Below, piece after piece: positions 1-64,000 of a DNA stretch of 64,000 nt. The DNA lies in assembly GCA_964427735.1 (NCBI GenBank), contig CAYRUS010000001.1, positions 537,373 to 601,372 of the forward strand, in the 5' to 3' direction. This stretch comes from an uncultured Gammaproteobacteria bacterium (GTDB lineage Bacteria; Patescibacteriota; Microgenomatia; UBA8517). The position numbers and the translations under genes were made by a program. A model generated the notes under the pieces. It saw only the letters and a program-made list of their open reading frames with translations. It was not told the origin of the DNA and did not search any database. Positions within the stretch are counted from its first letter, which is position 1, and each line of letters opens with the position of its first letter.

Positions 1-338
1 CATCTACTTTGGAGCGTGTACCAAAATATTCTTCAAAAGTTACTGGAGCTAGTTGAGTATGTCTATCTCCTAACGATGAGTAAACTGTTTCGCAGTCTTC
101 CATGCCCAAAATACTACTTAATCTTTCTGCAAGATCTCCTCTTAATGTTCCATCAATAGAGTGAAGTAAAGTACCAGAATGAAGAACATATCTACCTTCA
201 CGGGCTAGTTGTCTGTTTAAATTTAAACTCCAATGAAGCTTGCTTACAATATCTAGAGATTGATTCTCTAATAAAAGATCAAATCCGGATTCATATAAAT
301 TAGCATCTTTACTACTTGGCTTGTTTTGTTCAACCATT
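1..338 (-). CDS. hypothetical protein, 5' part only (gene runs off window start); lies immediately downstream of the disrupted HTH gene on the same strand
   Basis: Manual translation of the minus strand from the ATG near 336-338 gives MVEQNKPSSKDANLYESGFDLLLENQSL...HSGTLLHSIDGTLRG..., open to position 1. No recognisable catalytic motif. Confidence 0.4.
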
Positions 339-436
339 GGGGGATTTTACCACCAAGATATTATAGGGTCAAACTTGTATGGAGCTGTATTGAACAATAA
401 GAGGTGGGGCGTTAGTCCATACGATTTGTGTTGGTA

Positions 437-949
437 CTATTTAAAATGAATATAAAGTTTTGCATCTAGAGCCTTAGCTAATTTTTCGAGAAACATTATT
501 GAGGGGTTAGCACGTCCAGACTCGATTCTTGCTATTGCAGATTATTTTGTTCCTGCTTTTTCTGCTTCCATTTTTAAGAGTTTTTCTCTTATCTTATTAG
601 CTTCTTCTATTAGTCGCTCATATTCTTCCCTTTTAGTCTGTGGCAAGCTAGGATTAGGATGTCCACCTAATGTTCTTAATGAATTAATTTCGTTGCGTGT
701 CAGCATGTGGCCTGTTCTTTCTTTTATTAGTTTTATTGTATGATGTAATCTTTGCTGGTAATTTCTTCTGCTGTCCCTTATATAAGGGACACCCCAACTG
801 TTTAATTTGTCAAGGTCAGGGTGTTCCATGTTTTGAATAGCACTATAATCGCCTCTTACGATACTCAATAAAGCTTCCAAGGGCCAATTAGAAAATTCTC
901 TTAAATAGTCCTGGTAATCCTGTTCTCTGAATGCAGAGTTCTCACTCAT
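437..949 (-). pseudogene. XRE-family helix-turn-helix domain protein (C-terminal HTH) interrupted by an in-frame TAA at 542-544
   Basis: ORF-track ORF 542..949 ends at a TAA. The same frame continues to a TAG at 437-439. Codons 539..440 encode SAIARIESGRANPSIMFLEKLAKALDAKLYIHFK. Together with the upstream ...AEKAGTK this reconstitutes helix 2/3 of an XRE HTH (cf. LAEKAGVSQSTISRIERG..NPSLETLLKLAKAL). The stop sits where Gln is usual, so CAA->TAA is the likely change. Confidence 0.5.
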
Positions 950-1152
950 GCCTTATTTTAACTTGAATAAATATAATTTTCCATTAAGTAGTAGTTTTTT
1001 AATATTTGAAGACACTCTTGATAAGACAACTCAAGGGAAAGCAATTTAGGGTTTTGAAAAGTTAGAGGTGTGAAGCTGATTTACCCGACGGATGTGTAAA
1101 TATCTTATACAGACATACAACTTTGGAAAATCAATGGTAGAATACATTAAAT

Positions 1153-1929
1153 ATGTCAGACGAAAAGCCTTCGAAAAACAAATCTACTTTTTCGTGGGAA
1201 GTACAAAGACTAAGATTTACAGCTTTCCCCTTGTCCAATGAAATATCTACCAATGGAGACTTACTGTGGAAAAATATTAAGGAATTCGAACTTGAAAGGA
1301 GAGAAGATAATCCCAAATTGGGAGAGAAAGTGTGGATAGGATCAAAAAAAGAGCAAAAATTAATCCTCAAGGTACATTTAGTAAAAATAGATTTGATCCT
1401 AGAACCAAAAGAACCTATATTAATCTCCCCGCCAGAGCTAAATATGTTGGGGGATCTGGAACCATCTGTTGACACATTTAAAAAAATTATTGATCAATTC
1501 TTAAACAAAAGTGAGTCATTGCCTAACTTAACAAGAATTGCTTTTGGTGCATCATTGTTTAAATCTGTATCTGACCGCGAGGAGGGTTATCAAATTCTTT
1601 CTAAATTATTACCATTTACAATTGATAGTAAAAATACCTATGATTTTAATTTACAGATTAATAAGCCTACAAAGTCGAGTACATTAAATGGGCTTCTTAT
1701 AAACAGACTCACAAAATGGGGAGTTTTGAATGCAAAAGCAGAATTAGTCTCGAGTGCCAACCCAGATAATATTGTCCACTTTTCAGAAAAATGGTTAAAT
1801 CATTTAGAGTTAGATATTAATACAGACAAAGATCATACTGATTCTTTTGATCCAAAAAAAATAAATGATCTATTTCGAGAACTTGTGAATAAGGGTCTCG
1901 ATATTGCAAAAACAGGCTTGCCAAAATAA
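1153..1929 (+). CDS. hypothetical protein, gene 1 of a tightly coupled 3-gene cassette
   Basis: 258-aa ORF. The stop is 2 nt before the next start. No recognisable motif. Divergent from the HTH pseudogene. Confidence 0.55.
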   Translation: MSDEKPSKNKSTFSWEVQRLRFTAFPLSNEISTNGDLLWKNIKEFELERREDNPKLGEKVWIGSKKEQKLILKVHLVKIDLILEPKEPILISPPELNMLGDLEPSVDTFKKIIDQFLNKSESLPNLTRIAFGASLFKSVSDREEGYQILSKLLPFTIDSKNTYDFNLQINKPTKSSTLNGLLINRLTKWGVLNAKAELVSSANPDNIVHFSEKWLNHLELDINTDKDHTDSFDPKKINDLFRELVNKGLDIAKTGLPK

Positions 1930-1931
1930 CA

Positions 1932-2498
1932 ATGGATGGATTACAAACTGCAGCAACTTCAGAAAATTTTGATTTTTCAGATATAATCATAAATTCCCGT
2001 CTTGTTTATGGGCTTTACGAATTCAAAAGTGTGGGGACCGCAACAGATACTCCATTACCTCAAGATCCAAGATTAGATAAAAACTCTACAGAATTAGAGT
2101 TTCAGGGAACTTTAATTCTCTCTAATTTAACATCTGCAGATACATTTGGTGTAAAAGCAGCAGACTTTCTACAGGAATTTATATCAGAGAATGGTAAATT
2201 AGATGATTACAAAGAAGTATTAAGTTTTATTCGCAATAATGAACATTTAATTATTGAAATAAAATATGCTATAAATCAAGTTAAGGCTGAATTATCGAGA
2301 TATGATATAGAATATCAACTTAAGTTAGCAGTCCACACTGACACAGAACAGAGTAGCTTGAAGACGATATTTTTATTAATAGTAGGCGATTTCACGCCAA
2401 AAAAAGCTTTCGCCCTGTTGCAGTCATTGGATGAAAGCCTATCATTAAAGATAAGTGATATTTCTAAATTCAACTTAAACGTAGAGTTTACAGACTGA
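1932..2498 (+). CDS. hypothetical protein, gene 2 of the cassette
   Basis: 188-aa ORF. The stop is 1 nt before the next start, suggesting translational coupling. Confidence 0.55.
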   Translation: MDGLQTAATSENFDFSDIIINSRLVYGLYEFKSVGTATDTPLPQDPRLDKNSTELEFQGTLILSNLTSADTFGVKAADFLQEFISENGKLDDYKEVLSFIRNNEHLIIEIKYAINQVKAELSRYDIEYQLKLAVHTDTEQSSLKTIFLLIVGDFTPKKAFALLQSLDESLSLKISDISKFNLNVEFTD

Positions 2499-2499
2499 C

Positions 2500-2847
2500 A
2501 TGTTTGAATGGAAAGACTATTTAAAATTAGCGAAAGTATTGGCAAGCAGTAAGAAAGAATCTCGATTACGCTCTTCTGTCAGTCGTGCTTACTATGCTGC
2601 TTTTTGCAGTGCTAGAAATCATGCAGGTTCTAACGGATATCAAATTAAAAATACTGCAGCAGATCATTATGGAGTAGAAAAGTTCTACTCAAATCGAGTT
2701 ATATCATATCCCCAAGTGGGAACTAATTTAAGTAGACTTAGAGTTGCCAGAAATATGTGCGATTACGACGAAACTGTTAAAGGACTGTCGTCTAAAACAA
2801 GACTTTCTATAATGCAAGCCGAATCTATATTATCTATAACCACATAA
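2500..2847 (+). CDS. small all-alpha protein, tentatively HEPN-like (gene 3 of the cassette)
   Basis: 115-aa ORF. The segment RSSVSRAYYAAFCSARNHAGSNGY resembles the R...YYA.F / Rx(n)H helical signature of small HEPN families. The assignment is tentative. Confidence 0.4.
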   Translation: MFEWKDYLKLAKVLASSKKESRLRSSVSRAYYAAFCSARNHAGSNGYQIKNTAADHYGVEKFYSNRVISYPQVGTNLSRLRVARNMCDYDETVKGLSSKTRLSIMQAESILSITT

Positions 2848-3020
2848 GCTCACATATCTACTCAATTTTCCCAAATTTTAATTTCTCTAATATCAATTTT
2901 ATACCCCAGCTTTAGTTCGATTATCTTGTTCATACAACATTTGGTAATCTTCTGTTATAGTTTCTCGTGCCTTGTTCCAAAGGGAGACATTTTCTGCTTT
3001 AATCAGTTCGACTTCTATTT

Positions 3021-3746
3021 TCATATTATTTCTTTACCGGATGCCCACCAGTCTTCAAACTTTTTTATTACCCCTTCAGTTTTATCCTCCAATCGGTGAA
3101 CCATAAAATCTCTTTTCCCTATGGTGTTGATTGATGCTCCAAGGCTATAAACACTTCTCTTGTCAATAATTATATATCGGTCATGCGATGATTTATCTTC
3201 TTTTGCTTCTACAAGATTATTCTTCTCTCTGAGTGCCAAATAAAGTCTTTTAAAAATTGGTTTCTCGCCATTCGTGATGAGTTTTACTGAAACACTGGTA
3301 GGTATTACATCGAGGAAGTCAAAGACTACTTCATCTAGATAGCCGTCAACAATATAGACACTCTCTATTGCTGCTTTTAGTATGCTAGTTAATAATCGAT
3401 AAGCATCATATTTTTGTGTGGCTGTAAAAGAATACTCGTTCGCAACTATGGAAACGCTGTGGTGTTTACCGCTTATATCTTCAAGTTTTAATACCAATTC
3501 TTGGAGTTTTTGCTTTTCCTTCACACCTGCATAACTTTGAGACGGATATTTAGCATGCCACTGATACCCTCGCTCGTGTTCCCAACGATCTAACAAGCGC
3601 CATTCGTCTGTGTCTTTTTGATATATCTCCTTAGCTTCTCTAATTGAATCAGCAAAAAAATCTTCGGCCTCTTGTCCTTTTATAACACCCTTCTCAATCC
3701 GCGTTACTTGTTCATTAATCTTAGTTATTAGATCTTCAATTCCCAT
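3021..3746 (-). CDS. PLD-family (Nuc/BfiI-like) nuclease, candidate restriction endonuclease
   Basis: 241 aa. HDRYIIIDKRSVYSLGASINT matches the HxK(R)xxxxD x6-7 G(S)xN PLD motif (cf. Nuc HAKVMVIDGETVYTGSANFT). It lies immediately downstream of and overlapping the methyltransferase gene (3746/3748). Confidence 0.5.
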   Translation of the reverse strand: MGIEDLITKINEQVTRIEKGVIKGQEAEDFFADSIREAKEIYQKDTDEWRLLDRWEHERGYQWHAKYPSQSYAGVKEKQKLQELVLKLEDISGKHHSVSIVANEYSFTATQKYDAYRLLTSILKAAIESVYIVDGYLDEVVFDFLDVIPTSVSVKLITNGEKPIFKRLYLALREKNNLVEAKEDKSSHDRYIIIDKRSVYSLGASINTIGKRDFMVHRLEDKTEGVIKKFEDWWASGKEII

Positions 3747-3747
3747 T

Positions 3748-4860
3748 TTACTTTTTGATTTTTTTGTGTCTAATCAATATTCTGCTATATAGTCTTTTGC
3801 CATTTAAATAAGCTCTATCGATTTTCCCCTTCCAATCAGAATTAACAAGTTCTGGAAAAAAGCCTTGTTTTATATCATAATCGCTCCCAATGATTTCGAA
3901 CTGGTTTGGATTGTATTTATTTAGAAATGTTATCGGAACACCCATGACATCATCATAGTCCATTGGGATGTCTGCATATTTTGGAACTTCAATTGCATGG
4001 TAATTGTCGTATTCTGGAAACTCATCAGGTGAATACTTTTTATATAGCGTGAGTTCTTCGTGGCGTTTTGTTGTATCGAGATTGGTATACCACAATATTC
4101 TTCCCATGCTGAAGTATTTGACACCGTCCAGGATTTTTTTCCTAGATTCAGTCGGGATATCGTAATCCATTGGAACCTGAAACCATTTTGTTCCACCATT
4201 GTCGTAACCGAACCATAATTTGTTTCCTTTGATAAACTTAAATATTTCTTTGTAAGTAATGGCGTTTTGGTCACCGAGTATCAGAAATTTTTTGTCATAT
4301 TCGATTAATTGGGCGACGTATTCGCGGAATAAACTAAACGGTGGGTTGGTGACTACAATATCGGCTTGTTTAAGGAGTTCAATGCTTTCCTTACTTCTGA
4401 AGTCTCCATCACCAACTAGTGGAGTCCACTCATTATTTTTGTTTTGCTTAAGCTGCTCTGCAATATCTTTTAAGTCAAAAGCACCATCACCATTAATGTC
4501 TGTTACCTCATTTAAGATAAATTTGTTTGCAGTTGCCTTTGGACGTCCCTTTTGCTTTATAGCTTTTCCATTCCCAAAAAGTTCAAGCTGAGTATTTGCA
4601 ACAGGAGATGGTTTGTAGCTTGTTGTAATTAATTGTTTTAAACCTAATTTGTTGAAATTTAAAGTAAAATACTGAAAAAAGTTACTCTCATATGGATCAT
4701 CACAATTGCAGTAAACTACTTTGCCTTTGAATTGGTCTTTGTAGTGTTTTAGCTCCTTTTCTATGTCTGTAAGTTGAGTATAGAATTCATCCTTTTTTGC
4801 CTTGTTGGCTTTGTGGAGGTTTGAATTAAGAGGCTTTTTACTCATTTTACTGTAAACCAA
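3748..4860 (-). CDS. N6-adenine-specific DNA methyltransferase (EcoRI-methylase family)
   Basis: 370 aa. It carries the N-terminal DEFYTQ motif and the catalytic VVTNPPFS (NPPF) motif typical of EcoRI-like gamma/beta-class adenine MTases. Confidence 0.8.
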   Translation of the reverse strand: MVYSKMSKKPLNSNLHKANKAKKDEFYTQLTDIEKELKHYKDQFKGKVVYCNCDDPYESNFFQYFTLNFNKLGLKQLITTSYKPSPVANTQLELFGNGKAIKQKGRPKATANKFILNEVTDINGDGAFDLKDIAEQLKQNKNNEWTPLVGDGDFRSKESIELLKQADIVVTNPPFSLFREYVAQLIEYDKKFLILGDQNAITYKEIFKFIKGNKLWFGYDNGGTKWFQVPMDYDIPTESRKKILDGVKYFSMGRILWYTNLDTTKRHEELTLYKKYSPDEFPEYDNYHAIEVPKYADIPMDYDDVMGVPITFLNKYNPNQFEIIGSDYDIKQGFFPELVNSDWKGKIDRAYLNGKRLYSRILIRHKKIKK

Positions 4861-4964
4861 AATGCTTAACTTGTTTTGCCTATTTTACAACCTATTGCCT
4901 CAGTTTGCCACAGTTATGGGCTTTGAAAATGGGTAATAAACCTCTTCTCTTCACACTTATAAAT

Positions 4965-5849
4965 TCATCCGATCAAGCTATTCTGGAATCTTTTAAGAAC
5001 AATTGAAGAAAAATCACTAGAATTAAAAAATGCCTGCTTTAAACTAACCTTTTTATTTTTCATATTCCTCAAAAATGCATATTGAATATGATAAGAAATT
5101 TTATTAAATGCTTTAAAAAATGAATTTACTAGTTCAGAGCTATAGCCTTTTTTAGGTTCCTTCTCAACAAAAACCCTTTCTGCTAAAGCATTTGGAAAAA
5201 ACTTTTGATACCACTTATTTTTTGAAATAAGCTTCTCATAAGAATGGTTTTTATCAACAAGCGGTGTGATTTGAACAAACTCATGAGCGGCAATTAAGTC
5301 TTTCCTCTTCCAAGTTAAGTTGTCTTCTTCTAACCATACTTTTACGGACAATTGTTGAGATGAATCAGAATTTCTTCTTTTTGTAAAGAAATTAAATAAC
5401 TCTAGAATAATTAGAGAAAACGCTCTAGTTGTCCAAAGCGAGCCTTTTTTTGTAGTAACAATTAAATCAACTTTGTCTGCATCAATTATCCCTACAGAAT
5501 TTAAGACTGCAACCATCTCAACTGATGGCACAAATGACAATAAATGTGCAGCCTTTTTGGCTTTCTTTAAGCCCTTTTTTATAGATTTTTGTCTTAATTT
5601 TCTAATTACATGAAGTTTTTTACCTTTATTAAGGTATATATATCCCTTGTCTGTAAACACTTCCACTACACTAAACTCTTTGCCTTTTAGTAAAGTCTCT
5701 ACATAATCCTCTGAAATACGCCATTTAAAAAGTTCCTGCAAAGTAAGCGGGTGGTCAAACATATCATGATAAACAAGAGTTGCGTATTCACCCAAACTCA
5801 TTGAGAGACGCATCTCTTGTGAAGAATCTTCTAGATACAATAGTGGCAT
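4965..5849 (-). CDS. hypothetical protein
   Basis: 294-aa ORF with a Lys-rich central segment and no recognised motif. Confidence 0.45.
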   Translation of the reverse strand: MPLLYLEDSSQEMRLSMSLGEYATLVYHDMFDHPLTLQELFKWRISEDYVETLLKGKEFSVVEVFTDKGYIYLNKGKKLHVIRKLRQKSIKKGLKKAKKAAHLLSFVPSVEMVAVLNSVGIIDADKVDLIVTTKKGSLWTTRAFSLIILELFNFFTKRRNSDSSQQLSVKVWLEEDNLTWKRKDLIAAHEFVQITPLVDKNHSYEKLISKNKWYQKFFPNALAERVFVEKEPKKGYSSELVNSFFKAFNKISYHIQYAFLRNMKNKKVSLKQAFFNSSDFSSIVLKRFQNSLIG

Positions 5850-5919
5850 ATTAGCTAAACTCTACACTCTCTAGATGTATTTTATCAAATAGATTTGTGT
5901 AAACATTGTGCAATAAGTT

Positions 5920-7449
5920 CTAATTAGTCACTCCATATTGAGATAAAACCTCTTTAATGCCTTGGTCTAAAGTTATCAGAACTTCCTCTTCTACTGATTT
6001 ATCAGTTATAGAATTTATGGCATCTTGATATAAAGTGCTAACTTGCGAGTTAATACCGGTTTCTCCATCATTTGTAAAACTTGCAAGATACCAGCTTTTT
6101 GCACTTGGTGCTTGAGAAATTAGAGGACCCAAATATGGATCATTAATAAGTTTTTCTCGCATATCAACTCTTGAATATGGTTTACCAATCATTTGTTGAC
6201 TAGCAAGTGTTTTATTCATTGTTTCTAATGCTTCAGCTGAGATAAGATATTTCATGAATTCCCAAGCTGCCTCTTTGTTTTTACTTTCATTCCAGACTCC
6301 ATGTGCCCAATAAGTAGCATAATTCACATCTGGATCACTTGGACTTTCTTTGGGTAGTTGTGGTACAGGAATAGTTCTAAACCTTAAGGAAGGATTCATT
6401 TCTTTTATGTCAGCTATTCTCCATGAAGGACCAAAATACATTGCTACTTTGCCGTTTGCAAACGCAGAAGTTGAGGGCGGCATGGTTTCATCCCAAACTT
6501 TATCTTCATTACTAAAAAGACTATAAAAAAGTAAAGCATCTTTTGCAAGAACTCCCTCTGCAGGAGCAGCAGGATTTGCATTATTTTGAACCATCATCAT
6601 AGCTACAATCTCCTCCCAATGATCGACATTAGAAGTTTCCCCTAAAGCAACACCAGATTGTATTATTGCTTCTTGCTCATCAATTTGAGTCAAAAGCCTA
6701 GCTGCTTCTCTTAGTTCGTCCCATGTGGTTGGTGCTGAAACTGCTGCATTTGCAAAAATATCCTCGTTTATAAACAAAACTATTCCGTCATATTCGAGAG
6801 GTAATCCAACTATATTTCCTCTAAGTGTTAAATCTCTTACAGCAACAGGATAAAATGTCTCTGCAAATTCAGCTGTCGAAATTACAGTATCTGGAACGGG
6901 ATTAAGATACGACTTAAACATAGATACCCAAGAATTGTGGAAAGGGAAAATATCTGGTCCTTCGCCTTTGGCTAGAGCATTAGTCAGTCTTTCCCTATAA
7001 TCAGTTGGTGATTGATTTACATATTTAATTTTTATATTTGGATGTTCATTTTCAAAAGCTGAGATAACAGGCTCAACCAATGATAAATCTTTATTTAGAC
7101 CCCACCAAGTAATCTCAACTTGTTCATTTGTTTGATTTGACCCTGACTTTATAATTTTCAATGCAGCGAAAAGTCCACCACCAATTAATGCAATTATCAA
7201 AATTATCAATAAAAACTTTTTAAAACCATTACCCTTTCCTTGATTTTGTGGAATATAATCCTGATTTGTTTGATAATTTGCTGGGTTTTGCTGAACAGAA
7301 TATACATCCTGCCCTTGCACTGTTTGAGGAGTATTTTCCGAGGTAGAAGAATAAATAGTTTGACCACTAGCATCATTCACATCTGACTGTGCAGAGGTGG
7401 ATGGGTTTTCAAGATCATTTGAGTTTGAGTTGTTATCTTCAGGCAGCAT
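5920..7449 (-). CDS. extracellular solute-binding protein (ABC-type, family 1-like), membrane-anchored with a low-complexity N-terminus
   Basis: 509 aa. It has an N-terminal S/N/Q-rich region plus a TM segment (LLIILIIALIGGGLFAALKII), then a periplasmic-binding-protein-like domain. No adjacent permease or ATPase is present. Confidence 0.55.
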   Translation of the reverse strand: MLPEDNNSNSNDLENPSTSAQSDVNDASGQTIYSSTSENTPQTVQGQDVYSVQQNPANYQTNQDYIPQNQGKGNGFKKFLLIILIIALIGGGLFAALKIIKSGSNQTNEQVEITWWGLNKDLSLVEPVISAFENEHPNIKIKYVNQSPTDYRERLTNALAKGEGPDIFPFHNSWVSMFKSYLNPVPDTVISTAEFAETFYPVAVRDLTLRGNIVGLPLEYDGIVLFINEDIFANAAVSAPTTWDELREAARLLTQIDEQEAIIQSGVALGETSNVDHWEEIVAMMMVQNNANPAAPAEGVLAKDALLFYSLFSNEDKVWDETMPPSTSAFANGKVAMYFGPSWRIADIKEMNPSLRFRTIPVPQLPKESPSDPDVNYATYWAHGVWNESKNKEAAWEFMKYLISAEALETMNKTLASQQMIGKPYSRVDMREKLINDPYLGPLISQAPSAKSWYLASFTNDGETGINSQVSTLYQDAINSITDKSVEEEVLITLDQGIKEVLSQYGVTN

Positions 7450-7500
7450 GTTTGTATCAAAAATACTTTGCTATCATGTTATCATATCTCTTAAGGACAG

Positions 7501-9273
7501 GTGAATATGAAATTCCCAAAGAGTATTAAAAAATTATTGACAAAAAATGTATATCTAAGAGTATTTATAATAATAGCTGCTTCAACAGCGTTAACCGCTA
7601 TTACTGCATTTATTTTATACTTAAACTTTTTTTCATCAAAGATATATCCAAATGTTTTTGTCGCCGGATATGATTTATCCTCTTTAAAACAAGATGAAGC
7701 AGTTGATTTGTTGAATAGCAATATAACCGCTCCTACTGAAATATCGACTAATGAAGTTAACTTTAAAATAAACTTAAGTAATGTTAATTTGGCTTATAAC
7801 ATTGAAAAATCTGTACAAAATGCTTATTTGATTGGTCGAGATGGAAATATATTGAAAAACTTTATTGTTGCTATAAAATCTTTTTATCAAAAAAACAATC
7901 TACCACTAGAATATTCTCTAGACAGTAGTGAACTCGAAGAAAATATTTTAGTTTTATCCGAACAAATATCTGTAGAACCCACTTATCCTTCTGTTAATTT
8001 AGAAAACAACACTATTAGTATAGACCCTGGACAGGCGGGAAAAATCTTGGACATTGAAAAGCTAAAAGAGGAAGTATATTCAAATATTTCCTTAAATAAA
8101 AACGACCCTGTTAATCTTACGCTTACGAATATTGACCCAAGCTGGACAGAGGAAGACCAAGCAAATATTAAAGTGCGTGCTGAGTTTTTGTTAGAAAAAG
8201 AAATGCAACTTGCATCAGACGATATTGATATTTCTTTAAAAGGAACAGACATTATTAAAACACTGGATAAAAATAACAGTTATAGCGACATAAGAATAGT
8301 TGAAATAATAGATGATATTCGCCCTCAAATTGAACAGGAAGCACAAAATCCTGTTTTTGTATTTGAAGACGGAATAGTCAATGAGTTTGCTCCTGCAAAA
8401 CAAGGTAGAAAAATAATAGAAGAGGAATTTATCTCAGAATTTAAACTTGCTTTAAGCCAACTTGAAAAAGATCAAAATATAGTTAACTTTGAAATTCCTT
8501 TAGCAACAACTGAGCCTGAATATACCTCTGATGAAGCCAATAGGCTTGGAATAAAAGAATTACTTGGAAAAGGAACCTCAAAATTTAGTGGATCAGCAAC
8601 TTCAAGAATACACAACATTGGTGTAGCTACCGCAAAATTTCATGGTTTGTTACTCGAACCCGGAGAAACAATGTCATTTAATGAAATATTAGGTGATGTA
8701 TCAACTTATTCCGGATACCAACAGGCTTATGTAATTAGAAATGGGCGTACTGTACTTGGTGATGGAGGCGGTGTTTGCCAAGTTTCAACTACCCTATTTC
8801 GTGCTTCACTTGAGGCTGGTTTGCCAATAGTTGAAAGACAAGCACATTCATATAGGGTAAGTTATTATGAACAAGACTCCCCACCTGGTCTTGATGCAAC
8901 TGTTTATGATCCTGCCCCTGATCTTAAGATTAAGAATGACACTCCTGGGCATATTTTAATCCAAGCTTACTTTAATCCTTCTGCTGCAACTTTGGCATTT
9001 GAAATTTATGGAACAGACGATGGGAGAGTCGCGACCTACACAACTCCTCAAATTTTATCTACTTCCCCACCTCCAGAAGATTTGTATGTTGATGATCCGA
9101 CATTACCAACAGGTCAAATTAAGCAAGTTGACTGGAAGGCTTCAGGAGCAAAAGTGCATTTTAAATACACAGTTACACGGAATGCTGAAACTATCTTTGA
9201 AAAAGATTTTTATTCTACATATAGACCGTGGCAATCAGTCTTTTTAAGAGGAACCGGACCTGCCCAAATATAA
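7501..9273 (+). CDS. VanW-family protein
   Basis: 590 aa with an N-terminal TM segment. The C-terminal YVIRNGRTVLGDGGGVCQVSTTLFRASLEAGLPIVERQAHS... is the VanW domain signature. Confidence 0.8.
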   Translation: MNMKFPKSIKKLLTKNVYLRVFIIIAASTALTAITAFILYLNFFSSKIYPNVFVAGYDLSSLKQDEAVDLLNSNITAPTEISTNEVNFKINLSNVNLAYNIEKSVQNAYLIGRDGNILKNFIVAIKSFYQKNNLPLEYSLDSSELEENILVLSEQISVEPTYPSVNLENNTISIDPGQAGKILDIEKLKEEVYSNISLNKNDPVNLTLTNIDPSWTEEDQANIKVRAEFLLEKEMQLASDDIDISLKGTDIIKTLDKNNSYSDIRIVEIIDDIRPQIEQEAQNPVFVFEDGIVNEFAPAKQGRKIIEEEFISEFKLALSQLEKDQNIVNFEIPLATTEPEYTSDEANRLGIKELLGKGTSKFSGSATSRIHNIGVATAKFHGLLLEPGETMSFNEILGDVSTYSGYQQAYVIRNGRTVLGDGGGVCQVSTTLFRASLEAGLPIVERQAHSYRVSYYEQDSPPGLDATVYDPAPDLKIKNDTPGHILIQAYFNPSAATLAFEIYGTDDGRVATYTTPQILSTSPPPEDLYVDDPTLPTGQIKQVDWKASGAKVHFKYTVTRNAETIFEKDFYSTYRPWQSVFLRGTGPAQI

Positions 9274-9318
9274 ATCTCTAATATCGCTTTTTAGAGATCT
9301 CTCGTTTAAACTATAAAA

Positions 9319-9909
9319 ATGGATCTACTATATATAATAGAGATACTTGAGCATCTGTTTGCAAGTTATAGTTTTGGGATTCCATTTGTCTCTAGTTTTA
9401 TTGAGATGTCACCTCTTGGGTGGCTTATGCCTGGAGGAACTCTTTTAGCATTTGCCGGGTTTTTTGCTTATGGAGAACAAATCCCACTATATATAGTATT
9501 AATGGGTGGTTGGACGGGAGGTCTTTCTGCCTTTATTTTTTCATATTTTCTAGGAAAAAAATCTGGACATAGATTAATCAAAATCTTTGGCCAAGAAAAA
9601 AATGCAGAAAAAGCAGATAAGTTACTAAAACAGCACGGACCAACAATAATGACAACATCGATGCTTTCTGCTTTAACTCGGTTTTGGGTTGCTTATCTTG
9701 CAGGTGCAAAAAGTTATCCTTTTTTAAAGTTTGTTTTTTATTCTACAATAGCTTCGCTTACATGGTCTTCGCTGATGGTTGTTGCGGGATTTCTTGCAGG
9801 AAGCGAAAGAGAACGCTTGGAAGAACTAATCGCACACACAGGAGTTATTTCTTGGCTAATTTTAATTGCACTTGTAATATTAGTTGTTAAGTCTCTTCGT
9901 AAGTCATAA
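9319..9909 (+). CDS. DedA/SNARE-associated family membrane protein
   Basis: 196 aa, multi-TM, with DedA-like glycine-rich segments (GGTLLAFAGFFAYGEQIP...). Confidence 0.65.
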   Translation: MDLLYIIEILEHLFASYSFGIPFVSSFIEMSPLGWLMPGGTLLAFAGFFAYGEQIPLYIVLMGGWTGGLSAFIFSYFLGKKSGHRLIKIFGQEKNAEKADKLLKQHGPTIMTTSMLSALTRFWVAYLAGAKSYPFLKFVFYSTIASLTWSSLMVVAGFLAGSERERLEELIAHTGVISWLILIALVILVVKSLRKS

Positions 9910-9971
9910 CTCTCTTTGATATAAACATACAAAATTAACTATATAAGCTCGAGTAGTGATACAATTTAACT

Positions 9972-11072
9972 ATGAAAATTTTAGGCATTGAAACTTCTTG
10001 TGACGAAACCGCAGCCGCTGTCGTCGAAAATGGAGAAAAAGTATTATCCAGTATACTTGCAACCTCATCAGAACTACACGCAAAAACAGGCGGAGTAATA
10101 CCAGAACAGGCTGCGAGAAAACAACTAAGCTCTATTATTCCTGTTATTAAATCATCACTTATAGAGACTGCAGAAAAGGAAAATTATACTGACTATGTCC
10201 AATATCTAAAAAGAGAAATAGATGCTATAGCAGTTACTTATGGACCTGGATTAATTGGCTCTTTACTTGTTGGAGTAGAAACTGCAAAAACTCTAAGCCT
10301 TGCTTTTGATAAGCCATTAATTCCGGTAAATCACTTGGTTGCACATATTTATGCAAACTGGCTAGACAACGATAAAAAGCCTGAATTTCCACTTATTGCA
10401 CTGATGGTAAGTGGAGGACATACTGATTTAATTTATATGAAAGACCATGCCCAAATAGAATGGATAGGAGGGACAAGAGATGACGCTGCAGGAGAGGCAT
10501 TTGATAAAACAGCAAGACTTCTTGGAATTGAATATCCCGGCGGTCCCCGCCTTGCAGAAATTGCAGATAATTATATAAAAGAAAATCTGAACAAAAACTT
10601 AGACATGTTCCCTAGACCAATGTTGGACAAAGACAATTATGAATGGAGCTTTTCTGGGTTAAAAACTTCAGTCTTAAATAAAGTTCAGGAAATTTATTCT
10701 CAGAATAAGGAAATTAAGCTTTCTGATTATGAAAAAATATCTGAAAACCTTGAGGTAAAGAAACAAATACCGAGTCTGGCTGCAGAAATACAAGAAGCTA
10801 TTGTTGATAGCCTTACTGCAAAAACAGTAAATGCAGCAAAAGAATATAAACCAAAAACAGTGATTGTTGGCGGGGGAGTGTCAGCCAATCTTAGACTAAG
10901 GCACAAGATGAAAAAAGAAATTGATAATCTAAATATTGAATTTCAAGCACCACAAAGTAAATACTCTACAGATAACGGTGCAATTATTGCATCATGTGCT
11001 TATTTTAATTATACTCCAATTTCATACAAAAAATTAAACGCCGACCCACAACTTACAATTATTGGCGAATAA
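9972..11072 (+). CDS. tsaD: tRNA N6-adenosine threonylcarbamoyltransferase TsaD/Kae1
   Basis: MKILGIETSCDETAAAVV... N-terminus plus the ASKHA fold and the HxxAH-type metal site (NHLVAHIY). Confidence 0.9.
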   Translation: MKILGIETSCDETAAAVVENGEKVLSSILATSSELHAKTGGVIPEQAARKQLSSIIPVIKSSLIETAEKENYTDYVQYLKREIDAIAVTYGPGLIGSLLVGVETAKTLSLAFDKPLIPVNHLVAHIYANWLDNDKKPEFPLIALMVSGGHTDLIYMKDHAQIEWIGGTRDDAAGEAFDKTARLLGIEYPGGPRLAEIADNYIKENLNKNLDMFPRPMLDKDNYEWSFSGLKTSVLNKVQEIYSQNKEIKLSDYEKISENLEVKKQIPSLAAEIQEAIVDSLTAKTVNAAKEYKPKTVIVGGGVSANLRLRHKMKKEIDNLNIEFQAPQSKYSTDNGAIIASCAYFNYTPISYKKLNADPQLTIIGE

Positions 11073-11075
11073 TTA

Positions 11076-11726
11076 ATGAAAACAATAAAAATTAGCCTAA
11101 TTGAACCTGAAAAAGACAAGCTCAACCAAGCTGCAGAAGTCTTAAAAAATGGCGGAGTAATTGTTTACCCTACCGACACTGCTTATGGTATTGGAGTAGA
11201 TATCACAAACACAAAAGCATTAAAAAAATTATATAAAATAAAGGAGAGAGACAAAGGAAAACCAACTCATATTGTTGTTCGGGATTGGGAGATGATTGAA
11301 GAATACACATATACAAATAATAGAGCAAGAATTTTGTACGATAAATTAATCCCCGGTCCACTCACTATTGTCTTGCCAAAAAAGGCTAACGCTTCAGATA
11401 TTCTGACAGGAGGTCTAACCACATTGGGAGTTAGAATTCCAAACAATACTTTTACTACAGCATTAAGTGAGATTTTCCCATACCCATATACAACTCCTTC
11501 TGCAAATAGAAGTGGAGCAAGTACACCATATTCTATAGACGAAGTAAAAGAGCAATTAAGCGTTGAAAAAGTAGATCTTCTTATTGATTCAGGAAAACTA
11601 ATACCAACTCCGCCTTCGACAATAATTGATCTTTCTAGTAAAACTCCAAAAATTTTAAGATCTGGACCAATTACTAAAACAGAAATTGAAAATATCTTAG
11701 AAGAAGAAATTGATGAAGAGACATAA
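11076..11726 (+). CDS. tsaC: L-threonylcarbamoyladenylate synthase (YrdC/Sua5 domain)
   Basis: 216 aa. VIVYPTDTAYGIGVD matches the YrdC signature. The start is 4 nt after the tsaD stop. Confidence 0.85.
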   Translation: MKTIKISLIEPEKDKLNQAAEVLKNGGVIVYPTDTAYGIGVDITNTKALKKLYKIKERDKGKPTHIVVRDWEMIEEYTYTNNRARILYDKLIPGPLTIVLPKKANASDILTGGLTTLGVRIPNNTFTTALSEIFPYPYTTPSANRSGASTPYSIDEVKEQLSVEKVDLLIDSGKLIPTPPSTIIDLSSKTPKILRSGPITKTEIENILEEEIDEET

Positions 11727-11739
11727 ATTCTCCAAAAAG

Positions 11740-11768
11740 TTGACTACAAACAATTGTTTTTGAGATAA
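11740..11768 (+). promoter_or_regulatory. sigma-70-like promoter upstream of the valS leader (TTGACT-17 nt-AGATAAT)
   Basis: Direct sequence read: ttgact acaaacaattgtttttg agataat. Confidence 0.4.
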
Positions 11769-11774
11769 TACATC

Positions 11775-11967
11775 CAAAGCGTTATTAGTTTGGATTAACG
11801 TCACCAAACAAAACTTTAATTGTTACGCTTCCGGAAGAAAAGGGAATTACCTAAGTAAAACCGGACGAAAACTTTTCGTTAATAGACAAATGAAGTATAA
11901 GTTGAGGTGGTACCTATTTGATTAATTATCAAATCCGCAACACGCTAATTTAGCGTGTTTTTTTTAT
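11775..11967 (+). promoter_or_regulatory. putative T-box leader (tRNA-sensing riboswitch) of valS, with intrinsic terminator
   Basis: A ~270-nt leader sits upstream of an aaRS gene. GAGGUGGUACC (11904-11914) resembles the T-box core AGGGUGGNACC, and the UGGU would pair with the tRNA ACCA end. A candidate specifier is GUC-A (Val) in ...aacGUCAcc.... A clean hairpin plus T-run terminator follows (aacacgcta att tagcgtgtt tttttttt). The antiterminator alternative is not convincingly drawn. Confidence 0.35.
11936..11967 (+). terminator. rho-independent terminator (9-bp GC-containing stem + T8)
   Basis: gcAACACGCTAatttAGCGTGTTtttttttt lies directly upstream of the valS start region. Confidence 0.6.
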
Positions 11968-12006
11968 GGAGATAAACTGATTTAATAATAATTAAATAAA
12001 AAATAT

Positions 12007-14259
12007 ATGGACAAAAAATTTGATCACATACAATACGAAGAAAAAATTTATAAGCTTTGGGAAGAAAACAATTCCTTTAAGCCAACTGATACAAGCAAAA
12101 AGTACACAATTCTTATGCCTCCTCCAAATGCAAATGCATCTCTTCACGCAGGACATGCAATGTATACAGTTGATGATATATTAATTCGCTTTAAGCGAAT
12201 GCAAGGGTACTCAACTTTATGGCAACCTGGAATGGACCATGCAGGATTTGAGACTCAATTTGTTTTTGAAAAACATCTAAAAAAAGAAGGTAAAAGTAGA
12301 ATGGATTTTGATAGAGAAACTCTTTATCAAAAAGTTTACGATTTTGTACAAGAAAACTCAGGTCTAATTTATAAACAGATGAAGAAACTCGGTTTTAGTG
12401 CTGATTGGGAAAGAAGTATATTTACATTAGATGAAAACGTAATTGAGTATGTTTATGAAACCTTTGCAATGATGATTAAAGACAAATTAGTTTACCGTGA
12501 TGACTATTTGGTAAATTACTGTGTTTATTGCGGAACTTCTTTGGCAGAATTGGAAATTAAACGCCTTGAAAGGGTAGATCCTCTCTTCTACATAAAATAT
12601 CCACTTGTAAACAAAGATGATTATATTATTGTTGCGACAGTCAGACCAGAAACTCTTTTTGGAGATACAGCAGTTGCTGTAAATCCCAAAGATAAAAGAT
12701 ATAAAAACAAAGTAGGTGAGTATGTTTACCTACCATTAACAAAAAGAGAGATTCCAATAATTGATGATCCAATGGTAGACATGGAGTTTGGGACAGGTGC
12801 AGTAAAAATAACACCAGCTCATGATCCAAATGACTTTGAAACTGCAAGAAGGCATGATCTAGAAAAGATCTCTGTTATTGACCTAAACGGAAGAATAAAG
12901 TTGCCAAAAGATTCTGACTTTAAAAACATTGAGGGTCTAAAAGTTAAACAAGCTAGAGAAGAGGTAATAGGGGAGTTAGAGAAAAAAGGCTTTATTGAAA
13001 AAGTTGACAAAGATTATGAACACGCAGTTACTGTTTGCTACAAGTGTGGACGTGATTTAGAGCCAACAACTATCCCAAATTGGTTTATAAAAGTTGAGAA
13101 TCTCAAAAAACCAGTAATCGAATCTGTTAAAAAAGATAGAGTAAATTTTGTACCCAATAGATACAAAAAACAAATACTGCAGTGGCTCGAGATCATGCAT
13201 GATTGGCCAATTTCAAGGCAGATTGTATGGGGAATAAGAATTCCTGTTTGGTATAAAGTTGAAAAGTCCAAAAACAATATTTGGGTCTGGTGGATTGATA
13301 AAGATAAAAAATTACATCAAGGACAAATATCAAAGTTCCTTAATGATGGTGTATCTCTAGAGGAAATTAAAGATGGCTTACAAAAGATAAGTGCAGATAC
13401 AGGTAGTAATCAACCTGAATTTGTGGTTTCAGCAGAAGAACCTAAGGATGGGGATTATTTACCTGAAACGGACACTTTCGATACTTGGTTTTCTTCTGGT
13501 CAGTGGCCACTAGTTACTCTGTCAGACAAAGAAAAAGAAGACCGTCTTCCGACCAACATGTTAGGAACTTTGGCAGATATCCTAAAATTTTGGGTTTCTC
13601 GAATGATCATGTTTTCTTTATATCGGGAAAATAAAATTCCATTTAATGATGTCTATCTTTGGAGTATGGTTGCCGATAGCAAAGGAGTAAAAATGAGTAA
13701 ATCAAAAGGTAATGTGGTTAATCCAATAGAGTTAGTAGAAAAATACGGAGCAGATGCTTTAAGAATGTCATTGATGTACGGCATACCCGCAGGTAGCAAG
13801 GTAATCTTATCTGACGACAAAGTTAGGGGAATGAGAAATTTTGCTAATAAAGTATGGAATATCGCAAGGTTTGTATTTATGGAAAATTCAAAAAAGAATA
13901 AGTTCAATTCTAATTTATTATCCTCTCTATCTAATAAAGATGATAAATGGATAATCAGTGAATTAAACAAAACAATTGAAACAGTTACCAATTCTCTCGA
14001 GAAATACAAACTAAATGAAGCATCAGAATCTATCTATGACTTTATCTGGCATACATTTGCGGATCAATATATTGAAAAGGCTAAAGATAGAAGAGAGGAG
14101 ACTCAACCTATCCTTGAATACGTTCTGATGACATCTCTTAAGCTACTGCATCCATTCATGCCGTTTGTAACTGAAACAATTTGGCAAGAGGGGAAAGATA
14201 GATTTGATAATAAACTACTGATAACTTCCAGTTGGCCGAAAAGTTTAAATAAACAATAA
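12007..14259 (+). CDS. valS: valyl-tRNA synthetase (shortened, 750 aa)
   Basis: Class I aaRS with HIGH (PPPNANASLHAGHA) and KMSKS motifs. WPISRQIVWGIRIPVWY matches the ValS-type DWCISRQ..WGH.IP motif. Confidence 0.85.
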   Translation: MDKKFDHIQYEEKIYKLWEENNSFKPTDTSKKYTILMPPPNANASLHAGHAMYTVDDILIRFKRMQGYSTLWQPGMDHAGFETQFVFEKHLKKEGKSRMDFDRETLYQKVYDFVQENSGLIYKQMKKLGFSADWERSIFTLDENVIEYVYETFAMMIKDKLVYRDDYLVNYCVYCGTSLAELEIKRLERVDPLFYIKYPLVNKDDYIIVATVRPETLFGDTAVAVNPKDKRYKNKVGEYVYLPLTKREIPIIDDPMVDMEFGTGAVKITPAHDPNDFETARRHDLEKISVIDLNGRIKLPKDSDFKNIEGLKVKQAREEVIGELEKKGFIEKVDKDYEHAVTVCYKCGRDLEPTTIPNWFIKVENLKKPVIESVKKDRVNFVPNRYKKQILQWLEIMHDWPISRQIVWGIRIPVWYKVEKSKNNIWVWWIDKDKKLHQGQISKFLNDGVSLEEIKDGLQKISADTGSNQPEFVVSAEEPKDGDYLPETDTFDTWFSSGQWPLVTLSDKEKEDRLPTNMLGTLADILKFWVSRMIMFSLYRENKIPFNDVYLWSMVADSKGVKMSKSKGNVVNPIELVEKYGADALRMSLMYGIPAGSKVILSDDKVRGMRNFANKVWNIARFVFMENSKKNKFNSNLLSSLSNKDDKWIISELNKTIETVTNSLEKYKLNEASESIYDFIWHTFADQYIEKAKDRREETQPILEYVLMTSLKLLHPFMPFVTETIWQEGKDRFDNKLLITSSWPKSLNKQ

Positions 14260-14266
14260 ACAGAAT

Positions 14267-14605
14267 ATGGAACACAGAGTAAGTCTAACTGACAAAGAAG
14301 CATTCGACTTGTTTTCTAAACTGGTGATCCTTGAAGTATATCGGGTTACAGACGAATATACAGGAGAAGAAAGAATAAGAACAGACGAACGTGGTACTCA
14401 AAAAAGAGACTACAAAACACCCGTAAAGGGAGTTGTTCATAGATTTACTTCATTGTCCAGACTAGGAGAAATTGAAAATATATGGTTCGAATTCAAATGG
14501 ACTAAAAACAAAAAACGCTTTGCGGTAGAGTTTGAAGGTGATGTTCCAGATGAATATAAAAAAAGACCTAACATTCCCGGTTGGGATATACTAAAAAATG
14601 CTTAA
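14267..14605 (+). CDS. hypothetical protein
   Basis: 112-aa ORF 8 nt after valS. It overlaps the next ORF by 8 nt. Confidence 0.45.
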   Translation: MEHRVSLTDKEAFDLFSKLVILEVYRVTDEYTGEERIRTDERGTQKRDYKTPVKGVVHRFTSLSRLGEIENIWFEFKWTKNKKRFAVEFEGDVPDEYKKRPNIPGWDILKNA

Positions 14606-15116
14606 AATTAATTTTTACCCTGAATATGACAATCAAGAAGTCGCAATTGGAGCTAGAGAATACCAAGGAATCTGGAACAATGACGGTCAGCAAATAGTAA
14701 CTTCATTTAAAAACATCACAGGTTTGAGATTTTTTGAAAGGGAAATAAATGCAATTGTTTTTGACAAAGGGATCCCTCGTTCCCACCCAATGTGCCTTCG
14801 GGCAAACGAGAAGTCTTGGGTTAAAAAATCAGTATTAATACACGAACTAGCTCACAGATTGGTTGTGGGGAACAATATAACAATTTCAAATAAAATTAGA
14901 AGTGAGACAAAATCAGAGGATGTTCATAGGTTTTTATATCTGTTTTTATATGATGTATGGACAGATGTGTATGGAGGTGAATTAGCTGACAAATCAGTCG
15001 AGCGCGAGAAAAGCTTAAGTGATGTTTATAAAAACGCTTGGGAGTGGGCATTAAAATTTAGTAGAGAAGAACGTAATCAAAAATTTAAAGAAAGAATAAG
15101 AAAATCGAATTATTAA
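14598..15116 (+). CDS. putative small zinc metallopeptidase (HExxH; ImmA/IrrE- or SprT-like)
   Basis: 172 aa with VLIHELAHRLV (HExxH). Translationally coupled to the preceding ORF. Confidence 0.4.
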   Translation: MLKINFYPEYDNQEVAIGAREYQGIWNNDGQQIVTSFKNITGLRFFEREINAIVFDKGIPRSHPMCLRANEKSWVKKSVLIHELAHRLVVGNNITISNKIRSETKSEDVHRFLYLFLYDVWTDVYGGELADKSVEREKSLSDVYKNAWEWALKFSREERNQKFKERIRKSNY

Positions 15117-15239
15117 TTTTCCTTAAATAATTTTTGCTCTCTTTTAAATATAGCATCAAAAACCGGCAGTATTGAATTACCTGGTAAAGGGAGTTTGCCT
15201 TCTTTGCTTTTTTCTGCTAAAAATAAACAATCCTGCTAA

Positions 15240-15659
15240 ATGAAAAACTTTAGAAAAAAACTTAAACAAATTAAGTCCGAATTAAACAAAGAAGTTAAAA
15301 AGTATAAAAAGTTTTTTAATAAAAAATCAAACAAAAAAATTTACAATTCTTCTAACTTTGCATTATTTGCCTTTACCCTTTTTGTTTTTGCTATCTGTTC
15401 TTTTAATCTAAAAACTTATTTAACACCAAAAGAAACTCCTACAGTATTGGCTGCAACTTCAACTTACCAAGAAGAATTAAGATTTTTGACTGATCTTGTT
15501 TTTGAACATCCCGATTATATTGATGGCTGGATAGAACTTGCTCGATTAGACCATAAACATCAAAATCCAGAAAGAGTACAAGTATGGATTGCAAAAGCAG
15601 AAAGCATAAATCCAAACTCTCCAAAGTTAATTGAACTTAAAAAGGAATTAGGAATATAG
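15240..15659 (+). CDS. hypothetical bitopic membrane protein
   Basis: 139 aa with a Lys-rich N-terminus, one TM (FALFAFTLFVFAICSF) and a short helical C-terminus. Confidence 0.4.
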   Translation: MKNFRKKLKQIKSELNKEVKKYKKFFNKKSNKKIYNSSNFALFAFTLFVFAICSFNLKTYLTPKETPTVLAATSTYQEELRFLTDLVFEHPDYIDGWIELARLDHKHQNPERVQVWIAKAESINPNSPKLIELKKELGI

Positions 15660-15713
15660 TTATCGCTACTGAATTTTACAAGTATGAAGTTTAAAAAAAT
15701 AATCCCTGGATAA

Positions 15714-16403
15714 TTATTGTTTATCCGACTCGCCTTCCCCTTCTTCTGTTGGAGATTCCTCTGTTTCAGTCTCCCCTTCTTTAGTTTCTTTTTCCTCGCC
15801 AATTATTTCAGTTTCAACAGGCTCTACCTCTTCTTCCTCTTCTTGAGGCTCAGCAACCCTTACAACAATCTCTTCCCCATCAATTTTAATTTCAACCTTA
15901 TCTCTATCAACCTTTATATCTTTAACATGGATTGCCTGATCTACCTCTTCTAATACAGAAATATCAAGAACAAAACTATCTGGTAAATCAGTTGGAAGTG
16001 CTTCAACTTCTATTTCGTTAATAAGTTGAACAACGGTACCATCGCTCTTTTTCTCTGCAGGGCTTTCTCCTTCTAATTCAACAGGAACATTTGCTGTGAC
16101 TTTTTCTTTAAGGTCGATTTGGTATAAGTCAGCGTGAACTGGTCTTGCACTAATAGGGTCTGTCTGGACATTAGAAATTAGCACAGGTCTTGCTTTTGTT
16201 TCTCCTTCAACAGTAACATTAACTATTCCAGTCTCCCCTGCTTCTTCATAAACTTTAACAAAAGTTAATAGATCTGTTTGAACAGACAGAGAATCTACAT
16301 CTTTACCAAAAATGTTTGCAGGAAGAACACCTTCGCGGCGCAAACGTTTTACTTTACTTCCTTTTAATTCTCTTTTTTGAACTGCTAGTTTTGAATCTGT
16401 CAT
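15714..16403 (-). CDS. rplY: 50S ribosomal protein L25/general stress protein Ctc, with an acidic C-terminal tail
   Basis: MTDSKLAVQKRELKGSKVKRLRREGVLPANIFG... matches L25/Ctc. The C-terminal E-rich extension is unusual but tolerated. Confidence 0.85.
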   Translation of the reverse strand: MTDSKLAVQKRELKGSKVKRLRREGVLPANIFGKDVDSLSVQTDLLTFVKVYEEAGETGIVNVTVEGETKARPVLISNVQTDPISARPVHADLYQIDLKEKVTANVPVELEGESPAEKKSDGTVVQLINEIEVEALPTDLPDSFVLDISVLEEVDQAIHVKDIKVDRDKVEIKIDGEEIVVRVAEPQEEEEEVEPVETEIIGEEKETKEGETETEESPTEEGEGESDKQ

Positions 16404-16408
16404 TTCAT

Positions 16409-19213
16409 TTACCAGTCTACTTCGACTGTCTTATCATACATCAGGTTTGTATTATATAGAAAACTGCTAGCTTTGGTCAAGGAAGCATCTGTTTTGTAAG
16501 TTGTTTGTGCCTCACTAGGGAATACAAAGCTTGCTGATATTTCATCATTTTTAGTTCCTGGTTCTTTTCTAATTAAGAGGTGGTAAGAACCTTTATTCAT
16601 AAAATCGAGATTTGTATCTCTTGTCCAAGAAAAAACTATTTCTTGAGTTTGCCCTACAGGAACTTCAACTTCTAAACCGGCAGAAACAAACCTTGTTTCA
16701 TTTTCTATGTTCAAATTTTTAATCATGCTTCCCCCACTTCCTCTAACTTCTGCATCTGAAAATATTGAGTTTGGATCTACTAGCAACCGAACATAAGATT
16801 TATAACTGCTGTCTCCATTATTTGTTAATGTAAAAATAAGATTTCTTTTTATATTTTCATTATTTACTTCAACATACAAGCTTTGCTCCCTTACTACATT
16901 ACTACCCCATCCCTCAATGCCTGACTCAACTATTCCAACAAAATCTCGTTCACAGTTTGCGTTACAAAAATCACCCCCCACTACCCCATCCCACTCATTT
17001 ACTGCTATGTACTTTTGTAAGCTGCTATTAAGCCGAACCATGATGTCTTTTTTATCGAGTCCTTGGAAAATTTTAGTAATTAGCAAAACCTTTTGCTTTT
17101 TTGTGATTTTTTGATTGCCTGATAAAAATTCATTTACAAACATTTCCATACCTCCAGAAGAATTGTTTATTGTCGGATCTTTTGAAATTTGACTATCTTC
17201 AAAATTCCCTTTTAATATATCTTCTATCTGCTTTTGTAATTGATTGTTTACCACAAAAACTCCATCTATATTTTCGTCTAATGCAGTATTTAAAAACCAA
17301 CTAATCTGACTAGCTGTTTTAATAAAATCAGGATTCCAATTAGCATCACTAAATTCCCATGAGTTTTTGTTTAATGCCGTTCTTAATGATTCCGGTGCTT
17401 CTACCTGTCCTTGAATTTTGCTTTGAATTGCCTGAGCATTTGTAACTGAAATATCAGTAATTCTACCTCTTTCTATGGAAACTAAAACAAGGTCAGAAAT
17501 AATTCCTCCTGTTGGTCTAAGAATATTTTGATCTTGTAAAACAAATGCATAACGCTTTTGTTTATCATAACCAAGCCAGTCTTCTGCATTCATAAAAATA
17601 TCACGACCGGCTAGAAAGTATTTTCTGTATCTATTTAGTTTCTCACTATCAAGAAAAGATTTAAGATTGATTTTCTCTTTATCACTTAACAAATTATAAT
17701 CTGCTTGAAGAAAGGACAAATCTCTATATGCTTTATCCATATTAACAGCTAGTTTTTGAGCATCTTCTAGAGTCAATGCTTTACTACTCTTAAAACTATC
17801 AATAACTAAAAAAGAATCCTCTGTTACATCTAAAACATTCTTAAATACTTTTGAAGACTTACTCATAAAAAGCGTTCTTTGTCTAAGACTATTAGTTGCG
17901 CTTCCTAACAAGGGTAGTTCTGAATAAACCACAAAACTCTTCTGGGCATTTTCTGATAAAAACATACTAATAGAAAAAAAAGAATTTGCAGATTTGAGAT
18001 TAGCATTCTGAAGTGAGTGTATACTAAGTGAAGTAGTCAAAAGGGAAGCTAAATACATAAAAAATGGCAGCAATAAAATAAAAATAGTAATGAAAATAGA
18101 TAGAATAAAAACACTCTTTGGAAGCTTTCTATTGCTTTTTGTTTTTTTACTAAAAAGAGATGCTATTTTAAGTTTTAACTTTTTAAAGTAATTTGTTTTT
18201 GGATATTTTTTTTGGACATTAGAAACAGGATTTTCTTTTTTAACTTTAGTTTTGGCAACATTGACTTCATTTTTTTGGGGAAGTATTGGTTGTGGTGGAA
18301 TGTCTACATTTTCCTGACCAATTATAAGTGGGGGGGAAATTTTGTTTTGAACTATTTTACTTATAGAGCGGACTTCCTTTTTTTTGTCTTCTTTCTTATT
18401 GATGATATTTTTTAGTGAGTCCTTGAAGTCTGTTTCAACAGTTGATCTTGAATGATAATCAATTTTTTTTATATTCCATTCATTTTTATCGAATGCAAAC
18501 GAGAGATCTTTGTCTAGTTTATGAAGAATGGAAAGTGTTTTTGTTACGGAATATCTAGGTCCTGCAATAAGAAGTTTTTCCATTGTAAACGGACCAAAAG
18601 AAAACAAATTTCTAACGATTAATCTTGCTGCAACTTTTGCTGAAAGAGGGAAAAGATCAATCTCCTTTTTTGGTGCATAAACCACTTCATTTTTTGCATC
18701 ATTAATAATTTTATTAATCAAAAGATCTTCTCTTTTTTCATCTGTAATCACATCACCTAACAAAACCACTCCAATATTTTCTGTGCTTTTAAATAACTCA
18801 AAAAGTTCTAAGGAATAATTTTTGTAGACATCAAGTGACTGATAGGGGTATACAAGAAGAGTCCTATTGTTTTTAGCTAAAGAATTCTTGAGTACAAATT
18901 TATAAAATAATTCCTCGGACTTTAAAACCTCAGTTTTAGACTTGTATTTGTTATGTACAAGAAAGTTACTTACTACAATAAAGAAGTCAAAATCGCCATT
19001 ACTATATTGAGTAAATTTTGTTATCGATACAGACCCTTTAATACCAGAGCGGGCTAAAGTCTTTTTCCATCGATTTTCCTTTGGTGCCACAATACTTACT
19101 TGACAACCAGCATTAGTTAATTCCTTAACCACCGCGACTGATAAGTCGCCTGGCTGTGCTAACAAAAGCACTCGAGATGAATTGGTTCCATGTGTTAAAG
19201 ATGAGCTTTCCAT
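16409..19213 (-). CDS. large membrane protein with an N-terminal Rossmann-like domain, a TM segment and a C-terminal DUF4012-like extracytoplasmic domain
   Basis: 934 aa. A TM segment lies around VFILSIFITIFILLLPFFMYLASLL. LQDQNILRPTGGIISDLVLV resembles the DUF4012 motif (QNNAE-LRPTGG-). Confidence 0.6.
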   Translation of the reverse strand: MESSSLTHGTNSSRVLLLAQPGDLSVAVVKELTNAGCQVSIVAPKENRWKKTLARSGIKGSVSITKFTQYSNGDFDFFIVVSNFLVHNKYKSKTEVLKSEELFYKFVLKNSLAKNNRTLLVYPYQSLDVYKNYSLELFELFKSTENIGVVLLGDVITDEKREDLLINKIINDAKNEVVYAPKKEIDLFPLSAKVAARLIVRNLFSFGPFTMEKLLIAGPRYSVTKTLSILHKLDKDLSFAFDKNEWNIKKIDYHSRSTVETDFKDSLKNIINKKEDKKKEVRSISKIVQNKISPPLIIGQENVDIPPQPILPQKNEVNVAKTKVKKENPVSNVQKKYPKTNYFKKLKLKIASLFSKKTKSNRKLPKSVFILSIFITIFILLLPFFMYLASLLTTSLSIHSLQNANLKSANSFFSISMFLSENAQKSFVVYSELPLLGSATNSLRQRTLFMSKSSKVFKNVLDVTEDSFLVIDSFKSSKALTLEDAQKLAVNMDKAYRDLSFLQADYNLLSDKEKINLKSFLDSEKLNRYRKYFLAGRDIFMNAEDWLGYDKQKRYAFVLQDQNILRPTGGIISDLVLVSIERGRITDISVTNAQAIQSKIQGQVEAPESLRTALNKNSWEFSDANWNPDFIKTASQISWFLNTALDENIDGVFVVNNQLQKQIEDILKGNFEDSQISKDPTINNSSGGMEMFVNEFLSGNQKITKKQKVLLITKIFQGLDKKDIMVRLNSSLQKYIAVNEWDGVVGGDFCNANCERDFVGIVESGIEGWGSNVVREQSLYVEVNNENIKRNLIFTLTNNGDSSYKSYVRLLVDPNSIFSDAEVRGSGGSMIKNLNIENETRFVSAGLEVEVPVGQTQEIVFSWTRDTNLDFMNKGSYHLLIRKEPGTKNDEISASFVFPSEAQTTYKTDASLTKASSFLYNTNLMYDKTVEVDW

Positions 19214-19433
19214 GGCAGTCTCATGGGAAAAATTTTTTCATCATATTGATTCTAATTTTCCCAATATTTTCAAGGAATCGATACCTTGACTTAAATTAAT
19301 GCTACGCCATGAAATACTCTGATGCAATTATAAATACTAGTTGTGTAAAGAAAATAGAAATTGCCTATTTTACGGGGATTGTCATCTAGTGAAAATCAGT
19401 GTCCTGAGCTTAGCACATGAAAGAGTATAAAAT

Positions 19434-19871
19434 TTACTCAATTTTATTTTGAACCTGATCTAATTTGTCATTTAGAAGCTTGTCTGCTCTTTTATTTTTA
19501 TCTCTCAGGACACTAGTGTACACTAGACGACAACTAAGAGATTTTTCTTTATTTTTTATTGCTAAAAAAAGCTCTATGAGATTTTTGCTTTTGACTTTGT
19601 AATTTCCAGAAAGCTGATTTACGACCAGTTGAGAATCTAAAATAAAAGTAACTTGTTTTACTTTATTTTCTTTACAGTAATCCGCTAGCCAATCCATAGC
19701 AAAGTCCACTCCTTTGTATTCTGCGTAGTTATTAGTCCGCTCTCCTAAATAAAATGCCTGTTCATGAATTATTGAGTCCCCTTCTTTGACAACAAATGCA
19801 GAGGCCGCCGGTCCTGGGTTTCCCCTTGCCCCACCGTCTGTATAAATAGTTAGTTCCTTTCCTTTATCCAT
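19434..19871 (-). CDS. rnhA: ribonuclease HI
   Basis: IYTDGGARGNPGPAA...TNNYAEY...DSQLVVNQ... are the RNase H catalytic motifs. Confidence 0.85.
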   Translation of the reverse strand: MDKGKELTIYTDGGARGNPGPAASAFVVKEGDSIIHEQAFYLGERTNNYAEYKGVDFAMDWLADYCKENKVKQVTFILDSQLVVNQLSGNYKVKSKNLIELFLAIKNKEKSLSCRLVYTSVLRDKNKRADKLLNDKLDQVQNKIE

Positions 19872-20384
19872 TACAGAAAGATAATAACATAATTTTTATA
19901 CCTTAATCAGTCCTGTTGAGTATTAATTTTATTCTTAGCTAAGACCATAATGTGACTGGATACCTCACAGACCAAGAATTAGCTACTAAGTTTTATAGAT
20001 TAGTTAATACAGGATTTCATTTACCAAAAATGTAAATGCACATCGAATATTAATTCGACTTTTTCAGGAATATATAGCAAGACGTTTCCAGGAATTTTAG
20101 TTGTTATTTTGTAGTCAGAACTTTTAGTTTTTAAACAATATTTGTAAATAAAAAAAATTAAAACAAAAAGCATTAAGATATTCTGCTGCAAAGTTAACCA
20201 ATAATGATCTGTAAATCCAGTTAAAAAAATTACAGGAGAAAGGTAGTCAGCTCTCACTCCGTTAACAAAAAAACTCCGGCTAGAAGTGATAGGCGAGTTG
20301 TGTGGGATGAAAAAGGATAATAAGCTGAAAAGCCGTGTCAATAATTCGAGAATTGTTAATCAACATAGCCTATTTTAAACAATG

Positions 20385-21475
20385 TTAATTAATTTCTGTG
20401 TAAGTAAATTGTTCATCCATTAACAATTTTATATATGTTAAGTTGTCACTTATACTTCGAATCTGACCATTAAACATATCATGTTCTGGGTTGTCTTTTT
20501 CCACACCTAAACTTGATAAAAATAATGGTCTGTAAAGACAAAGCAGTTTAGCAAATTCATAATTGTATTCTTTGTCATCGTACAGATATTCAATAACAGA
20601 CTTTAGAAAAACTTGCTGTAATTCTCTGTTTTCCCAGGACCTTGCAAAAAAGTTTCCAAGGTCAAGAAGTTGAGCTATTGGCTGAAACGGGGTTAACTCA
20701 GCATGCTCAAAGTCTAGCATCAACAAATTACCATCATTTGCAAATACAAAGTTATTAGGTGCAGCATCACCGTGTGCCAGAAACATTTCGCTACTAGGCG
20801 TTAATCCAAAGATAAGTTTTTCGAACAAATCCTCTGTTTGTGTAATATAATCTTTAATCTCATCTTCATTTTCCGAATCCACAATTCCATGCAAGAGCAT
20901 ATTCTTGTGTTTTATCCAAATCTTTTTAATGCCGTCTGGAGTGAACTCGGTCTTTTTTTTTAAGTTAATTCTTCTGGAGCAACTTCTGCAGCAACATCTA
21001 TATTGTTTAAGTTAAGTATTTCAAGAGCAGTAATCCTGCCATAAGAAGGGTATATAAATTCCGTTCTTGATTTATGAAACAACCCTTCTCTAATTCTTTC
21101 CATTACCAAAATACCCCACTTCTGGTCTTTGGAAATAAAGTAGGGGATCTCCACTTCTGCAACCGGTACATCATTTTCTTGGGCTAAAACAGTTGCCGCA
21201 GACTGTCTTCTCATTAAGCTGTCTGTTTTTGTGTCTGTTGGGGCGACTTTTATAAACTGTTCTGGGGTTTGAAAATAATAATACCTCCTTTCTCTTTCAA
21301 CTTCTTCTTGATTTTCTGCTATATGAGAGTCGACTTGTTTAATTTCAGATGTTTCTAAATGTAATGCTTCTGATAAAGTGTACAAAATTACTGACTGTTG
21401 TTCTTTGGTAAGAAATGGTAATCTGTCTTTGTGTAATACTTCTTTCCGACCTTGTTCCATATAAATAATATACAC
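20385..21475 (-). pseudogene. aminoglycoside/choline-kinase-like phosphotransferase (APH family), split by a frameshift at a poly-T tract
   Basis: ORF 20960..21475 holds the N-terminal half. ORF 20385..20900 holds the C-terminal half with the Brenner/APH motifs (HGDAAPNNFVF...LMLDFEHAELTPF). The two are in different frames (62-nt offset) and separated by a T10 run at ~20952-20961. The downstream frame stays open upstream of its Met (...KKKTEFTPDGIKKIWIKHKNM...). Confidence 0.6.
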
Positions 21476-21840
21476 TAAGACACAAACAAAGTTTTAGGGG
21501 GTAATTCACTTTAAAGACAATTGAAATCAATTATTTCTTCCTCTAAAAATTGAAATGAATTGTTTAAACAGAAGCGTTTTCGAGAACTTTTATTCATTTA
21601 CAATGTTCACACCCAAGAAGTCATCGTGTTTTTCAAGTATTCGTTCTATATGACCAAGCACCAAAGCTGTTTGCTTAGATTCTTTTCAACCTCATCTATT
21701 TGTTCCTCCAATAAATCAAACGAAGGTAATACAACCTTCTTCAATGTTTCAGTCATTAACTTATTCTTTTCTGTTTTTTCTGGTACTGTAAATTTATTCA
21801 TTTTTATTAAATCCTAACTCTGTTTTTTGAAATTGCAAGA

Positions 21841-22332
21841 ATCGCAGAGCATCATCATACCTGAAGTTCTGTTTTTAGAAAACGTCAGAAATTTGGTAAA
21901 CCACGCTAAAGGAAACACCTTCAAAACTATATTAAAAGTATTAGATCAATTGGGAAACCATACTTTTACAATGTAATAAACTCTGGGCATTATGGAATTC
22001 CTCAAAATAGAGAAAGGGTGTTTATTGTATCTTTCAGAAAAGACCTCAGAGTAAATGCTTTTGAATTTCCTCAACCTACTTTTGAAAGAGTATCGGTAAG
22101 TCAAATATTGTTAGATGACGAGCAAAGCGGACATTTGGCTATAGAAAGAGACGACATAAATATCTACCAGGAAAAAGGACTAACAAAAATTCCCCCATTA
22201 AAACCGATAAGAAGTAGAAACTATACTTCTTTAACTAAAACTAAAATAAATCAGAAAATACAAGCTTTTGATTACAAAAAAGATTTAATAATAAAAGAGG
22301 AAATAGGTAATGAAACTTTGATTATCAAATAG
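21841..22332 (+). pseudogene. DNA (cytosine-5)-methyltransferase remnant (C-terminal half only, with internal stops)
   Basis: Manual translation gives PEVLFLENVRNLVNH (motif VI ENV) and GIPQNRERVFIVSFRKDL (motif VIII QxRxR), broken by a TM** double stop. It continues into ORF 22018..22332 (MFIVSFRKDLRVNAFEFPQP...). No motif I/IV (FxGxG/PCQ) is found upstream. Confidence 0.55.
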
Positions 22333-22563
22333 TTTGATAGTAGTTGAAGTAAAAAAAGTTCTTAGTAATAAATTAACTTACCTTTGTAGTCTTATTTTTC
22401 AACGTATGTCATTACATGTTTAAATCCATTTGATTATTCGTTAACCAGATCTTAGCATTTCAATTACCTTTTTAAGTTTTATTTTTTATGAAGAAGTTTT
22501 TACTACTTACACAAATGAAGTTTGGCACTACTTATTTTAGTCTTACTGCCAATAACTTAGAAG

Positions 22564-22893
22564 TTATCTTGCTTGATTATCTAACAACTTACGTAGTTCT
22601 TCATTTAATTCTTCTACTTTATTAACATCACCAGATTGTTCGTATGCAGCTATTTTACCCTTTAGTCTAGCGATCTTGATATCTAATTCCGGAATTTGTG
22701 AGTTAGTAGCTTTCGAGACTTGCTTCGCAATTTGATTTTGAATTGTTATCAGTTCTTTTGAACTAGTTTGTTTGTTTATAAGTCCTTCCCAATATAGGTT
22801 CTCCAACTTCGAAAGTACATCGAGTTTTAATTTTCTTACTTCTGGAATCCATGGTTTCCTTTCCAAATCAATTAAATCATCTATGTCTGACAT
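22564..22893 (-). CDS. hypothetical coiled-coil protein
   Basis: 109-aa ORF predicted mostly helical with no motif. Confidence 0.4.
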   Translation of the reverse strand: MSDIDDLIDLERKPWIPEVRKLKLDVLSKLENLYWEGLINKQTSSKELITIQNQIAKQVSKATNSQIPELDIKIARLKGKIAAYEQSGDVNKVEELNEELRKLLDNQAR

Positions 22894-22937
22894 AAATAAA
22901 TATTTTATTCAATCAATGTTATCAAATATTTTAGAAT

Positions 22938-23408
22938 CTACTTAGGCCTTACCACCAAGTAGCGTTCGTGGCCTTCACCTTGAGATTCTGTTTCTACTTC
23001 TTCATATTCTGAAAGTACTGTATGAACTATTCTTCTTTGATTTGGATTAAGATTATATAGTGTCTGTTCTTCTCCAGTGTCTAATGCCCTCTGGGCTGCT
23101 TGCTTTGCCAAGTCTGTGAGGTAGTCTTCCTGCTTTTCGCGCCAGTCACCAATATTAACTAAGACTCTTACCCAATCTCCGTATTCTTGGCGTACAATTA
23201 ATTGAATAATTGATTGAATCGCAAATAAACTTTCTCCTCTTTTTCCTATCAAAAGTCCTTTTTCGTTTTCAGAAGAGATCTCAACATTAACTGCATCGTT
23301 TTCTTTGTCTTCTATAACTTCTGCAGTTGCTTCTAATCCAATTAATTCCATAAGTTTATCAACTGTTTCCTGTACTAATTCTAGCTTATTTTTTTCGCTT
23401 TCTGCCAT
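22938..23408 (-). CDS. jag: Jag/KhpB-like RNA-binding protein (KH + R3H domains)
   Basis: The C-terminal NPNQRRIVHTVLSEY...HERYLVVRPK matches the R3H signature. The position next to yidC is conserved. Confidence 0.8.
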   Translation of the reverse strand: MAESEKNKLELVQETVDKLMELIGLEATAEVIEDKENDAVNVEISSENEKGLLIGKRGESLFAIQSIIQLIVRQEYGDWVRVLVNIGDWREKQEDYLTDLAKQAAQRALDTGEEQTLYNLNPNQRRIVHTVLSEYEEVETESQGEGHERYLVVRPK

Positions 23409-24228
23409 TTTTGCCTTTCTTGTCGGATTTTACCAGAGAGAACCGATTAAGGAAAGAGGTAAGCTCTCCTGGACCTGATACTCTGTATTGTTGCCATGCC
23501 TGGAATACTGAAATAACTAACCAGTACAATGCAAGAGCAGACGGAAACCTCATTCCTATAAATAAGGTAAACAAAGGAAATGTAAACATCATTGATTTTT
23601 GCATTGATGCCTGAATATCATCCATTTCACCTTTTGTTTTTTCTGCAACCTTTTCTCCTAATTCACTAGCAGGTTGCATTATTAAAGATGACGCAAGTTG
23701 AGCCAAAGCAGATAAAACAAGTAAAACTCCAGGTAAAGGAAATGGTAAACCTGATATATTTATTACATCTGGTTTTGCTAGATCAAGATATAAGAATTTT
23801 GTATTAAGTATCTCTCCGTCAGCAAATTGCAAAGCAGGGTACAAAAGATTATTAAAATTCTCCACAGGATTACCGTCTATAGATAAGGTACGAGTAAAAA
23901 CTTGAAAAAATGCAATTAATATTACTATCTGTAGTAAATAGGGTAAACACCCAGCACCTGGATTAATACCTTTCTCACGATAAAAATCAGCTTGTGCTTG
24001 TGTAAGTTTGATTTTGTCATCTTTATGCTTTTGTTTTAATTTTTCTAAATCCTTTGAATACTTTCTCATTTTCCTCATAGACTCTAAATATGGTTTAGTT
24101 AAAGGGTTTAAAAGTAAACGAAGAACTATTGTAAAAAAGATAACGGCAAGGCCTAGATTTCCTCCAAATATTCTATAAAAAAGAATTAGCCCGTTTGTTA
24201 AAGGTTCAACAAGCAAAGTTGTAAACAT
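23386..24228 (-). CDS. yidC: membrane protein insertase YidC/Oxa1 (short form)
   Basis: 280 aa. GCLPYLLQIVILIAFFQVF and the polytopic pattern are typical of short YidC. Confidence 0.85.
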   Translation of the reverse strand: MFTTLLVEPLTNGLILFYRIFGGNLGLAVIFFTIVLRLLLNPLTKPYLESMRKMRKYSKDLEKLKQKHKDDKIKLTQAQADFYREKGINPGAGCLPYLLQIVILIAFFQVFTRTLSIDGNPVENFNNLLYPALQFADGEILNTKFLYLDLAKPDVINISGLPFPLPGVLLVLSALAQLASSLIMQPASELGEKVAEKTKGEMDDIQASMQKSMMFTFPLFTLFIGMRFPSALALYWLVISVFQAWQQYRVSGPGELTSFLNRFSLVKSDKKGKNGRKRKK

Positions 24229-24324
24229 ATTTTATTATTATAGTGGTAAATTTAGAAAATCAAAAATCAGATTTTAAAACTGAACAAAAGAAAATGCAAA
24301 TAAGCACGTTAAAATATTACATAA

Positions 24325-24546
24325 TTACTTTAATGGATCGTATCCTCCTTTTGTTAATGGACTGCATTTAATTATACGTTTTAAAGATAACTGAACACCT
24401 TTTGTTGCACCATATTTTTGAATAGCTTGTTTTGAATACTCACTACAGGTGGGGGTAAATTTGCAAGCATGTCCAAACAATGTTTTTAAAACAGGAGAAA
24501 ATATTGATTTGTATATACGAATAAGAAATAAAAGAATTTCTTTCAT
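24325..24546 (-). CDS. yidD: membrane protein insertion efficiency factor YidD
   Basis: 73 aa. SPVLKTLFGHACKFTPTCSEYSKQAIQKYG matches YidD. Confidence 0.8.
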   Translation of the reverse strand: MKEILLFLIRIYKSIFSPVLKTLFGHACKFTPTCSEYSKQAIQKYGATKGVQLSLKRIIKCSPLTKGGYDPLK

Positions 24547-24881
24547 TTTATTATTTCAGCCGTTTTAAAAACAGCTAATATATCTTTTTTGATCTCATTT
24601 AAATCAGCATTAATCAAATTTCTGTTTACTAAAAATAAAACATATACATTATTACTGACTTCTGGAAGTATTTGACGTAAAGCTTCTCTTATCAATCTTC
24701 GTGAGCGGTTTCTGTCTGTTGCTTTTTTATAAACTTTTTTGGAGACAATTATTCCAGCTTTGAAAACATCTTTATTATCTAGAACCAGTAAACCGAAATT
24801 TTTACTTCTATGAAGAACTCCTTCTTTTTTAACTAAATCAATCTCTTTATCTTTAGACAGTCTATGTTGTTGAGGAAGCAT
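24543..24881 (-). CDS. rnpA: ribonuclease P protein component
   Basis: 112 aa, basic, with LPQQHRLSKDKEI...FGLLV. It sits between rpmH and yidD as in the canonical operon. Confidence 0.8.
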   Translation of the reverse strand: MLPQQHRLSKDKEIDLVKKEGVLHRSKNFGLLVLDNKDVFKAGIIVSKKVYKKATDRNRSRRLIREALRQILPEVSNNVYVLFLVNRNLINADLNEIKKDILAVFKTAEIIK

Positions 24882-24922
24882 GATGGAAGGTGATAAATAT
24901 AATTATTACGCCAAAGATTTTT

Positions 24923-25060
24923 TTAATTTGCTAGTTTTTTTCTACCTCTTTGTCGTCTTTTCTTAATAACTTCTTTTCCGGCTTTTGTCTTCATACGTGC
25001 TCTAAAACCGAATCTTCTGGCTCTTTTTATTTTGCTAGGTTGATAAGTTCTTTTTGGCAT
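24923..25060 (-). CDS. rpmH: 50S ribosomal protein L34
   Basis: Manual translation gives [45 protein letters not shown]. It is absent from the ORF track because it is under 60 aa. Confidence 0.85.
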
Positions 25061-25130
25061 AGACCATATTATAAAGCAAACCTCCAATATAGTAAAATTC
25101 CAAATTGATATCTAAATAATAATGTCGTGT

Positions 25131-25190
25131 TATCTTTGTGGATAACAAGTTGGTGTTCGTGGTTTTTTGGGGTTGACTATTTGTGGATAA
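25131..25190 (+). promoter_or_regulatory. DnaA boxes upstream of dnaA (two perfect TGTGGATAA, one within a TGTTATC..GATAACA palindrome)
   Basis: Direct read: cgtgTTATCtttgTGGATAAcaag and tttgTGGATAAccc. Confidence 0.6.
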
Positions 25191-25232
25191 CCCAACTATT
25201 ATCAAGTCGCAAGACAAAGAGTTTTTTGGACC

Positions 25233-26618
25233 ATGGATAACCCTGACACTAGAAAAATCTGGAATGAAACCTTAGAAAGTATAAAAATAACAGTATCTGG
25301 AGCAATATTTTCTACTTGGTTTACCCAAACCCATTTATCATCATTGACTAAAAAGGGAGATAGATACAATGCAGAAATTGGTTGTTCCTCATCTTATGTC
25401 AGAGCTACTATAGAAAGTCGTTACTATGGACTAGTTCAAGATTCTCTTGCAAAGTCATTATCAGCTTCCTGCGACATATCTTTTACAGTAAAGGCAGATC
25501 CAAATCAAAAGCCTCCAGAGAAAAAGTCAAAAAGCGAAACTGATTCTCCTCTTTTCAATAATGAAACTGACGAAAATGTTTTAAATGAAAGACTAAAAAA
25601 CGCACATATTAGACCTGGCTTTACTTTTGAAAACTTTGCTGTTTCTGGTTCTAATCAGATGGCTTGGGCTGCAGCCGAAGCAGTGGCAGATAATCCAGGT
25701 CAAGCATATAACCCACTTTTTATTTGGGGTGGAGTTGGAGTAGGGAAAACTCACTTAATGAATGCAATTGGATACCGCTTAAGCGAAAAGACAGCTGATA
25801 CCAAACTCATTTTTTGTACGGGAGAACAATTCACAAATGATATTGTAGAAGGGATAAAAAATAAATCTACTCAAAAATTTCGAAATAAATATAGAAGAGT
25901 AGATGCACTTTTTATTGACGATATCCAGTTTATTGCAGGAAAAGACGCAGTCCAAGAAGAGTTTTTTCACACTTTTAATGCCATAGTCGCCTCAGGAGGA
26001 CAAATAGTACTTAACTCGGATCGCCCTCCCTCAGAAATAGCAAAATTAGAAGAACGTCTTAGAAGCCGCTTTGAAGCAGGATTGATAGTTGATATATCAC
26101 CACCTGACTTTGAGTTAAGATGTGCAATTATTATGATCAAGGCAGAAGAAAAGGGAATTAATCTTAATGAAGATCTAGTTAGACTAACAGCAGGAAACAT
26201 ACAAACAGCAAGACAAATAGAAGGTTTCTTGGTTAGATTAACAAGTGAAGCAAGGCTTAAAGGAGTGAATATTGATGAGGACTTGATTAAATCAATGTTT
26301 GTCAGTAACGGTGAAGTCGAGGTACCAAAAAAAATAAAGACAACACCACAAGAAATTATAAATGCTGTTTCAAAACACTATTCAATAGGCAAAAGAGCAC
26401 TTCTTGGAAAGTCACGAGCAAAACCAGTTTCATTTCCAAGACAAATTTTAATGTACTTACTTAGAATTGATTTAGGATTACCTTTGCAGGAAGTAGGAAG
26501 AATAGTAGGAGGAAGAGATCATACAACTGTGATGCATGCTGTGGATAAAGTAACGGACCTAGCCAAGGACGATGTGGAAATCCGTCAGGATATCCGGGGG
26601 ATAAAAAATATGCTTTGA
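25233..26618 (+). CDS. dnaA: chromosomal replication initiator DnaA
   Basis: Walker A GGVGVGKTHLMNAIG, the AAA+ sensor motifs and the C-terminal DNA-binding HTH (..DHTTVMHA..). Confidence 0.95.
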   Translation: MDNPDTRKIWNETLESIKITVSGAIFSTWFTQTHLSSLTKKGDRYNAEIGCSSSYVRATIESRYYGLVQDSLAKSLSASCDISFTVKADPNQKPPEKKSKSETDSPLFNNETDENVLNERLKNAHIRPGFTFENFAVSGSNQMAWAAAEAVADNPGQAYNPLFIWGGVGVGKTHLMNAIGYRLSEKTADTKLIFCTGEQFTNDIVEGIKNKSTQKFRNKYRRVDALFIDDIQFIAGKDAVQEEFFHTFNAIVASGGQIVLNSDRPPSEIAKLEERLRSRFEAGLIVDISPPDFELRCAIIMIKAEEKGINLNEDLVRLTAGNIQTARQIEGFLVRLTSEARLKGVNIDEDLIKSMFVSNGEVEVPKKIKTTPQEIINAVSKHYSIGKRALLGKSRAKPVSFPRQILMYLLRIDLGLPLQEVGRIVGGRDHTTVMHAVDKVTDLAKDDVEIRQDIRGIKNML

Positions 26619-26948
26619 GGATAAATGAGGATAAAAAAATCTTCTTTTACACATAACCACAATTTTATTTAAATAATCCACAAAGTTATTCACATTTTAT
26701 TCAATATCTTTTAAACATTTATATTTAGGCATGATTACGCATACTTTTCCACTTATCAACAACCCCTACTACTAATACTACTATTTTATATATAAATATA
26801 TAGAGAGAGTAAAATATCAACAATCAAATTTCGTAAACTGCAATTAAAATATATTAATCTTTTAGAAAGATAAAATGCTATTATTAATAATTAAAATTCT
26901 ATTAAGAAAAAGGCTAATGAGTATTTACAGTATGATATACTCCATTAT
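26619..26948 (+). promoter_or_regulatory. putative oriC segment (AT-rich DUE plus degenerate DnaA boxes) between dnaA and dnaN
   Basis: The 8/9-matching boxes taATCCACAaag, TTATtCACA and TTATCaACA occur alongside a ttttatatataaatatatagagagag AT-rich tract. Confidence 0.5.
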
Positions 26949-28049
26949 ATGAAACTTCAGGTACTGCAAAGTAGTATGTCGAAAGTACTGCAAATAGCAG
27001 CAAGATTTGCAAGTACAAGAGCTCAATTACCAGTACTTAATAATATAAAGTTAGCTGCATATGCTAATAAAATAGAAGTATCTGCTACTAACCTTGAAAC
27101 CTCTATTAATATTACTTTAGGAGCAAAAGTTGAAGAAGAAGGAGAAATAACCATACCGGCTAAAACTATTGCCGATGTAGTTTCTAATTTAGGTGATAGA
27201 CAATTAACATTAATAGCAGAAAAGGAACAATTGAATATAAGCACAGATAATTTTTCTTCACGTATTGTTGGGATGAACACCTCAGATTTCCCGGATATTC
27301 CAAAAGAAACAGGAGAAAATCCGTTTAAAATAAATAGAGATGCATTGATAAAAGCATTGGATAAAGTTTTGTTTGCTACCTCTACAGACGAGACGAGGCC
27401 GCTTTTAACTGGAGTTTATTTTAATATTGGAACTAGTTTAACTCTAGTTGCAACTGATGGATTTCGCTTGTCTGAGAAAGTTACCGGAATAGACAATTCT
27501 AAAGAAAAAGAAGATATAATATTACCAAAAAATGTTTTGAGTGAATTAGGCAGATTGTCTTCTGGTGAAGAAACTATATTAATGAAATATGATAAAGATA
27601 ACTCTCAAGTTGTTTTTGGGGTTGGAAATATAGTTCTTGCTTCTAGAATTTTATCAGGAGAGTTTCCAGATTACAAAAAAAGAATTCCCGATAAAAGCAA
27701 AATAAGAGTGAATACAGATAAAATGGAAATAGTTAGAGCGATTAAGCTTGCTAGTGTTTTTGCTCGGGAGGGAGCCAATATTGTGAAACTTGGTGTTAAA
27801 GGGGGTAGTCTAGAGGTTTCTGCAGAGAGCAGTTCTGCAGGTAAGCAAGTCACTCAAATTGATGCTCAAGTGGAAGGGGGAGAACTTGAAATTGCATTTA
27901 ATTATAGATTTGTTGAAGAATTTCTAAATTCTATTGAGGGGGAGGATGTTTTGATTGAGTTAAATGACGCTGCTTCTCCCGGAGTGTTTAAAGACCCATC
28001 AGATAAAGATTATCTTCATTTAATCATGCCTCTGAAGCTTCAGGGTTGA
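26949..28049 (+). CDS. dnaN: DNA polymerase III beta sliding clamp
   Basis: 366 aa with three-domain clamp-like composition, immediately after dnaA. Confidence 0.9.
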   Translation: MKLQVLQSSMSKVLQIAARFASTRAQLPVLNNIKLAAYANKIEVSATNLETSINITLGAKVEEEGEITIPAKTIADVVSNLGDRQLTLIAEKEQLNISTDNFSSRIVGMNTSDFPDIPKETGENPFKINRDALIKALDKVLFATSTDETRPLLTGVYFNIGTSLTLVATDGFRLSEKVTGIDNSKEKEDIILPKNVLSELGRLSSGEETILMKYDKDNSQVVFGVGNIVLASRILSGEFPDYKKRIPDKSKIRVNTDKMEIVRAIKLASVFAREGANIVKLGVKGGSLEVSAESSSAGKQVTQIDAQVEGGELEIAFNYRFVEEFLNSIEGEDVLIELNDAASPGVFKDPSDKDYLHLIMPLKLQG

Positions 28050-29038
28050 GAGTAATCGATAGCAGGTAGATAAAATTCTGCTTGGATATTTTCACCATTG
28101 TTCATAAATGCATCACCTTTAAATAAGTAAATTGGTTGTAAATATCTTTGTTCCGAGCTTATTTCTTGCAAATAAGCAATTTCTATAGAATTCAATGTGA
28201 TTTTTCTGACTGAAGTATCAGTTACCTTTGTAGTATCAATCTTTCCATCATCAAGACTTACGATAGCTATGGTATTGATATTATCTGTTATTTGCTCAGC
28301 GCTTTTTAGTGGTCTATTTGAGCTAATCATAAATTCTGGTACTTCGTCAAAATATACTGAAACGACATCTAGTTCATTATTATATGTAATACTTATTGTT
28401 CCCGTTTCATAAGTTTCAGATATCACTTTATATCCATTAATTGACTTTGAATAAGTCAATACTATGGCTGTAGGAGGACCACTTCTTTCTATTCCCTCAA
28501 ATGGATTAATTCTTAAAGTTCGCATTTTTAGAAGGTCAATGTCATCAAGGTTGTCAATAAACCCATTTTCTACCAAATAATTTTTTGCAATTGAATCCAT
28601 TTCGCTCTGAACAGGAATCACACTCAATTCCGATGTAGGTATAACACCTGATCTATAATCAAAAATATTTTGTTTTGTAAGTACTCGTAGGCTTTTACCA
28701 CTATCGTTATAAAAATATGTAGGACCTAGGACTGGGTCTTCAACAATTTTTGGTTCAGTATTAAAACCTAAACTTAAAGTTATTTTATTTAATATATTTG
28801 ATTTAATTTCATTTTGAGTAATTTCATAAACAGGTAATGTCGAAGGGATTTGCAACCCTTCGAAGTTTATTGATATTTCAGTTTCAAACTCTCCTTGGAC
28901 TGATGTTTGTATTTCTGGCTTTGGTAAAGGCCTTTGAGGGACATTTTGTTGATTATTTCTATGTGTGAATAGAAATAGAAAACTAATCGAAATTACAAAA
29001 ATTATAATTGAAATTATTAACTTCTTTTTTATAGTCAT
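28040..29038 (-). CDS. hypothetical bitopic secreted/membrane-anchored protein (distal gene of the T4SS-like operon)
   Basis: 332 aa with an N-terminal TM (LIISIIIFVISISFLFLF) and an extracytoplasmic remainder. The start is 7 nt after the upstream gene. Confidence 0.5.
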   Translation of the reverse strand: MTIKKKLIISIIIFVISISFLFLFTHRNNQQNVPQRPLPKPEIQTSVQGEFETEISINFEGLQIPSTLPVYEITQNEIKSNILNKITLSLGFNTEPKIVEDPVLGPTYFYNDSGKSLRVLTKQNIFDYRSGVIPTSELSVIPVQSEMDSIAKNYLVENGFIDNLDDIDLLKMRTLRINPFEGIERSGPPTAIVLTYSKSINGYKVISETYETGTISITYNNELDVVSVYFDEVPEFMISSNRPLKSAEQITDNINTIAIVSLDDGKIDTTKVTDTSVRKITLNSIEIAYLQEISSEQRYLQPIYLFKGDAFMNNGENIQAEFYLPAIDYSQP

Positions 29039-29044
29039 GTCTTT

Positions 29045-32041
29045 TTATGGTATTGAAATTCCACAATTTCTAACACACTCTCTTGGTACCGTTACTGGTA
29101 CAAATGGTTGAACCATCTGTACTGGCGGGGGCCAAACTGTAGCTGGACCTCCGTTGTTATGGTCACCTAGTGCTCTAAATTCATAGTGATCATGTATATA
29201 GGTTGCTGTACCTGTATGACCCATTATACCTAAAATTGTACCTCTTGGTACAAAATCTCCCTGTTTTAGAGCAATCGAAAATGAACTAAAATGAACATGC
29301 CAGGTCATATAATCTGATCCACCACATTTTCCTGCAGTGCTAACATACAATCCCCCCCAGTTATCTACTGCTTGGTTTAATACAGTTCCATTATGAGTAG
29401 CGATTATATACGCATTATCTTGAGTTTCAGTAGTAAAAGGATCCCAGTGTACATCAATAGCTTCTCTTCTTTCGTGAGAGATAGTCCCTTCAGGACCTTG
29501 ATTAACAATATATTTTTGTCCTTCATTAGCAAGTACAGGCCATCCTACAGGGCAATCCGACGGAGGTTCTCCAATAATAATAGAAGCATATGATATTGCT
29601 TCTTCACCTTTAACTTCTTCTGTATCTGCAATTACACTAAAATTATCAGTCACAACAGAGTCTTCAAAGTTGTTATCAAAATTCACAGAATAAGAAAAAG
29701 AAAATGATTCACCATGGGTAAGAGTAGATGGTGGTTCTGGAATAGTAGGACTTGGTATTGGAGCTTTTAGTGGATCTTGTGTTATTACATATTCATTACC
29801 AAATTGAATATTCGTTAAACTACCTCTTTTGGCTGTAACTGTAATATTGTATGTGACCTCTATAGGTAGGTCACTGTTTTGTGCAATATTTATACTAGCT
29901 ACTTTTTCAATACCAATATATAAAGATTCTTTTACTATGCCGCTTGACGAACCCGCGTAAGTTAGATTTCTAGGAGAAGGGGGAATAACATAGGCTCCTG
30001 TGGTGATGATGTAGATGATAAAAGATACAACCAGTGTAAGTACGGTCAAGGCAATAAATGCTTGAATTAAAGCTTGAGCAATTTCTTTTCCAATTGCAGC
30101 TAAGCCTATAAAGAAAACCCCTGTAGCAGAGGCAATACTACCTGCTACAAAACCTCCATAAACAGCCAGTTGTCCAAAAGTATAAATAACAGCAATAGGG
30201 AGAAAAACTGTTGGTAGTAATACTACACCTGCTAGTAAACCGGCAGCTGTAGCAGCTTTATTTTTCCTCATCCATTGCAGAATTGAGCTTACTATTGGTA
30301 CTTTCTTTAAAAACTTATTTATTAATTTCACACCTTCATAGACAAGTGCGGCTGCCCAACCTATTCCGCCTGTCAATGCCCCTCCAGCAGCCTCTATTCC
30401 TAATCTTGTTGCTATGCCAGCTGCTGCTTTTTTGAATGCTGGTCCAACAATAGACGTAATCTTGCCTTTTAGAGGATTCAAATATCTGGCGATAAATCTG
30501 CTCGATACTTCACCGAATAATTGCCTTCCTAATCCTGTAAAAAAGTTTCCTCTAAATAAATCAGGATGTAAGGTTGCAGCATCGTTATTTGTTACAAATG
30601 ACCCCTCTGCTTGTGTAATTTTTTGCTCATGGACAAACCTTAAATATCTGCCTCTATATGCTGACTTAAAAATTCTGCTTAGTGCTGAATGTCTTTGCTC
30701 AATCAAACTCAAAATACTTCCGTAAGGAGCTATACTTTTAAGGTACTTATCATCTACTCCGTTTTTTCTTGCTTCAGCAATAAAAGCTGCAAGATTTTGA
30801 GGAGTAACACCTCTGGTCCATAAATGAAACGCAGATGTTTCGACAGGATTTTGTTTTGAGAATGCTAATGAACCGGCGTCAGCCAAAAATTGAAAACCTT
30901 TGGTAAAGGCAAGAGGAGCGGTTTTTCCCAGATTAAACCTAGCTGAATCTATAAATTCAAAACCTATTTGTTTTATAGCTTCCTCTTGTTCTTTTTTTAT
31001 TTTTTCTTCATCATTTTCATCTGGTACAACTTCACCAAGTAATTTACTTGCTGCTTCTTCAGCTGTATGTATTTCCTTTGCTATATTGGTATCTAATAAA
31101 GAAATACTGTCTTTGGTAAAAGTTGACGAAACGTTGAACTTAATATTAGGATCTCCTGCAATAGCTCTTGCTATGCTTGATCCGTCTCTTCCTCCTTTGA
31201 CTGTAATCCAAAATGTTCTTAATATTTTTTCTGCCAAAGTGGCAGAAGTAACTCCTCCAGAAAAAGCGATAGTATTATTTAGGTTTACACTAGCTTGTGA
31301 TAAATAACTTTGCACAAAATCGTCTTGAGAAAGGTTTGATGCATCAGAAATTAACTTGTTAATAACTGGTTCATAATCAGATCTTGGAGGAGGGAAGGGT
31401 ACTGCCATAGCAGGAACAAGATAGATTGGTGCTTCTTGAGGTTTAATTGCAGATTGTCTGCCTTCTGTTTTTTCAATAGATTCTATTAATTTTTCAGCTT
31501 CCTTTACTTGTTCACGAATTTCTTCAACTGGAATTGGTGGTTCTGCAGTAAATACAGGTTCTTTTATTTCATGACTTCTTTGCTCAGAGAGAGTTGCGAT
31601 CAATTTTGAGTTTTCTTTTAATTGGAATCTCCAATGCATAATATCGTCTGCAGAAGATCGTGTATCTTCAATTTTTCTCAGTAGCTCTATTCTTTCTTCT
31701 TCAAGTTTCAAAAGATCAGGAGGAATAGTCATTGCAGGATATTCGTCTGGTGTTTCTCCATTTATTAATTTTTCTAAATTCTCATAATATCTAAGAATTG
31801 TTTCAATCCAGACTTTTGGATCTGTATTTTTTGGAGTTTGTGTTAATACTGTTATTTCTGAAAGAAAATTAGCATAAGTAATTTGTTGCGTTTTTTCCCA
31901 GAGTTCTCTATTTTTAGGATCTTCATAAGACTCAGGTACATCTGTATAAACCCTGGTCACATCCGGGTAATAGTACTTTAGACCTTCTAAGAGTTTAAAT
32001 ATTTTGAAATATAAATTTTTGTAGTTGTTACTGGTTGCCAT
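29045..32041 (-). CDS. giant polytopic protein with an N-terminal coiled-coil region, central multi-TM region and a C-terminal M23 (LytM-type) peptidase domain
   Basis: 998 aa. TM helices lie around residues ~560-690. The C-terminus LGIMGHTGTATYIHDHYEF is the M23 G.TG.STG.HLHFE motif. It overlaps virB4 by 14 nt. Confidence 0.7.
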   Translation of the reverse strand: MATSNNYKNLYFKIFKLLEGLKYYYPDVTRVYTDVPESYEDPKNRELWEKTQQITYANFLSEITVLTQTPKNTDPKVWIETILRYYENLEKLINGETPDEYPAMTIPPDLLKLEEERIELLRKIEDTRSSADDIMHWRFQLKENSKLIATLSEQRSHEIKEPVFTAEPPIPVEEIREQVKEAEKLIESIEKTEGRQSAIKPQEAPIYLVPAMAVPFPPPRSDYEPVINKLISDASNLSQDDFVQSYLSQASVNLNNTIAFSGGVTSATLAEKILRTFWITVKGGRDGSSIARAIAGDPNIKFNVSSTFTKDSISLLDTNIAKEIHTAEEAASKLLGEVVPDENDEEKIKKEQEEAIKQIGFEFIDSARFNLGKTAPLAFTKGFQFLADAGSLAFSKQNPVETSAFHLWTRGVTPQNLAAFIAEARKNGVDDKYLKSIAPYGSILSLIEQRHSALSRIFKSAYRGRYLRFVHEQKITQAEGSFVTNNDAATLHPDLFRGNFFTGLGRQLFGEVSSRFIARYLNPLKGKITSIVGPAFKKAAAGIATRLGIEAAGGALTGGIGWAAALVYEGVKLINKFLKKVPIVSSILQWMRKNKAATAAGLLAGVVLLPTVFLPIAVIYTFGQLAVYGGFVAGSIASATGVFFIGLAAIGKEIAQALIQAFIALTVLTLVVSFIIYIITTGAYVIPPSPRNLTYAGSSSGIVKESLYIGIEKVASINIAQNSDLPIEVTYNITVTAKRGSLTNIQFGNEYVITQDPLKAPIPSPTIPEPPSTLTHGESFSFSYSVNFDNNFEDSVVTDNFSVIADTEEVKGEEAISYASIIIGEPPSDCPVGWPVLANEGQKYIVNQGPEGTISHERREAIDVHWDPFTTETQDNAYIIATHNGTVLNQAVDNWGGLYVSTAGKCGGSDYMTWHVHFSSFSIALKQGDFVPRGTILGIMGHTGTATYIHDHYEFRALGDHNNGGPATVWPPPVQMVQPFVPVTVPRECVRNCGISIP

Positions 32042-34457
32042 TTTGGTCGGTATTTAATAAAGCATTAATTTGATTTTGTAAGTCAGTTTCTTTTTGTTCT
32101 GGTGTTTTGTTTGGATTATTAGCTTGTCCAGGCAGAATCACCTCGTTTGTGCCTTGTTTTGGAGGCTGATTAAAAGCAGTTGCCTGCACAATACTCTCTT
32201 TGTTTATTGTATCTTGTATTGGGCTTTCTTTACCTTGATGTTTTTCCGGAGGTTCATTAGTGTTTGTTTGACTAACTGCAACAGTCTCTTGACCTCTGAC
32301 TCCTGTTTCCTCACCGTTGTCATTTGATTGGGTAGTTTGGCTATTTGGGGTTGGCGATTGATCGCTTTCTATTTCCATAAAAGCAGGTTTGATAAGTTCT
32401 TCGTTTTGTTGAGGTTGGTTTGTTTTATTATTGTCACCTATGTAACTAGGTTTTTCATTTCTTTTAGACATTTCACTCGGATTAGTTGTAATAAGTTCGT
32501 GCTCTACATCGCTTGCTACAATCCTAATAGGAGCATGGTGTGGACCTGCGAAAAATATTCCCTCTCCAACGTTTGCTGCAAGAAGCAATTGCTTTTCTCC
32601 TTGTGACAGATAAAAGATTTCGGCAATCCGATCAATTGCAGCAGGAGACTGCTTGAGCAAGAGTTTAAGAGAGGAATTAGTAACAATGGCTTTACCTATG
32701 TCCTGAGACAGAAAATCCTCCACATCCTGTGTAATAGTGGTCAATCCCAGCCAATACTTTCTAGCTCTTTTGACAACAGACCACAGAAATTGAGCAGAAT
32801 CTTCATATCGCATCATATGCCAAGCTTCATCAACAATTAACATTCGTTTTTTAAGGTCCCTTTGGACTCTTGTCCAGATAAAGTCAAGAATAACAAACAT
32901 GGCGATAGGTCTTAGTGCTTCTTGCATATCTTTTACACTAAAAACTGTAAACGGGTTAGAAAGGTCTATATTTGTATGTTTGTCAAATATTCCTACAAAA
33001 GATCCTTTGACAAACTTTTCAATTCTGGCTGCTAAATCTTGTGCTTCAGCAGTTTCCATACCAATCAAGGTTTTGTATAAATCTTCCATCAAAGGTGGTT
33101 CCTTTTTTTGAGTTTCAGGGTCTTGAGTAATTCCTTTTGACTTGTATGTAGCGATTAGCGCTCTATCGAGTAAAGCTTCTTGGGTTGGTGATAGTTGTCC
33201 CATGATAACTTTAAATAATGAGTGGAGAGATAAAATCTTTAAACCTAATTGATTTTCTCCTTCAACATAAACTTGAGATAAATCAAAAGGATTAATTTTT
33301 GATTCAGATGAAAATGAGAAAGAAATATATTCTCCACCTACTGAGTCTGAAAGGTCTTTATACTCAGCTTCGGGGTCAATAATTATAACTTCAGTTCCAA
33401 GCATCAGAGATCTTACTGATTCTAGTTTTACAAAATAGCTTTTACCTCCTCCGGATGTACCAAACACACTCATGTTCGAGTTTTCCATGCTATATCTGTC
33501 AAAAATTATAAAAGAGTCGTTTTGTGGATTTATTCCATAAAGTACACCTTTGTCATTTGACAATTCTGCTGTTGTAAATGGGAAAGTTGTAGCAAGTGAT
33601 GTTGTGTCCATATTTCTATTAACATAGAGTTTGTCTTGCCCCCAAGGGACTGTTGTAATAAATCCTCTTTCCTGATCAAGGGTTATGCTTTCTGCATCAA
33701 CAAGCAAGGATTGCAAAGTCGATTGCACTTGTTTTGTAATATGATTTAGCTCTTCGGGAGAATGGGCAGGAATAGTTATGTAAAGACCCATTTCAAAAAA
33801 ACCCTCTATTCCTTTTACAAGTTGCTCTTGAAGAGCTAATGCGTCTTCTAATTTTGCTTTGGTGGTTGGATTAACTATTTTACCTCTATCAATATCTGTT
33901 GATAATTCGGCTTCCATTTCTGTTATTTTTCTTCTCAAATCATCCAAAACTGTTTTGCCTTCAACAGGATAAATATAAAAAGATGTATTTAAAGAATGGT
34001 TAAAATTTATTAATGGCTCTAACCAGCCTGGATTAACAAAGCGTCTTCGAATATTTGTATAGAGTGTTCGATAGTATTTTTCATTTAATTTTACGTGATC
34101 AAAATCAGTCTCAAATTTTTGAGGAGCAATTACATCCAGAAGATGCATACCTTCTTTAATAGAAAGGATTGGTTTTATTACTTTAGGCTTTTCGTATTCT
34201 TTTATAGTTACTTTTTCCTCACTGTCTTGGGTAAATGCGTGCCTTACAGGTTCTGGAATTATTTTAGATAGAAGTCCTTTTTTTTCTAATTCCAAGTTTT
34301 GGGTGTTTTGTGTTGGTTGAAATTGACCCACCGGTTTGTTTACAGTTTGTCCTTGAAGTTGCGGTATATTTTCTGTTGTCTGTGGAATATTTGGCAGTAT
34401 AACTCCTTGGTTTGAACTCTGAATATTTTTATTTTTTTTGAATAGTGGTAAATCCAT
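32028..34457 (-). CDS. virB4: VirB4/TraE/PrgJ-family type IV secretion ATPase (central + ATPase domains) with an N-terminal Q/N/P-rich linker and a ~150-aa disordered Q/N-rich C-terminal extension
   Basis: Walker A VFGTSGGGKSYF and Walker B MLIVDEAWHMM. The central-domain pattern KYYRTLYT..PGWLEPLINF.. is VirB4-like. Confidence 0.85.
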   Translation of the reverse strand: MDLPLFKKNKNIQSSNQGVILPNIPQTTENIPQLQGQTVNKPVGQFQPTQNTQNLELEKKGLLSKIIPEPVRHAFTQDSEEKVTIKEYEKPKVIKPILSIKEGMHLLDVIAPQKFETDFDHVKLNEKYYRTLYTNIRRRFVNPGWLEPLINFNHSLNTSFYIYPVEGKTVLDDLRRKITEMEAELSTDIDRGKIVNPTTKAKLEDALALQEQLVKGIEGFFEMGLYITIPAHSPEELNHITKQVQSTLQSLLVDAESITLDQERGFITTVPWGQDKLYVNRNMDTTSLATTFPFTTAELSNDKGVLYGINPQNDSFIIFDRYSMENSNMSVFGTSGGGKSYFVKLESVRSLMLGTEVIIIDPEAEYKDLSDSVGGEYISFSFSSESKINPFDLSQVYVEGENQLGLKILSLHSLFKVIMGQLSPTQEALLDRALIATYKSKGITQDPETQKKEPPLMEDLYKTLIGMETAEAQDLAARIEKFVKGSFVGIFDKHTNIDLSNPFTVFSVKDMQEALRPIAMFVILDFIWTRVQRDLKKRMLIVDEAWHMMRYEDSAQFLWSVVKRARKYWLGLTTITQDVEDFLSQDIGKAIVTNSSLKLLLKQSPAAIDRIAEIFYLSQGEKQLLLAANVGEGIFFAGPHHAPIRIVASDVEHELITTNPSEMSKRNEKPSYIGDNNKTNQPQQNEELIKPAFMEIESDQSPTPNSQTTQSNDNGEETGVRGQETVAVSQTNTNEPPEKHQGKESPIQDTINKESIVQATAFNQPPKQGTNEVILPGQANNPNKTPEQKETDLQNQINALLNTDQNGNQ

Positions 34458-34458
34458 G

Positions 34459-35127
34459 TTAGTTTTCTATTTCTAAATCTGGTTCAGGGTCTTTTAAATC
34501 TTTTTGATTGTAAATTGTATGATATATTTCAATAAGCTCGTTGGTAGTAAGTTGTCTTAACTTAATACCTAATCTTCCGACTTGTCTTGACAAGTGATCT
34601 CTCCTAGGGTAGAGAACAAGCTCTGCTTTTTTAAGAATATATGATTTGCTAAACGGTAATGGTCCTTTTTTAGTTTTAAAGGTTACGAGAGATTTAGAAA
34701 TACCAAGTTCAAGAGGTGAAAAAGGAATTACAATATAAAAGCGCTTTTCAAGGACATTCTTTTTCTTTATTGTTTCTGAAATAAATTTTTTGTATCCCTC
34801 CATCATTTTGGATAGTTTTGGATTTTCTATTTTTTGATGAGCTTCATCCAGAAATTGCATGTAGTTTGCAATATTTTTTTGTTTTGATCTAACTGTAATT
34901 TGAATTGAGAAAGATAAAGAATTCAAAAGAGCAGAGTAGGCAGCAATCACTGCTTCTTGTTCTTTTTCGCTCAAAAGACCAAAGTTTAAAGCAGTTGATT
35001 CTAGCACAATTGCGGCTCCACCATTTTTAAACAAAACTATGTCTTTAGTAATATCTGCTATGGGCAAGTGATCTTGTGTACTTGCCATCAGTGGTTTATC
35101 TGGGAGGGTTATAAATGGTATTTTCAT
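34459..35127 (-). CDS. VirB4 N-terminal domain-like protein (separate ORF immediately upstream of virB4)
   Basis: 222 aa. DITKDIVLFKNGGAAIVLESTALNFGLLSEKEQEAVIAAYSALLNSLSFSIQITVRSK...KRFYIVIPFSP follows the N-terminal pattern of Gram-positive VirB4 homologues (..ILEV.PINF.L.S..EQ......F...L......IQ......). Its stop is 1 nt before the virB4 ATG in a different frame. Confidence 0.5.
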   Translation of the reverse strand: MKIPFITLPDKPLMASTQDHLPIADITKDIVLFKNGGAAIVLESTALNFGLLSEKEQEAVIAAYSALLNSLSFSIQITVRSKQKNIANYMQFLDEAHQKIENPKLSKMMEGYKKFISETIKKKNVLEKRFYIVIPFSPLELGISKSLVTFKTKKGPLPFSKSYILKKAELVLYPRRDHLSRQVGRLGIKLRQLTTNELIEIYHTIYNQKDLKDPEPDLEIEN

Positions 35128-35131
35128 AATA

Positions 35132-36109
35132 TTAATTTTTAGCTACCTCTTTTGCTCTTATTGCTATTGGTTGAATAATTGACCCGTCTGCTTCAAAGTT
35201 AATGTCATCAAAAACAAATCCAATCTTTTCTGTTGAAATTGTGTACTTGCCGTTATTAAGTGAAGTTACAATTATAAAATGACCAAGTTGATTGCTTTTA
35301 AGTGCTCTAACTGGTCTTCCTTGTTCATCTTTGATTTCTAGAATTGCTCCTTCAATAATCCCACCGTCTGGCTTCATTACTTGCCCAACAATAGTATTCG
35401 GTCTTTCAGGGGGAACAGGAGGTGCAGCCTCTGGTGAAAATTCAGCTTTTTGAACATCCTTCTTTCCCTCACTTTTGATTGTAGGTTCTATAGGGACGCT
35501 AGGAATTTCTGTTTTAACAGTCTTTTCGATAACAATTGGTGGTGTTTGATTTAATATTCTTGGTTTAATCTCTTGTGGCGTTTTAAGAACTGGTTCATTT
35601 TCAGGAATATTAATTATTTTATTTTTTTCTGCTTCAGGTTGAGTTGCTGAAATTGGTTGAGTGCCGTGCAAAAGCTGTGATATTTGTGATAAAAATGCTT
35701 GTTCGCCTGATTCCAAATTTGAGAGAAAAGAAGGACTGTGAGGTTTTGCAGGTTGAGAATCTTGTTTTTGTTCTTTTTGGGCTGTGGTTACATCATCCTG
35801 TACAAAAAAGACAGGGGCTTTTTCGTATTTTGTCCAGACAAATTCAGTGGGAGAATAAATAGTTCTAAAAAAAGCTACTATCCACGCAGAAAGAGGTCTT
35901 TCTTTAAACGGTAAAAACGCCAGAGCTATGCCAAGGAGGGCAAAAAAGATAATAAATGGCCATTTAATAAAAGCAGGTAAACCGCTTGCATAAAAAAGCA
36001 AAGCAACGAGAAATCCTCCGGCCAGCTGGAAAAACTGCTTTAAGGTCATGTCTCCTACAAGCCTGAACTGGTAAGAGCTTATTTGTTGTGGTACTGGATG
36101 TTGATTCAT
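35132..36109 (-). CDS. VirB3/PrgI-like two-TM membrane protein fused to a Pro-rich linker and a C-terminal carboxypeptidase-regulatory-like beta-sandwich domain
   Basis: 325 aa. The N-terminal TM hairpin (LAGGFLVALLFYASGLPAFIKWPFIIFFALLGIALAFLPF) sits directly upstream of virB4, as PrgI/VirB3 genes do. The C-terminus GQVMKPDGGIIEGAILEIKDEQGRPVRALKSNQLGHFII..NGKYTI fits a prealbumin-like fold. Confidence 0.45.
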   Translation of the reverse strand: MNQHPVPQQISSYQFRLVGDMTLKQFFQLAGGFLVALLFYASGLPAFIKWPFIIFFALLGIALAFLPFKERPLSAWIVAFFRTIYSPTEFVWTKYEKAPVFFVQDDVTTAQKEQKQDSQPAKPHSPSFLSNLESGEQAFLSQISQLLHGTQPISATQPEAEKNKIINIPENEPVLKTPQEIKPRILNQTPPIVIEKTVKTEIPSVPIEPTIKSEGKKDVQKAEFSPEAAPPVPPERPNTIVGQVMKPDGGIIEGAILEIKDEQGRPVRALKSNQLGHFIIVTSLNNGKYTISTEKIGFVFDDINFEADGSIIQPIAIRAKEVAKN

Positions 36110-36169
36110 AAATTTAATTCATAAGGCACAATGCACAATACATATTGATACAGTTTATAATGCATACAT

Positions 36170-36544
36170 CTACTTTTCTTCTAAACTTTTTACCATTGTT
36201 GTTAAGAGTTTTTTGCACTCATTATTTCTTTGGACAAAATCGTTTAGTATATCATCTTTTGTTAGTTCAAGCATAATTTCTAGCCAATATTCAACTTCGA
36301 AACTTGAACCTCTCGATATACTCAAAAACTGACGATAACTCTTGGAATAATACCTGCCGTAACCTTCTACTATGTTTGCTCCAACGGAACAACTGGATCT
36401 TATTAGCTGATCGACTATAAAATTGTATGTATAGGGATACTTTTTTTCTGAGAAGTATTTTATAAGATCAATAGACAGGCTATTTGCCTTTTTATATACA
36501 GTTATATTTTTATAACTTGAATGACTTTTTTGGACAGGATTCAT
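36170..36544 (-). CDS. four-helix-bundle protein (23S rRNA intervening-sequence protein family)
   Basis: 124 aa. SVGANIVEGYGRYYSKSYRQFLSISRGSSFEVEYWLEI matches the family signature (aNIaEG.gR.s...f..fl.ia.GS..E). Confidence 0.7.
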   Translation of the reverse strand: MNPVQKSHSSYKNITVYKKANSLSIDLIKYFSEKKYPYTYNFIVDQLIRSSCSVGANIVEGYGRYYSKSYRQFLSISRGSSFEVEYWLEIMLELTKDDILNDFVQRNNECKKLLTTMVKSLEEK

Positions 36545-36809
36545 CTTTATATGTTTTATGCGATATGCATTATGGCATAGTCTATCTTTAGGCTACAGCG
36601 TGAAGCCGTTTTTTCAAGTTTTATCTTTTTCACAAATTAATAAATGATGCTTGTTTCTTAGATTCTTAATAATTTAAACTAGGATAGTATGGTTAGCTCA
36701 AAAAAACACCCCATAGCTGATAAGTTTTGCTTAATTTGATATAATACAACCAATGCCCGACGAAGCTAGAGAAATTTCAAGTCAATCCTTACGTGGCGGA
36801 GGAAGCAAT

Positions 36810-39134
36810 ATGAGAAAAGAAGTTACAAACAAAATTTTCATTAGTAACAGACGAAGAACAAAGGAACATGTAGTTACACCTCTTGATTCTACAATTCCTA
36901 AATTTAAAGATTTGAGAATAGAAGCGGAGAGACTTGCTGCTGATCCTGATCTGGATGCCGGTAAAGAATTCGAATTCAAAACAAGAAAAGCAAGGCTTAT
37001 GAGAGAGGTAAACGATGCAGGTTTTCTTAGACCGTTCCAAGAAACCATTCGAATGAAAATAAGTAACTCGACTACATATAGGGAAGCTCAGGAAACAATT
37101 AGAAAACTTAACACACAAGAGATTGAAAAGAGTATTGCTGGTGATCCAAATTCTCACTGGAAAGCAAACTTTGAAGGAATCTTTGCTGCATACAAAGAAC
37201 ATGTACTTGAAAGAATGGAAACTGAGTATCAAAAAGCAAATGGAACAGTTAATGAAGATATAGCTGAAAAAGTTGAAAAGGAAGGTGATTTAATGGGCTG
37301 GAGTGTTCCTCTTCTAGAAATCAAAGACATAATAGAAAAAGAGAAACTTAGTAACACAAGAAGTTTTAATGATGTTCAAAAAGAACTCCGTACATTAGCA
37401 CAAAACCCAGACAGACAAAAAGAGAGAGACCTAAGGGCAGAAAGAGATACACTAATCGCATGGGCAAAAAAAGTCGGATTATTTGACCAACTTAAAGACG
37501 TGATGTATAGGACTCAACTAGAAAACCAAGACTATAACCAGGCTTATAAAGAAATTGCAAAAATAGATATAGACAGATTAGAAAATAGTCTATTTAATAC
37601 ACTTGATGGTTTAGATGAAAAAGTGCCGGATGAACATCCTTTAAGAGGCATATTAGATGAATATAGGGACGTTGCCCTTTTAAACATGAAGGCTGCTTGG
37701 CTTGAAGGATTGATTACAGAAAACGTTGGAGATATTGCAGATCACAGGCGTAGGTTAATAAATCTTAGAAGACAGATAGATTTACGTGGCTGGGGAATTC
37801 CACCTACAAATCTCGAAGGTAAAGCTATTGGAACTATAAGGGATAAAATAGAGAAAAGAAGACAACAAAGACAACATCAGTCACGACCAAACCAGCCACA
37901 GGCAAATCTTCCAAGGCCTGAAGACTATGGTAAAGCGGTCGCTGATGCATTGGGAGCACCTACACCTGAGAAACAAAGAAGAAACTTTTTAGAGATAGAA
38001 AGAAACGGACGTGGAGAAGTTCAAATTCCTTCTCTGGATCACAATACATGGGAAGGATTGAGTAGGCAAGAACGAGACTTTTGGTTGGAACGTTTGAGAT
38101 TATCTAATGCTAGAGCTAAGAAACAAAATACTTATAAAGCTGTAGAATTTTTCCCAAATCCTTATATGCAGGAATTTACCAAAGAAGGTCTCAACACTGT
38201 AACTAATCATAAAGGAGTACCGGAAGCAACAGCGTCTTACCTAGCACTTTTTACTGATAAAAATTTTTACAATAGGTATAAAGAAAGAATGGGAATGACC
38301 GCTATGCACCCATCGGAAGAAGGTGCTGACCAGAGGTCATTGGAGTTATTTCGAAGACAATTTGAAGTATATTTAAGAACAAGGTTAGGTTTAAACCAAA
38401 AAGAAGCCTTAGATGCCGAACAAGTAGCTTACAACTTCGTATATATGACAAACGAACTAGAAGCTAAAAAAGTAAAAAGTGGTCTTAAGAATTTTGTTGA
38501 TTTTAAAACATCAGAGCTAATGCACATGAAGGCTAAAGTAATCGAAAGTGTTGTAAAGTCAGATGACAAAAAGGCTAAGGCATGGCCTTCGGGAACACTT
38601 TTTGGAGAATGGGCATACAGACGCAGAAAGGATATAAAAAGAAATCCAGATATTGTTCCATTGCCTGATCAGTTATTTCCTAGTCTTTTACAAGAAGGAG
38701 TTTTAGAAAACAATCCACTTGTAGGTTTAGATCAAAAAGGAAGAGATTTTATTAGTGGAAAAATTAATAGAGTACCTAGATTAGACTGGAATAGAGTTGA
38801 GGAGTATCCGTTTAATGGACCATATTATCTAAACAGGATCAATCAAGCCCAAATTGTTTATGCTGTTTTCTCATTTGGTCAATTACCAGATAATGTTACT
38901 CCATCAAATTTTGCCGATGTTTATTCTAGTTTAATAAGTACTGGTGCTAGTAAAAAGATAGCAAAGGAAACGATAGAGTCAATGATCGGCTTAATTCACA
39001 ACAAGGAACAAAATTGGATACACGCAAACAATTATAGATTTAAACCGTTATTAGATCCGTTTTCTAAAATTGGTTATATAAACTGGATGAGGAAAAACTA
39101 TCCTTCTATTTATTCAATAATCTTCTATAACTAA
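36810..39134 (+). CDS. large soluble hypothetical protein (no TM, no signal peptide) inside the T4SS-like locus
   Basis: The track ORF starts at 36753. The ATG at 36810 is preferred because GGAGGA lies 7 nt upstream. The product is ~774 aa, charged/helical, with no catalytic motif recognised. Confidence 0.5.
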   Translation: MRKEVTNKIFISNRRRTKEHVVTPLDSTIPKFKDLRIEAERLAADPDLDAGKEFEFKTRKARLMREVNDAGFLRPFQETIRMKISNSTTYREAQETIRKLNTQEIEKSIAGDPNSHWKANFEGIFAAYKEHVLERMETEYQKANGTVNEDIAEKVEKEGDLMGWSVPLLEIKDIIEKEKLSNTRSFNDVQKELRTLAQNPDRQKERDLRAERDTLIAWAKKVGLFDQLKDVMYRTQLENQDYNQAYKEIAKIDIDRLENSLFNTLDGLDEKVPDEHPLRGILDEYRDVALLNMKAAWLEGLITENVGDIADHRRRLINLRRQIDLRGWGIPPTNLEGKAIGTIRDKIEKRRQQRQHQSRPNQPQANLPRPEDYGKAVADALGAPTPEKQRRNFLEIERNGRGEVQIPSLDHNTWEGLSRQERDFWLERLRLSNARAKKQNTYKAVEFFPNPYMQEFTKEGLNTVTNHKGVPEATASYLALFTDKNFYNRYKERMGMTAMHPSEEGADQRSLELFRRQFEVYLRTRLGLNQKEALDAEQVAYNFVYMTNELEAKKVKSGLKNFVDFKTSELMHMKAKVIESVVKSDDKKAKAWPSGTLFGEWAYRRRKDIKRNPDIVPLPDQLFPSLLQEGVLENNPLVGLDQKGRDFISGKINRVPRLDWNRVEEYPFNGPYYLNRINQAQIVYAVFSFGQLPDNVTPSNFADVYSSLISTGASKKIAKETIESMIGLIHNKEQNWIHANNYRFKPLLDPFSKIGYINWMRKNYPSIYSIIFYN

Positions 39135-39141
39135 GAGTAAA

Positions 39142-40809
39142 CTATCTTATATATCTAATAGTTCTTAACAGATTTCCTAACCAGTGAGGACCAAATCTCT
39201 CCATTCTGCTTACTCCAAGTGAAGTTGCTCCTCTGGTTAAAGTATCAGCAGGACCTACTGCTTGTCCTATGGCAGCCCCATAATTGAAAGACTGACCGCT
39301 TATGATAGCTTTAACTAATTCATTCGACCTATGAATTATTAAAAATATTACAAGTGATACAATAAAGAATAGCAAGGCAATACCAGTTTCTCCTTCGGAG
39401 TATAAGAGAGGAGGCCACCCCGGAACAAAGTCTTGTCCTGTAAAAACATTGGTTAATGGTACTCCAAAAATAAAAGCTCCAATAGGATCTACTCCCGCCG
39501 AGCCAATTGCTAATTTTGCATACTGTGCAGACATTCCAAGAAAAATGAAGGATAATACAAAAAGGAATCCTGTTACCACAAACACAGCTAAATTAGAAGA
39601 ATACTGTTTTACCCAGTTACCAAAACCAAGACTAGGAATTACAACACCAAGGGTAATCAAAAAAGGAGCAAAAATTGTCAACAATACAATGGTTGCATAT
39701 GCTTTAGCTAGACCCCATACAATCTTTACTAAATAAATTACTATTACAGCCATTATAATAAGTAAGAAAACAAGACCAATAATGAGTGCTATTGCTGTTG
39801 TTGGTGCAGCACTGGCAGCAGCTATAACTAAAAGAGTAGCGACAGCTGTAGCCAATGCTGCTCCTATTGCTCCAAAAAAAACTATTACCAACAGTAGTCC
39901 TACAAAAGTTGCTAATACTAGGAATATTATTATTAGACCAAAAATGCCAGAATGAAATGTGGGATTGCTTGAACTACCAAAACCAGGGCCTTGTGTCATC
40001 ACTTCAAACAAATATGCTGGATTGGATTGGTTACCTGAAAAAGATCTTACAAAGCTACTTAATAGTAAGCTCAGTAGACCTATAACTACATACATGAGAT
40101 CTATCAAAAGACCTGCTATAGCATAGGAAAAGGTGACGAGTATCAGTGCAATAAATATTTTAGGAAGTGCGGACTGAATACTTACCACAGTTTGAGGAGA
40201 AATTTTAATTCTAAACATAATCATAAAGGCAAAGATAATTATAATAATAACGAATAGGACATAAGAAAGATCGCGAGAAGCTTTCCATAAAGTCTGTATA
40301 GGGTCTAGTGCTGTTTTGTATCCAAAACCTTCCTGTGCATTAGCCTCTGGTATTATTGAAAATTTATTTATAGTTTTATCCAGATATGATAATGCTGATA
40401 AGCTTCTGTTAGTGTTAAAAACACTTGCAACTAAAGATTTATCCGATTGCAAATTTGTGAAAGGTTCTTGAGATGGAGCTTGTGCCAGCTTTAAACAATT
40501 TCCTACATCACTAGAGGAAATACATCTCATAACATCAGCTCCCAAGACTTGGGCAAAAGGCCAGCCAATAACGCTCCAGATTATCCAATTTACTTGAGCA
40601 TATGTATACCTCTCCCCAAAAATTTCACCTGAAGGATCGTCAAAAACTTTAGAATAAAATTGATCGGGATGTTGGTTATACCAAGGCTGAAGAGCATATG
40701 AAGATTTTGGTACGTAAACTGCAAGGGAGGTAAAAAGATAGAGTGCAATAAGTACGGATAGTGCTAGTTTTTTCAGGACAGTCATTTTAATCAGTTTAGT
40801 TAATTTCAT
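39142..40809 (-). CDS. VirB6/TrbL-like polytopic membrane protein
   Basis: 555 aa. It has a signal/TM segment, a ~150-aa extracytoplasmic N-domain, then at least 8 hydrophobic helices rich in small residues (AAASAAPTTAIALIIGLVFLLIIMAVIVIYL...). This architecture is typical of VirB6/TcpH. Confidence 0.55.
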   Translation of the reverse strand: MKLTKLIKMTVLKKLALSVLIALYLFTSLAVYVPKSSYALQPWYNQHPDQFYSKVFDDPSGEIFGERYTYAQVNWIIWSVIGWPFAQVLGADVMRCISSSDVGNCLKLAQAPSQEPFTNLQSDKSLVASVFNTNRSLSALSYLDKTINKFSIIPEANAQEGFGYKTALDPIQTLWKASRDLSYVLFVIIIIIFAFMIMFRIKISPQTVVSIQSALPKIFIALILVTFSYAIAGLLIDLMYVVIGLLSLLLSSFVRSFSGNQSNPAYLFEVMTQGPGFGSSSNPTFHSGIFGLIIIFLVLATFVGLLLVIVFFGAIGAALATAVATLLVIAAASAAPTTAIALIIGLVFLLIIMAVIVIYLVKIVWGLAKAYATIVLLTIFAPFLITLGVVIPSLGFGNWVKQYSSNLAVFVVTGFLFVLSFIFLGMSAQYAKLAIGSAGVDPIGAFIFGVPLTNVFTGQDFVPGWPPLLYSEGETGIALLFFIVSLVIFLIIHRSNELVKAIISGQSFNYGAAIGQAVGPADTLTRGATSLGVSRMERFGPHWLGNLLRTIRYIR

Positions 40810-40871
40810 ATGTAATTACAAGCAGGTTTAACAAGCAAATCTTATAAGCTTATAACACAAACTGTTATTTA

Positions 40872-41393
40872 TCAATTGTTACTTTCATTCAGGTTATTGT
40901 TGCAAAAACTCAAACCATGTTTTTTTCCAGCTTCTTCAGGATTTGCGAAGACTGCTGTTTTTATATCAACATTTAATTGGCAGGCTTCACTAGGAGAAAT
41001 ATTTAGTTCTCGTAAAAAGGCTTCCTCAGCTATCTTTCTGGTTTCTTCAAAAGGTGAGCCATATATAAAGATCGTAAATTTTCTTACGTCATAAAAGTAA
41101 GCGAACTCGTATTTATCATTAGTCTTAAAAACTGTATCTCCGTCTTTTGTAATTGTTTCTGGATTTTTATAGAAGTTATCGACTTCCACGCCAGAAATTT
41201 TTAGTTTTTCTGTTGTTTTAGGGATATCATCTACATTTATCTTCGATTCAGGTAGGTCGAATACTACTTCGTGGGCTTCGTTATTTTTAACTGCTTTCGA
41301 AACTTCGTTTTTTTTGTTTAGCACAAATAGTAAGGAACCAAATAATACTAAGCCAGTAAGAACTATTGTTAATCTCTTTTTAGTTTTCAACAT
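40872..41393 (-). CDS. hypothetical bitopic protein (possible VirB8-like component)
   Basis: 173 aa with an N-terminal TM (LTIVLTGLVLFGSLLFVL) and a periplasmic-type domain. It lies between the lytic transglycosylase and VirB6-like genes. Confidence 0.4.
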   Translation of the reverse strand: MLKTKKRLTIVLTGLVLFGSLLFVLNKKNEVSKAVKNNEAHEVVFDLPESKINVDDIPKTTEKLKISGVEVDNFYKNPETITKDGDTVFKTNDKYEFAYFYDVRKFTIFIYGSPFEETRKIAEEAFLRELNISPSEACQLNVDIKTAVFANPEEAGKKHGLSFCNNNLNESNN

Positions 41394-41405
41394 TTTTATA
41401 TAACT

Positions 41406-43850
41406 TTAATGGATACCACATGCCTTTGCTCCGGCCCAAGGACCGAAGCCACTTTCATTATATATTTTTTTAGCATATTGTAGGTTGTTATTAGGATCTC
41501 TAAACCAATCTAAACATATTTGTCTTAGTTGATCATATCCATCATTTATTGCGCAAGAACTCCCTGAGTAAGTGAAAGCATCTGGGCATGTTATATTGTC
41601 CGGATAGCCAGCAGCTGTTATTTGCGCACGGAGACTATCTGGAACATCACTAGATCGAGACGGGTGAGCTAGTAAATTTATTTGAAACAACCCTACGCTG
41701 TAATCAAGAGTTTTCCCCCTTAGACAATTGTCATTCAAGGCGAATTGGTACCCAGAGCTTTCTTTATTACATACTTGAGAAAATGCTGTGGCAAGATTCA
41801 TATCGTCATTAAAATGAGGTAAGAGATTGTTTATACTACAAGGCTCACTATCGTCTGTTATAGCTTGGCAAGTACCGCTAGGAACAACTCCAGAAGGATA
41901 TCCCGGTGCGTAAGAAACTTTTAATTCTTGTGGACGTAGGGCGTCTTGGATTCCTCTTTGAAAATATTCTTGAATTCCACCTAAGTGGGGAATAAAGATA
42001 TCTGCCCTTTCACCAGTTCTCTTACTTTCCGGGTCACCTGCTTGAATACTAATATTTCCACTCCCACCTTCATCTTCGTATATAGCCGTAGTTACACCGG
42101 GTAGGTCTTTGATTTCTATGTTTAGTCCATTTGGACCGAACTTTGGCATAAATCGTTTAAAAACAGATGAAGCTCCAGAAACCAGCCTTTGCCAATTTTC
42201 CTGAGCTTTTGGAGTACGAGTGTAGACACCAACTGCTGTATAGGCTTCTTTTTCGCATGTTCCAGGGTCAGTAGTGCAAGCTGCTCTACAAACGCCTGGT
42301 GTGCCTGCTGGTCCAGTACCAGGATTCATACAATCGTCGTAACAGGCTTCATCAAGACCTGCTGGACCAAAGTCACAGCTAAATTCTGTTGTAAAAGTCA
42401 CATCAGCTGTGATTGGGTCGTTGCCATATTCTCCAAATAAATCGTCTCCGCTGTTCCAGCGTACATCCAGCAAATCACAATGGTCGTTTCTGCTGTAAAG
42501 ATCAAAATTACCATGATTACCATCAAAGGTTACTGCCTCATCAGCTGCATAGGTTTGCTGAAGTAGGGAGGCAAGCTCAGCACTTTCTTCCATATGAGAA
42601 AAATAAAGATTATCGACATCTTTATCAACATCTATGCTTATATTGCTAACATTGACTTCACTATTAGGTTGTAAGGTGTGTGACAAATCAGAATCAATAA
42701 CAACTTGACCAATTCTATCTTCTGTGGAACCCTTATTCCCCGACGGTCCAGCAAGGGGAATATATGGGTAAAGATTTGCCCAAAAATCAGGTTTTAATGG
42801 ATTATTAGCACAGAACAAAAACGTTTTTCCTCCTACAACAGGAACAAAATTAGGAACATTAACAGATTCACAAGAATCACCTCGCCATTCACGATATTTT
42901 TCCCAATATTCTTCAAAGCTTTTACCGTCATCTGCAAACTCACTTTCAAAGGGAGGTATATGATTTTCCCATTCTTTTAACCTTTTTTCTTGAACGAGAT
43001 AATCTGTAAGAGCATTTCTTTCATCGTAGCACGGTACAGGTATCCCACCTATTTCACCAAGTAAAGGTACATCAATCCCTAGGGTACAGCCTACAATCTG
43101 ATTGTGCCTATCTTGACCTGCACTTTTAATGGTCTCAGCCCTAGCTCGAAACTGGATTTCCTGAGGTAGTAATTTGTTGAGTGGACCACTATAATTTACA
43201 AGTCTATCTTCTGATTCTTTTGTTAGTATATTTTTAATATCAACTGGGATTTTTATTGGGGGACCAGGAGGAATTTGTAGAATGTTAGGAATTTCAATAA
43301 ATTCTATTTTTTTCTCATAATCCAGATATTCTCCCTCAGCCTTAAAGACATCTCCTTGCAAATACCAGCTTACATATTCGTTCATTCTTTGTGCGGAAGT
43401 AAGGTTTTCTGGTGTAGGGTTGCCTTTGTTTTGAGAATTTTCAACTAGTTGGGTATTTCCCATAATGGGAAGTTCAGCATGCAAAAGGTTGATAGCAAAG
43501 CTAGCTTCTTCCTCAAATCTGTAAGTACAGTGTTGTGAACCGTCTGCTTTTATAGTGCATGTTCCTCCTTCTGGAGTTACGTTGTAATTTTTTTTGATAA
43601 TCAGGTCATTACCACAGTAAATTTCTGCTTCTTGGATTTCTTCATCACAAGGACTTGCTTGGTAAGGTCTTAGTGAATTAAATTCTTCATCTCTAATATC
43701 ATTACAGGGGACATAAGGGTTGGGAACCTGTGCAAAGACATTGGTTGCATAGCCAAGGTAAACTAGCGTAAGAACCAGGAAGAAATCTATAATTAATAAA
43801 AACTTACCAAGATTTATATTCATTTTAGCGTTTAGTAGTTGTGGCAGCAT
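41406..43850 (-). CDS. secreted Cys-rich protein with a C-terminal lytic transglycosylase (SLT/lysozyme-like) domain; VirB1-like
   Basis: 814 aa with an N-terminal signal/TM. The C-terminus ..NKESSGYQFALNDN....DYSVGLFQINLLAH.. matches the SLT ES...GLMQ core. Many Cys pairs suggest disulfides. Confidence 0.6.
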   Translation of the reverse strand: MLPQLLNAKMNINLGKFLLIIDFFLVLTLVYLGYATNVFAQVPNPYVPCNDIRDEEFNSLRPYQASPCDEEIQEAEIYCGNDLIIKKNYNVTPEGGTCTIKADGSQHCTYRFEEEASFAINLLHAELPIMGNTQLVENSQNKGNPTPENLTSAQRMNEYVSWYLQGDVFKAEGEYLDYEKKIEFIEIPNILQIPPGPPIKIPVDIKNILTKESEDRLVNYSGPLNKLLPQEIQFRARAETIKSAGQDRHNQIVGCTLGIDVPLLGEIGGIPVPCYDERNALTDYLVQEKRLKEWENHIPPFESEFADDGKSFEEYWEKYREWRGDSCESVNVPNFVPVVGGKTFLFCANNPLKPDFWANLYPYIPLAGPSGNKGSTEDRIGQVVIDSDLSHTLQPNSEVNVSNISIDVDKDVDNLYFSHMEESAELASLLQQTYAADEAVTFDGNHGNFDLYSRNDHCDLLDVRWNSGDDLFGEYGNDPITADVTFTTEFSCDFGPAGLDEACYDDCMNPGTGPAGTPGVCRAACTTDPGTCEKEAYTAVGVYTRTPKAQENWQRLVSGASSVFKRFMPKFGPNGLNIEIKDLPGVTTAIYEDEGGSGNISIQAGDPESKRTGERADIFIPHLGGIQEYFQRGIQDALRPQELKVSYAPGYPSGVVPSGTCQAITDDSEPCSINNLLPHFNDDMNLATAFSQVCNKESSGYQFALNDNCLRGKTLDYSVGLFQINLLAHPSRSSDVPDSLRAQITAAGYPDNITCPDAFTYSGSSCAINDGYDQLRQICLDWFRDPNNNLQYAKKIYNESGFGPWAGAKACGIH

Positions 43851-43968
43851 AATTATTTAGACAAATCCTAGTAGTATATCAAATTTAACATATTGAGGAA
43901 GAAAAAGGAGTTATAACTAAGGAAATTGAATGTAAAGACTTGATTTTAGAAATAAAAATAAATATTTA

Positions 43969-44268
43969 TTATGGTAGTGTTATCTTGAACTCAGTTACAG
44001 GTGCTCCTGTCAAAGTTTCTATTAGCTGCATTATCAAAAAAGACATGATTACCAAAAATAGCCCACCAAGTGAATAGGTAATTGTTTTTTTAGCTGCTTC
44101 TGCTTGCTGAGGGTTTGTTCCTGAGGTCAAAAATTTTAATCCGCCGACAAGGAGCATTATGAAGGCTGCTATTGCACCAAAACCTAGTAAAACAGAAATG
44201 ATATTCCCAAAGATAATTTCAAGATCTTCTATTTTTGCCGGTTGGGCATTAGGAATCTTTGGATTCAT
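43969..44268 (-). CDS. VirB2/TrbC-like pilin candidate (paralogue 8)
   Basis: 99 aa. It has TM1 and a ..LTSGTNPQQAEAAKKTITYSLGGL.. loop, then TM2. It shares the S-x-G-D/N-P/K...A...I...L.G motif with the 45952-48482 array. Confidence 0.45.
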   Translation of the reverse strand: MNPKIPNAQPAKIEDLEIIFGNIISVLLGFGAIAAFIMLLVGGLKFLTSGTNPQQAEAAKKTITYSLGGLFLVIMSFLIMQLIETLTGAPVTEFKITLP

Positions 44269-44363
44269 AGTTTTATTTTATAATAGGAGAGAAAAAAGGA
44301 CAAACATTTGTCGTGATTGTATTTCATTCTTTATACAGTTTAAACTTGATTTATAATATATAA

Positions 44364-45875
44364 ATGAAATCAAGTGATTTTTTAAGTAAATTGTCCCTGT
44401 TTAAATATAGTTTTACATTCGTTTTTTTCTTAATTGTAATTTTTTCAGTTTTTTTTATAAAAATTTATAACACAACAGACCCGGATTTTGGATGGCATTT
44501 AAGAACAGGGGAAATAATAATAAAAGAAGGTATACCAAAAACAGATCCGTTTTCATATACAATGCCAAATTTCCCTTATGTTGATCACGCTTGGCTTACA
44601 GATGTTTTTATCGTAGTCATTTATTCTTCGTTTGGAAAGTTAGGTTTAACAATCGTTTTTTCGTTATTAATGTTTGTTATATTGATTTTGGCTGTGACGC
44701 TATTTGGAAATTCAGGTTTGTACAATGCTGTTAGAAGCAGTGACAATATTAAACTCTTATCATACTTAATCTCTTTACTTTTGGGTTCGGCTGTTTTAGT
44801 TTACTATGCATCTGTTCGTACGCATCTCTTTAGTTGGTTGTTTTTTTTAATTGTAGCTAAGATCTTACTGAATAAAAGGATTTGGAATAAATACAAGTAT
44901 TTTATTCCAGTTGTTTTTTTATTGTGGGCAAACTTACATGGAGGATTTTTAGCTGGATTTCTTCTTGTAGGAATTTGTTTAGTTGTTAATTTTATTTATG
45001 ATAGGAATGCTTTTAAAGAGTTATTAATATTGTTTGTTGCTTCAATATTGTTTACTTTATTAAATCCTTATTTTATTGATTTATGGCGCGAGGTGCTAAC
45101 TACTGTAGCAGATAATGATTTAAAGAAATATATAGCAGAATGGAAATCTTTAGTTTTTACACCAATTCTTAGTTTTGGTGCCCTTTTCGGTCTGACTGTC
45201 GGTTTTTTAAGCAAATATAGTAAACAAATAGAAGTGTCTCCAATTATTTTATTTTTGGTTTTTACGATATTGGCTATTTCATCTGTAAAAAATTTACCGT
45301 TTTGGGTTGTAATTACTATGCCTATTTTAGTAACTTGCCTAAACTATTTAGTGCTTGAGATTGAACAAGTCAAATATGCAAAAAAAAGATTGTTATACTT
45401 TTTAAACATTCTGCTTGTGATATCTTTGGTTGTGTTTTTACTTGAAACCAAAATTGCTTTAAATCGAATAAAACAGATAAGCATTACCAAACATACTCAG
45501 GAGGTTGGTTTTATTGATTTTTTAAAAACTAGGAACAGTCAGGGAAATATATTTAATGAATATGGTCTTGGGGGCTATCTTATTTGGAAGTACCCAGAAA
45601 AAAGAGTGTTTATTGATGGAAGAATGGCCATTTGGGAAATGCAAGATTCAACACATAATTATGAAAGCGATGCTTTTGATAAATATATTAATATTATAAA
45701 AGGGAAAGTAGACTACAAAGAAGCTTTTGAAAAATATGATATTGATACTGTTGTTTGGATAAACAAGAAGTATACTTCATCGGATCCGAAGCAATTGTTT
45801 ATTGAGAAATTAATAAAAGATGGATGGTTATTAGTATACGAAGATAATTATGTGATTATTTACTCAAAGCAATGA
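44364..45875 (+). CDS. polytopic membrane protein, GT-C-like (possible glycosyl/oligosaccharyl transferase)
   Basis: 503 aa with at least 10 TM helices. The first extracytoplasmic loop is DPDFGWHLRTGEIIIKEGIPKTDPFSY (Asp/Glu-rich, as in GT-C first loops). It is flanked on both sides by pilin-like genes. Confidence 0.35.
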   Translation: MKSSDFLSKLSLFKYSFTFVFFLIVIFSVFFIKIYNTTDPDFGWHLRTGEIIIKEGIPKTDPFSYTMPNFPYVDHAWLTDVFIVVIYSSFGKLGLTIVFSLLMFVILILAVTLFGNSGLYNAVRSSDNIKLLSYLISLLLGSAVLVYYASVRTHLFSWLFFLIVAKILLNKRIWNKYKYFIPVVFLLWANLHGGFLAGFLLVGICLVVNFIYDRNAFKELLILFVASILFTLLNPYFIDLWREVLTTVADNDLKKYIAEWKSLVFTPILSFGALFGLTVGFLSKYSKQIEVSPIILFLVFTILAISSVKNLPFWVVITMPILVTCLNYLVLEIEQVKYAKKRLLYFLNILLVISLVVFLLETKIALNRIKQISITKHTQEVGFIDFLKTRNSQGNIFNEYGLGGYLIWKYPEKRVFIDGRMAIWEMQDSTHNYESDAFDKYINIIKGKVDYKEAFEKYDIDTVVWINKKYTSSDPKQLFIEKLIKDGWLLVYEDNYVIIYSKQ

Positions 45876-45951
45876 TTAGTATCGTGTTACTGCACTTAAG
45901 ACACAATATTAACATTCAACAGAACTTATCTTAAATTAGAGGTGTAAGAAG

Positions 45952-46338
45952 TTATATAGAAGGGAGATTTAGATCTAATATATTTATATGGAAGAATGTG
46001 TTTATTAAACTTACAATTGCATAAGCAGAGAAAACTATAACAAGTCCAATGAGTGCTGATGTTATCTGACTTCTAGCACCTTCCATTTTACCTTTGTCTC
46101 CAGCTGAAAGAATCCATCTGATACCTCCAACAACAAGCATAACGAAGAAAATAACTGCTGCTAAAATAAATAGTATAGTAACAATAGTACTTACTATACC
46201 AGTTGCTTCAAAACCTACAAGATTGGTGAAAGTGCTATCATCGTCAGGTCTAAGAGTTACATCTGATTGAGCTTTTGCAACAGGAACCAAAAAGAAAGCA
46301 TTTGTAATTGCTACATTAATTTTGTCTGTTAATTTCAT
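45952..46338 (-). CDS. VirB2/TrbC-like pilin candidate (paralogue 1 of tandem array)
   Basis: 128 aa, two hydrophobic segments separated by the ..LSAGDKGKMEGARSQITSALIGL.. loop. Confidence 0.45.
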   Translation of the reverse strand: MKLTDKINVAITNAFFLVPVAKAQSDVTLRPDDDSTFTNLVGFEATGIVSTIVTILFILAAVIFFVMLVVGGIRWILSAGDKGKMEGARSQITSALIGLVIVFSAYAIVSLINTFFHINILDLNLPSI

Positions 46339-46350
46339 ATTAATAATTTA

Positions 46351-46683
46351 TTATTGAATTCTTAAGGCACCTATGTCAAGTACTAAAATATCAATGCCAA
46401 AAAGTGTTTCGACTAAGGATATTATAGCATAAACTGAAAAAAGAGCAATAACCCCTATAATTGCATGTGTAATTGTTTTTTGGGCTGATTCTAGTTTCAT
46501 TTTATCTCCACTTGAAGATATCCATCCAATAGCTCCTTTTACAAACATAAAAAAGAAAACTATAGACCCTGCTATAAATGCTAAAGTTATAAATGTGGAT
46601 ATCATTCTATCAATATACTTAACACCGGGTTCAAATCTAACACTAGGGTCAAGCAAAGGATTTTGTAAAACAAACATTGTCAT
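46351..46683 (-). CDS. VirB2/TrbC-like pilin candidate (paralogue 2)
   Basis: 110 aa with the ..SSSGDKMKLESAQKTITHAIIGV.. loop. Confidence 0.45.
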   Translation of the reverse strand: MTMFVLQNPLLDPSVRFEPGVKYIDRMISTFITLAFIAGSIVFFFMFVKGAIGWISSSGDKMKLESAQKTITHAIIGVIALFSVYAIISLVETLFGIDILVLDIGALRIQ

Positions 46684-46692
46684 ATATTTATA

Positions 46693-47061
46693 TTATCTTA
46701 GATTTCTAATTGCTGGTGCAAGATCAAGAATGTACGGTATACCAATTAGCTCACCTACGAGATCAAGAATAAATGTTGCCAGTATAACTACTAATAAGCC
46801 AATTAAAGCTGTGGATATATTTTTCCATGCGTTTGCTACTTGTTGTTTGTCTCCACTAGAAGAAATTAAAGCGTATGCTCCGGTGATTAATTTGAAAACA
46901 AACCATATAATGGCAACAATTGTAAGTACGCCAATAGCTAAAGTTAATGTCTGCTCAAAAATAGTAGGTGCTTGTGGAAATAGTTTTCCTTCTAAACCTA
47001 GCGGGCCCTCTCCTCGAAACCCTCCGGGTGGGTGAATGTTTATTTGTGCAAGTTTGTTCAT
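46693..47061 (-). CDS. VirB2/TrbC-like pilin candidate (paralogue 3)
   Basis: 122 aa with an MNKLAQIN leader and the ..SSSGDKQQVANAWKNISTALIGL.. loop. Confidence 0.45.
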   Translation of the reverse strand: MNKLAQINIHPPGGFRGEGPLGLEGKLFPQAPTIFEQTLTLAIGVLTIVAIIWFVFKLITGAYALISSSGDKQQVANAWKNISTALIGLLVVILATFILDLVGELIGIPYILDLAPAIRNLR

Positions 47062-47062
47062 A

Positions 47063-47395
47063 TTAGATAGTTGGGATTACCGGTGTTAACAAAGCATCGT
47101 AATCTCCAAAAATAAGTCTTCCAAAAAGTGCTGCAAGTACAAATGATCCTGCGACTACAGTTAGTCCTAGTGCAGTCTGCCAGATTTTTGCCCAGGCCCC
47201 TGCTACTTTTTTAGGATCATCTCCAGCTGATAAAAAGGCATATCCTGCAAAAATGAAATTAAATAAAGCATAAATACTGGCAACAACTATTAAAGTCTGT
47301 ACCATAATATTTAATAATATTCCAATTGCACCACCTTGGATTGAACCAAATCGGGCTAGAGGAGTAGGTACAGGTATATTTCCAAAAACATTCAT
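47063..47395 (-). CDS. VirB2/TrbC-like pilin candidate (paralogue 4)
   Basis: 110 aa with the ..LSAGDDPKKVAGAWAKIWQTALGL.. loop. Confidence 0.45.
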   Translation of the reverse strand: MNVFGNIPVPTPLARFGSIQGGAIGILLNIMVQTLIVVASIYALFNFIFAGYAFLSAGDDPKKVAGAWAKIWQTALGLTVVAGSFVLAALFGRLIFGDYDALLTPVIPTI

Positions 47396-47396
47396 A

Positions 47397-47750
47397 TTAA
47401 ATTCCTGGTGCAGTTATAAAATTAACACCTATTATTATTTCTATTATGCGGATAATCCAAAAAGCTGTAAATACCAGAAAAAATCCGATTACGGCATAAG
47501 TCATAGTTGCCTTGCCTTTGGCTGCTCGTTGCGGATCTTGGTTTCCAGCACCCATAATTATACTTAACCCACCAAAAATAAACAAGAAAAAGACTATAAC
47601 TCCTGATATTACTAAGGCAGATTGAACTATAATTCCTACAATTTCTCCAATTCCATAAGTAAGACCAGGTCCTCTGGCAATACCTCTTGGTCCTGCACCG
47701 ACTCTAAAAAATTTATCACCAATATCAAAAGCAACAGCAATCTTGTTCAT
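47397..47750 (-). CDS. VirB2/TrbC-like pilin candidate (paralogue 5)
   Basis: 117 aa with an MNKIA leader and the ..MGAGNQDPQRAAKGKATMTYAVIGF.. loop. Confidence 0.45.
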   Translation of the reverse strand: MNKIAVAFDIGDKFFRVGAGPRGIARGPGLTYGIGEIVGIIVQSALVISGVIVFFLFIFGGLSIIMGAGNQDPQRAAKGKATMTYAVIGFFLVFTAFWIIRIIEIIIGVNFITAPGI

Positions 47751-47752
47751 TT

Positions 47753-48088
47753 TTAAAAGATACTTATAATCGAATCTATCTTAAATACTATTCCTATAAT
47801 CTGAATTATCCAATATGCCGCAAAAACCACTAAAAATCCCAAACCCGCGTTTTTTATTTTGGTTTGAGCCATTTGTACTTTTTTTGGATCACCTGCTGAT
47901 GTCATTAATTGAAAACCTGCAGAGAGAAGAAACAGAAGAAGGATAATCCCCGCTGTAGCAAAGATATATGGAAGAAGTGCAGCAATGATTCCAGCAATAT
48001 TGAGAGAGTTGTCAATTGTAATCTTTCCACCGCCAACGTGGTCAGTTCTATAAATCAGGTCAAAGTTAATCTGTGCTAGCTTGTTCAT
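47753..48088 (-). CDS. VirB2/TrbC-like pilin candidate (paralogue 6)
   Basis: 111 aa with an MNKLAQIN leader and the ..TSAGDPKKVQMAQTKIKNAGLGF.. loop. Confidence 0.45.
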   Translation of the reverse strand: MNKLAQINFDLIYRTDHVGGGKITIDNSLNIAGIIAALLPYIFATAGIILLLFLLSAGFQLMTSAGDPKKVQMAQTKIKNAGLGFLVVFAAYWIIQIIGIVFKIDSIISIF

Positions 48089-48092
48089 ATTA

Positions 48093-48482
48093 TTATCCCA
48101 ATGGTATTCCTAGGATATTTACACCTAGGTATTGTAAAACAAAAACACTAAAAATAAGAAGTAAAAGTCCTGAAATTGCAGAAAACAAAAGTTCTTGTCC
48201 TGCTCTAAGCCTATCTGGAACACCTTGGGATGTAGTAATCATAATTCCTGCATAGACTATTAATATAAAAGCTATTCCACCAGCAATACCGACAGCCCAA
48301 CGAAAGACCCAAACAATAAATGTATCTGTTCCTGCTAGTACAGGTATACAACCTATTGCTGTATCAATGCCAGTATCGCCACCACCAGGGGTAATCGGGG
48401 GATTACATAATTGTGCAAAAACAGGCAAGGGAAAGCTTAAAAAACTTAATATAATAGCAAGTACAAAAAAAGTTTTTCTCAT
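48093..48482 (-). CDS. VirB2/TrbC-like pilin candidate (paralogue 7, most divergent; signal peptide + Cys-containing N-region)
   Basis: 129 aa with an N-terminal signal (FVLAIILSFLSFPLPVFA) and the ..TTSQGVPDRLRAGQELLFSAISGL.. loop. Confidence 0.4.
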   Translation of the reverse strand: MRKTFFVLAIILSFLSFPLPVFAQLCNPPITPGGGDTGIDTAIGCIPVLAGTDTFIVWVFRWAVGIAGGIAFILIVYAGIMITTSQGVPDRLRAGQELLFSAISGLLLLIFSVFVLQYLGVNILGIPLG

Positions 48483-48536
48483 AAAATAAGTTTATCACAG
48501 AGCAAACAGAGTAGTATAGCAAACTGAGCTACAAAT

Positions 48537-50309
48537 ATGAAATTAACTTGGTATAATGTGTTTGCCTTTACTTGGATAAATAAACTGCCAATGGGTTTAA
48601 TAGCCAAAATTCAAAAAAGTACAACCAATAAGTCTAAATTATTATTTATCTTAATATTTTTGACAATTGGTGCTTGGGTATTACAGACGCGAGTGATTGC
48701 AAGTCATTGTTCCTCAACAGATTATGATTGTCAGATTTCTGAAATTCAGAAAGAAATTGATGCATTAACACCTGCTCATGAACAAAATAAAAAAGAATTA
48801 GATAGCACCAACAAGCAAGTCACATCAATAAATGCACGAATATCAGGAATAGATAATGATCTCAAGCTCTTAGAAGAAGATATAAAAAGGAGGGAAAAAG
48901 AGCTAGGTTATGCTACAGAAGTATTTAACTCCAAGGCAGACAGCCACTATCGTTTGTTAAGACTATACGATCCTTTGATTCCATTCTTGTCTTCCAATGA
49001 TGCGAGTGAGGCTTTTATTCAAATTAATATTCGCTCAAGAACAATTGATGATAACCGTAAAACGATGGAGAAGTATGTAGATGAAATTCTTTCGTTAAAT
49101 AAAGATAAAGAATCATTAAAATCAAACCAAGAAAATTTAGCATCTTTAAAATCAAAAATGGCAGGCAGAGCTGAATTTTTGGAGGGAGAAGTAGAAAAAG
49201 TTGAAAGTTACTTAACAACTTTATCATCTAAACAACAAGAGTTAGCTGCACTAAAGGCCGCTGGGTTTCAAACGTCAATTGGTGATACTCCACCTACACT
49301 TGAACCATGTTCAGGACCTCCAGGGTCAAGTAATTTTTGTGATCCAGGCTTTAGACCAGCATTTGCAGCATTTTCTTTTGGTGCTCCTCATAGAACAGGA
49401 ATGAGTCAGTATGGAGCATATGGGCGGTCAAAATCAGGACAATCAGCAGAACAGATTTTAGCAGCTTATTACCAAGGAGGAGAATTAAACAAAGGCTATC
49501 CAGTCCCTGCTACTATAAACGTGAGCGGGTATGGTGCAATTTCCTTTGAAGAAAATTATCTAATGGGAATTCACGAAGTTCCAGAGAGTTGGGGCAATAA
49601 TGGAGGTTTTGAAGCTTTAAAGGCGCAAGCAGTAGCAGCTAGGAGCTATGCTTTAGCGGTCACAAATAATGGAGCAGGTACAATTTGCCCTACGGAAAGT
49701 TGTCAGGTATACAAACCAACTCTAAAAAGTGGTAAATGGGCAGAAGCTGTTCGAGCAACAAGAGGTTGGGTAATAACAAAAGGTGGAAAACCTGCTTCAA
49801 CATATTATGCATCTACTTCAGGTGGATATACAGTTTCTCAGTGGGGTTGGAGTGGAATAAAAGACGCAGCAGGAGATTGGCCAGGAACAGCCTATGAAAA
49901 AATATCAGGTTCCCCATGGTTTTATAAAGGTTGGTACAAAAGCAGAGGTGGAGCCACATGCGGTAAAAGCCATCCTTGGCTTACTTCAAAAGAAATGGCT
50001 GATATATTGAATGCGAGACATGTATTGGATGGTAAAGGTGGAGATGCAGGAAGAATTTCACCTGTTGATACAGGATGTTGGGGAGGAAATCCTTACTCTA
50101 TGGATGAACTTGCCTCAATTGGAGGTTACACTTCAGTATCTTCTGTGTCTGTTGTTTATGGTAATGACGGTTCTACTCAATCGGTTACCTTCTCAACAAA
50201 CAAAGGCAGTGTTAACATTTCTGGAGGTGCACTAAAAGAAGCCTTTAATCTACGAGCACCAGGGTATATAGGTATAAAAAGTTCTCTTTTCAATATTGAA
50301 AAAATTTAA
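48537..50309 (+). CDS. SpoIID/LytB-domain protein (lytic transglycosylase/amidase enhancer) with an N-terminal TM and coiled-coil
   Basis: 590 aa. GMSQYGAYGRSKSGQSAEQILAAYYQG is the SpoIID signature. An N-terminal TM plus ~200-aa coiled coil precede it. Confidence 0.7.
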   Translation: MKLTWYNVFAFTWINKLPMGLIAKIQKSTTNKSKLLFILIFLTIGAWVLQTRVIASHCSSTDYDCQISEIQKEIDALTPAHEQNKKELDSTNKQVTSINARISGIDNDLKLLEEDIKRREKELGYATEVFNSKADSHYRLLRLYDPLIPFLSSNDASEAFIQINIRSRTIDDNRKTMEKYVDEILSLNKDKESLKSNQENLASLKSKMAGRAEFLEGEVEKVESYLTTLSSKQQELAALKAAGFQTSIGDTPPTLEPCSGPPGSSNFCDPGFRPAFAAFSFGAPHRTGMSQYGAYGRSKSGQSAEQILAAYYQGGELNKGYPVPATINVSGYGAISFEENYLMGIHEVPESWGNNGGFEALKAQAVAARSYALAVTNNGAGTICPTESCQVYKPTLKSGKWAEAVRATRGWVITKGGKPASTYYASTSGGYTVSQWGWSGIKDAAGDWPGTAYEKISGSPWFYKGWYKSRGGATCGKSHPWLTSKEMADILNARHVLDGKGGDAGRISPVDTGCWGGNPYSMDELASIGGYTSVSSVSVVYGNDGSTQSVTFSTNKGSVNISGGALKEAFNLRAPGYIGIKSSLFNIEKI

Positions 50310-50485
50310 GTTTGAAAAAGTAAAAACAAGAAGTTTGATATATCTTTGTTACACAAATAATTTATTTTAGTAATTCTAATTTTTTGAAATCCATCTGATT
50401 TTGGCTTTATAAATTTGTATCTTTCTCTGTCTAAGCTTGTGATATAATTATGGGAAGGTAGCAAGCTACTATAAATTATAGAAAC

Positions 50486-51187
50486 ATGCCTGACATTTAC
50501 ATTTCAGACAAAACTAAGAAAGAGGATAATATAAAAAAAGATATTGAACCGAAAATAAGTAAAGAAGACGATATAGAAAAATCTTCTGAAGAAACCCAAG
50601 AAGAGATTTTACTAGAAAAAGGAGAGGGAAACGGACTATTGTCTTCATTTTTGTACTATCCAGAAAATGCACATTTTCGAACACAGGATCCAGAAGAGAA
50701 AATTGTTCTTTTATTAAGACGCCACTTTATAACAAATATTCCTTGGATATTAATTTCTTTATTTATGTTTTTGGTTCCTTCTATTCTGTCCGAGCTAAAT
50801 GTAATCAATGTTGTTCCTCAAAGATTTCAAACTGTTATTCTTTTAATTTGGTATTTGTTTTCTATGGCTTACTTTTATGAGAAATTTTTAAGTTGGTATT
50901 TTCAGGTTGCTATTGTTACTGATGAAAGAGTGGTGGATGTAGATTTTGTTAGTTTAACGTATAGAGAAATGACAGCTGCAAAAATTGATATGATTCAGGA
51001 TATAACTGTGCAAATGGGAGGGCTATTTCAATCAACGTTTAATTATGGAAGTGTAAACATTCAAACAGCTTCAGAAAGGCCAATGATTGAATTCCATAAT
51101 GTACCAAAACCAGATGCAGTGGCTAGGATTTTAAGGCGATTGGTAGTGGAAGAGGAGCAGGAAAAAATAGAAGGGAGAGTAAGATAA
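50486..51187 (+). CDS. membrane protein with a bacterial PH-like (YdbS/YdbT-type) domain
   Basis: 233 aa with two TM helices followed by a ~100-aa domain. The architecture matches the bPH_2 family. This is a tentative assignment. Confidence 0.4.
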   Translation: MPDIYISDKTKKEDNIKKDIEPKISKEDDIEKSSEETQEEILLEKGEGNGLLSSFLYYPENAHFRTQDPEEKIVLLLRRHFITNIPWILISLFMFLVPSILSELNVINVVPQRFQTVILLIWYLFSMAYFYEKFLSWYFQVAIVTDERVVDVDFVSLTYREMTAAKIDMIQDITVQMGGLFQSTFNYGSVNIQTASERPMIEFHNVPKPDAVARILRRLVVEEEQEKIEGRVR

Positions 51188-51424
51188 ATGCAAAGAATAC
51201 AACAAGATTACTTTGATCTTTACCCAATCCTTTGGACAGTTGTAAAGGGATTTTTGCTGGTTTCCGTTTTTATTTACATAATATTTGCCTTTATGGTTAT
51301 TAGACAAGTTAAATTAATGACAGATACTCTGGAAGTTGGTTATGAAACTCCACTTAAGATTTTTTCCTATGTTCATTTTATTTTTGCAGTCGGGATTTTT
51401 GTGTATGCGTTTATGACTTTGTAA
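51188..51424 (+). CDS. small two-TM membrane protein
   Basis: 78 aa. It starts 1 nt after the previous stop. Confidence 0.35.
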   Translation: MQRIQQDYFDLYPILWTVVKGFLLVSVFIYIIFAFMVIRQVKLMTDTLEVGYETPLKIFSYVHFIFAVGIFVYAFMTL

Positions 51425-51480
51425 ATGAAATATACTACTATTACTGCCTGAAAATGTTACACTTGGAACAGTCGGTTTAA

Positions 51481-53364
51481 ATGTTAAAAATAAACACCTT
51501 TAAGTTCACGGCTAGTCCGGATGAAGGTGGCTGGAGCCAGGTGCACGATTTCACTCCGGATGACTCGTTAACTCAACAAAAACGCGGAAGACTTATTGCT
51601 GTAATTTCTATGCGTCCAAACGATGAGAATGTTTCTCTTGGTGTGGATGCAGTTGCACTTGGAAGAGAAATAATAACAAGGTTTCAGGAAGAATATTTTA
51701 AAGAATCATCTTTAACCACATACAATGCACTTAAAAATTCAGTTGAGAAAATATCAAATGAATTTAGCAAAGACGGTGAGGTGCAAATTGCTGCAGGGGT
51801 AGTTAAGAACAATGTGTTGTATACCGCTGCGGCTGGAGGAGGAAGAGTATCTATTGTTCGTAAGAATTTACTTGCTTCTATACTAAATAGTACAAAAGAG
51901 CAGTCTATAGCAGCATCCGGTTACCCTAAAAATTCTGATAGAGTTATTTTTGCTACTGGTACTTTTTTTGAAATTTTTGCAGAAGGAACTCTTAATGCTG
52001 CTTTCCAAAAAGATAGTGTTGAGGAAGCTCTGGAAAGTCTTGCTCCTACAATGCACAATATTAGTAAAAAGGGTAGTGCAGGAGCTGTTGTATTAGAATT
52101 TTTTGAGGTACAAGAACAAATAGAAAGTATTGAGAATACTAAAGTTGAAGAGTTTATTGCCACACAAGAGAAGGTATCGTTTTTACCTAAGGAAGGAGCT
52201 CTAAATAGATTAAAAAGCAAAATTACTTCATCTTTTCCTAGTAGAAGTTTATATGTAAAAAGAGAAACCCCAGAGGAAGTAGGGAAACGCAAAAAAGTAA
52301 CATTAGTAATTGGTGTTGCTCTTTTATTGTTGTTGATTGCGAGTATTTTCTTAGGTCTTAGACAAAAGAAGACTCAAGAAAAAGAAAATTTGTTTAGTGA
52401 ACGACTAAATCAGGCACAACATCAACTAGATGAAGCAGAAAAGATTGCTCCACTAAACCCTACTAGAGCTCGTGAGTTATTTACACAAAGCAGGGAGACT
52501 GTTTTAGGTTTAAGCAGTGAAGGAATAGAAACAGAAAGGCTTACCGCCATGCTTGATACCATTGAACAAAAAGAACTAGAAATTTTAGGAGAGAGAAGTA
52601 TACAGTCTGATTTGTTTGTAGATTTATCATTACTGACGGAAGGCTTTGATGGAAACAACTTAGTTTACAGTCAAGGAATTATTTATGTTTTAGATGAAAA
52701 AAGTAAAAAAATAATTGAAGTAGTTACTGATTCAAAGCGTTCAAGAGTAGTTGCAGGTCCAAATGATTTAGAGGGAGTACGAAGTATTGCTTCGTATGTT
52801 GATATCCTTTATGTAGAAAAAAATGATGGAATTTATAATGTTAGCAGCAATGACCGTTTGATTGATAATAAATGGTCTTCAGGTAGTTTATTACATGCTT
52901 ATAGCGGTAATTTATATATTCTAGATCAACAAAATTCCGATATTCTTCGTTATACTCGGGCTGAAAATGGTTTTGGAACTGGAAACTCTTGGTTCCCTAC
53001 AGGTATTAATAGAGATTTGAGTTCAGCCATTGATTGGAGTATTGATGGTGCTATATGGGTCTTAACAGACAAGGGAGAGGTGCAAAAGTTTACAAACGGA
53101 ATTCCTCAAAATTTTAGTTTAGCGTCTGTTTATCCAGACCCTGAAAAACTATCCCAAATATATACTGATGAAGATACAAATAATCTATATTTATTAGACT
53201 CACAACTGGGTAGGATATTTGTGTTTGATAAAGAAGGTGCCTACATAGCACAATATGTTGATGAAAAAATAAAAGACGCAAAAGGACTGTCAGTCTCAGA
53301 AAAGCAAGGAAAAATAATATTTCTTACAGGAAAAACTCTTCAATCAATAGATATAAAGCATTAA
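51481..53364 (+). CDS. hypothetical bitopic protein (cytoplasmic N-domain, central TM, extracytoplasmic beta-rich C-domain)
   Basis: 627 aa. The TM is VTLVIGVALLLLLIASIFLGL. The C-terminal half has repeated hydrophobic/Gly-Asp patterns suggestive of a beta-propeller. Confidence 0.45.
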   Translation: MLKINTFKFTASPDEGGWSQVHDFTPDDSLTQQKRGRLIAVISMRPNDENVSLGVDAVALGREIITRFQEEYFKESSLTTYNALKNSVEKISNEFSKDGEVQIAAGVVKNNVLYTAAAGGGRVSIVRKNLLASILNSTKEQSIAASGYPKNSDRVIFATGTFFEIFAEGTLNAAFQKDSVEEALESLAPTMHNISKKGSAGAVVLEFFEVQEQIESIENTKVEEFIATQEKVSFLPKEGALNRLKSKITSSFPSRSLYVKRETPEEVGKRKKVTLVIGVALLLLLIASIFLGLRQKKTQEKENLFSERLNQAQHQLDEAEKIAPLNPTRARELFTQSRETVLGLSSEGIETERLTAMLDTIEQKELEILGERSIQSDLFVDLSLLTEGFDGNNLVYSQGIIYVLDEKSKKIIEVVTDSKRSRVVAGPNDLEGVRSIASYVDILYVEKNDGIYNVSSNDRLIDNKWSSGSLLHAYSGNLYILDQQNSDILRYTRAENGFGTGNSWFPTGINRDLSSAIDWSIDGAIWVLTDKGEVQKFTNGIPQNFSLASVYPDPEKLSQIYTDEDTNNLYLLDSQLGRIFVFDKEGAYIAQYVDEKIKDAKGLSVSEKQGKIIFLTGKTLQSIDIKH

Positions 53365-53412
53365 GCATACAGACTATTTGGGGATTTAAAATTATTACTC
53401 TACAATATAAGC

Positions 53413-53841
53413 ATGAAAATTATAAATAAAAAAGCAAAATTTCTATATTCTCTTGAAGAAGAGTATGAAGCAGGTTTGGTTCTGACAGGGGCTGAAGTCA
53501 GAGCTGTAAAAAACGGTAGAGCAAACATTTCTCAAGCTGTAGCTAGAATTATGGATACAGAAGCATATCTTATTAATGCAGATATTGTTGTTGATAATAT
53601 CCCAGGATACCAATCAAAACGAATAAGAAAGCTTCTTCTTCATAAAGATCAGATAATATCAATAAAGTCCAAAATTAAGGCAAAAAAATTGACTTTAGTG
53701 CCTCTTTCATTGTATACTAAGGGCCGTTTGGTAAAGGTTAAATTAGCCTTAGGTAAGGAAAAAAGACGTTATCAAAAAAGAGAAGCAATACGACAACGAG
53801 ACATAGAGCGCGAGATGAAAAGAGAACTTAAAAATAGATAA
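53413..53841 (+). CDS. smpB: SsrA-binding protein SmpB
   Basis: 142 aa. ...GLVLTGAEVRAVKNGRANISQA... and the basic C-terminal tail match SmpB. It sits directly upstream of the tmRNA. Confidence 0.9.
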   Translation: MKIINKKAKFLYSLEEEYEAGLVLTGAEVRAVKNGRANISQAVARIMDTEAYLINADIVVDNIPGYQSKRIRKLLLHKDQIISIKSKIKAKKLTLVPLSLYTKGRLVKVKLALGKEKRRYQKREAIRQRDIEREMKRELKNR

Positions 53842-53902
53842 GTAAGTCTAAACTACTAAGCTCTAAAAATTATTTAGATTTTGGTAATTTAGAGTTTAAG
53901 CT

Positions 53903-54274
53903 GGGGACGCATTAGGTTTCGACGAGATGGCTCTTTTAAAGATTGCAAGCAGACGGATGTCAGTATACGTCTTTAATCACACTGGCAAACACAAAAAGCG
54001 TCACTAAAAATAGCGCTCCTAAATACGCTGTAGCTTACGCGTAAAAAGGTGTCTTGTTGATTACGTTTTCCGACCGAATCATCAGGGCATAAACCTAGTC
54101 GGAACGCACACAAGTCTTGGTGAGCTTTGCAAGCTTGTGCTAAGAATTTTAAAGCTTGTCTTTTCTCGTCCTTCCGATGGGTAAGAGTAAAGCACTACAA
54201 AATATCGGATAAGCTTGTAGAAATCTTTATTGAGAAAATTTCGGACGAGGGTTCGACTCCCTCCGTCTCCACCA
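53903..54274 (+). ncRNA. ssrA: tmRNA (ssrA), standard one-piece
   Basis: It starts GGGGACGCATTAGGTTTCGACG and ends ...GGACGAGGGTTCGACTCCCTCCGTCTCCACCA (tRNA-Ala-like acceptor/T-arm with encoded CCA). The candidate tag reading frame is GCA AAC ACA AAA AGC GTC ACT AAA AAT AGC GCT CCT AAA TAC GCT GTA GCT TAC GCG TAA, giving (A)NTKSVTKNSAPKYAVAYA*. Boundaries are +/- 2 nt. Confidence 0.85.
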
Positions 54275-54324
54275 ATAATAAAAGCCCTTTTAAAAGGGCT
54301 TTTTTAGTTTGATAAACTGAATTA

Positions 54325-55005
54325 ATGTCAGTGATTGATCTTTTTTACCCCAAGAATTGTTTGGAATGCAAGAAACCTGGCAGCTATATTTGCTTAGAAT
54401 GTGTAAGTAAAGTTAATAATCCAAAATTAATATGTATGGAATGCAAAAAAGCTTCTATAGATGGGATGACGCACACCAAATGCAAGCGTCCCTGGGGAGG
54501 TGACAGATTAATATCGATTTGGGAGTATAACGGTATCATCAGGCAATCCCTACTTAAATTAAAATATAATTTCGCCTTTGATATCGCTAAAGAATTATCT
54601 GAAAAAGCAATTTTAGAAATTGAGAAACAAAAAATTATATTTCCAGAAAAAGCAATACTGATACCAATACCTTTGCACAAAAGGCGTCAAAACTGGCGTG
54701 GATTCAATCAAACTGAGGAGATAGGAAAACTACTAGCAAGTAAGTTTAAATGGAGGTTTAGCAGTAAACTTATAACTAGAAAAGAATACCGCACTCCACA
54801 AACTGAGCTCAAAAAAAGTGAGAGAAAGGAAAACATTAAAGGTGTATTTCATTTTAATCTAGGCAGCGGTAATAATGCGATAAAAAATGCGGAAATTATT
54901 ATTTTTGATGATGTTTATACTACAGGCTCGACAACGAAGGAGGTCATTACCGTGCTGAAGAGGAATGGATTTAGGAAAGTTATTGGCTTAACGATAGCCA
55001 GGTAA
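54325..55005 (+). CDS. comFC: ComF-family protein (double zinc ribbon + phosphoribosyltransferase domain)
   Basis: An N-terminal CxxC...CxxC is followed by the C-terminal PRTase motif IIIFDDVYTTGSTTKE. Confidence 0.75.
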   Translation: MSVIDLFYPKNCLECKKPGSYICLECVSKVNNPKLICMECKKASIDGMTHTKCKRPWGGDRLISIWEYNGIIRQSLLKLKYNFAFDIAKELSEKAILEIEKQKIIFPEKAILIPIPLHKRRQNWRGFNQTEEIGKLLASKFKWRFSSKLITRKEYRTPQTELKKSERKENIKGVFHFNLGSGNNAIKNAEIIIFDDVYTTGSTTKEVITVLKRNGFRKVIGLTIAR

Positions 55006-55010
55006 AAATG

Positions 55011-55098
55011 CGGTGAGGGTGGGATTCGAACCCACGGTAGCCTAAAAGACTACATTGGTTTTCAAGACCAACCCGATCGTCCGCTCTGGCACCTCACC
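55011..55098 (-). tRNA. tRNA-Ser (anticodon UGA), type II with long variable arm
   Basis: Reverse complement GGTGAGGTGCCAGAGCGGACGATCGGGTTGGTCTTGAAAACCAATGTAGTCTTTTAGGCTACCGTGGGTTCGAATCCCACCCTCACCG. The anticodon loop is CTTGAAA. Boundaries are +/- 2 nt. Confidence 0.8.
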
Positions 55099-55154
55099 TA
55101 AAAACACAATTTTGAATATATATAAAAGTACAGTTGTATATCGCCTGAAAATAA

Positions 55155-55241
55155 TGGCGGAGGGTGCGGGAGTCGAACCCACCTGACGCGCAAACGCCAT
55201 GGTTTAGCAAACCATTCCCTGAGCCGTTCGGGATACCCTCC
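55155..55241 (-). tRNA. tRNA-Ser (anticodon GCU), type II, CCA encoded
   Basis: Reverse complement GGAGGGTATCCCGAACGGCTCAGGGAATGGTTTGCTAAACCATGGCGTTTGCGCGTCAGGTGGGTTCGACTCCCGCACCCTCCGCCA. The anticodon loop is TTGCTAA. Confidence 0.8.
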
Positions 55242-55315
55242 AAAACTGGATCTATTATACCAAATTAGCTTGATTATCGAAATCTCAATATCTTTGACTA
55301 ATTTACCTGATTATT

Positions 55316-55915
55316 ATGTATAATAAAAATATGGCTAAATCAAATAATCCACCAAAAAATGAAAATGTACAATCTTCAGAGGTTATTGCTAATCAAGATA
55401 ATCAGCAAGATTTTGATATAAAGCCACAACCAAGAAATACACCCGAGAAAGTGCTGTTTTCTTGGAAAGCTCCAGCAAGACCTTTTAAAAGACGAGATAG
55501 GGAATTTTGGGTTACTGCTGTTGCAATCGCTTTTATTGTTGGTTTGATTTTGCTTATTGTGGAAGGCTTTATGCCGGTGTTGCTTGTGATATCACTTGTT
55601 TTTCTTTTTTATGTGATGAACACCGTAGAGCCAGATATAATTGACTATGAAATTACAAACAAAGGAGTTAAGGTTGCAGGTAAAACTACAAGTTGGGACT
55701 TATTTACCAGGTTTTGGTTTAGCCGTAGGTTCCATTCAGATCTTATTATCTTTGAAATGATTGTTTTACCCGGACGTATGGAGTTAGTTTCTGAAGGCAT
55801 AGACAAAAAAGCACTCGAAGAGATTATTAGTGAGTATATTCCTCATGAAGAAGTACCTCCATCAAATCTTGATAAACTTGCCAACAGGCTCTCTAAAAAT
55901 CTTCCTGGGAACTAA
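55316..55915 (+). CDS. hypothetical two-TM membrane protein
   Basis: 199 aa with an N-terminal polar region, a TM hairpin (VTAVAIAFIVGLILLIVEGFMPVLLVISLVFLFYV) and a C-terminal soluble domain. Confidence 0.45.
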   Translation: MYNKNMAKSNNPPKNENVQSSEVIANQDNQQDFDIKPQPRNTPEKVLFSWKAPARPFKRRDREFWVTAVAIAFIVGLILLIVEGFMPVLLVISLVFLFYVMNTVEPDIIDYEITNKGVKVAGKTTSWDLFTRFWFSRRFHSDLIIFEMIVLPGRMELVSEGIDKKALEEIISEYIPHEEVPPSNLDKLANRLSKNLPGN

Positions 55916-55971
55916 ATAGCCTCGATATTTAAACACAGAAAAGGTATAATTAGCCAAGATTTTGATGTAAT

Positions 55972-56044
55972 GCTCTCGTAGCTCAATGGATAGAGCGTTG
56001 GATTGCGGATCCAAAGGCTAGAGGTTCGACTCCTCTCGGGAGCA
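55972..56044 (+). tRNA. tRNA-Arg (anticodon read as GCG; could equally be annotated ACG-type family)
   Basis: GCTCTCGTAGCTCAATGGATAGAGCGTTGGATTGCGGATCCAAAGGCTAGAGGTTCGACTCCTCTCGGGAGCA. The anticodon stem is TTGGA/TCCAA and the loop is TTGCGGA. It is preceded by a TATAAT box. Confidence 0.65.
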
Positions 56045-56131
56045 CAAAAATTACTAATTCATAATGCATATTTCACAAAGCATATAAATTAGGTTTTATG
56101 CATTATATTGTGTATTTTTTATCTTGGTACA

Positions 56132-56216
56132 GGAGGGTTGGCAGAGTGGACAAATGCACGGGCCTCGAAATCCCGAGGGATTTATCCCTACACAGGTTCG
56201 AATCCTGTACCCTCCG
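56132..56216 (+). tRNA. tRNA-Ser (anticodon CGA), type II
   Basis: GGAGGGTTGGCAGAGTGGACAAATGCACGGGCCTCGAAATCCCGAGGGATTTATCCCTACACAGGTTCGAATCCTGTACCCTCCG. It has a 3-bp D-stem with a long D-loop, an anticodon loop CTCGAAA and a long variable stem AGGGAT/ATCCCT. Confidence 0.7.
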
Positions 56217-56364
56217 CAAAAAAGTTTAAATACTTCACTTGATTAGGATCAAAAAGCTCATATAACCGGATCCAATAACCTTAAGCAGGTTAAAAAGATT
56301 TAGCCTTTATTTACCCTTACTTTAGCCTGTTTTAATAATCTCACACTTTTGGTATAATAGTCCT

Positions 56365-56835
56365 ATGGCTACAGACATAATTGATAAGAATCTTGTGTTA
56401 ATCTCAGCTCCAATTGTATTCAGAAAAGAAAAAGGTATCGAAGGTAAATGGCTTATAGTCAAGTTAAATGAAGATGACGGCTGGGAATTTCCAAAAGTTG
56501 TTGTTAGGAAAGGTGAATCTTCTGTAAGAGCAGCAATTCGAGTGATGGGAGAAAAGGCAAATTTGGACGGCCGCGTGATTGAAGAAGCAGGAAGAGTTGG
56601 TGGTGCAACTACTATTAATGGTAAAACTTCTCCTAAACGTACGCTTTATTATGTAATGCTAGAAAAATCGTCAGGAGAGATTATTGGTTTTTCTGAGTAC
56701 GAATGGTTGACTTATGCAAGTGCTGTAAGAAAGCTTTCTTCAAAAACAGAAAGAAAGATGTTAAAAGTAGCTAGAGAAGAAATGGAGAAATTCTTAAAGG
56801 AGAGAAAAAGGAGAAAAGAACAGGAAGAAGAGTAA
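56365..56835 (+). CDS. hypothetical protein, weak Nudix-like box
   Basis: 156 aa. GWEFPKVVVRKGESSVRAAIRVMGEKANL loosely follows Gx5Ex7REUxEExGU, but the REU/EE positions are degenerate. Confidence 0.3.
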   Translation: MATDIIDKNLVLISAPIVFRKEKGIEGKWLIVKLNEDDGWEFPKVVVRKGESSVRAAIRVMGEKANLDGRVIEEAGRVGGATTINGKTSPKRTLYYVMLEKSSGEIIGFSEYEWLTYASAVRKLSSKTERKMLKVAREEMEKFLKERKRRKEQEEE

Positions 56836-56892
56836 TTTAATTGCTCCACTAAATTCTGGTTAATTGACAATTGTTACCCTATAATATATAAT

Positions 56893-57354
56893 ATGTTTAT
56901 GGAAGAGTTACCATTCTCTGAGGAAGCTTGCATTAGAATTCCTAATAATCCCGCCGAAACTGCTATTTCACCAGAAACTGAGAAAATCAAGTTGGCCCAT
57001 TTGTTTGTAGCAGTGGCCGAATTACTAACTTTTGAAAATACAGATCTTTATGCAAAATGGATAAAATACGGTGCTTATGCAGCACGTCTTTATCAAGATG
57101 CATTGAGGGAAGGTAATGATTATTTGGTTGGTAGGTTAAAAACGGAGTTTTTAGAAATTAAAGACCATGTAAAAAGATCAAATCCTACAGATCCAAATAC
57201 CGAAGTGCCAAGCGAATTTGAAATCAGCTCCAATATTACAGAGAATAGGCCCCTGTACTGTTGTTTACTAGTCTTTGCTGCTGGTATACATGCTGAAAGG
57301 GAAGAAGTTCATTTTCTTAATAAGATTGAACAGCTATGTGATATTTTCTCCTAA
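56893..57354 (+). CDS. hypothetical protein (paralogue A of a tandem pair)
   Basis: 153 aa. The C-terminus ...YCCLLVFAAGIHAEREEVHFLNKIEQLCDIF is shared with the next ORF. Confidence 0.45.
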   Translation: MFMEELPFSEEACIRIPNNPAETAISPETEKIKLAHLFVAVAELLTFENTDLYAKWIKYGAYAARLYQDALREGNDYLVGRLKTEFLEIKDHVKRSNPTDPNTEVPSEFEISSNITENRPLYCCLLVFAAGIHAEREEVHFLNKIEQLCDIFS

Positions 57355-57401
57355 GAACAATTTTTCCTAATTTACATATACTTCAAAGATTTATATTAAG
57401 A

Positions 57402-57905
57402 TTGACACGTGAACTTCTATTACGTAAAATTCTGAACATGACTGAAACTCCTTATTACGCAGAAGCACACAGAAGAATAGGCAACTTTTTGAAAGAAGAT
57501 ATAGAAAGCTTTGAGACTGCTCGCAACAATATGTATTATATGTTCGAGGTTGTGGGAATTTTTTTAATTGATGAATTAAAAAGGATAGGTCCTTTGCGGG
57601 CTAAAAAATATGCACAGGAGATTAAAAGAGGAGTTGTGCTAGGTATTAATTATAGAAATGCTGATAATCGCGAGAAACAACAAATTATCGATGAAATTCA
57701 AGAACTTGAAAAGTTTATAGAAGAAAATAATAATGTTGACTACCCATATCGAAATATTTTTATGGGTAAACTGTTGCCTGGTGTAAATGGACACTTAAAA
57801 TGTGGAATTTTTGCATTTGCTGCGACTATCCATGCTGAAAATCATGAGACTTCCGTTTTTCCACTAATTTTAAACTTATGTGAGGGCTTCATCAAAGAAA
57901 AGTAA
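57402..57905 (+). CDS. hypothetical protein (paralogue B of a tandem pair)
   Basis: 167 aa. The C-terminus ...LKCGIFAFAATIHAENHETSVFPLILNLCEGF follows the same C-x4-FAA-x-IHAE-x(n)-LC motif. Confidence 0.45.
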   Translation: MTRELLLRKILNMTETPYYAEAHRRIGNFLKEDIESFETARNNMYYMFEVVGIFLIDELKRIGPLRAKKYAQEIKRGVVLGINYRNADNREKQQIIDEIQELEKFIEENNNVDYPYRNIFMGKLLPGVNGHLKCGIFAFAATIHAENHETSVFPLILNLCEGFIKEK

Positions 57906-57957
57906 GTTCTTCAAACGCTGAATGAGTTCTAGATAATTTGTTATAATAGGCTTTTAA

Positions 57958-58041
57958 GGTAGGGTGGCCGAGTGGTTTAAGGCGCACGCTTGGAAAGCGT
58001 GTGGGTTCACGCCCTCGCAGGTTCGAATCCTGTCCCTACCG
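57958..58041 (+). tRNA. tRNA-Ser (anticodon GGA), type II
   Basis: GGTAGGGTGGCCGAGTGGTTTAAGGCGCACGCTTGGAAAGCGTGTGGGTTCACGCCCTCGCAGGTTCGAATCCTGTCCCTACCG. The anticodon stem is CACGC/GCGTG and the loop is TTGGAAA. Confidence 0.75.
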
Positions 58042-58060
58042 CACTGCACGAATAGCTATC

Positions 58061-58591
58061 ATGGAAGTTAAAAATACGACAAAAAACGAACTAGACACAA
58101 CTGCACAAATTGTTTACCAAAGAGGATTTGGATTGATTAGAGAGGGCAAAATAGGGACACTCGGACTCGGACCGTGTATTGCATGGGTAGGGTATGCTCA
58201 AGAGGGAAATTTGTTATTGCTAGCTCACATAGATTCAATGACAGAACTACCAAGTTCAATAGCAACAATTGTCTCCTGGATTAATCATGCAGGAATAAAG
58301 GTAGATAATATTGGTACTACAATTATGGGTGGAGACCCAAGCACACTCCAACTACGGAACAGATTTAAGAACTTGCTAGAAGACTACGGTTTTGAGAATA
58401 TTAAAGATTTAAACCCCGAGTCTTTGCCGAATGTAGGTCCTAGAACATTTATAGTAGATGCATCAGATGGTGTGATTAAGTCAAATGTGATACCGGCAAA
58501 ACCTGAGACTCCTGAAGAGCGAAACTCAAAACTACTCCGGACACAAATACCAACAAGATCAGGTCTCCAGCCGGAAATTATTAAGATTTAA
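58061..58591 (+). CDS. hypothetical protein
   Basis: The track ORF starts at 58001 but overlaps the tRNA. The internal Met at 58061 (MEVKNTTKNEL...) is more plausible. The product is ~176 aa. Confidence 0.45.
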   Translation: MEVKNTTKNELDTTAQIVYQRGFGLIREGKIGTLGLGPCIAWVGYAQEGNLLLLAHIDSMTELPSSIATIVSWINHAGIKVDNIGTTIMGGDPSTLQLRNRFKNLLEDYGFENIKDLNPESLPNVGPRTFIVDASDGVIKSNVIPAKPETPEERNSKLLRTQIPTRSGLQPEIIKI

Positions 58592-58595
58592 AATA

Positions 58596-59129
58596 ATGAA
58601 AATAACTTACTTTGTTCATGGCACAACGACAGATAATGAGGCACATGTCTCTTCTGGTTGGAAGGATGTGGAGCTTTCTGAGTTAGGAGTTCAGCAATCA
58701 AAGGAGCTGCCGGATCAAGTTAGTGACAAAAGTTTTGAAGTTGTCTTTTGTTCAGACTTGAAAAGAGCTGTTGATTCTGCAAGATTGTCGTTTGGGGATA
58801 CTCATGAAATTTCAATAGACAAACGCTTAAGAGAATGTAATTACGGGGACTTTAATGGCATGTCTTCTTCGATTGTGGAACCTCTTCAAGAAAAATCGAT
58901 TAATACTCCAATGCCAAATGGAGAGTGTTATGAGGATGTAAAAGTGCGCATACAGGAGTTTTTAGATGAGGTCAAAGAAAATTATAGCCACATTGCAATT
59001 GTTGCACACAAGGCTCCGCAGCTTGCGTTGGAAGTTATAGCTAATGGCAAGACTTGGGAGGAAGCATTTGCCTCAGATTGGAGAAAAACTGGTTCCTGGC
59101 AGCCTGGGTGGATTTATCAAATCGATTGA
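58596..59129 (+). CDS. histidine phosphatase (phosphoglycerate-mutase-like) family protein
   Basis: 177 aa. The N-terminus is the His-phosphatase type (MKITYFVHGTTTDNEAHVSSGWKDVELSELGVQQ), with VHG in place of the RHG motif. Confidence 0.55.
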   Translation: MKITYFVHGTTTDNEAHVSSGWKDVELSELGVQQSKELPDQVSDKSFEVVFCSDLKRAVDSARLSFGDTHEISIDKRLRECNYGDFNGMSSSIVEPLQEKSINTPMPNGECYEDVKVRIQEFLDEVKENYSHIAIVAHKAPQLALEVIANGKTWEEAFASDWRKTGSWQPGWIYQID

Positions 59130-59160
59130 ATTTCTGGTTTTGAATTCCTATAATACCTAC

Positions 59161-59502
59161 ATGCTTCCTGAACAGGAAAAATATTCTACTATGGTTCTAG
59201 AACTCAGTGGAGATGAGCACCTGCAGACTATATGCAAAAGTTTATCAGAAAATGTAGAAATATACGAAAAAGCCATGGCACTTATTGCTGACCCCTCAGA
59301 AGCAAAACCTAAAATCGTATTTGATTATTTTGTTAATAAATGGAGGTTATGGACTTTAGATCGTATGCAGTCTAAGCATTATTTGATAGCACTTGACTGT
59401 CTTGAGTTGTGGTATATGGTGCAAGGTGTTGAATGTCCTTTTCCAAAGCGACTTGCCGAGCAAAGAGAGTATTTTGAAAAGGAAATAAAAAATGAATCTT
59501 AA
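59161..59502 (+). CDS. hypothetical protein
   Basis: The track ORF starts at 59044 and overlaps the previous gene. The Met at 59161 (MLPEQEKYST...) gives a non-overlapping 113-aa product. Confidence 0.4.
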   Translation: MLPEQEKYSTMVLELSGDEHLQTICKSLSENVEIYEKAMALIADPSEAKPKIVFDYFVNKWRLWTLDRMQSKHYLIALDCLELWYMVQGVECPFPKRLAEQREYFEKEIKNES

Positions 59503-59528
59503 AGATCTTCTAACGTAAGTTGGGGAAA

Positions 59529-59578
59529 TTAACCGCAGAATGGGTAACTAGCACAGGTACGAATTAGCCTGCGGTTAA
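59529..59578 (+). repeat. perfect 10-bp inverted repeat (TTAACCGCAG ... CTGCGGTTAA) with a 30-nt loop; a third CTGCGG copy follows
   Basis: Direct read between the 59161..59502 gene and the HAD hydrolase promoter. No T-run follows it. Confidence 0.4.
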
Positions 59579-59675
59579 AATTATTCAATTCTGCGGAAAT
59601 AAGCGTCTGCCGTTTAGATTTATGATAAAAATTTTTATTGACTTTCATTAACATAAGCATTACTCTTCCTTTTTA

Positions 59676-60467
59676 ATGAAAGAGACAGAAAGTATTGTAG
59701 ATTTGGGGGATATAGAAGCCTTTAATGTGTGGTTTGACCAGAGAAGAATTAAGTATATTCTTTATGATTTAGATGGCACACTTATAGATACTGACACCCA
59801 ATTCACTGGAAGAAGAAAAGAAGTATTAAATTTTATCCTTCATACACACACAGGTTTGGATGCTGAAAAATTTACTGAAACATACAATTGGGCAAACTCA
59901 TATGCATATTATCGAAGATCTGTAAGTATCGATAGATGGGAACTTGTACTTACAACTTTAAAAAACTTCTTTCCAGATCTAAAAGATACTGTTCTTGATG
60001 AAAGTCTGGTTATGTTTAGAGATTTATATAAAGAGGCAGCTCCATTACACCCTGGAGCACTTAAACTTCTAAAAACTACAAGAAGTAGTAAAGCTCAACA
60101 AGGTCTTAAAACGCATGCAAATTTGGAATGGACCAACAAAAAACTAGAGTTACTAGATATCAGGAGCTATTTTGAAAGAATTTTTGTAGTAGATGAGACC
60201 TCGTTTAAAGACACTCAATCATGGGCAGGTGCAATACATTCAGTCGGTGTTTTACCAAGTCAAGTGTTGGTGATTGAAGATAATGTCCAAGGAGGCATTT
60301 GGGCAGCATACAAGGCAGGGGTCACTAATCTTGTATGGATAGATCTCCATAATGGATGGTCTATGTACAAAAATGGAAGCAATAACTTGCCGCCAGGTAC
60401 TATGACTGTGAAAAATGCAGTTGACCTTATTGATGTAGTTAAAGAAGAAGTAAATAGTTATAAATAG
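59676..60467 (+). CDS. HAD-superfamily hydrolase
   Basis: 263 aa. ILYDLDGTLIDTD is motif I (DxDGT) of HAD phosphatases. Confidence 0.7.
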   Translation: MKETESIVDLGDIEAFNVWFDQRRIKYILYDLDGTLIDTDTQFTGRRKEVLNFILHTHTGLDAEKFTETYNWANSYAYYRRSVSIDRWELVLTTLKNFFPDLKDTVLDESLVMFRDLYKEAAPLHPGALKLLKTTRSSKAQQGLKTHANLEWTNKKLELLDIRSYFERIFVVDETSFKDTQSWAGAIHSVGVLPSQVLVIEDNVQGGIWAAYKAGVTNLVWIDLHNGWSMYKNGSNNLPPGTMTVKNAVDLIDVVKEEVNSYK

Positions 60468-60489
60468 TTTGTGCTAAACTTGAGCCAAT

Positions 60490-62253
60490 ATGAGCGATCA
60501 GGTTGAGGAGATAAAGAGTAAGGTTGATATTGTTTCTGTAATAGGAGAACACGTAAAATTAACAAAAGCCGGAAGCAACTACAAAGGCTTGTGCCCATTC
60601 CACAGTGAAAAAACACCTTCTTTTATGGTCACTCCAGAGCTACAGATATTTAAATGTTTTGGCTGCCAAGAGGGCGGAGATGTAATTTCTTTTGTCCAGA
60701 AATATGAAGGGATTGAATTTTATGATGCCTTAAAAATTCTAGCAGAAAGAGCAGGTGTTGAATTAAAAAAGCAAAGTGCCAAATTTTCCCAAAAAGACAA
60801 AATATATGAAATAAACGCCTTGGCTAAGCGTTTCTATCAGTATATTCTTCATAAACACCAAGCAGGCAAAATACCTTTGGAGTACTTAATTAAAGATCGT
60901 AAGTTGAAGTCATTAACAATTAAGGAATTTGAATTGGGTTATTCACCAATGCAAGGAAGTGCTGTATTAAATTTTTTAAGGAAAAAAGGTTATTCTTTAA
61001 AAGATTTGGAATTGGCAGGAATAGCTTTTGTAAGAGGCAATCGTGGATTTGATCGATTTAACGGTAGAATAATTTTTCCTCTTCATGATCACAGAGGAAA
61101 TACAATTGGTTTTGCAGGAAGGATGATGCCAGAAGATAAAAGAGATTTAGGGAAATATATAAACACATCAGAAACTGAAGTCTACAAAAAGTCCCAAACT
61201 CTTTATGGATATGACAAAACAAGAATGGAAATTAAAAAGCAGGGATTTGCTGTAGTTGTAGAAGGAGAACTGGATATGATATCTACTTGGCAGGCTGATA
61301 TTAAAAATACTGTAGCTATAAAAGGTTCTGCTCTTACTCCAGATCAAGTGAAACTAATAAAAAGAATAACAGATAGAATAGTTCTTGCTCTGGATAGTGA
61401 TTTTGCAGGAGATGAAGCCGCCAGACGTGGAATTGATATAGCTCAGGAAGCAGGATTAGATGTTCGTGTTGCTAGATTAGGTAAATTTAAGGATCCAGAT
61501 GATATGGCTAAGGAAGACCCTGAGGGTCTAAAAAAGGCAATAGAAGAGGCAGTAGATGTGTGGGATTTTATTATTGAGGACATCTTGGAAAGAAATAACA
61601 GATCAGGATCTGGAACATCAAAAGTGAGTAGAGAGCTTGTTCCAATTTTGGCTAGTATAACTGACAAAATTGTACAGGCTTATTATGTTGGTCTGGTTGC
61701 ACAAAGATTAAATGTTAATGAGGAAGCAGTAGCTCAGGAGGTAATGAATTTGCTTAAAAATGGGGGAGTTAGAAAAAAGGAATATTTAGTAAAAAGAGAG
61801 TCTCCAAAGCAAAAGACAAGGCAACAGATGCTTGAAGAAAGATTACTTTCACTTGCTTTTCAATTAGATACTAACGTTCTTGAAGAGACTTTGTATGATA
61901 TTTTTAAATCTCCGGTACCAAAAAAATTATTTCAACATTTTCTTTCTTTTACTAAAATAAATGAAAATTACAGTATTAAGACATTTTCAGATTACCTCCC
62001 TCCAGAGCTAAAAGAAGCTTACGCAGCTTTAATTCTTGAAGATAACCAAAACTTTGTAGATGATCCTAATAGTGTTGAAAGAGAACTTAACTTACTTATA
62101 AAAGAATTAAAAATATTGGATTTAAAAGTGCGTTTACAAAAGATTACTATTGATATTGCCAAATATGAAAAAGAAAACAATGAAAACAAACTAAAAATGG
62201 TAGAAGAGAAATTTAACAAACTAAGCAGAGAACTATCCAAACTTACGGGATAA
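60490..62253 (+). CDS. dnaG: DNA primase
   Basis: CHC2 zinc finger (CPFHSEKTPSFMV...CFGCQEGGDVISF) and a TOPRIM domain (VVVEGELDMIS...DSDFAGDEAA). Confidence 0.9.
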   Translation: MSDQVEEIKSKVDIVSVIGEHVKLTKAGSNYKGLCPFHSEKTPSFMVTPELQIFKCFGCQEGGDVISFVQKYEGIEFYDALKILAERAGVELKKQSAKFSQKDKIYEINALAKRFYQYILHKHQAGKIPLEYLIKDRKLKSLTIKEFELGYSPMQGSAVLNFLRKKGYSLKDLELAGIAFVRGNRGFDRFNGRIIFPLHDHRGNTIGFAGRMMPEDKRDLGKYINTSETEVYKKSQTLYGYDKTRMEIKKQGFAVVVEGELDMISTWQADIKNTVAIKGSALTPDQVKLIKRITDRIVLALDSDFAGDEAARRGIDIAQEAGLDVRVARLGKFKDPDDMAKEDPEGLKKAIEEAVDVWDFIIEDILERNNRSGSGTSKVSRELVPILASITDKIVQAYYVGLVAQRLNVNEEAVAQEVMNLLKNGGVRKKEYLVKRESPKQKTRQQMLEERLLSLAFQLDTNVLEETLYDIFKSPVPKKLFQHFLSFTKINENYSIKTFSDYLPPELKEAYAALILEDNQNFVDDPNSVERELNLLIKELKILDLKVRLQKITIDIAKYEKENNENKLKMVEEKFNKLSRELSKLTG

Positions 62254-62285
62254 TTACACTTGCATTAAAATTTATATAAGTTATA

Positions 62286-63401
62286 ATGAAGTCTGCAGCA
62301 CGCTCGTGTTGCTTTTTTGCTATGGTTAGAAAAATTGTCAAAGACCTCATACAACAAGGAAAAAACCAGGGATTTCTCACCCAAGAAGATATACTAGAGG
62401 CTTTTCCTGACGCAGAAGATAGAGTTGAAGAGCTTGATGAATTGTATGCACGGCTTATTGAAGAAAACGTTGATGTCTTTGAATCTCTTACTCCAGATGA
62501 ACAAGAAGCAGAAGAAGCTGCCAAAGAAAAACTAGAAAGAGAAATCCAGGCACTTGCTCAACTCGAAGGCACTGCAAGCACAGATCCTGTACGCCAATAT
62601 TTAAGGGAAATAGGAAGAGTTCCTCTTCTTACTGCTGAAGAAGAAATAGAATTAGCTAAGCGTTTTGAAAAAGGAGATAAAGCAGCAAAAGCAAAACTAA
62701 CAGAAAGCAATCTTCGTTTAGTAGTGTCTATTGCCAAAAAATACATCGGTCGTGGACTTTCTTTGCTTGATTTGATTCAAGAAGGGAACCAAGGGCTTAT
62801 TCGTGCTGTTGAAAAATATGACTGGAGAAAGGGATTCAAGTTTTCTACTTATGCCACATGGTGGATAAGGCAGGCAATAACTCGTGCAATTGCCGATCAG
62901 GCTAGAACCATCAGAATCCCTGTCCATATGGTAGAAACGATAAACAAGCTTTATCGTACCAGCCGTAGGTTGATGCAGGAAATGGGTCGAGAGGCAACTC
63001 CCGAGGAAATCGGTGAAGAGCTTGATATGGATCCTGAGAAGGTAAGAGAGATATTCAAGATTTCCCAAGATACTACCTCATTAGAAGCTCCTGTTGGGGA
63101 TGATGGTGAAAGTTTCCTTGGTGATTTTATTCCGGACGATAGTCAATTATCACCTGTTGAGTCAGCCAGTAAACAGCTTTTGAAAGATCATTTGGATGAA
63201 GTATTAAGTTCTCTTTCAGATAGGGAAGCAAAAGTTTTAAGATTAAGGTTTGGACTTGATGGAAGTAAGCAAATGACATTAGAGGAAGTTGGTAAAGTTT
63301 TTGGAGTTACTAGAGAGCGAATCAGACAAATTGAAGCAAAGGCGCTTCGAAAATTAAAACATCCAAGTAGACGAAAGAAACTACAAGATTATCTGGAGTA
63401 A
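62286..63401 (+). CDS. rpoD: RNA polymerase sigma-70 factor
   Basis: Region 2 ([28 protein letters not shown]) and region 4 ([27 protein letters not shown]) are present. The true start may be the Met at ~62332 (MVRKIV...). It follows dnaG as in the macromolecular synthesis operon. Confidence 0.9.
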
Positions 63402-63436
63402 ATTCCATTTTACTGCAGACATGCTTCAAATTATAC

Positions 63437-63847
63437 TTAGTTAATTTGTGTGAATACGAGGTTTTCCAAGTTGCTGAACATCAAGTCTATATAATGACTT
63501 AGCATTTCTGGAGAATAATACTCTTCAAGTATCTCAAACCCGTAATCTATTACAAATGTGTTTTGGTTTTGATCAACATCATTTGAAAGAAAAAGTTTCC
63601 CTGTAATAATGAGGTCGTTTAGTTTCATATAACTGGCTATGTTTTCTTGATCAATATCTTTGAGTAAATTTATTGTGCTAATATAAATTACACCATCTTC
63701 TATTCTAGCGAGGGCATAGACATCTATCTGCCCTTCATTAAGACTTATTCCAAAAATATAATAATCCTCTTCGTCATGCGTTTCTCTTTCTCCTTTAAAT
63801 CCTTGCACTTCTAGGTCATTTATTAAATCATCTAAAGTCATAGGCAA
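63437..63847 (-). CDS. hypothetical acidic protein (possibly YbjN/secretion-chaperone-like fold)
   Basis: 136-aa acidic ORF, convergent with rpoD. The fold guess is weak. Confidence 0.4.
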   Translation of the reverse strand: MPMTLDDLINDLEVQGFKGERETHDEEDYYIFGISLNEGQIDVYALARIEDGVIYISTINLLKDIDQENIASYMKLNDLIITGKLFLSNDVDQNQNTFVIDYGFEILEEYYSPEMLSHYIDLMFSNLENLVFTQIN

Positions 63848-64000
63848 ATAGTAATGGTTAGGTTTGTATTATGTCAATGCTTTGGGTAAAGTAGAGTGCA
63901 AAATGTAATAAGAGTCTGGAAGTTGACTTTATTGAATGATATAATCACTGAGTACAACAAAGAGTTTGTGTAAGCACATTATAAATTTAATCCCCGGTAG

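Follow-up and report, generated by a model that had tools for sequence, protein, structure and literature searches.

A mobile three-gene cassette ending in a variant HEPN protein is a candidate toxin or anti-phage module

Introduction

What might three tightly coupled genes of an uncultured bacterium, lying close to a DNA methyltransferase gene, be doing? The genes sit within a 64,000-nucleotide stretch of DNA (the window), and an initial annotation made from its letters had proposed that they form a translationally coupled operon and plausibly an uncharacterised anti-phage or toxin system. We analysed each gene, its relatives and the company that those relatives keep.

Results

A mobile three-gene operon

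The open reading frames bear out a translationally coupled operon of three genes on the plus strand, with gaps of 2 nt (CA) between g1 and g2 and 1 nt (C) between g2 and g3. The first gene, g1 (1153..1929; 258 aa), belongs to a large unannotated family, g1fam (hereafter the g1 family); g2 (1932..2498; 188 aa) joins a variable N-terminal half to a conserved C-terminal domain at about residues 73-185; and g3 (2500..2847; 115 aa) encodes a HEPN-T (AF0298/UPF0332-like) domain. A trio of 257, 188 and 114 aa with intact frames is present on five metagenome contigs (L001-L005) at about 67% nucleotide identity to the window, and the corresponding protein identities are about 64-66% for g1, 49% for g2 and 62.5% for g3. 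For g2 and g3, dN/dS lies at about 0.14-0.18; for g1, dS is saturated and dN is 0.23. By these sequence comparisons, the cassette genes are real and under purifying selection. The likeness to the metagenome contigs ends at the cassette borders (window positions ~1143-2871), beyond which the flanks are unrelated. The same trio in unrelated flanks argues that the cassette is mobile and has been transferred as a unit, and on this comparative evidence we regard the operon as both genuine and mobile.

Upstream of g1 is a divergent intergenic region of 203 bp (950..1152, unstranded), which presumably holds the promoter and 5' UTR. A promoter scan of its plus strand (950-1152) found no promoter-like site, the count over the scanned region equalling the shuffle expectation; its inverted repeats are only imperfect (for example 1052-1072 with 1110-1130, at 71%) and not above chance, and an Rfam search of 950-1152 gave no match. 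The divergent, decayed XRE-HTH gene that had been proposed beyond it is indeed there (437..949, minus strand), interrupted by one TAA codon at 542-544 that leaves a 135-aa ORF and 34 in-frame codons (read-through translation ...AEKAGTK*SAIARIESGRANPSIMFLEKLAKALDAKL). Over 37 aa, its C-terminal HTH shares 57% identity with an XRE HTH consensus; neither Pfam nor PDB gave a match for the intact 135-aa part, and the interrupted gene is possibly a former regulator. Convergent with the cassette on its other side, a minus-strand gene (3021..3746) encodes a 241-aa PLD-like protein (PADLOC candidate PDC-S05, E 3.8e-26; PLDc_2, E 0.009) with the motif HDR...D...GASIN, and 1 nt upstream of it lies the gene for an EcoRI-type adenine DNA methyltransferase (3748..4860, minus strand; PF13651, E 1.5e-137; PADLOC MTase_II, E 6.2e-124). 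Of the Type II restriction-modification (R-M) pair first read at this position, the EcoRI-type methylase stands, but its partner is the PLD-like, PDC-S05-matching protein and not an EcoRI-like endonuclease.

g3 is a HEPN protein with a variant site

Against the Pfam HEPN profile (PF05168), g3 scores 14.4 bits (E 0.043), under the 22-bit gathering threshold, with residues 6-111 covering profile positions 10-111 of 117; it also matches phrog_5176 (E 1.3e-10). A family profile built from 18 homologues matches PDB entry 9xbd, a "HEPN domain-containing protein" (E 1.1e-7), in an alignment that pairs the SRAYYA and RNxxDYD motifs of the two, and matches AF0298/UPF0332 weakly (E 0.63); a literature search on 9XBD returned nothing relevant. 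Homologues of g3 carry the labels HEPN or UPF0332, given by NCBI and JGI. Both the 9xbd match and these names uphold the earlier description of g3 as HEPN-like, and by homology g3 is a HEPN protein of the HEPN-T clade. No PADLOC model matches g1 or g2 at E<=1, and the PDC-M05B match of g3 is weak (E 0.0021, 16.3 bits), covering residues 27-99 only.

The canonical Rx4-6H histidine is absent from g3, which carries R84-N85-x-x-D88-Y89 and an upstream H56, invariant across the 18 homologues. In the AF0298-type variant of the HEPN domain, the arginine is kept, the histidine is replaced by aspartate and a second conserved histidine lies N-terminal to it, a set proposed to be catalytic (PMC3710099). 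g3 is predicted to carry this documented variant site, with R84, N85, D88, Y89 and H56 as the catalytic set. The initial annotation had noticed the segment R...AYYAAF...RNH, which is present at residues 24-41, but its RNH (residues 39-41) is not the catalytic site, and the statement that none of the three proteins has a recognisable catalytic motif is wrong for g3, given its AF0298-type R84, D88, Y89 and H56. RNase activity of g3 is an extrapolation, since the Pfam score is sub-threshold and the canonical Rx4-6H histidine is missing.

g2 is the probable antitoxin

The g2 protein is 49% identical to its homologue on L001 (E 2.6e-50). A g2 HMM, built only from the g2 proteins of the sister operons described below, matches Thermus g2 at E 4e-41, a 118-aa Gloeothece protein at E 1.6e-15, L001 g2 at E 1.3e-8 and window g2 weakly, at E 4e-4 (11 bits, residues 73-165). 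Window g2 is thus placed in the family by transitivity via L001, its own match being weak; so placed, it belongs to an unannotated family whose C-terminal domain of ~100 aa is always encoded just ahead of this HEPN subfamily. No nucleotidyltransferase or other family was matched by g2 in Pfam or PADLOC (PADLOC-DB 2.0, none at E<=1), a PDB sequence search found no match, and the g2 proteins of L001 and L007 gave only chance-level PADLOC matches (E 0.006-0.01). The family consensus lacks the G[GS] motif of the minimal nucleotidyltransferase signature (hG[GS]...D-x-[DE]). The N-terminal extension is variable and probably disordered, and a single-sequence AF2 model of g2 (pLDDT 39) was unusable. 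A conserved W-P docking motif in the extension was considered and dropped, as it occurs in only 15 of 61 sequences and start sites are noisy.

The C-terminal domain also occurs without the extension. On a Gloeothece conjugative plasmid, it forms a two-gene pair with a HEPN gene, overlapping by 4 nt, and in Phormidium the two genes of such a pair abut and have AbiEi/AbiEii as neighbours. Overlapping or abutting two-gene pairs are the classic antitoxin-toxin layout, and because the g2 C-terminal domain and HEPN stand alone in such loci, g2 is probably the cognate neutraliser, or antitoxin, of the HEPN protein. The Gloeothece pair adjoins the replication gene region of its plasmid.

g1 belongs to a large unannotated family

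The g1 family comprises 3,210 clusters. No match to g1 was found in Pfam, NCBIfam, PADLOC (PADLOC-DB 2.0, none at E<=1) or PHROG, and homology to any protein of known function was not detected. A confident AF2 model predicts two tandem beta-alpha-beta(3-4)-alpha repeats, and the family has an invariant polar patch of R21, R128, N170, N184 and D221. The model has no close PDB relative: Foldseek against PDB and BFVD returned TBP-like and AdoMetDC-like folds at low TM (~0.3), and the matches as a whole are weak and heterogeneous (AdoMetDC, TBP, Med20). With TM scores of only ~0.3, we assign g1 to no fold family. The family was not found by tblastn in 72,556 plasmids and 50,697 phage records, or in a scan of IMG/VR contigs, suggesting that it is not obviously plasmid- or phage-borne.

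Other cassettes headed by the g1 family have different partners: some encode a conserved 160-220-aa protein, either with a HEAT-repeat protein or by itself, and others a set with a PIN-like domain; PDB sequence searches with g1 and with the 160-220-aa partner found no match. Partner swapping is typical of conflict systems. Solely from its operon position and its conservation pattern, we infer that g1 may be a sensor or regulator.

Sister operons share g2 and HEPN with the window

Sister operons have a TIGR04255-family protein in the first slot, followed by g2 and HEPN. This order, with genes overlapping or abutting, was found in all 56 metagenome loci that were long enough to show it, and five of seven HEPN homologues looked up sit in trios of ~250 aa, ~160-190 aa and HEPN; the two exceptions are a two-gene locus (L016) and an Asn-synthase-like gene followed by HEPN (L112). 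The three genes therefore do co-occur elsewhere: the full trio is on L001-L005, and in every cassette examined, those 56 loci included, g2 and HEPN come after a first gene of ~250 aa. Like the window cassette, the TIGR04255 operons are tightly coupled, with genes of the same sizes (~247/187/120 aa) in the same order; their g2 family and HEPN subfamily are also those of the window cassette (HEPN 36-44% identical to g3), but they differ from it in the first gene. Their hosts include both bacteria and archaea, and their surroundings are often defence-related.

The TIGR04255.1 model, for which membership requires at least 30 bits, gives scores of 139 and 133 bits to the first genes of two sister cassettes (L017 and L018), whereas it matched neither window g1 (no hit at E<=1) nor any of 45 g1-family members. 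Profile-profile alignment of the g1 family with TIGR04255 by hhalign gave P 0.72 (45 against 5 sequences) and P 0.38 (153 against 89), and hmmsearch cross-searches in both directions gave a best E of 1.3-2.1. With model, hhalign and hmmsearch all negative, homology of the two families was rejected at the sequence level. They do share an operon slot and size, each being a first gene of ~250 aa followed by g2 and HEPN. A low-stringency alignment of the two families is colinear and not significant, pairing the N-terminal strand, RIAFGA with RIGLRYIN, ELDINTD with LDLDY, and the C-terminal helix. A sequence search of PDB found no TIGR04255 structure, and no mention of TIGR04255 was found in the searchable literature; to our knowledge, the family has been curated by NCBI and studied by nobody. 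A Crinalium plasmid triad was considered as a two-by-two swap (TIGR04255 followed by HEAT-like and g3B-like genes) and rejected, the scores of its partners being too weak (hmmsearch E 0.003 and 0.094; hhalign P 0.0086 and 0.051).

Sister cassettes neighbour Type I/IIG R-M genes, PglZ with SNF2, Mrr_N/PIN/ResIII and AbiE, and on a Thermus plasmid the neighbours are VapBC, Cas6 and a methylase. In a Pfam tally of 100 neighbours, made without a matched control, ResIII (8) and N6_N4_Mtase (7) were commonest. Genes for a DPPY methylase and a Walker A/DExH protein enclose the triad at three loci (L043, L058 and L102), all on one strand, in a Type III-like arrangement. Many sister triads have no R-M neighbour, and one cassette (L024) sits among housekeeping genes (purine, isocitrate dehydrogenase). 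The association with defence islands anticipated by the initial annotation is borne out by sister cassettes beside or inside R-M, BREX-like, Abi and TA genes, and homology to a housekeeping pathway was found for none of the cassette proteins. Because the sister operons are often beside or inside R-M loci, the cassette is a good candidate for a new toxin or anti-phage module.

Discussion

We favour, at a probability of roughly 0.55, the reading that the cassette is a mobile, tripartite, toxin-antitoxin-like abortive-infection or defence module composed of an RNase toxin, a neutraliser and a sensor or regulator. In such a module, g3 would be the growth-arresting effector, a small HEPN-T ribonuclease acting through an alternative site (Arg84 of RNxxDY with His56). 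The conserved C-terminal domain of g2 would bind the HEPN protein and keep it inactive, the fast-evolving N-terminal half of g2 would connect it to g1, and g1, with its invariant polar patch, would decide when g2 releases the toxin. Toxicity, the neutralisation pairing, the role of g1 and any phage trigger are elements that we infer.

Among the effectors of prokaryotic immunity and toxin-antitoxin biology, HEPN toxins form a main class, and the small HEPN-T proteins known to us are controlled by nucleotidyltransferases. Close points of comparison are the MNT-HEPN systems (HepT/MntA-type, type VII) and the PADLOC candidate PDC-M05, which consists of a nucleotidyltransferase and a HEPN protein (PMC12988326). 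Like them, the window cassette ends in a small HEPN-T-clade protein within a tight operon, and both kinds of system are frequent in defence islands. Unlike them, it has three genes and not two, its HEPN protein carries RNxxDY and a separate His in place of RX4HXY, and it has no nucleotidyltransferase: g1, g2 and their homologues gave no match to NTP_transf_2/PF01909, PF18765, Polbeta or PDC-M05A at E<=1. By analogy, the varied toxin-type partners (HEPN, PIN-like and the 160-220-aa protein) of one conserved component, the g1 family and in parallel TIGR04255, may be likened to the networks of PanA (Panacea), reportedly a hyperpromiscuous, partner-swapping toxin-antitoxin component. Three genes would likewise recall TAC systems, but g1 is unrelated in sequence to both PanA and SecB, and it is the first gene, too large and too conserved for a simple antitoxin.

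TAC systems raise an alternative, in that their SecB-like chaperones act on the antitoxin: the cassette could be a plain addiction or stabilisation system for a genomic islet or mobile element, with no dedicated anti-phage role and with g1 in an accessory part, stabilising or chaperoning the antitoxin. We consider this unlikely. The mobility of the cassette, the place of the two-gene pair on a conjugative plasmid, adjoining its replication gene region, and a variable, probably disordered g2 extension that a chaperone could hold would all suit it, but the invariant R, R, N, N and D of g1 fit a ligand or catalytic site better than a chaperone, g1 has no SecB-like similarity, its family is missing from the plasmid and phage collections searched, and several sister triads are embedded in R-M operons. 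Alternatively, g1 might be an enzyme. By the example of type VII MNT-HEPN systems, whose nucleotidyltransferase AMPylates a tyrosine beside the HEPN motif, g1 could covalently modify HEPN or g2, with the invariant Y89 of RNxxDY as acceptor. We think this improbable, as neither g1 nor g2 showed an MNT-like signature, we identified no nucleotide-binding motif, the fold matches of g1 are weak and mixed (AdoMetDC, TBP and Med20 too), and the need for g2 would be left unexplained.

The neighbouring methylase brings to mind PrrC/EcoprrI and other latent RNases embedded in R-M loci, which like the sister triads place an RNase-type effector in or beside R-M genes (PMC3710099). The cassette would on that model be a back-up arm, a latent RNase restrained by the R-M proteins and freed when a phage disables restriction, and the three one-strand triads between mod-like and res-like genes (L043, L058, L102), the clustering of HEPN-T with R-M operons (PMC3710099) and the adjoining methylase and PLD pair in the window are all compatible with it. 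We nevertheless give it little credence, because the window cassette runs towards the methylase pair and is no part of its operon, L001-L005 have the same cassette without that pair, and many sister triads lack any R-M neighbour; unlike PrrC, moreover, the cassette has no ABC-ATPase fusion and forms a separate, convergent operon, and we found no sign that R-M proteins regulate it. Very improbable, finally, is a role outside conflict, with an inert RNA- or ligand-binding HEPN domain and the three proteins forming a housekeeping or regulatory complex. The missing canonical Rx4-6H histidine, the small genome from which the window comes (a 759,860-bp contig) and the one sister cassette among purine and isocitrate dehydrogenase genes would agree with such a role; the sporadic, mobile distribution with unrelated flanks, the PIN domain among swapped partners, the conserved alternative His/Arg set of g3 and neighbours that are mostly defence or toxin-antitoxin genes speak against it.

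Beyond the tripartite defence module that we favour for the window, a broader conjecture, which we hold to be less likely than not, is that the g1 family and TIGR04255 are two versions, analogous or too diverged to align, of one unrecognised modular class of prokaryotic conflict systems. A ~250-aa, two-repeat alpha/beta "switch" with an invariant polar pocket would head a three-gene operon and control interchangeable adaptor and effector pairs (g2 with HEPN, HEAT with the 160-220-aa protein, or PIN sets), and the window cassette would be a hybrid that links the two families.

The HEPN-T protein here is partnered by two proteins from families without a described function, whose controlling role we put forward as a proposal, in an operon shared by uncultured bacteria with small genomes, Methanothrix, Thermus and cyanobacteria, several copies lying inside R-M operons. 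Comparing the two-gene form (g2 C-terminal domain and HEPN) with the three-gene form is a natural experiment on the contribution of the additional component. If the proposal is true, it would give a first function to TIGR04255 and to the unannotated g1 family of more than 3,000 clusters, supply detection tools with a rule (first gene, g2 and HEPN), and reveal a new control logic for HEPN RNases.

A mobile three-gene cassette ending in a variant HEPN protein

Three forward-strand genes, g1 (1153-1929, 258 aa), g2 (1932-2498, 188 aa) and g3 (2500-2847, 115 aa), are separated by gaps of 2 nt and 1 nt in both the ORF listing and the raw sequence, as the initial annotation had described. The nearest g1 homologue (P0002; 64-66% identity, varying with the alignment used) is present on five independent metagenome contigs, each of which bears an equivalent 257/188/114-aa trio, so the synteny for which the initial annotation proposed a search does recur elsewhere. 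Relative to these counterparts, g2 is 49% and g3 62.5% identical, and the cassette as a whole retains 67% nucleotide identity with every frame intact; dN/dS is ~0.14-0.18 for g2 and g3 (for g1, dN is 0.23 and dS is saturated). The conserved trio, intact frames and substitution rates show that g1, g2 and g3 are not chance ORFs. Similarity is limited to ~1143-2871 and the flanks are unrelated; the three genes therefore move as a single unit.

As a single sequence, g3 covers the whole Pfam HEPN domain, albeit sub-threshold (E 0.043), and matches PADLOC PDC-M05B (E 0.002, also sub-threshold) and PHROG 5176, a family of unknown function (E 1.3e-10). A search of 5.8 billion proteins returned 21 homologues, some named at source as 'HEPN domain-containing protein' or 'UPF0332 family'. 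Built from 18 of these sequences, a profile matched the solved 'HEPN domain-containing protein' 9xbd (E 1.1e-7), aligning SRAYYA and RNxxDYD, and gave weak matches to a retron HEPN and AF0298 (UPF0332). Homologue names and the 9xbd match thus bear out the earlier description of g3 as HEPN-like; the catalytic motif predicted here is a different one from the 'RNH' then pointed out (residues 39-41). All family invariants (R24, S28, R29, Y31, Y32, N40, H56, R84, D88 and Y89) are intact in the window protein, and the histidine of the canonical Rx4-6H motif is replaced by Asp throughout the family. The AF0298-type HEPN-T family likewise retains the Arg and carries Asp for this His, and a further His, highly conserved and on the N-terminal side of the motif, has been put forward as the residue that completes an alternative RNase site there (Anantharaman et al., PMC3710099). 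The predicted active site of g3 is, judged by its residues, this AF0298-type variant.

A g2-HEPN core headed by TIGR04255 proteins

A word-indexed search returned no g2 homologue apart from window g2 itself, and we turned to the neighbours of HEPN homologues. Five of the seven with fetched contigs lie in a three-gene operon (~245-265 aa, ~157-189 aa, HEPN); the other two are a two-gene Phormidium pair and an Asn-synthase-like arrangement (L112). The latter encodes P0008, the closest non-cassette g3 homologue (44% identical), which has no g2; its gene shares 4 nt with the end of a 573-aa glutamine-amidotransferase/Asn-synthase-like gene (L112:550-2645), whose product could be an alternative partner, of adenylating type, for g3's HEPN subfamily.

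The middle proteins of the sister trios align to window g2 through a conserved C-terminal domain of ~100 aa (consensus ...EV..YL...P.LI......QL.LEVY.DPE....L.LY.R......L...F.), and the N-terminal halves are unalignable. An HMM made solely from middle genes of other cassettes recovered window g2 (E 4e-4), the g2 of locus L001 (E 1.3e-8), a Thermus plasmid homologue (E 4e-41) and a 118-aa Gloeothece protein (E 1.6e-15). The g2 C-terminal domain makes up the whole of the Gloeothece protein, whose gene, on a conjugative plasmid, overlaps a HEPN gene by 4 nt; in Phormidium, a similar 123-aa and HEPN pair abuts with one base in common, beside AbiEi/AbiEii. Because this two-gene form is laid out as an antitoxin-toxin pair, the g2 C-domain is a putative neutraliser.

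The first gene of the sister cassettes belongs to the TIGR04255 family (NCBIfam E 2.7e-40 and 1.1e-38), a label that PGAP also gives on Thermus, Crinalium and Rhizobium plasmids. Scanning metagenomes with a TIGR04255 profile gave >385 relatives; 80 loci were kept, 56 of them with 1 kb or more of downstream sequence, and every one of these 56 has TIGR04255, g2 and HEPN in that order on one strand (commonest spacings -17, 0, +1 and -4 nt, and -11 and +6 nt).

Divergent TIGR04255 proteins also head three-gene sets with partners other than g2 and HEPN. On an IMG/VR viral contig (L026:4971-8014), a 272-aa member precedes 169-aa and 141-aa genes, immediately upstream of a 408-aa gene that we take to be portal-like, so phages, too, may encode trios headed by TIGR04255. 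On a Rhizobium sp. CB3060 plasmid (L114:1159-6141), a trio of TIGR04255, 288-aa and 218-aa genes directly adjoins a multiubiquitin/ThiF adenylyltransferase/DUF6527 gene set and an IS110 transposase, and another plasmid-borne divergent set lies beside an HNH/methylase region.

The g1 family exchanges partners

Window g1 has the slot and size of the TIGR04255 first gene. Membership in that family is ruled out by sequence: window g1 has no NCBIfam match at E<=1, and the g1 family does not match TIGR04255 by hhalign (P 0.72 and 0.38) or HMM cross-searches (E >1). A permissive alignment of the two is colinear, not significant, and can serve as a lead only. A g1 profile of five sequences retrieved 3,210 clusters, made at 50% identity, with E<=1e-3; 1,272 of them reach E<=1e-30, and every one is a single-domain protein of ~245-265 aa. 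None of 45 sampled members matched Pfam or NCBIfam, and the few named ones are 'hypothetical protein'. Invariant residues are W15, R21, F25, R128, A130, N170, N184, W189 and D221. The confident AF2 model of g1 (pLDDT 84, pTM 0.84) has two tandem beta-alpha-beta(3-4)-alpha repeats; the invariant polar residues fall along predicted strands at a spacing that would put them on the same side (128/130, 219/221/223), which suggests a putative pocket on a sheet face.

Elsewhere the HEPN gene is replaced as g1-family partner by a conserved protein of 160-220 aa (L006-L008, L010, L013-L015). At L006-L008 and L010, the g1-family gene is accompanied by a HEAT-repeat protein (PF13646, E ~1e-5) and a 160-185-aa form; at L012 only the g1-family and HEAT genes are visible before the contig ends; and in Smithella, Pirellulales and Syntrophaceae a longer form is the sole partner. 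Its invariants are R6, W13, S39, Y68, G88-x-T90 and H99. Scans against Pfam (covering four of the seven members), PADLOC and NCBIfam gave no match, nor did its seven-sequence profile against PDB sequences. In Acidithiobacillus (L011:5962-8091, L009), the g1-family gene is followed by overlapping 146-aa, 153-aa PIN-like (PF01850 E 2.6e-4, just below cut-off) and 152-aa genes, which makes this a variant of four genes whose RNase-type domain is of another kind. A weakly supported, possible triad of TIGR04255, HEAT-like and g3B-like genes on a Crinalium plasmid would, if true, complete a 2x2 swap.

Defence-type neighbourhoods

The window cassette is convergent with an EcoRI-type methylase and its 241-aa partner (3021-3746, reverse strand). 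Of the Type II R-M pair initially annotated here, the methylase stands; an EcoRI-like nuclease is ruled out for the partner, a PLD-like PDC-S05 candidate (PADLOC E 3.8e-26; PLDc_2 E 0.009). Its motif, SHDRYIIIDKRSVYSLGASIN, bears Arg where PLD nucleases usually carry Lys. The divergent XRE-type HTH gene (437-949, reverse strand), first noted as decayed, is interrupted: a 135-aa ORF (542-949) runs up to a single TAA codon that cuts the C-terminal HTH, beyond which 34 in-frame codons (440-541) encode helix 3 and the tail (SAIARIESGRANPSIMFLEKLAKAL). Such HTHs usually carry Gln at the position of the stop, which makes one CAA>TAA substitution likely; the options here are a recent pseudogene, a regulator that has been truncated, or an error in sequencing. 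groESL lies ~2.3-4.3 kb upstream of g1, outside the window start. Far downstream are a tmRNA gene (53903-54274; tag peptide VTKNSAPKYAVAYA) and, up to 58042, five tRNA genes (four tRNA-Ser with different anticodons and one tRNA-Arg).

Sister cassettes adjoin a Type I/IIG R-M system; PglZ and SNF2; Mrr_N, a PIN TA pair and ResIII; a large AAA/WD40 (STAND-like) protein; or a DNA methylase, a CopG/VapC toxin-antitoxin pair and Cas6. A Pfam tally of 100 genes neighbouring 23 triads, with no matched control, was led by ResIII (8) and N6_N4_Mtase (7), followed by NTP_transf_2, DUF499, Polbeta, SNF2, Eco57I and HEPN_Swt1. Loci L043, L058 and L102 have a DPPY methylase of ~950-990 aa on one side of the triad and a Walker A/DExH protein of ~930 aa on the other, all on the same strand, so that the triad is in effect embedded in a Type III-like R-M operon. 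At L042 the downstream gene is seemingly split.

A putative tripartite module

Of the readings considered, a tripartite TA-like module for abortive infection, with predicted roles, has the best support. What is shown is the HEPN identity of g3 with its variant site intact, the strict gene order, the two-gene core, the exchange of partners, mobility and the defence-type surroundings. The HEPN RNase g3 would be the effector and presumably toxic, the g2 C-domain would bind and neutralise it, and g1 would be a sensor/regulator working through the variable N-terminal half of g2, in response to a signal that might be linked to phage. Rival readings assign these parts otherwise. The cassette could be a pure addiction module in which g1 is a chaperone, or g1 could be a modifying enzyme, following type VII-like logic without an MNT. 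It could also be a PrrC-like back-up to R-M, or have a non-conflict role; one sister cassette lies among housekeeping genes.

As an abortive-infection module, the cassette would act in a way similar to HEPN toxin modules such as MNT-HEPN. The defining feature of MNT-HEPN is a nucleotidyltransferase, and none was found in g1 or g2 by any scan (Pfam and PADLOC among them), so the cassette falls outside that class. Its closest relatives, the TIGR04255-g2-HEPN operons, appear undescribed, since we found no mention of TIGR04255 in the literature searched. PADLOC 2.0 has no model for g1, g2 or the TIGR04255 first genes of the sister cassettes. The cassette connects two unstudied families to a testable mechanism of HEPN control.

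What the first reader, a model, noticed from the sequence alone, without database searches (positions are those of the whole stretch)
28040..50309. T4SS/conjugation-like envelope-spanning machine lacking recognisable VirD4, VirB11 and relaxase
Three co-oriented gene blocks make up the locus. Block 1 (36109 down to 28040) holds the VirB3/PrgI-like gene, the VirB4 N-domain ORF, VirB4, a 998-aa polytopic M23-peptidase protein and a bitopic protein. Stop/start overlaps link these genes. Block 2 (43850 down to 39142) holds the SLT-domain VirB1-like gene, a bitopic gene and the VirB6-like gene. Block 3 holds eight VirB2-like paralogues with a SpoIID-domain gene transcribed divergently. The gene set resembles a Gram-positive-type 'minimal' T4SS (VirB1/3/4/6 + pilin + cell-wall hydrolases). 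No coupling ATPase, VirB11 or relaxase is visible within 64 kb. This argues for a dedicated pilus, DNA-uptake or host-contact apparatus rather than a self-transmissible element. In an ultra-small, probably epibiotic CPR-type cell this is a prime candidate for the host-interaction or DNA-acquisition organelle. Its composition is poorly characterised: multiple pilins, a giant M23 protein, and a VirB4 with Q/N-rich tails.
Basis: partly seen in the sequence, partly recalled or inferred. Interest (0 to 1): 0.75.

Follow-up and report, generated by a model that had tools for sequence, protein, structure and literature searches.

The report
Patescibacterial chromosomal type IV secretion locus
This is a real but already-described machine: the chromosomal, non-conjugative type IV secretion system with multiple pilin genes that nearly all Patescibacteria (CPR bacteria) carry, here next to the replication origin in a Woesebacteria-like genome; its function is still unknown.

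Summary
Window 28040-48482 (minus strand) encodes PrgI/VirB3, a split VirB4 N-domain (TrsD-like), VirB4, a polytopic M23 peptidase, two bitopic proteins, a VirB6-like polytopic protein, an SLT-type lysozyme protein and eight VirB2-like pilins. No coupling ATPase, VirB11 or relaxase lies in the window, nor in about 9 kb further left or 3.9 kb further right.

The locus starts about 1.3 kb from oriC and abuts dnaN. The order pilins-SLT-VirB6like-PrgI-TrsD-VirB4-hydrolase-dnaN-dnaA recurs across related Microgenomatia genomes, so it is vertically inherited core equipment and not an ICE.

Wang et al. 2023 (Cell) showed by Tn-seq that the Saccharibacteria version is essential. Quinonero-Coronel et al. 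2025 (Microb Genom) catalogued the system in 2,407 Patescibacteria assemblies. That catalogue covers TrsD, PrgI, pilin arrays, missing relaxase and dnaA/dnaN proximity.

Small additions here:
- Weak fold evidence that the 555-aa protein is the "missing" Microgenomatia VirB6.
- Gene order collinear with pCF10 prgH-I-J-K-L.
- Swappable hydrolase heads on the post-VirB4 protein.

The parts
35132..36109 (-). PrgI/VirB3-like membrane protein. It has two N-terminal TM helices, a Pro-rich linker and a C-terminal CarboxypepD_reg-like beta-sandwich.
   Evidence: PF12666 at 6.7e-5 in the window protein. All 56 orthologues hit PF12666 and 50 of 56 hit PF13620. TM segments fall at about residues 26-71.
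34459..35127 (-). TrsD-like protein, a free-standing VirB4 N-terminal domain.
   Evidence: NCBIfam hits: VirB4_plasma positions 103-280 (1.9e-7), TrsD NF041427 (1.1e-6) and CD1110 positions 26-119. The VirB4 ORF itself starts at CD1110 position 182. The gene is present beside virB4 in 70 of 80 related loci.
32028..34457 (-). VirB4 ATPase (809 aa) with a conserved core at about residues 90-663. The N- and C-terminal Q/N/P-rich tails are lineage-specific.
   Evidence: conju_CD1110 at 390 bits against a cutoff of 325. PDB 4ag5 VirB4 at 3e-46. More than 7,400 homologues, with about 75% identity over about 71% of the query and typical lengths of 590-660 aa. Walker A GTSGGGKS and Walker B MLIVDEAW.
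29045..32041 (-). 998-aa protein. It has a poorly conserved N-terminal region of about 590 aa, a TM bundle at 595-689, a conserved extracellular region and a C-terminal M23 (LytM-type) peptidase. It occupies the position that PrgK holds in pCF10.
   Evidence: PF01551 at 38 bits against 28.7. PDB TagE, ShyA, lysostaphin and LytM. TM segments. Orthologues carry either the M23 head or an HExxH-containing head. The start overlaps the VirB4 stop by 14 nt.
28040..29038 (-). 332-aa bitopic protein (N-terminal TM, alpha+beta ectodomain). It occupies the position of PrgL, the VirB8-like protein of pCF10. Its fold is unresolved.
   Evidence: One TM segment at residues 1-28. The family has 892 representatives of about 330 aa. 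No Pfam or PDB relationship was found. The AF2 model was unusable at pLDDT 41. pCF10 gene order.
39142..40809 (-). 555-aa polytopic protein with long hydrophobic helices, the candidate VirB6 equivalent. In most relatives it lies directly upstream of PrgI.
40872..41393 (-). 173-aa bitopic protein of unknown role, lying between the SLT gene and the VirB6-like gene.
   Evidence: One TM segment at residues 6-28. No family hit. BLAST-detectable in only 3 related loci, at the same position.
41406..43850 (-). 814-aa secreted or anchored Cys-rich protein with a C-terminal SLT-type lysozyme domain, VirB1-like in function.
   Evidence: SLT_3 at 1.5e-4, below the gathering score. Motif CNKESSG...GLFQIN. 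The N-terminal 650 aa are conserved in 14 orthologues with invariant Cys. Those orthologues show a different C-terminal motif and do not hit SLT_3.
43969..44268 (-). VirB2-like pilin paralogue 1 (99 aa).
   Evidence: PF18895 at 6.4e-9. Two hydrophobic helices.
45952..48482 (-). Tandem array of seven VirB2-like pilin paralogues: 45952-46338, 46351-46683, 46693-47061, 47063-47395, 47397-47750, 47753-48088 and 48093-48482. Spacers are 1 to 12 nt.
   Evidence: Six of the seven hit PF18895. All eight pilins in the locus align, with two TM helices and an S-x-G-D-x-x-K/R loop. Mean pairwise identity is 24% and the maximum is 43%.
48537..50309 (+). SpoIID-domain protein with an N-terminal TM helix and coiled coil, divergent from the pilin array. 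It is adjacent, and its functional link to the system was not tested.
   Evidence: PF08486 at 5e-14. The related loci fetched do not reach this position, so its conservation could not be checked.
36170..39134 (.). Interruption of the array, probably not part of the machine. It holds a 124-aa four-helix-bundle protein (36170-36544, minus strand, PF05635) and a 793-aa soluble protein of unknown function (36753-39134, plus strand).
   Evidence: PF05635 at 1.6e-21. The 793-aa protein has no Pfam, NCBIfam, PHROG or PDB hit. It is found in only 1 of 80 related loci, and the small gene in 5.
44364..45875 (+). 503-aa polytopic membrane protein lying between pilin genes. Whether it belongs to the system is unknown.
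   Evidence: At least 9 hydrophobic segments. No family hit. Found at the same place in L015 and L018, where it is co-oriented with the T4SS genes.
25137..26761 (.). Context: oriC/dnaA region. DnaA-box clusters flank dnaA, and dnaN (26949-28049) converges on the last T4SS gene with a 10-nt overlap.
   Evidence: All three perfect TTATCCACA boxes in the window lie at 25137, 25182 and 26540. Five one-mismatch boxes lie at 26616-26761. The cumulative GC-skew minimum falls at 22-26 kb. dnaA and dnaN Pfam hits.

Best explanation
The locus is the chromosomal, vertically inherited 'Patescibacteria-clade' type IV secretion system in its Microgenomatia (Woesebacteria-like) form. This system derives from the monoderm (MPF-FATA) conjugation machinery and no longer has its DNA-processing parts.

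Shown here:
- The machine's genes form a tightly packed minus-strand array, split only by lineage-specific insertions. It encodes PrgI/VirB3, a split VirB4 (TrsD-like N-domain plus ATPase with intact Walker motifs), a polytopic VirB6-like protein, two bitopic proteins, two large envelope proteins carrying M23 and SLT peptidoglycan-hydrolase heads, and eight divergent VirB2-like pilins.
- It abuts oriC.
- The arrangement is conserved across related genomes.
- No coupling protein or relaxase is present nearby.

Inferred from what is established for other T4SSs:
- VirB4, docked on PrgI/VirB3 and the VirB6-like platform, extracts pilins from the membrane and polymerises them. F-type systems do this with VirB4 as their only pilus ATPase.
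- The hydrolases open the epibiont's own wall, and possibly the host's.
- The resulting pilus or tube connects the ultra-small cell to its host.

I consider it a host-contact conduit for macromolecules and not a conjugation device. On direction of transport I favour uptake of host material (nucleic acids), at about 0.4. Effector export stands at about 0.3 and adhesion only at about 0.2. This last step is inference only.
For: Identity:
- Component profiles.
- VirB4 scores best against the Gram-positive CD1110 model (390 bits) and the mycoplasma ICE model (262 bits). F-type (169 bits) and VirB4/CagE (100 bits) score far lower.
- The nearest homologues are Woesebacteria and other Patescibacteria, at about 75% identity.
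- The gene order B6like-PrgI-(TrsD)-VirB4-hydrolase-bitopic is collinear with pCF10 prgH-I-J-K-L.

Core status, not mobile:
- Among 80 related loci, TrsD lies beside virB4 in 70, PrgI in 66 and dnaN/dnaA in 59.
- oriC boxes lie about 1.3 kb away.
- There is no GC anomaly.
- Housekeeping genes flank the locus inside the window and for about 9 kb beyond its left end. The roughly 3.9 kb recovered beyond the right end holds only small unannotated ORFs, one with a phage-related domain.
- No VirD4, relaxase or VirB11 was found.

Literature:
- The same system is essential for epibiotic growth of S. epibionticum, where it also has essential pilins and lacks relaxase and coupling protein (PMC10633639).
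- The phylum-wide survey matches every feature seen here (PMC12102498).
- Tubular structures that may be T4SS pili were seen at a parasite-host interface, together with host-RNA feeding (bioRxiv 10.64898/2026.06.21.733656).
- comEC is dispensable in S. epibionticum, so another uptake route is needed.
Against: - There is no experimental evidence for any Microgenomatia member, and no evidence on direction of transport in any Patescibacterium. One review calls the role 'completely unknown' (PMC11665869).
- No VirB8-like protein could be demonstrated.
- VirD4-like proteins are reported far from virB4 in most Patescibacteria genomes. The rest of this roughly 760-kb genome could not be searched, so a distant coupling protein is not excluded.
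- Import by a VirB4-only monoderm T4SS has no worked-out precedent.
Confidence: 0.8

Rival explanations
1. A conventional integrative conjugative element, or a decaying remnant of one, whose VirD4, relaxase and oriT module lies outside the window.
For: VirB4 belongs to a conjugative family, CD1110. The gene order mirrors pCF10. VirD4-like genes exist elsewhere in many Patescibacteria genomes.
Against: - The arrangement beside dnaN, dnaA and oriC is conserved in 59 of 80 related genomes.
- The VirB4 core is about 75% identical across the class, which indicates strong purifying selection.
- No integrase, GC shift or direct-repeat boundaries were found.
- Housekeeping genes flank the locus within the window and about 9 kb further left. 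The 3.9 kb recovered further right holds only small unannotated ORFs, with no VirD4 or relaxase.
- Relaxases occur in only 103 of 3,035 Patescibacteria genomes.
Confidence: 0.03
2. A contact-dependent effector translocator that exports proteins into or onto the host bacterium. The pilins would serve as the needle or adhesin, and the variable hydrolase heads would be host-directed.
For: - Wang et al. suggest protein export because the DNA-processing parts are missing.
- T4SSs without a coupling protein do export proteins, as in the Ptl and Brucella systems.
- The post-VirB4 protein carries interchangeable M23 or HExxH heads, and the SLT protein's C-terminus also varies. Such variation is typical of host-facing modules.
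Against: No candidate effectors or secretion signals were identified. No coupling protein is present to recruit cytoplasmic substrates. The hydrolase heads can be explained equally well as tools for opening the cell's own wall.
Confidence: 0.3
3. An attachment-only organelle: VirB2-type pili act purely as adhesins with antigenic or host-range variation, and no substrate passes through.
For: There are eight divergent pilins with 24% mean identity. This resembles the Bartonella and Anaplasma VirB2 paralogue arrays, which are thought to vary surface interactions.
Against: Patescibacteria already use type IV pili for adhesion and motility. Keeping a full VirB3/4/6 translocon next to oriC in a genome under 1 Mb suggests more than adhesion.
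Confidence: 0.2

Closest known systems
Patescibacteria-clade T4SS (S. epibionticum SEML1_0006-0019, Wang et al. 2023, PMC10633639; phylum survey, Quinonero-Coronel et al. 2025, PMC12102498)
   Same: VirB4 plus adjacent TrsD, PrgI/VirB3, a VirB6 candidate, an array of divergent VirB2-like pilins, and M23/lysozyme genes next to virB4. No relaxase and no nearby coupling protein. Chromosomal position next to dnaA/dnaN. Pilin arrays are typical of Microgenomatia, and the 24% mean pilin identity here compares with 25% reported.
   Different: Only details differ:
- The 809-aa VirB4 has long low-complexity tails.
- The array is split by a 793-aa gene of unknown function and by a 503-aa membrane-protein gene.
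- The survey reported VirB6 homologues as scarce in Microgenomatia. Here a conserved 555-aa candidate has weak fold support.
pCF10 Prg/Pcf conjugation system of Enterococcus faecalis (MPF-FATA prototype)
   Same: VirB4 of the CD1110 family and a PrgI-family protein. The gene order is collinear: polytopic protein, PrgI, VirB4, membrane-anchored wall hydrolase, bitopic protein, matching prgH-I-J-K-L.
   Different: The window has no PcfC (VirD4), PcfG relaxase, PrgB adhesin or oriT. The VirB4 N-domain is split off, as in pGO1 TrsD. VirB2-like pilins are present, which Gram-positive conjugation systems lack. The locus is chromosomal and vertically inherited.
T4SS-derived DNA-uptake systems: Helicobacter pylori ComB and archaeal Ced
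   Same: These systems are built around a VirB4-type ATPase and membrane components, without a relaxase (from general knowledge). The window VirB4 weakly matches CedB (4.6e-12).
   Different: ComB is a diderm system with VirB7-10 and works together with ComEC. Ced uses unrelated membrane proteins. Import has not been shown for any Patescibacteria T4SS. The similarity is functional analogy only.
VirB2 paralogue arrays of Bartonella and Anaplasma T4SSs
   Same: Tandem, strongly diverged VirB2 genes within a T4SS locus.
   Different: Those are diderm effector-translocating systems with a full VirB/VirD4 set. There the arrays are interpreted as antigenic or host-range variation towards eukaryotic hosts.

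Membership tests
Patescibacteria-clade T4SS (PMC12102498) | VirB4 of the Patescibacteria clade nested in MPF-FATA | tested here: met
   The CD1110 model is passed at 390 bits against a cutoff of 325. All named close homologues are Woesebacteria, Microgenomates or other Patescibacteria. No explicit tree was built.
Patescibacteria-clade T4SS (PMC12102498) | TrsD-like protein encoded next to virB4 | tested here: met
   The 222-aa ORF matches TrsD and VirB4 N-terminal model positions. It is adjacent to virB4 in 70 of 80 loci.
Patescibacteria-clade T4SS (PMC12102498) | PrgI/VirB3 homologue near virB4 | tested here: met
   All 56 orthologues hit PF12666. The window copy scores 23.8 bits, below the gathering score of 27.
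Patescibacteria-clade T4SS (PMC12102498) | VirB6 homologue | tested here: inconclusive
Patescibacteria-clade T4SS (PMC12102498) | VirB2-like pilin genes, often in arrays of 2 to 11 | tested here: met
   Eight paralogues are present. Seven hit PF18895 and all align with one another.
Patescibacteria-clade T4SS (PMC12102498) | No relaxase and no coupling protein in the virB4 neighbourhood | tested here: met
   None was found in 64 kb, nor in about 13 kb of additional flank. The rest of the genome was not searchable.
Patescibacteria-clade T4SS (PMC12102498) | Chromosomal position near dnaA/dnaN (Microgenomatia, Paceibacteria) | tested here: met
   The last T4SS gene overlaps the dnaN stop. DnaA boxes lie at 25137-26761. 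The arrangement recurs in 59 of 80 loci.
Conjugative MPF-FATA T4SS / ICE | Type IV coupling protein (VirD4/TcpA family) | tested here: not met
   No Pfam hit. phmmer with pCF10 PcfC found nothing. VirB4 is the only T4SS P-loop ATPase.
Conjugative MPF-FATA T4SS / ICE | Relaxase and oriT | tested here: not met
   No relaxase family hit, and no match to PcfG or MobC. oriT cannot be tested without a relaxase model.
Conjugative MPF-FATA T4SS / ICE | Mobile-element boundaries (integrase, att repeats, compositional shift) | tested here: not met
   No integrase. No flanking direct repeats. GC is 0.30-0.38 across the locus, the same range as the rest of the window (0.32-0.38).
VirB8/PrgL/TcpC-type bitopic T4SS component (for the 332-aa and 173-aa proteins) | N-terminal TM helix plus NTF2-like ectodomain | tested here: inconclusive
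   A single TM helix is confirmed. AF2 with 3 sequences gave pLDDT 41, which is unusable. A 68-sequence profile found nothing in PDB or Pfam. The position after the hydrolase matches prgL.
Type IV pilus / competence pseudopilus system | PilB/PilT ATPases, PilC platform, prepilin peptidase, class III signal-peptide pilins | tested here: not met
   None of these families was hit. The pilins belong to the VirB2-type PF18895 family.

The most novel reading that the evidence does not exclude
The system is a feeding tube. The VirB2-type pilus, assembled by the split VirB4 on a VirB3/VirB6-like platform, would breach the host envelope using the interchangeable hydrolase heads. Those heads are the M23 or HExxH domain on the post-VirB4 protein and the variable lysozyme domain on the 814-aa protein, and they would be matched to the host's wall chemistry. 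The tube would import host nucleic acids (RNA or DNA) without any coupling protein. That would make this a new functional class of T4SS, one that supplies nucleotides to cells that cannot make them.
Probability: 0.2. Interest if true: 0.8.

Novelty: already known. Interest (0 to 1): 0.28.

Why it matters
The system as a class matters. It is present in about 80% of Patescibacteria genomes and is essential in the one species tested. It is the leading candidate for how these ultra-small epibionts exploit their hosts, and its substrate is still unknown.

This particular locus adds no new kind of system. It is a clean, complete, origin-proximal Microgenomatia example. Its value is as a reference locus:
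- It offers a candidate for the VirB6 that profile searches miss in this class.
- It offers a large conserved family (892 representatives) as a candidate VirB8-position protein.
- It shows that the wall-hydrolase heads are modular.

Tried and rejected
- hhalign of the 555-aa and PrgI family profiles against single pCF10 PrgH and PrgI sequences. This was uninformative. The positive control failed, since the PrgI profile did not find pCF10 PrgI, so the negative for PrgH carries no weight.
- BLASTP of the 998-aa protein against PrgK found no similarity. The correspondence between them is positional only.
- AF2 of the 332-aa bitopic protein from a 3-sequence alignment gave pLDDT 41. No fold search was run on it. 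The deeper family found later could not be submitted for structure prediction.
- Profile searches of that family against PDB and Pfam gave only chance-level hits, such as YycI at 0.003 in 2 of 68 members.
- PHROGs on ten unassigned proteins gave nothing.
- The promoter and terminator scan gave counts equal to the shuffled controls, so it says nothing about operon structure.
- DGR hypothesis for the Avd-like PF05635 gene: no template/variable repeat pair exists in the window. Rejected.
- A Walker-A-like motif (ARFNLGKT) in the 998-aa protein raised the idea of a hidden ATPase or coupling protein. The motif is not conserved in orthologues. Rejected.
- A J-domain was found in one orthologue (L013) of the post-VirB4 protein. 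It is absent from the window protein and from the 16 other orthologues, so it is sporadic.
- Rfam found only tmRNA and tRNAs, with nothing inside the locus.

Full report
**Observation**

They run on the minus strand in this order:
- PrgI-like, 35132-36109
- a 222-aa ORF, 34459-35127
- VirB4, 32028-34457
- a 998-aa polytopic protein, 29045-32041
- a 332-aa bitopic protein, 28040-29038

Further upstream on the same strand lie an 814-aa protein (41406-43850), a 173-aa bitopic protein (40872-41393), a 555-aa polytopic protein (39142-40809) and eight small two-helix proteins (43969-44268 and 45952-48482). A SpoIID-domain gene (48537-50309) diverges from the last pilin gene. Only VirB4 and the 998-aa gene truly overlap, by 14 nt.

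**Component identities**

*VirB4.* It passes NCBIfam's curated cutoff for the Gram-positive 'CD1110' VirB4 family, at 390 bits against 325. It scores progressively lower on mycoplasma ICE (262), F-type TraC (169), VirB4/CagE (100) and archaeal CedB (45). Its best solved relative is the Thermoanaerobacter VirB4 C-domain, 4ag5, at 3e-46. Walker A (GTSGGGKS) and Walker B (MLIVDEAW) are intact.

*The 222-aa ORF.* The CD1110 match in VirB4 begins at model position 182. The missing N-terminal part is supplied by the 222-aa ORF, which matches CD1110 positions 26-119, the mycoplasma VirB4 model at 103-280, and TrsD.

*PrgI.* The window copy is sub-threshold (23.8 against 27 bits). All 56 orthologues I collected hit PF12666. 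Fifty of them also carry a C-terminal CarboxypepD_reg-like beta-sandwich.

*Hydrolases.* The M23 domain is above threshold and matches TagE, ShyA, lysostaphin and LytM in the PDB. The SLT assignment is sub-threshold but carries the ES...GLFQIN signature.

*Pilins.* Seven of the eight pilins hit PF18895. All eight align, with two hydrophobic helices and a conserved loop. Mean identity is 24% and the maximum is 43%.

*The 555-aa 'VirB6-like' protein.* This is the weakest assignment.
- It has no Pfam, NCBIfam or PDB sequence hit, for itself or for its orthologues.
- An AlphaFold2 model from 87 sequences (pLDDT 76, pTM 0.67) shows the long hydrophobic helices typical of VirB6.
- Foldseek against the PDB puts R388 TrwI/VirB6 chains at ranks 1, 2, 4, 6, 8, 10 and 13, but with non-significant scores (best E 0.49, TM 0.41 on the target).
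- DotA is itself described as structurally VirB6-like.
- UniRef names an orthologue 'Type IV secretion system protein'.

Together with its position directly upstream of PrgI in relatives, I regard the VirB6 role as likely but not demonstrated.

**Context**

On the left, the locus is bounded by rnpA, yidC, jag, dnaA and dnaN. On the right lie smpB, tmRNA, tRNAs, dnaG and rpoD. All three perfect DnaA boxes in the window flank dnaA, and five near-perfect boxes lie in the dnaA-dnaN spacer. The cumulative GC skew turns at 22-26 kb. The machine therefore starts about 1.3 kb from oriC, and its last gene overlaps the convergent dnaN by 10 nt.

No ORF in the window matches VirD4, VirB11 or a relaxase. 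pCF10 PcfC and PcfG find nothing, and DnaA and VirB4 are the only real P-loop ATPases. I extended the sequence through identical contigs:
- About 9 kb to the left adds GroES/EL, HSP20, an M23 protein, UbiA and an MraY-like gene.
- About 3.9 kb to the right adds small unannotated genes, one with a phage-related domain.

**Relatives**

VirB4 has more than 7,400 homologues. The best are about 75% identical over the core (residues about 90-663), and the named ones are Candidatus Woesebacteria or Patescibacteria. Typical lengths are 590-660 aa, so the Q/N/P-rich tails of the 809-aa window protein are lineage-specific.

I collected 80 loci from species-representative genomes. They include complete Woesebacteria chromosomes of 0.8-0.9 Mb. 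In these loci the order pilins, SLT protein, (173-aa protein), VirB6-like, PrgI, TrsD, VirB4, hydrolase protein, (332-aa protein), dnaN, dnaA, rnpA, yidC recurs:

| Gene beside virB4 | Loci out of 80 |
|---|---|
| TrsD | 70 |
| PrgI | 66 |
| dnaN and dnaA | 59 |
| VirB6-like | 31 |

The VirB6-like count is at BLAST 1e-5. The small PF05635 gene next to it occurs in five. The 503-aa membrane-protein gene that separates the first pilin from the other seven occurs in two. The three blocks are therefore one ancestral array with insertions. This pattern, together with the uniform GC content and the absence of an integrase or boundary repeats, argues strongly against a mobile element.

**Comparison with the literature**

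The system is already described.
- Wang et al. 2023 (PMC10633639) found by Tn-seq that the T4SS cluster SEML1_0006-0019 of Southlakia epibionticum is essential during co-culture. It resembles Gram-positive conjugative T4SSs, carries essential pilin genes, and lacks recognisable coupling and relaxase proteins.
- Quinonero-Coronel et al. 2025 (PMC12102498) surveyed 3,035 Patescibacteria genomes. They report a monophyletic VirB4 clade nested in MPF-FATA, found in 2,407 assemblies, with TrsD, PrgI/VirB3, VirB6 and VirB2-like proteins nearby.
- The same survey reports 441 pilin arrays of 2 to 11 genes, especially in Microgenomatia and Saccharimonadia, with an average identity of 25%. It reports M23 and lysozyme partners and relaxases in only 103 genomes. 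It also reports coupling-protein homologues mostly far from virB4, and proximity to dnaA/dnaN/rnpA in Microgenomatia and Paceibacteria.
- The 2025 FEMS review (PMC12857230) lists the system as a new member of the T4SS superfamily.
- A 2024 perspective calls its role 'completely unknown' (PMC11665869).
- A 2026 preprint reports tubular structures that may be T4SS pili at a parasite-host interface, in an organism that feeds on host RNA.

**What this analysis adds**

1. The core gene order is collinear with pCF10 prgH-prgI-prgJ-prgK-prgL. This gives positional assignments: the 555-aa protein corresponds to PrgH/VirB6, the 998-aa protein to PrgK (a membrane-anchored wall hydrolase), and the 332-aa bitopic protein to PrgL (VirB8-like).
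2. The survey noted that VirB6 homologues are scarce in Microgenomatia. The conserved 555-aa family, with 893 homologues at E<=1e-5, is a candidate with weak fold support.
3. The 332-aa family is large, with 892 cluster representatives of uniform length, but it has no detectable relationship to any known family. My structure prediction from three sequences failed.
4. The protein downstream of VirB4 has a conserved TM and extracellular core but interchangeable C-terminal heads. Eight genomes carry an M23 head and eight carry an HExxH-containing domain. Its N-terminal roughly 590 residues are poorly conserved. The C-terminal lysozyme-like domain of the 814-aa protein also differs between the window and its relatives.

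**Mechanism**

Shown: the parts list, their conservation, the intact ATPase motifs, and the absence of DNA-processing genes nearby.

Inferred from established T4SS biology:
- VirB4, anchored by VirB3/PrgI, drives pilin extraction and pilus polymerisation. F-type systems do this without VirB11, so the missing VirB11 is unremarkable.
- The VirB6-like protein forms the membrane platform.
- The M23, SLT and perhaps SpoIID enzymes open the peptidoglycan.

Speculative: what passes through. I favour uptake of host macromolecules, for four reasons. The locus lacks a coupling protein. The known relaxase-free T4SS derivatives (ComB, Ced) are importers. These cells cannot make nucleotides. And comEC is dispensable in S. 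epibionticum. Effector export and pure adhesion remain serious alternatives.

**Verdict**

The finding is a typical member of an already published system. Interest is therefore low to moderate, and it resides in the open question of function and not in this locus.

Noticed in passing
window 25137-26761 and 28040-48482: The whole T4SS array is transcribed towards oriC. It is head-on to replication and convergent with dnaN, with a 10-nt overlap. The same orientation holds in 51 of the 59 related loci that carry dnaN/dnaA. The published idea of an origin-proximal dosage benefit does not address this head-on orientation.
   Followed up: partly
window 36753-39134 (+): A 793-aa soluble protein with internal repeats and no hit in Pfam, NCBIfam, PHROGs or PDB sequences. 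It is inserted between the VirB6-like gene and PrgI and is shared only with locus L008 (OZ246419.1).
   Followed up: partly
window 36170-36544 (-): A PF05635 '23S rRNA intervening sequence' four-helix-bundle protein sits between the VirB6-like gene and PrgI. I recall this as the family of DGR Avd proteins, from memory and not checked here. It occupies the same spot in five related loci. No DGR template/variable repeat pair or reverse transcriptase is present in the window.
   Followed up: partly
window 29045-32041 and orthologues in L002-L080: The post-VirB4 polytopic protein carries alternative C-terminal heads, either M23 or an HExxH-containing domain, on a conserved core. One orthologue (L013:11832-14702) also has a J-domain with an HPD motif at residues 154-208 of its N-terminal region. 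The window protein does not.
   Followed up: partly
window 35132-36109: PrgI/VirB3 is fused through a long Pro-rich linker to a CarboxypepD_reg-like beta-sandwich in 50 of 56 orthologues. Which side of the membrane this domain faces was not determined.
   Followed up: no
window 44364-45875 (+): A 503-aa membrane protein with many TM segments lies between pilin genes. Orthologues in L015 and L018 sit at the same place but on the T4SS strand, which implies a local inversion. It might be a GT-C-type glycosyltransferase, which is a guess and was not tested.
   Followed up: no
loci L004, L005, L008, L011 and many others: Many species-representative MAG records that carry this Woesebacteria-type locus are titled 'uncultured Gammaproteobacteria' or 'uncultured Pseudomonadales'. 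Their gene content is clearly patescibacterial, so the record titles are wrong.
   Followed up: no
window 3021-5849: An EcoRI-family adenine methyltransferase (3748-4860, PF13651 at 1.5e-137) is flanked by two unassigned ORFs (3021-3746 and 4965-5849). One of them may be the cognate endonuclease.
   Followed up: no
window 36115-36156 and 56055-56096: A 42-nt stretch just upstream of the PrgI start is 74% identical to a stretch between tRNA-Arg and tRNA-Ser. It could be a shared promoter-like element or chance.
   Followed up: no
window 16409-19213 (-) and 51481-53364 (+): Two large proteins of unknown role lie near the locus: a 934-aa DUF4012 protein and a 627-aa protein with no family hit. 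The latter follows a bPH_2/DUF5657 gene pair downstream of the SpoIID gene.
   Followed up: no

Follow-up and report, generated by a model that had tools for sequence, protein, structure and literature searches.

A VirB4 secretion ATPase encoded by two adjacent genes in a chromosomal type IV secretion cluster of probable patescibacterial origin

The 64-kb stretch of DNA analysed here (the window) very probably carries the chromosomal type IV secretion system (T4SS) genes of a Patescibacterium of the Microgenomates/Woesebacteria type, with VirB4 produced as two separate chains (we put the probability at about 0.88). Both products are homologous to VirB4, they are collinear with it when joined, the split is conserved in relatives, and the sequence at the junction is accurate. 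The smaller product is known in the literature as TrsD/TraD, and the division into a TrsD-like protein and VirB4 makes this locus an ordinary member of a published system, neither an error nor a case of recoding.

The gene cluster and the junction

The features of the region are listed below, with positions counted from the first letter of the window.

35132-36109, minus strand: 325-aa membrane protein, PrgI/VirB3-like, heading the cluster
34459-35127, minus strand: ORF1, 222 aa, TrsD-like, equivalent to the opening ~180-200 residues of the VirB4 N-terminal domain
34455-34461, minus strand: junction TAA-C-ATG, with a single base between the stop of ORF1 and the start of ORF2
32028-34457, minus strand: ORF2, VirB4, 809 aa, an uninterrupted reading frame
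34158-34457, minus strand: ORF2 residues 1-100, MDLPLFKK and a disordered leader (from composition and relatives)
34432-34439, minus strand: A8 homopolymer (T8 on the plus strand), ORF2 codons 6-9, incidental
32478-34157, minus strand: ORF2 residues 101-660, VirB4 core (profile and structure matches)
32028-32477, minus strand: ORF2 residues 661-809 and stop, Q/N/P/T-rich C-terminal tail (QNPT 45%)
29045-32041, minus strand: M23 peptidase protein, 998 aa (Pfam Peptidase_M23, E 1.7e-9)
28040-29038, minus strand: 332-aa protein, last co-directional gene of the cluster
25233-28049, plus strand: dnaA (25233-26618) and dnaN (26949-28049) (Pfam Bac_DnaA and DNA_pol3_beta)

The five co-directional genes (PrgI/VirB3-like, TrsD-like, VirB4, M23 hydrolase and an unassigned gene) most likely form one operon. 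The gaps between them are 4, 1, -14 and 6 nt: the stop of the PrgI-like gene lies 4 nt ahead of the ORF1 ATG, the C-terminal tail of ORF2 (about 150 aa) overlaps the start of the M23 gene by 14 nt, and the 332-aa gene, for which a Pfam scan gave no match, begins 6 nt after the M23 gene. The 325-aa protein has PrgI-like transmembrane helices at its N-terminus (Pfam PrgI at 23.8 bits and E 6.7e-5, under the cutoff of 27) and a CarboxypepD_reg-like domain at its C-terminus (E 2.7e-5), with a low-complexity region between them. The 998-aa protein contains hydrophobic segments, probably transmembrane, and an M23 domain at its C-terminus, and is probably the cell-wall hydrolase of the system, an analogue of VirB1. 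The genes dnaA and dnaN place the cluster beside the replication origin; a T4SS cluster adjoining dnaA/dnaN has been reported for Microgenomatia (PMC12102498). Relative L001 has the same dnaA/dnaN neighbourhood and likewise a PrgI/VirB3-like gene upstream of its TrsD-like gene. The scanned neighbours included no VirB6/TrbL-like gene, a non-exhaustive look at the immediate cluster revealed neither a VirB6-like nor a VirB2-like one, and the T4SS cluster showed no relaxase.

When the sequence was re-read, the ORF coordinates, the stop-C-ATG spacing and the +1 frame of the initial annotation proved exact: the ORF1 stop TAA occupies 34461-34459, the spacer C is at 34458, and the ORF2 ATG occupies 34457-34455, shifted to +1 with respect to ORF1. 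A TAG at 34469-34467 closes the ORF2 frame upstream, and the two frames are jointly open for only two codons. The 1-nt discrepancy formerly suspected at 34380-34460 does not exist, and ORF2 reads unbroken from 34457 to 32028. Stop-1nt-start junctions are frequent in operons and have little meaning alone; the one described here is significant because the arrangement is conserved in relatives. A Shine-Dalgarno sequence is absent ahead of the ORF2 ATG, where many relatives have GAGGA. Efficient translation of ORF2 is therefore presumed: it is probably coupled to that of ORF1, with ribosomes that finish ORF1 at its TAA starting again 1 nt further on. A promoter and terminator scan of 27900-36900 showed nothing convincing inside the cluster between the two ORFs; it was uninformative, promoter-like sites in this interval being fewer than in shuffled sequences.

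The T8 run noted earlier in the first ORF2 codons is present as described, and the window contains 17 other A8/T8 runs. Phase variation at this run was considered and rejected, as the run is not conserved and both of its flanks lie in the conserved frame. The start of ORF2 had been described as a Q/N/P-rich segment of about 80 aa. Its low complexity is evident (QNPT 48% over residues 1-60), but the Q/N/P-rich part spans just 55-60 aa or so and is followed by a K/E-rich stretch that reaches about residue 100. A second Q/N/P/T-rich segment, the C-terminal one at residues 661-809, had been overlooked.

Relationship of the two products to VirB4

The assignment of the 809-aa product to the VirB4 central and ATPase domains is borne out by its matches to NCBIfam NF045971 (CD1110; 390.4 bits, cutoff 325, E 1.6e-116) and Pfam P-loop_TraG (PF19044; 107.9 bits, cutoff 25.8, E 6e-31), and by that of residues 323-657 to PDB 4ag5, the VirB4 C-terminal domain (E 3.2e-46). 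The VirB4 core of ORF2 comprises the second half of the N-terminal domain (approximately residues 101-320) and the P-loop ATPase domain (approximately 323-657). Walker A (GTSGGGKS, residues 333-340) and Walker B (MLIVDE, approximately residues 539-544) were read from the sequence and its pSK41 alignment. In some relatives, inteins were observed in the Walker A motif.

A complete N-terminal domain is not present on the ORF2 polypeptide, and the profile positions that it lacks are supplied by ORF1. On the Mbov_0397 VirB4 profile (894 positions), ORF1 covers 103-280 and ORF2 277-893; on the CD1110 VirB4 profile (752 positions), the corresponding ranges are 26-119 and 182-734. The homology claimed earlier between the 222-aa product and the VirB4 N-terminal domain therefore stands, but ORF1 corresponds to just the first half or so of that domain. 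Accordingly, the break does not fall at the boundary between the N-terminal and ATPase domains, as had been supposed, but inside the N-terminal domain.

The similarity of ORF1 to VirB4 is remote. ORF1 matches VirB4 profiles with E values of 1e-5 to 2e-7, far under the curated cutoffs, and a Pfam scan of ORF1 and three homologues gave no domain even at E <= 10. PF26593 (TraC-like) is annotated for most ORF1 homologues in precomputed annotations, where it is marked 'weak' or 'faint'; hmmscan did not return it for ORF1 and the three homologues at E <= 10, from a Pfam-A copy that may lack the model. With phmmer, ORF1 had no match among PDB sequences, and TrwK was recovered solely through fold comparison, in which the best structural matches of the predicted ORF1 model were TrwK/VirB4 chains. 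Against NCBIfam NF041427 (TrsD), ORF1 scored 28.6 bits (E 1.1e-6, profile positions 14-142 of 201; cutoff 200), and TrsD of pSK41 scored 227.6 bits. An hhalign comparison of the ORF1 family with pSK41 TrsD aligned 180 columns (23-217 against 31-217 of 227, E 5.9e-5, probability 65%). Judged by sequence comparison, ORF1 is a remote relative of TrsD and not a member by the NCBI criterion.

The collinearity of the two products was confirmed with natural single-ORF relatives. Joined ORF1 and ORF2 gave one continuous BLASTP alignment with the fused protein of L006 (1-914 against 1-836), and likewise with those of L047 and L079; the L006 protein itself matches TIGR00929 VirB4_CagE positions 7-724 in one stretch.

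The split in relatives and alternative explanations

The split form predominates in related Microgenomates/Woesebacteria genomes (75 of 80), and five have a fused gene. Among the matches listed, ORF1 is most similar to Woesebacteria/Microgenomates proteins. Of 1484 homologues, the top 120 are free-standing, with lengths of 208-267 aa. Among the best 150 representatives at 50% identity, fusion to an ATPase domain was shown only for P0149 (787 aa); nine more long representatives (374-715 aa) were scanned and contained no ATPase domain, and the others were judged by length alone. The junction itself varies: 25 split junctions are ATGA overlaps, five are TAATG and five are +1, the spacing lies between -26 and +72 nt, and all three frame relations occur (-4, -1, +1, +2, and in-frame gaps of 3, 6, 9 or 12 at about eight loci). 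ORF2 starts at a homologous ATG in L007 (MDLPDFLKS), L009 (MDVPGFLKK) and L011 (MDVPSFLKK), but the stop codons and spacer bases differ. The fused genes of L047 and L079 retain GLPDFLK/GLPEFLK within the linker, and the ORF2 leader, 7 to about 100 aa long among relatives, is a remnant of this inter-domain linker. Fusion or fission inside the disordered linker is recurrent, with at least three events among the 80 genomes; the fused forms do not form one clade in a neighbour-joining tree, which is rough (BLOSUM62 distances, no support values) and was used for this point. In L084, PrgI, TrsD and VirB4 are fused in one ORF (PrgI 32.4 bits, above the cutoff), a triple fusion that gives Rosetta-stone support to a putative PrgI-TrsD-VirB4 complex.

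A genuinely split VirB4, one of the readings offered in the initial annotation, is thus upheld by the complementary profile coverage, the collinear fused relatives, the structural matches to TrwK/VirB4 and the predominance of split genomes; the other two readings offered there, an indel and a programmed +1 event, found no support. Removal of one base from TAAC would indeed give an in-frame fusion (...ENYMDLP...), so that a spurious base near this site, introduced in sequencing or assembly, could have divided one fused gene; the five fused relatives and the A8 run 16 nt downstream fit this explanation. However, the Logan assembly of SRR7082976, made with an independent assembler, is identical over 8.6 kb at 100%, including the junction and the A8 run. 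Furthermore, the junction lies outside any long homopolymer, the flanks of the A8 run share the one frame that matches conserved features, most relatives are split, and three of them start ORF2 at the homologous ATG. The window also holds many long intact ORFs (998, 934, 814, 809 and 793 aa), and therefore the assembly is not indel-prone. We regard an indel as very improbable, although the sequence by itself leaves a small probability of a 1-nt insertion, real or artefactual. A programmed +1 frameshift at the end of ORF1, yielding full-length VirB4, perhaps beside the separate products, is suggested by the +1 position of ORF2 and the stop at the junction, which superficially recall prfB. The upstream TAG, however, leaves only the last two sense codons, GAA and AAC, for such a shift; re-pairing of P-site AAC on ACU would be unfavourable, judging from known +1 sites; the Shine-Dalgarno stimulator expected upstream is absent; neither the frame relation nor the shift site is conserved among relatives; and ORF2 has its own ATG followed by a conserved N-terminal motif. 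The chance that recoding operates here seems to us very small.

The remaining alternative concerns the nature of ORF1, which might be an independent accessory T4SS protein merely resembling the VirB4 N-terminus. The published wording is cautious, describing TrsD as a remote homologue of the VirB4 N-terminus with 'no function assigned', and the TrsD homologues of Gracilibacteria are not adjacent to virB4 (PMC12102498); many TrsD-like proteins have long tails of their own, and ORF1 scores far under both the TrsD and the VirB4 cutoffs. Nevertheless, exactly the profile positions that ORF1 covers are missing from ORF2, without overlap or duplication; natural fused proteins are collinear with the joined pair and match VirB4_CagE from position 7 onward; and the top structural matches of ORF1 are VirB4 itself. 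An accessory protein is accordingly an unlikely explanation, and ORF1 is better read as a detached part of VirB4.

Known systems and the meaning of the split

The cluster agrees in every essential respect with the chromosomal T4SS of Patescibacteria, which has the same genes in the same order (PrgI/VirB3-like, TrsD-like, VirB4, cell-wall hydrolase) and also lies beside dnaA/dnaN. Of the 2,272 patescibacterial TrsD homologues counted by Quinonero-Coronel et al. (2025, Microb Genom), 1,664 adjoin virB4 (PMC12102498). TrsD is not mentioned by name in the main text of the NAR 2014 paper to which its homology had been credited, and PMC12102498 is therefore our source for it. The present ATPase differs from that of most relatives, whose ORFs have 585-680 codons (stop to stop) and no C-terminal tail, in having a disordered leader of about 100 aa and a low-complexity tail of about 150 aa.

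In pGO1/pSK41 (MPF-FATA, pGO1 subclass), a protein of about 220 aa is likewise encoded directly upstream of a VirB4-like ATPase of about 670 aa. The break point of pSK41 trsD-traE is the same, residue 107 of ORF2 aligning with residue 35 of TraE (27% identity, E 2e-47), and the profile-to-sequence comparison of the ORF1 family with pSK41 TrsD, at an hhalign probability of 65%, points to a possible full-length similarity, although a very remote one. However, the plasmid pSK41 is conjugative, encodes a relaxase as well as a coupling protein, and has a hydrolase with a CHAP domain, whereas the present cluster is chromosomal and encodes an M23 peptidase. The two-gene layout is also found in Geobacillus pGS18, a Pontibacillus plasmid and an archaeal plasmid of Natrinema; in the first two, an M23 peptidase gene also lies downstream of the VirB4 gene. 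Single-chain VirB4 proteins (TrwK of R388, PrgJ of pCF10, and the CD1110/Tn916 and Mbov_0397 types) have the same domain order as joined ORF1 and ORF2, and the ORF2 ATPase domain has matches in TrwK and PDB 4ag5. These proteins are uninterrupted, whereas here the chain breaks off about halfway through the N-terminal domain. The reverse is known elsewhere, VirB3 being fused to VirB4 in some systems (PMC12102498).

In the proposed arrangement, ORF1 would provide the first 200 residues or so of the N-terminal domain and ORF2 the remainder together with the ATPase, the break falling in the disordered linker. By analogy with R388, the TrsD-like piece may re-associate non-covalently with the ATPase subunit, which would rebuild the canonical hexameric VirB4 motor. 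It may also link the ATPase to the PrgI/VirB3-like membrane protein; we infer this docking role because VirB3 wraps the VirB4 N-terminal domain (TrwK residues 15-400) in R388 (PMC9259494). A more doubtful idea is that the split is functional, not neutral, a separate TrsD letting a subset of VirB4 protomers load onto PrgI/VirB3, or the level of TrsD regulating motor assembly. If so, subset loading would be comparable to the 'central' and 'outside' VirB4 subunits of R388, and the fusions and fissions, with the PrgI-TrsD-VirB4 triple fusion, would be different solutions of stoichiometry.

For this window the finding matters little beyond settling the annotation: both genes are real and call for separate entries, one for a TrsD-like N-terminal subunit of VirB4 and one for the VirB4 ATPase, in place of a pseudogene or frameshift label. 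For the family, the published 'remote homology' of TrsD is sharpened: TrsD represents the first half of the VirB4 N-terminal domain, split off from the rest and complementing what the ATPase gene lacks, and it has been re-fused several times in Microgenomates and once with PrgI/VirB3. In Ca. Southlakia epibionticum the TrsD homologue is essential (Wang et al. 2023, as cited in PMC12102498). The comparison predicts a PrgI-TrsD-VirB4 complex in the secretion system on which the epibiotic life of Patescibacteria depends.

Two reading frames and their junction

The VirB4 region of the window contains two minus-strand reading frames, ORF1 (222 aa, TrsD-like, 34459-35127) and ORF2 (809 aa, from 34457 down to 32028), the latter in the +1 frame relative to the former. 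ORF1 ends with TAA at 34461-34459, and only one base, C (34458), precedes the ATG of ORF2 (34457-34455); the junction as sequenced is GAAAACTAACATGG. Thus, the TAA-C-ATG arrangement described in the initial annotation was confirmed at exactly 34461-34455, as was the T8 homopolymer (plus strand, 34432-34439; A8 on the coding strand), which forms codons 6-9 of ORF2. Because the ORF2 frame is closed upstream by TAG at 34469-34467, its open overlap with ORF1 is only two codons. A 1-nt discrepancy in the earlier codon mapping was not real, and the ORF2 frame is uninterrupted. The start of ORF2, previously described as about 80 Q/N/P-rich residues, is indeed of low complexity, but the Q/N/P/T-rich part (48%) covers about 60 aa and gives way to a K/E-rich part ending near aa 100. 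Low complexity recurs in a second segment, a tail at aa 661-809.

Gene callers begin ORF1 at Met14 and so obtain a product of 209 aa, P0001 (region concerned, 35089-35127). In relatives, however, conservation or even invariance extends over residues 2-13 (KIPxxxxPDxPL), so the start is likely to be the upstream ATG at 35127.

According to its profile matches, ORF2 is a VirB4-type ATPase of a type IV secretion system (T4SS): it scored 390 bits against the NCBIfam CD1110 VirB4-like family (cutoff 325), E 6e-31 against Pfam P-loop_TraG and, with aa 323-657, E 3e-46 against the VirB4 C-terminal domain (PDB 4ag5). ORF1 gave weak matches (E 1e-5 to 2e-7) to VirB4 families and the TrsD/TraD family. 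In the CD1110 profile (752 positions) ORF1 spans 26-119 and ORF2 182-734, and in the Mbov_0397 VirB4 profile (894 positions) they span 103-280 and 277-893, respectively. ORF1 therefore covers the profile parts absent from ORF2, and the pair is complementary to and collinear with single-chain VirB4; the two ORFs are shown to be two halves of one VirB4. The concatenated ORFs also gave a single BLASTP alignment with fused proteins of the related loci L006 (1-914 versus 1-836), L047 and L079. The division into an N-terminal domain and an ATPase body proposed initially holds as to complementary coverage, but not as to the boundary: because the N-terminal domain of TrwK, the R388 VirB4, which is wrapped by VirB3, reaches over residues 15-400 (PMC9259494), the break is placed by this comparison inside that domain, after roughly its first half.

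Split and fused forms among relatives

We obtained 1484 ORF1 homologues at E <= 1e-3; every one of the best 120 is a stand-alone protein (208-267 aa) and comes from Patescibacteria, namely from Woesebacteria, the Microgenomates group or unclassified genomes of the Patescibacteria group. We then retrieved 80 related genome loci and located the TrsD-like and ATPase frames in each.

Three explanations of the two frames had been considered: a genuine split, a programmed +1 event, and an indel or assembly error. Deletion of one base in TAAC would fuse the frames, as an indel error would require; however, the Logan assembly of run SRR7082976 is 100% identical over 8.6 kb that contain both the junction and the A8 run, and the identical 809-aa protein is present on three contigs. 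An assembly artefact is very unlikely, and this explanation was rejected. The +1 relation would suit a programmed event, but the frame relation between ORF1 and ORF2 differs freely, none being conserved across the 80 loci, so that a conserved recoding mechanism is ruled out and the frameshift explanation was likewise rejected. The genes are separate in 75 of the 80 loci and continuous in five, and the junctions vary: ATGA overlap in 25, TAATG in 5 and a 1-nt gap in 5 (window counted), the remainder being overlaps or gaps of -26 to +72 nt, some of the gaps in-frame. In L009 (TAG-T-ATG, MDVPGFLKK), L011 (TAA-A-ATG, MDVPSFLKK) and L007 (TGA-TT-ATG, MDLPDFLKS), the ATPase gene begins at an ATG homologous to that of the window, after differing stop codons and spacer bases; judged from this homology, the ORF2 start (MDLPLFKK) is a conserved initiation site. 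A genuinely split VirB4, the main reading, is thus supported both by the relatives and by the reproduced junction, and the split is shown to be ancient, widespread and accurately sequenced.

The five fused loci have stop-to-stop ORFs of 865 (L006), 915 (L047), 873 (L079), 834 (L082) and 1589 codons (L084). The L006 protein matches TIGR00929 VirB4_CagE over positions 7-724 in one stretch, and the linkers of L047 and L079 retain GLPDFLK/GLPEFLK, resembling the start of split ATPase genes. Because fused forms lie at no fewer than three separate places in a rough neighbor-joining tree of ATPase cores, in which the outgroups, from Bacillota and archaea, have the split form, the sequences suggest repeated fusion, or fission, inside a disordered linker. 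When 1.84 billion cluster representatives were searched with a profile, 2508 relatives were obtained. Among the best 150, one (P0149, 787 aa) proved to be fused to an ATPase domain, and domain scans of nine other long ones (374-715 aa) found no ATPase domain. Four of five long sequences read (P0126, P0139, P0158 and P0183; the fifth was P0149) have a long Q/N/P/S/T-rich tail behind the TrsD domain; therefore, the linker can stay on either side of the break. These tails, from other Patescibacteria, measure roughly 150-500 aa. Such segments on T4SS proteins, in the window at 34158-34457 (ORF2 leader) and 32028-32477 (ORF2 C-terminal tail), may represent remnants of the linker or spacers in the cell envelope.

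The L084 ORF (4233-8987 of LCOA01000014.1, Candidatus Amesbacteria bacterium GW2011_GWA1_47_20; 1584 aa from the first ATG) joins PrgI/VirB3-like, CarboxypepD_reg-like, TrsD-like and VirB4 parts and contains an intein. A 2025 survey of Patescibacteria found no VirB3-VirB4 fusions in its dataset (PMC12102498); barring an assembly artefact, the L084 ORF may be a triple fusion not recorded before. Long ATPase ORFs (1175-1589 codons) occur in about 8 of the 80 relatives: L084 and seven split loci (L008, L034, L038, L039, L070, L073 and L081; about 1175-1270 codons). The extra length is an insertion of ~590 aa right behind the Walker A GxGKS, ending VHNS. Pfam confirmed an intein with a LAGLIDADG endonuclease in L084 only; that of L008 was read by eye, and those of the others were deduced from two BLAST matches separated by a gap. 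Putative inteins thus interrupt the VirB4 Walker A motif in about 10% of relatives; the VirB4 of the window is without one.

Beyond Patescibacteria, tblastn of ORF1 against plasmids matched 114 records. In Geobacillus pGS18, a Pontibacillus megaplasmid and an archaeal (Natrinema) plasmid, the matched gene encodes a small 'hypothetical protein' and lies directly 5' of that for a DUF87/VirB4-like ATPase of 617-657 aa, followed in the two bacterial cases by an M23 peptidase gene. In Staphylococcus pSK41, annotated trsD (227 aa) directly precedes VirB4-like traE (672 aa). The ORF1 family aligned with this TrsD over its full length (hhalign E 5.9e-5, probability only 65%), and the alignment of ORF2 with TraE begins at TraE residue 35 (27% identity, E 2e-47); therefore, the break point in pSK41 is the same as that in the window.

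Genomic setting and proposed assembly

T4SS cluster and adjoining genes
25233-26618, dnaA, adjoining the cluster
26949-28049, dnaN, with the minus-strand cluster immediately after
28040-29038, minus, 332-aa protein with no Pfam match
29045-32041, minus, M23-domain protein
32028-34457, minus, VirB4 ATPase (ORF2)
34459-35127, minus, TrsD-like protein (ORF1)
35132-36109, minus, PrgI-like (VirB3-like membrane protein) gene

Quinonero-Coronel et al. reported 2,272 TrsD homologues, 1,664 of them virB4-associated, listed that of Ca. Southlakia epibionticum as essential, and found the T4SS cluster of Microgenomatia often near dnaA/dnaN (PMC12102498). The arrangement in the window fits this description exactly. 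As dnaA and dnaN lie immediately beside the cluster, the window probably spans the replication origin, with yidC (23386-24228) and a KH/R3H (Jag-like) gene (22938-23408) close by. A 124-aa '23S rRNA-intervening sequence protein' family gene (36170-36544, minus; Pfam E 1.6e-21) lies immediately 5' of the PrgI-like gene and is read in the same direction; this position is likewise occupied in the Logan contig. Two large ORFs near the cluster (793 aa, 36753-39134, plus; 555 aa, 39142-40809, minus) had no Pfam match; an 814-aa ORF (41406-43850, minus) with a weak match to the lysozyme-like SLT_3 (E 1.5e-4) could be a further cell-wall-active component. The region 53903-58042 holds a tmRNA gene (53903-54274, tag VTKNSAPKYAVAYA) followed by five tRNA genes (four tRNA-Ser, one tRNA-Arg).

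The tightly packed cluster genes would form an operon, and ORF2, whose ATG lies 1 nt beyond the ORF1 stop, would be translated by termination-reinitiation; this ATG is without a Shine-Dalgarno sequence in the window, and GAGGA is found there in many relatives. The TrsD-like piece would re-associate with the ATPase subunit and, by analogy with TrwM (the R388 VirB3) and TrwK, supply the surface binding the PrgI/VirB3-like membrane protein. The natural fusion of PrgI, TrsD and VirB4 in L084 supports this proposed re-association and membrane-protein binding.

With this split VirB4, the window offers an ordinary instance of an arrangement that had already been described. The analysis adds a few minor points to the literature: the complementary coordinates on the profiles, the break point common with pSK41, the suggested recurrent fusion and fission in the disordered linker, the putative Walker A inteins of VirB4, and the possible VirB3-TrsD-VirB4 triple fusion, as against no VirB3-VirB4 fusion in the 2025 survey dataset (PMC12102498).
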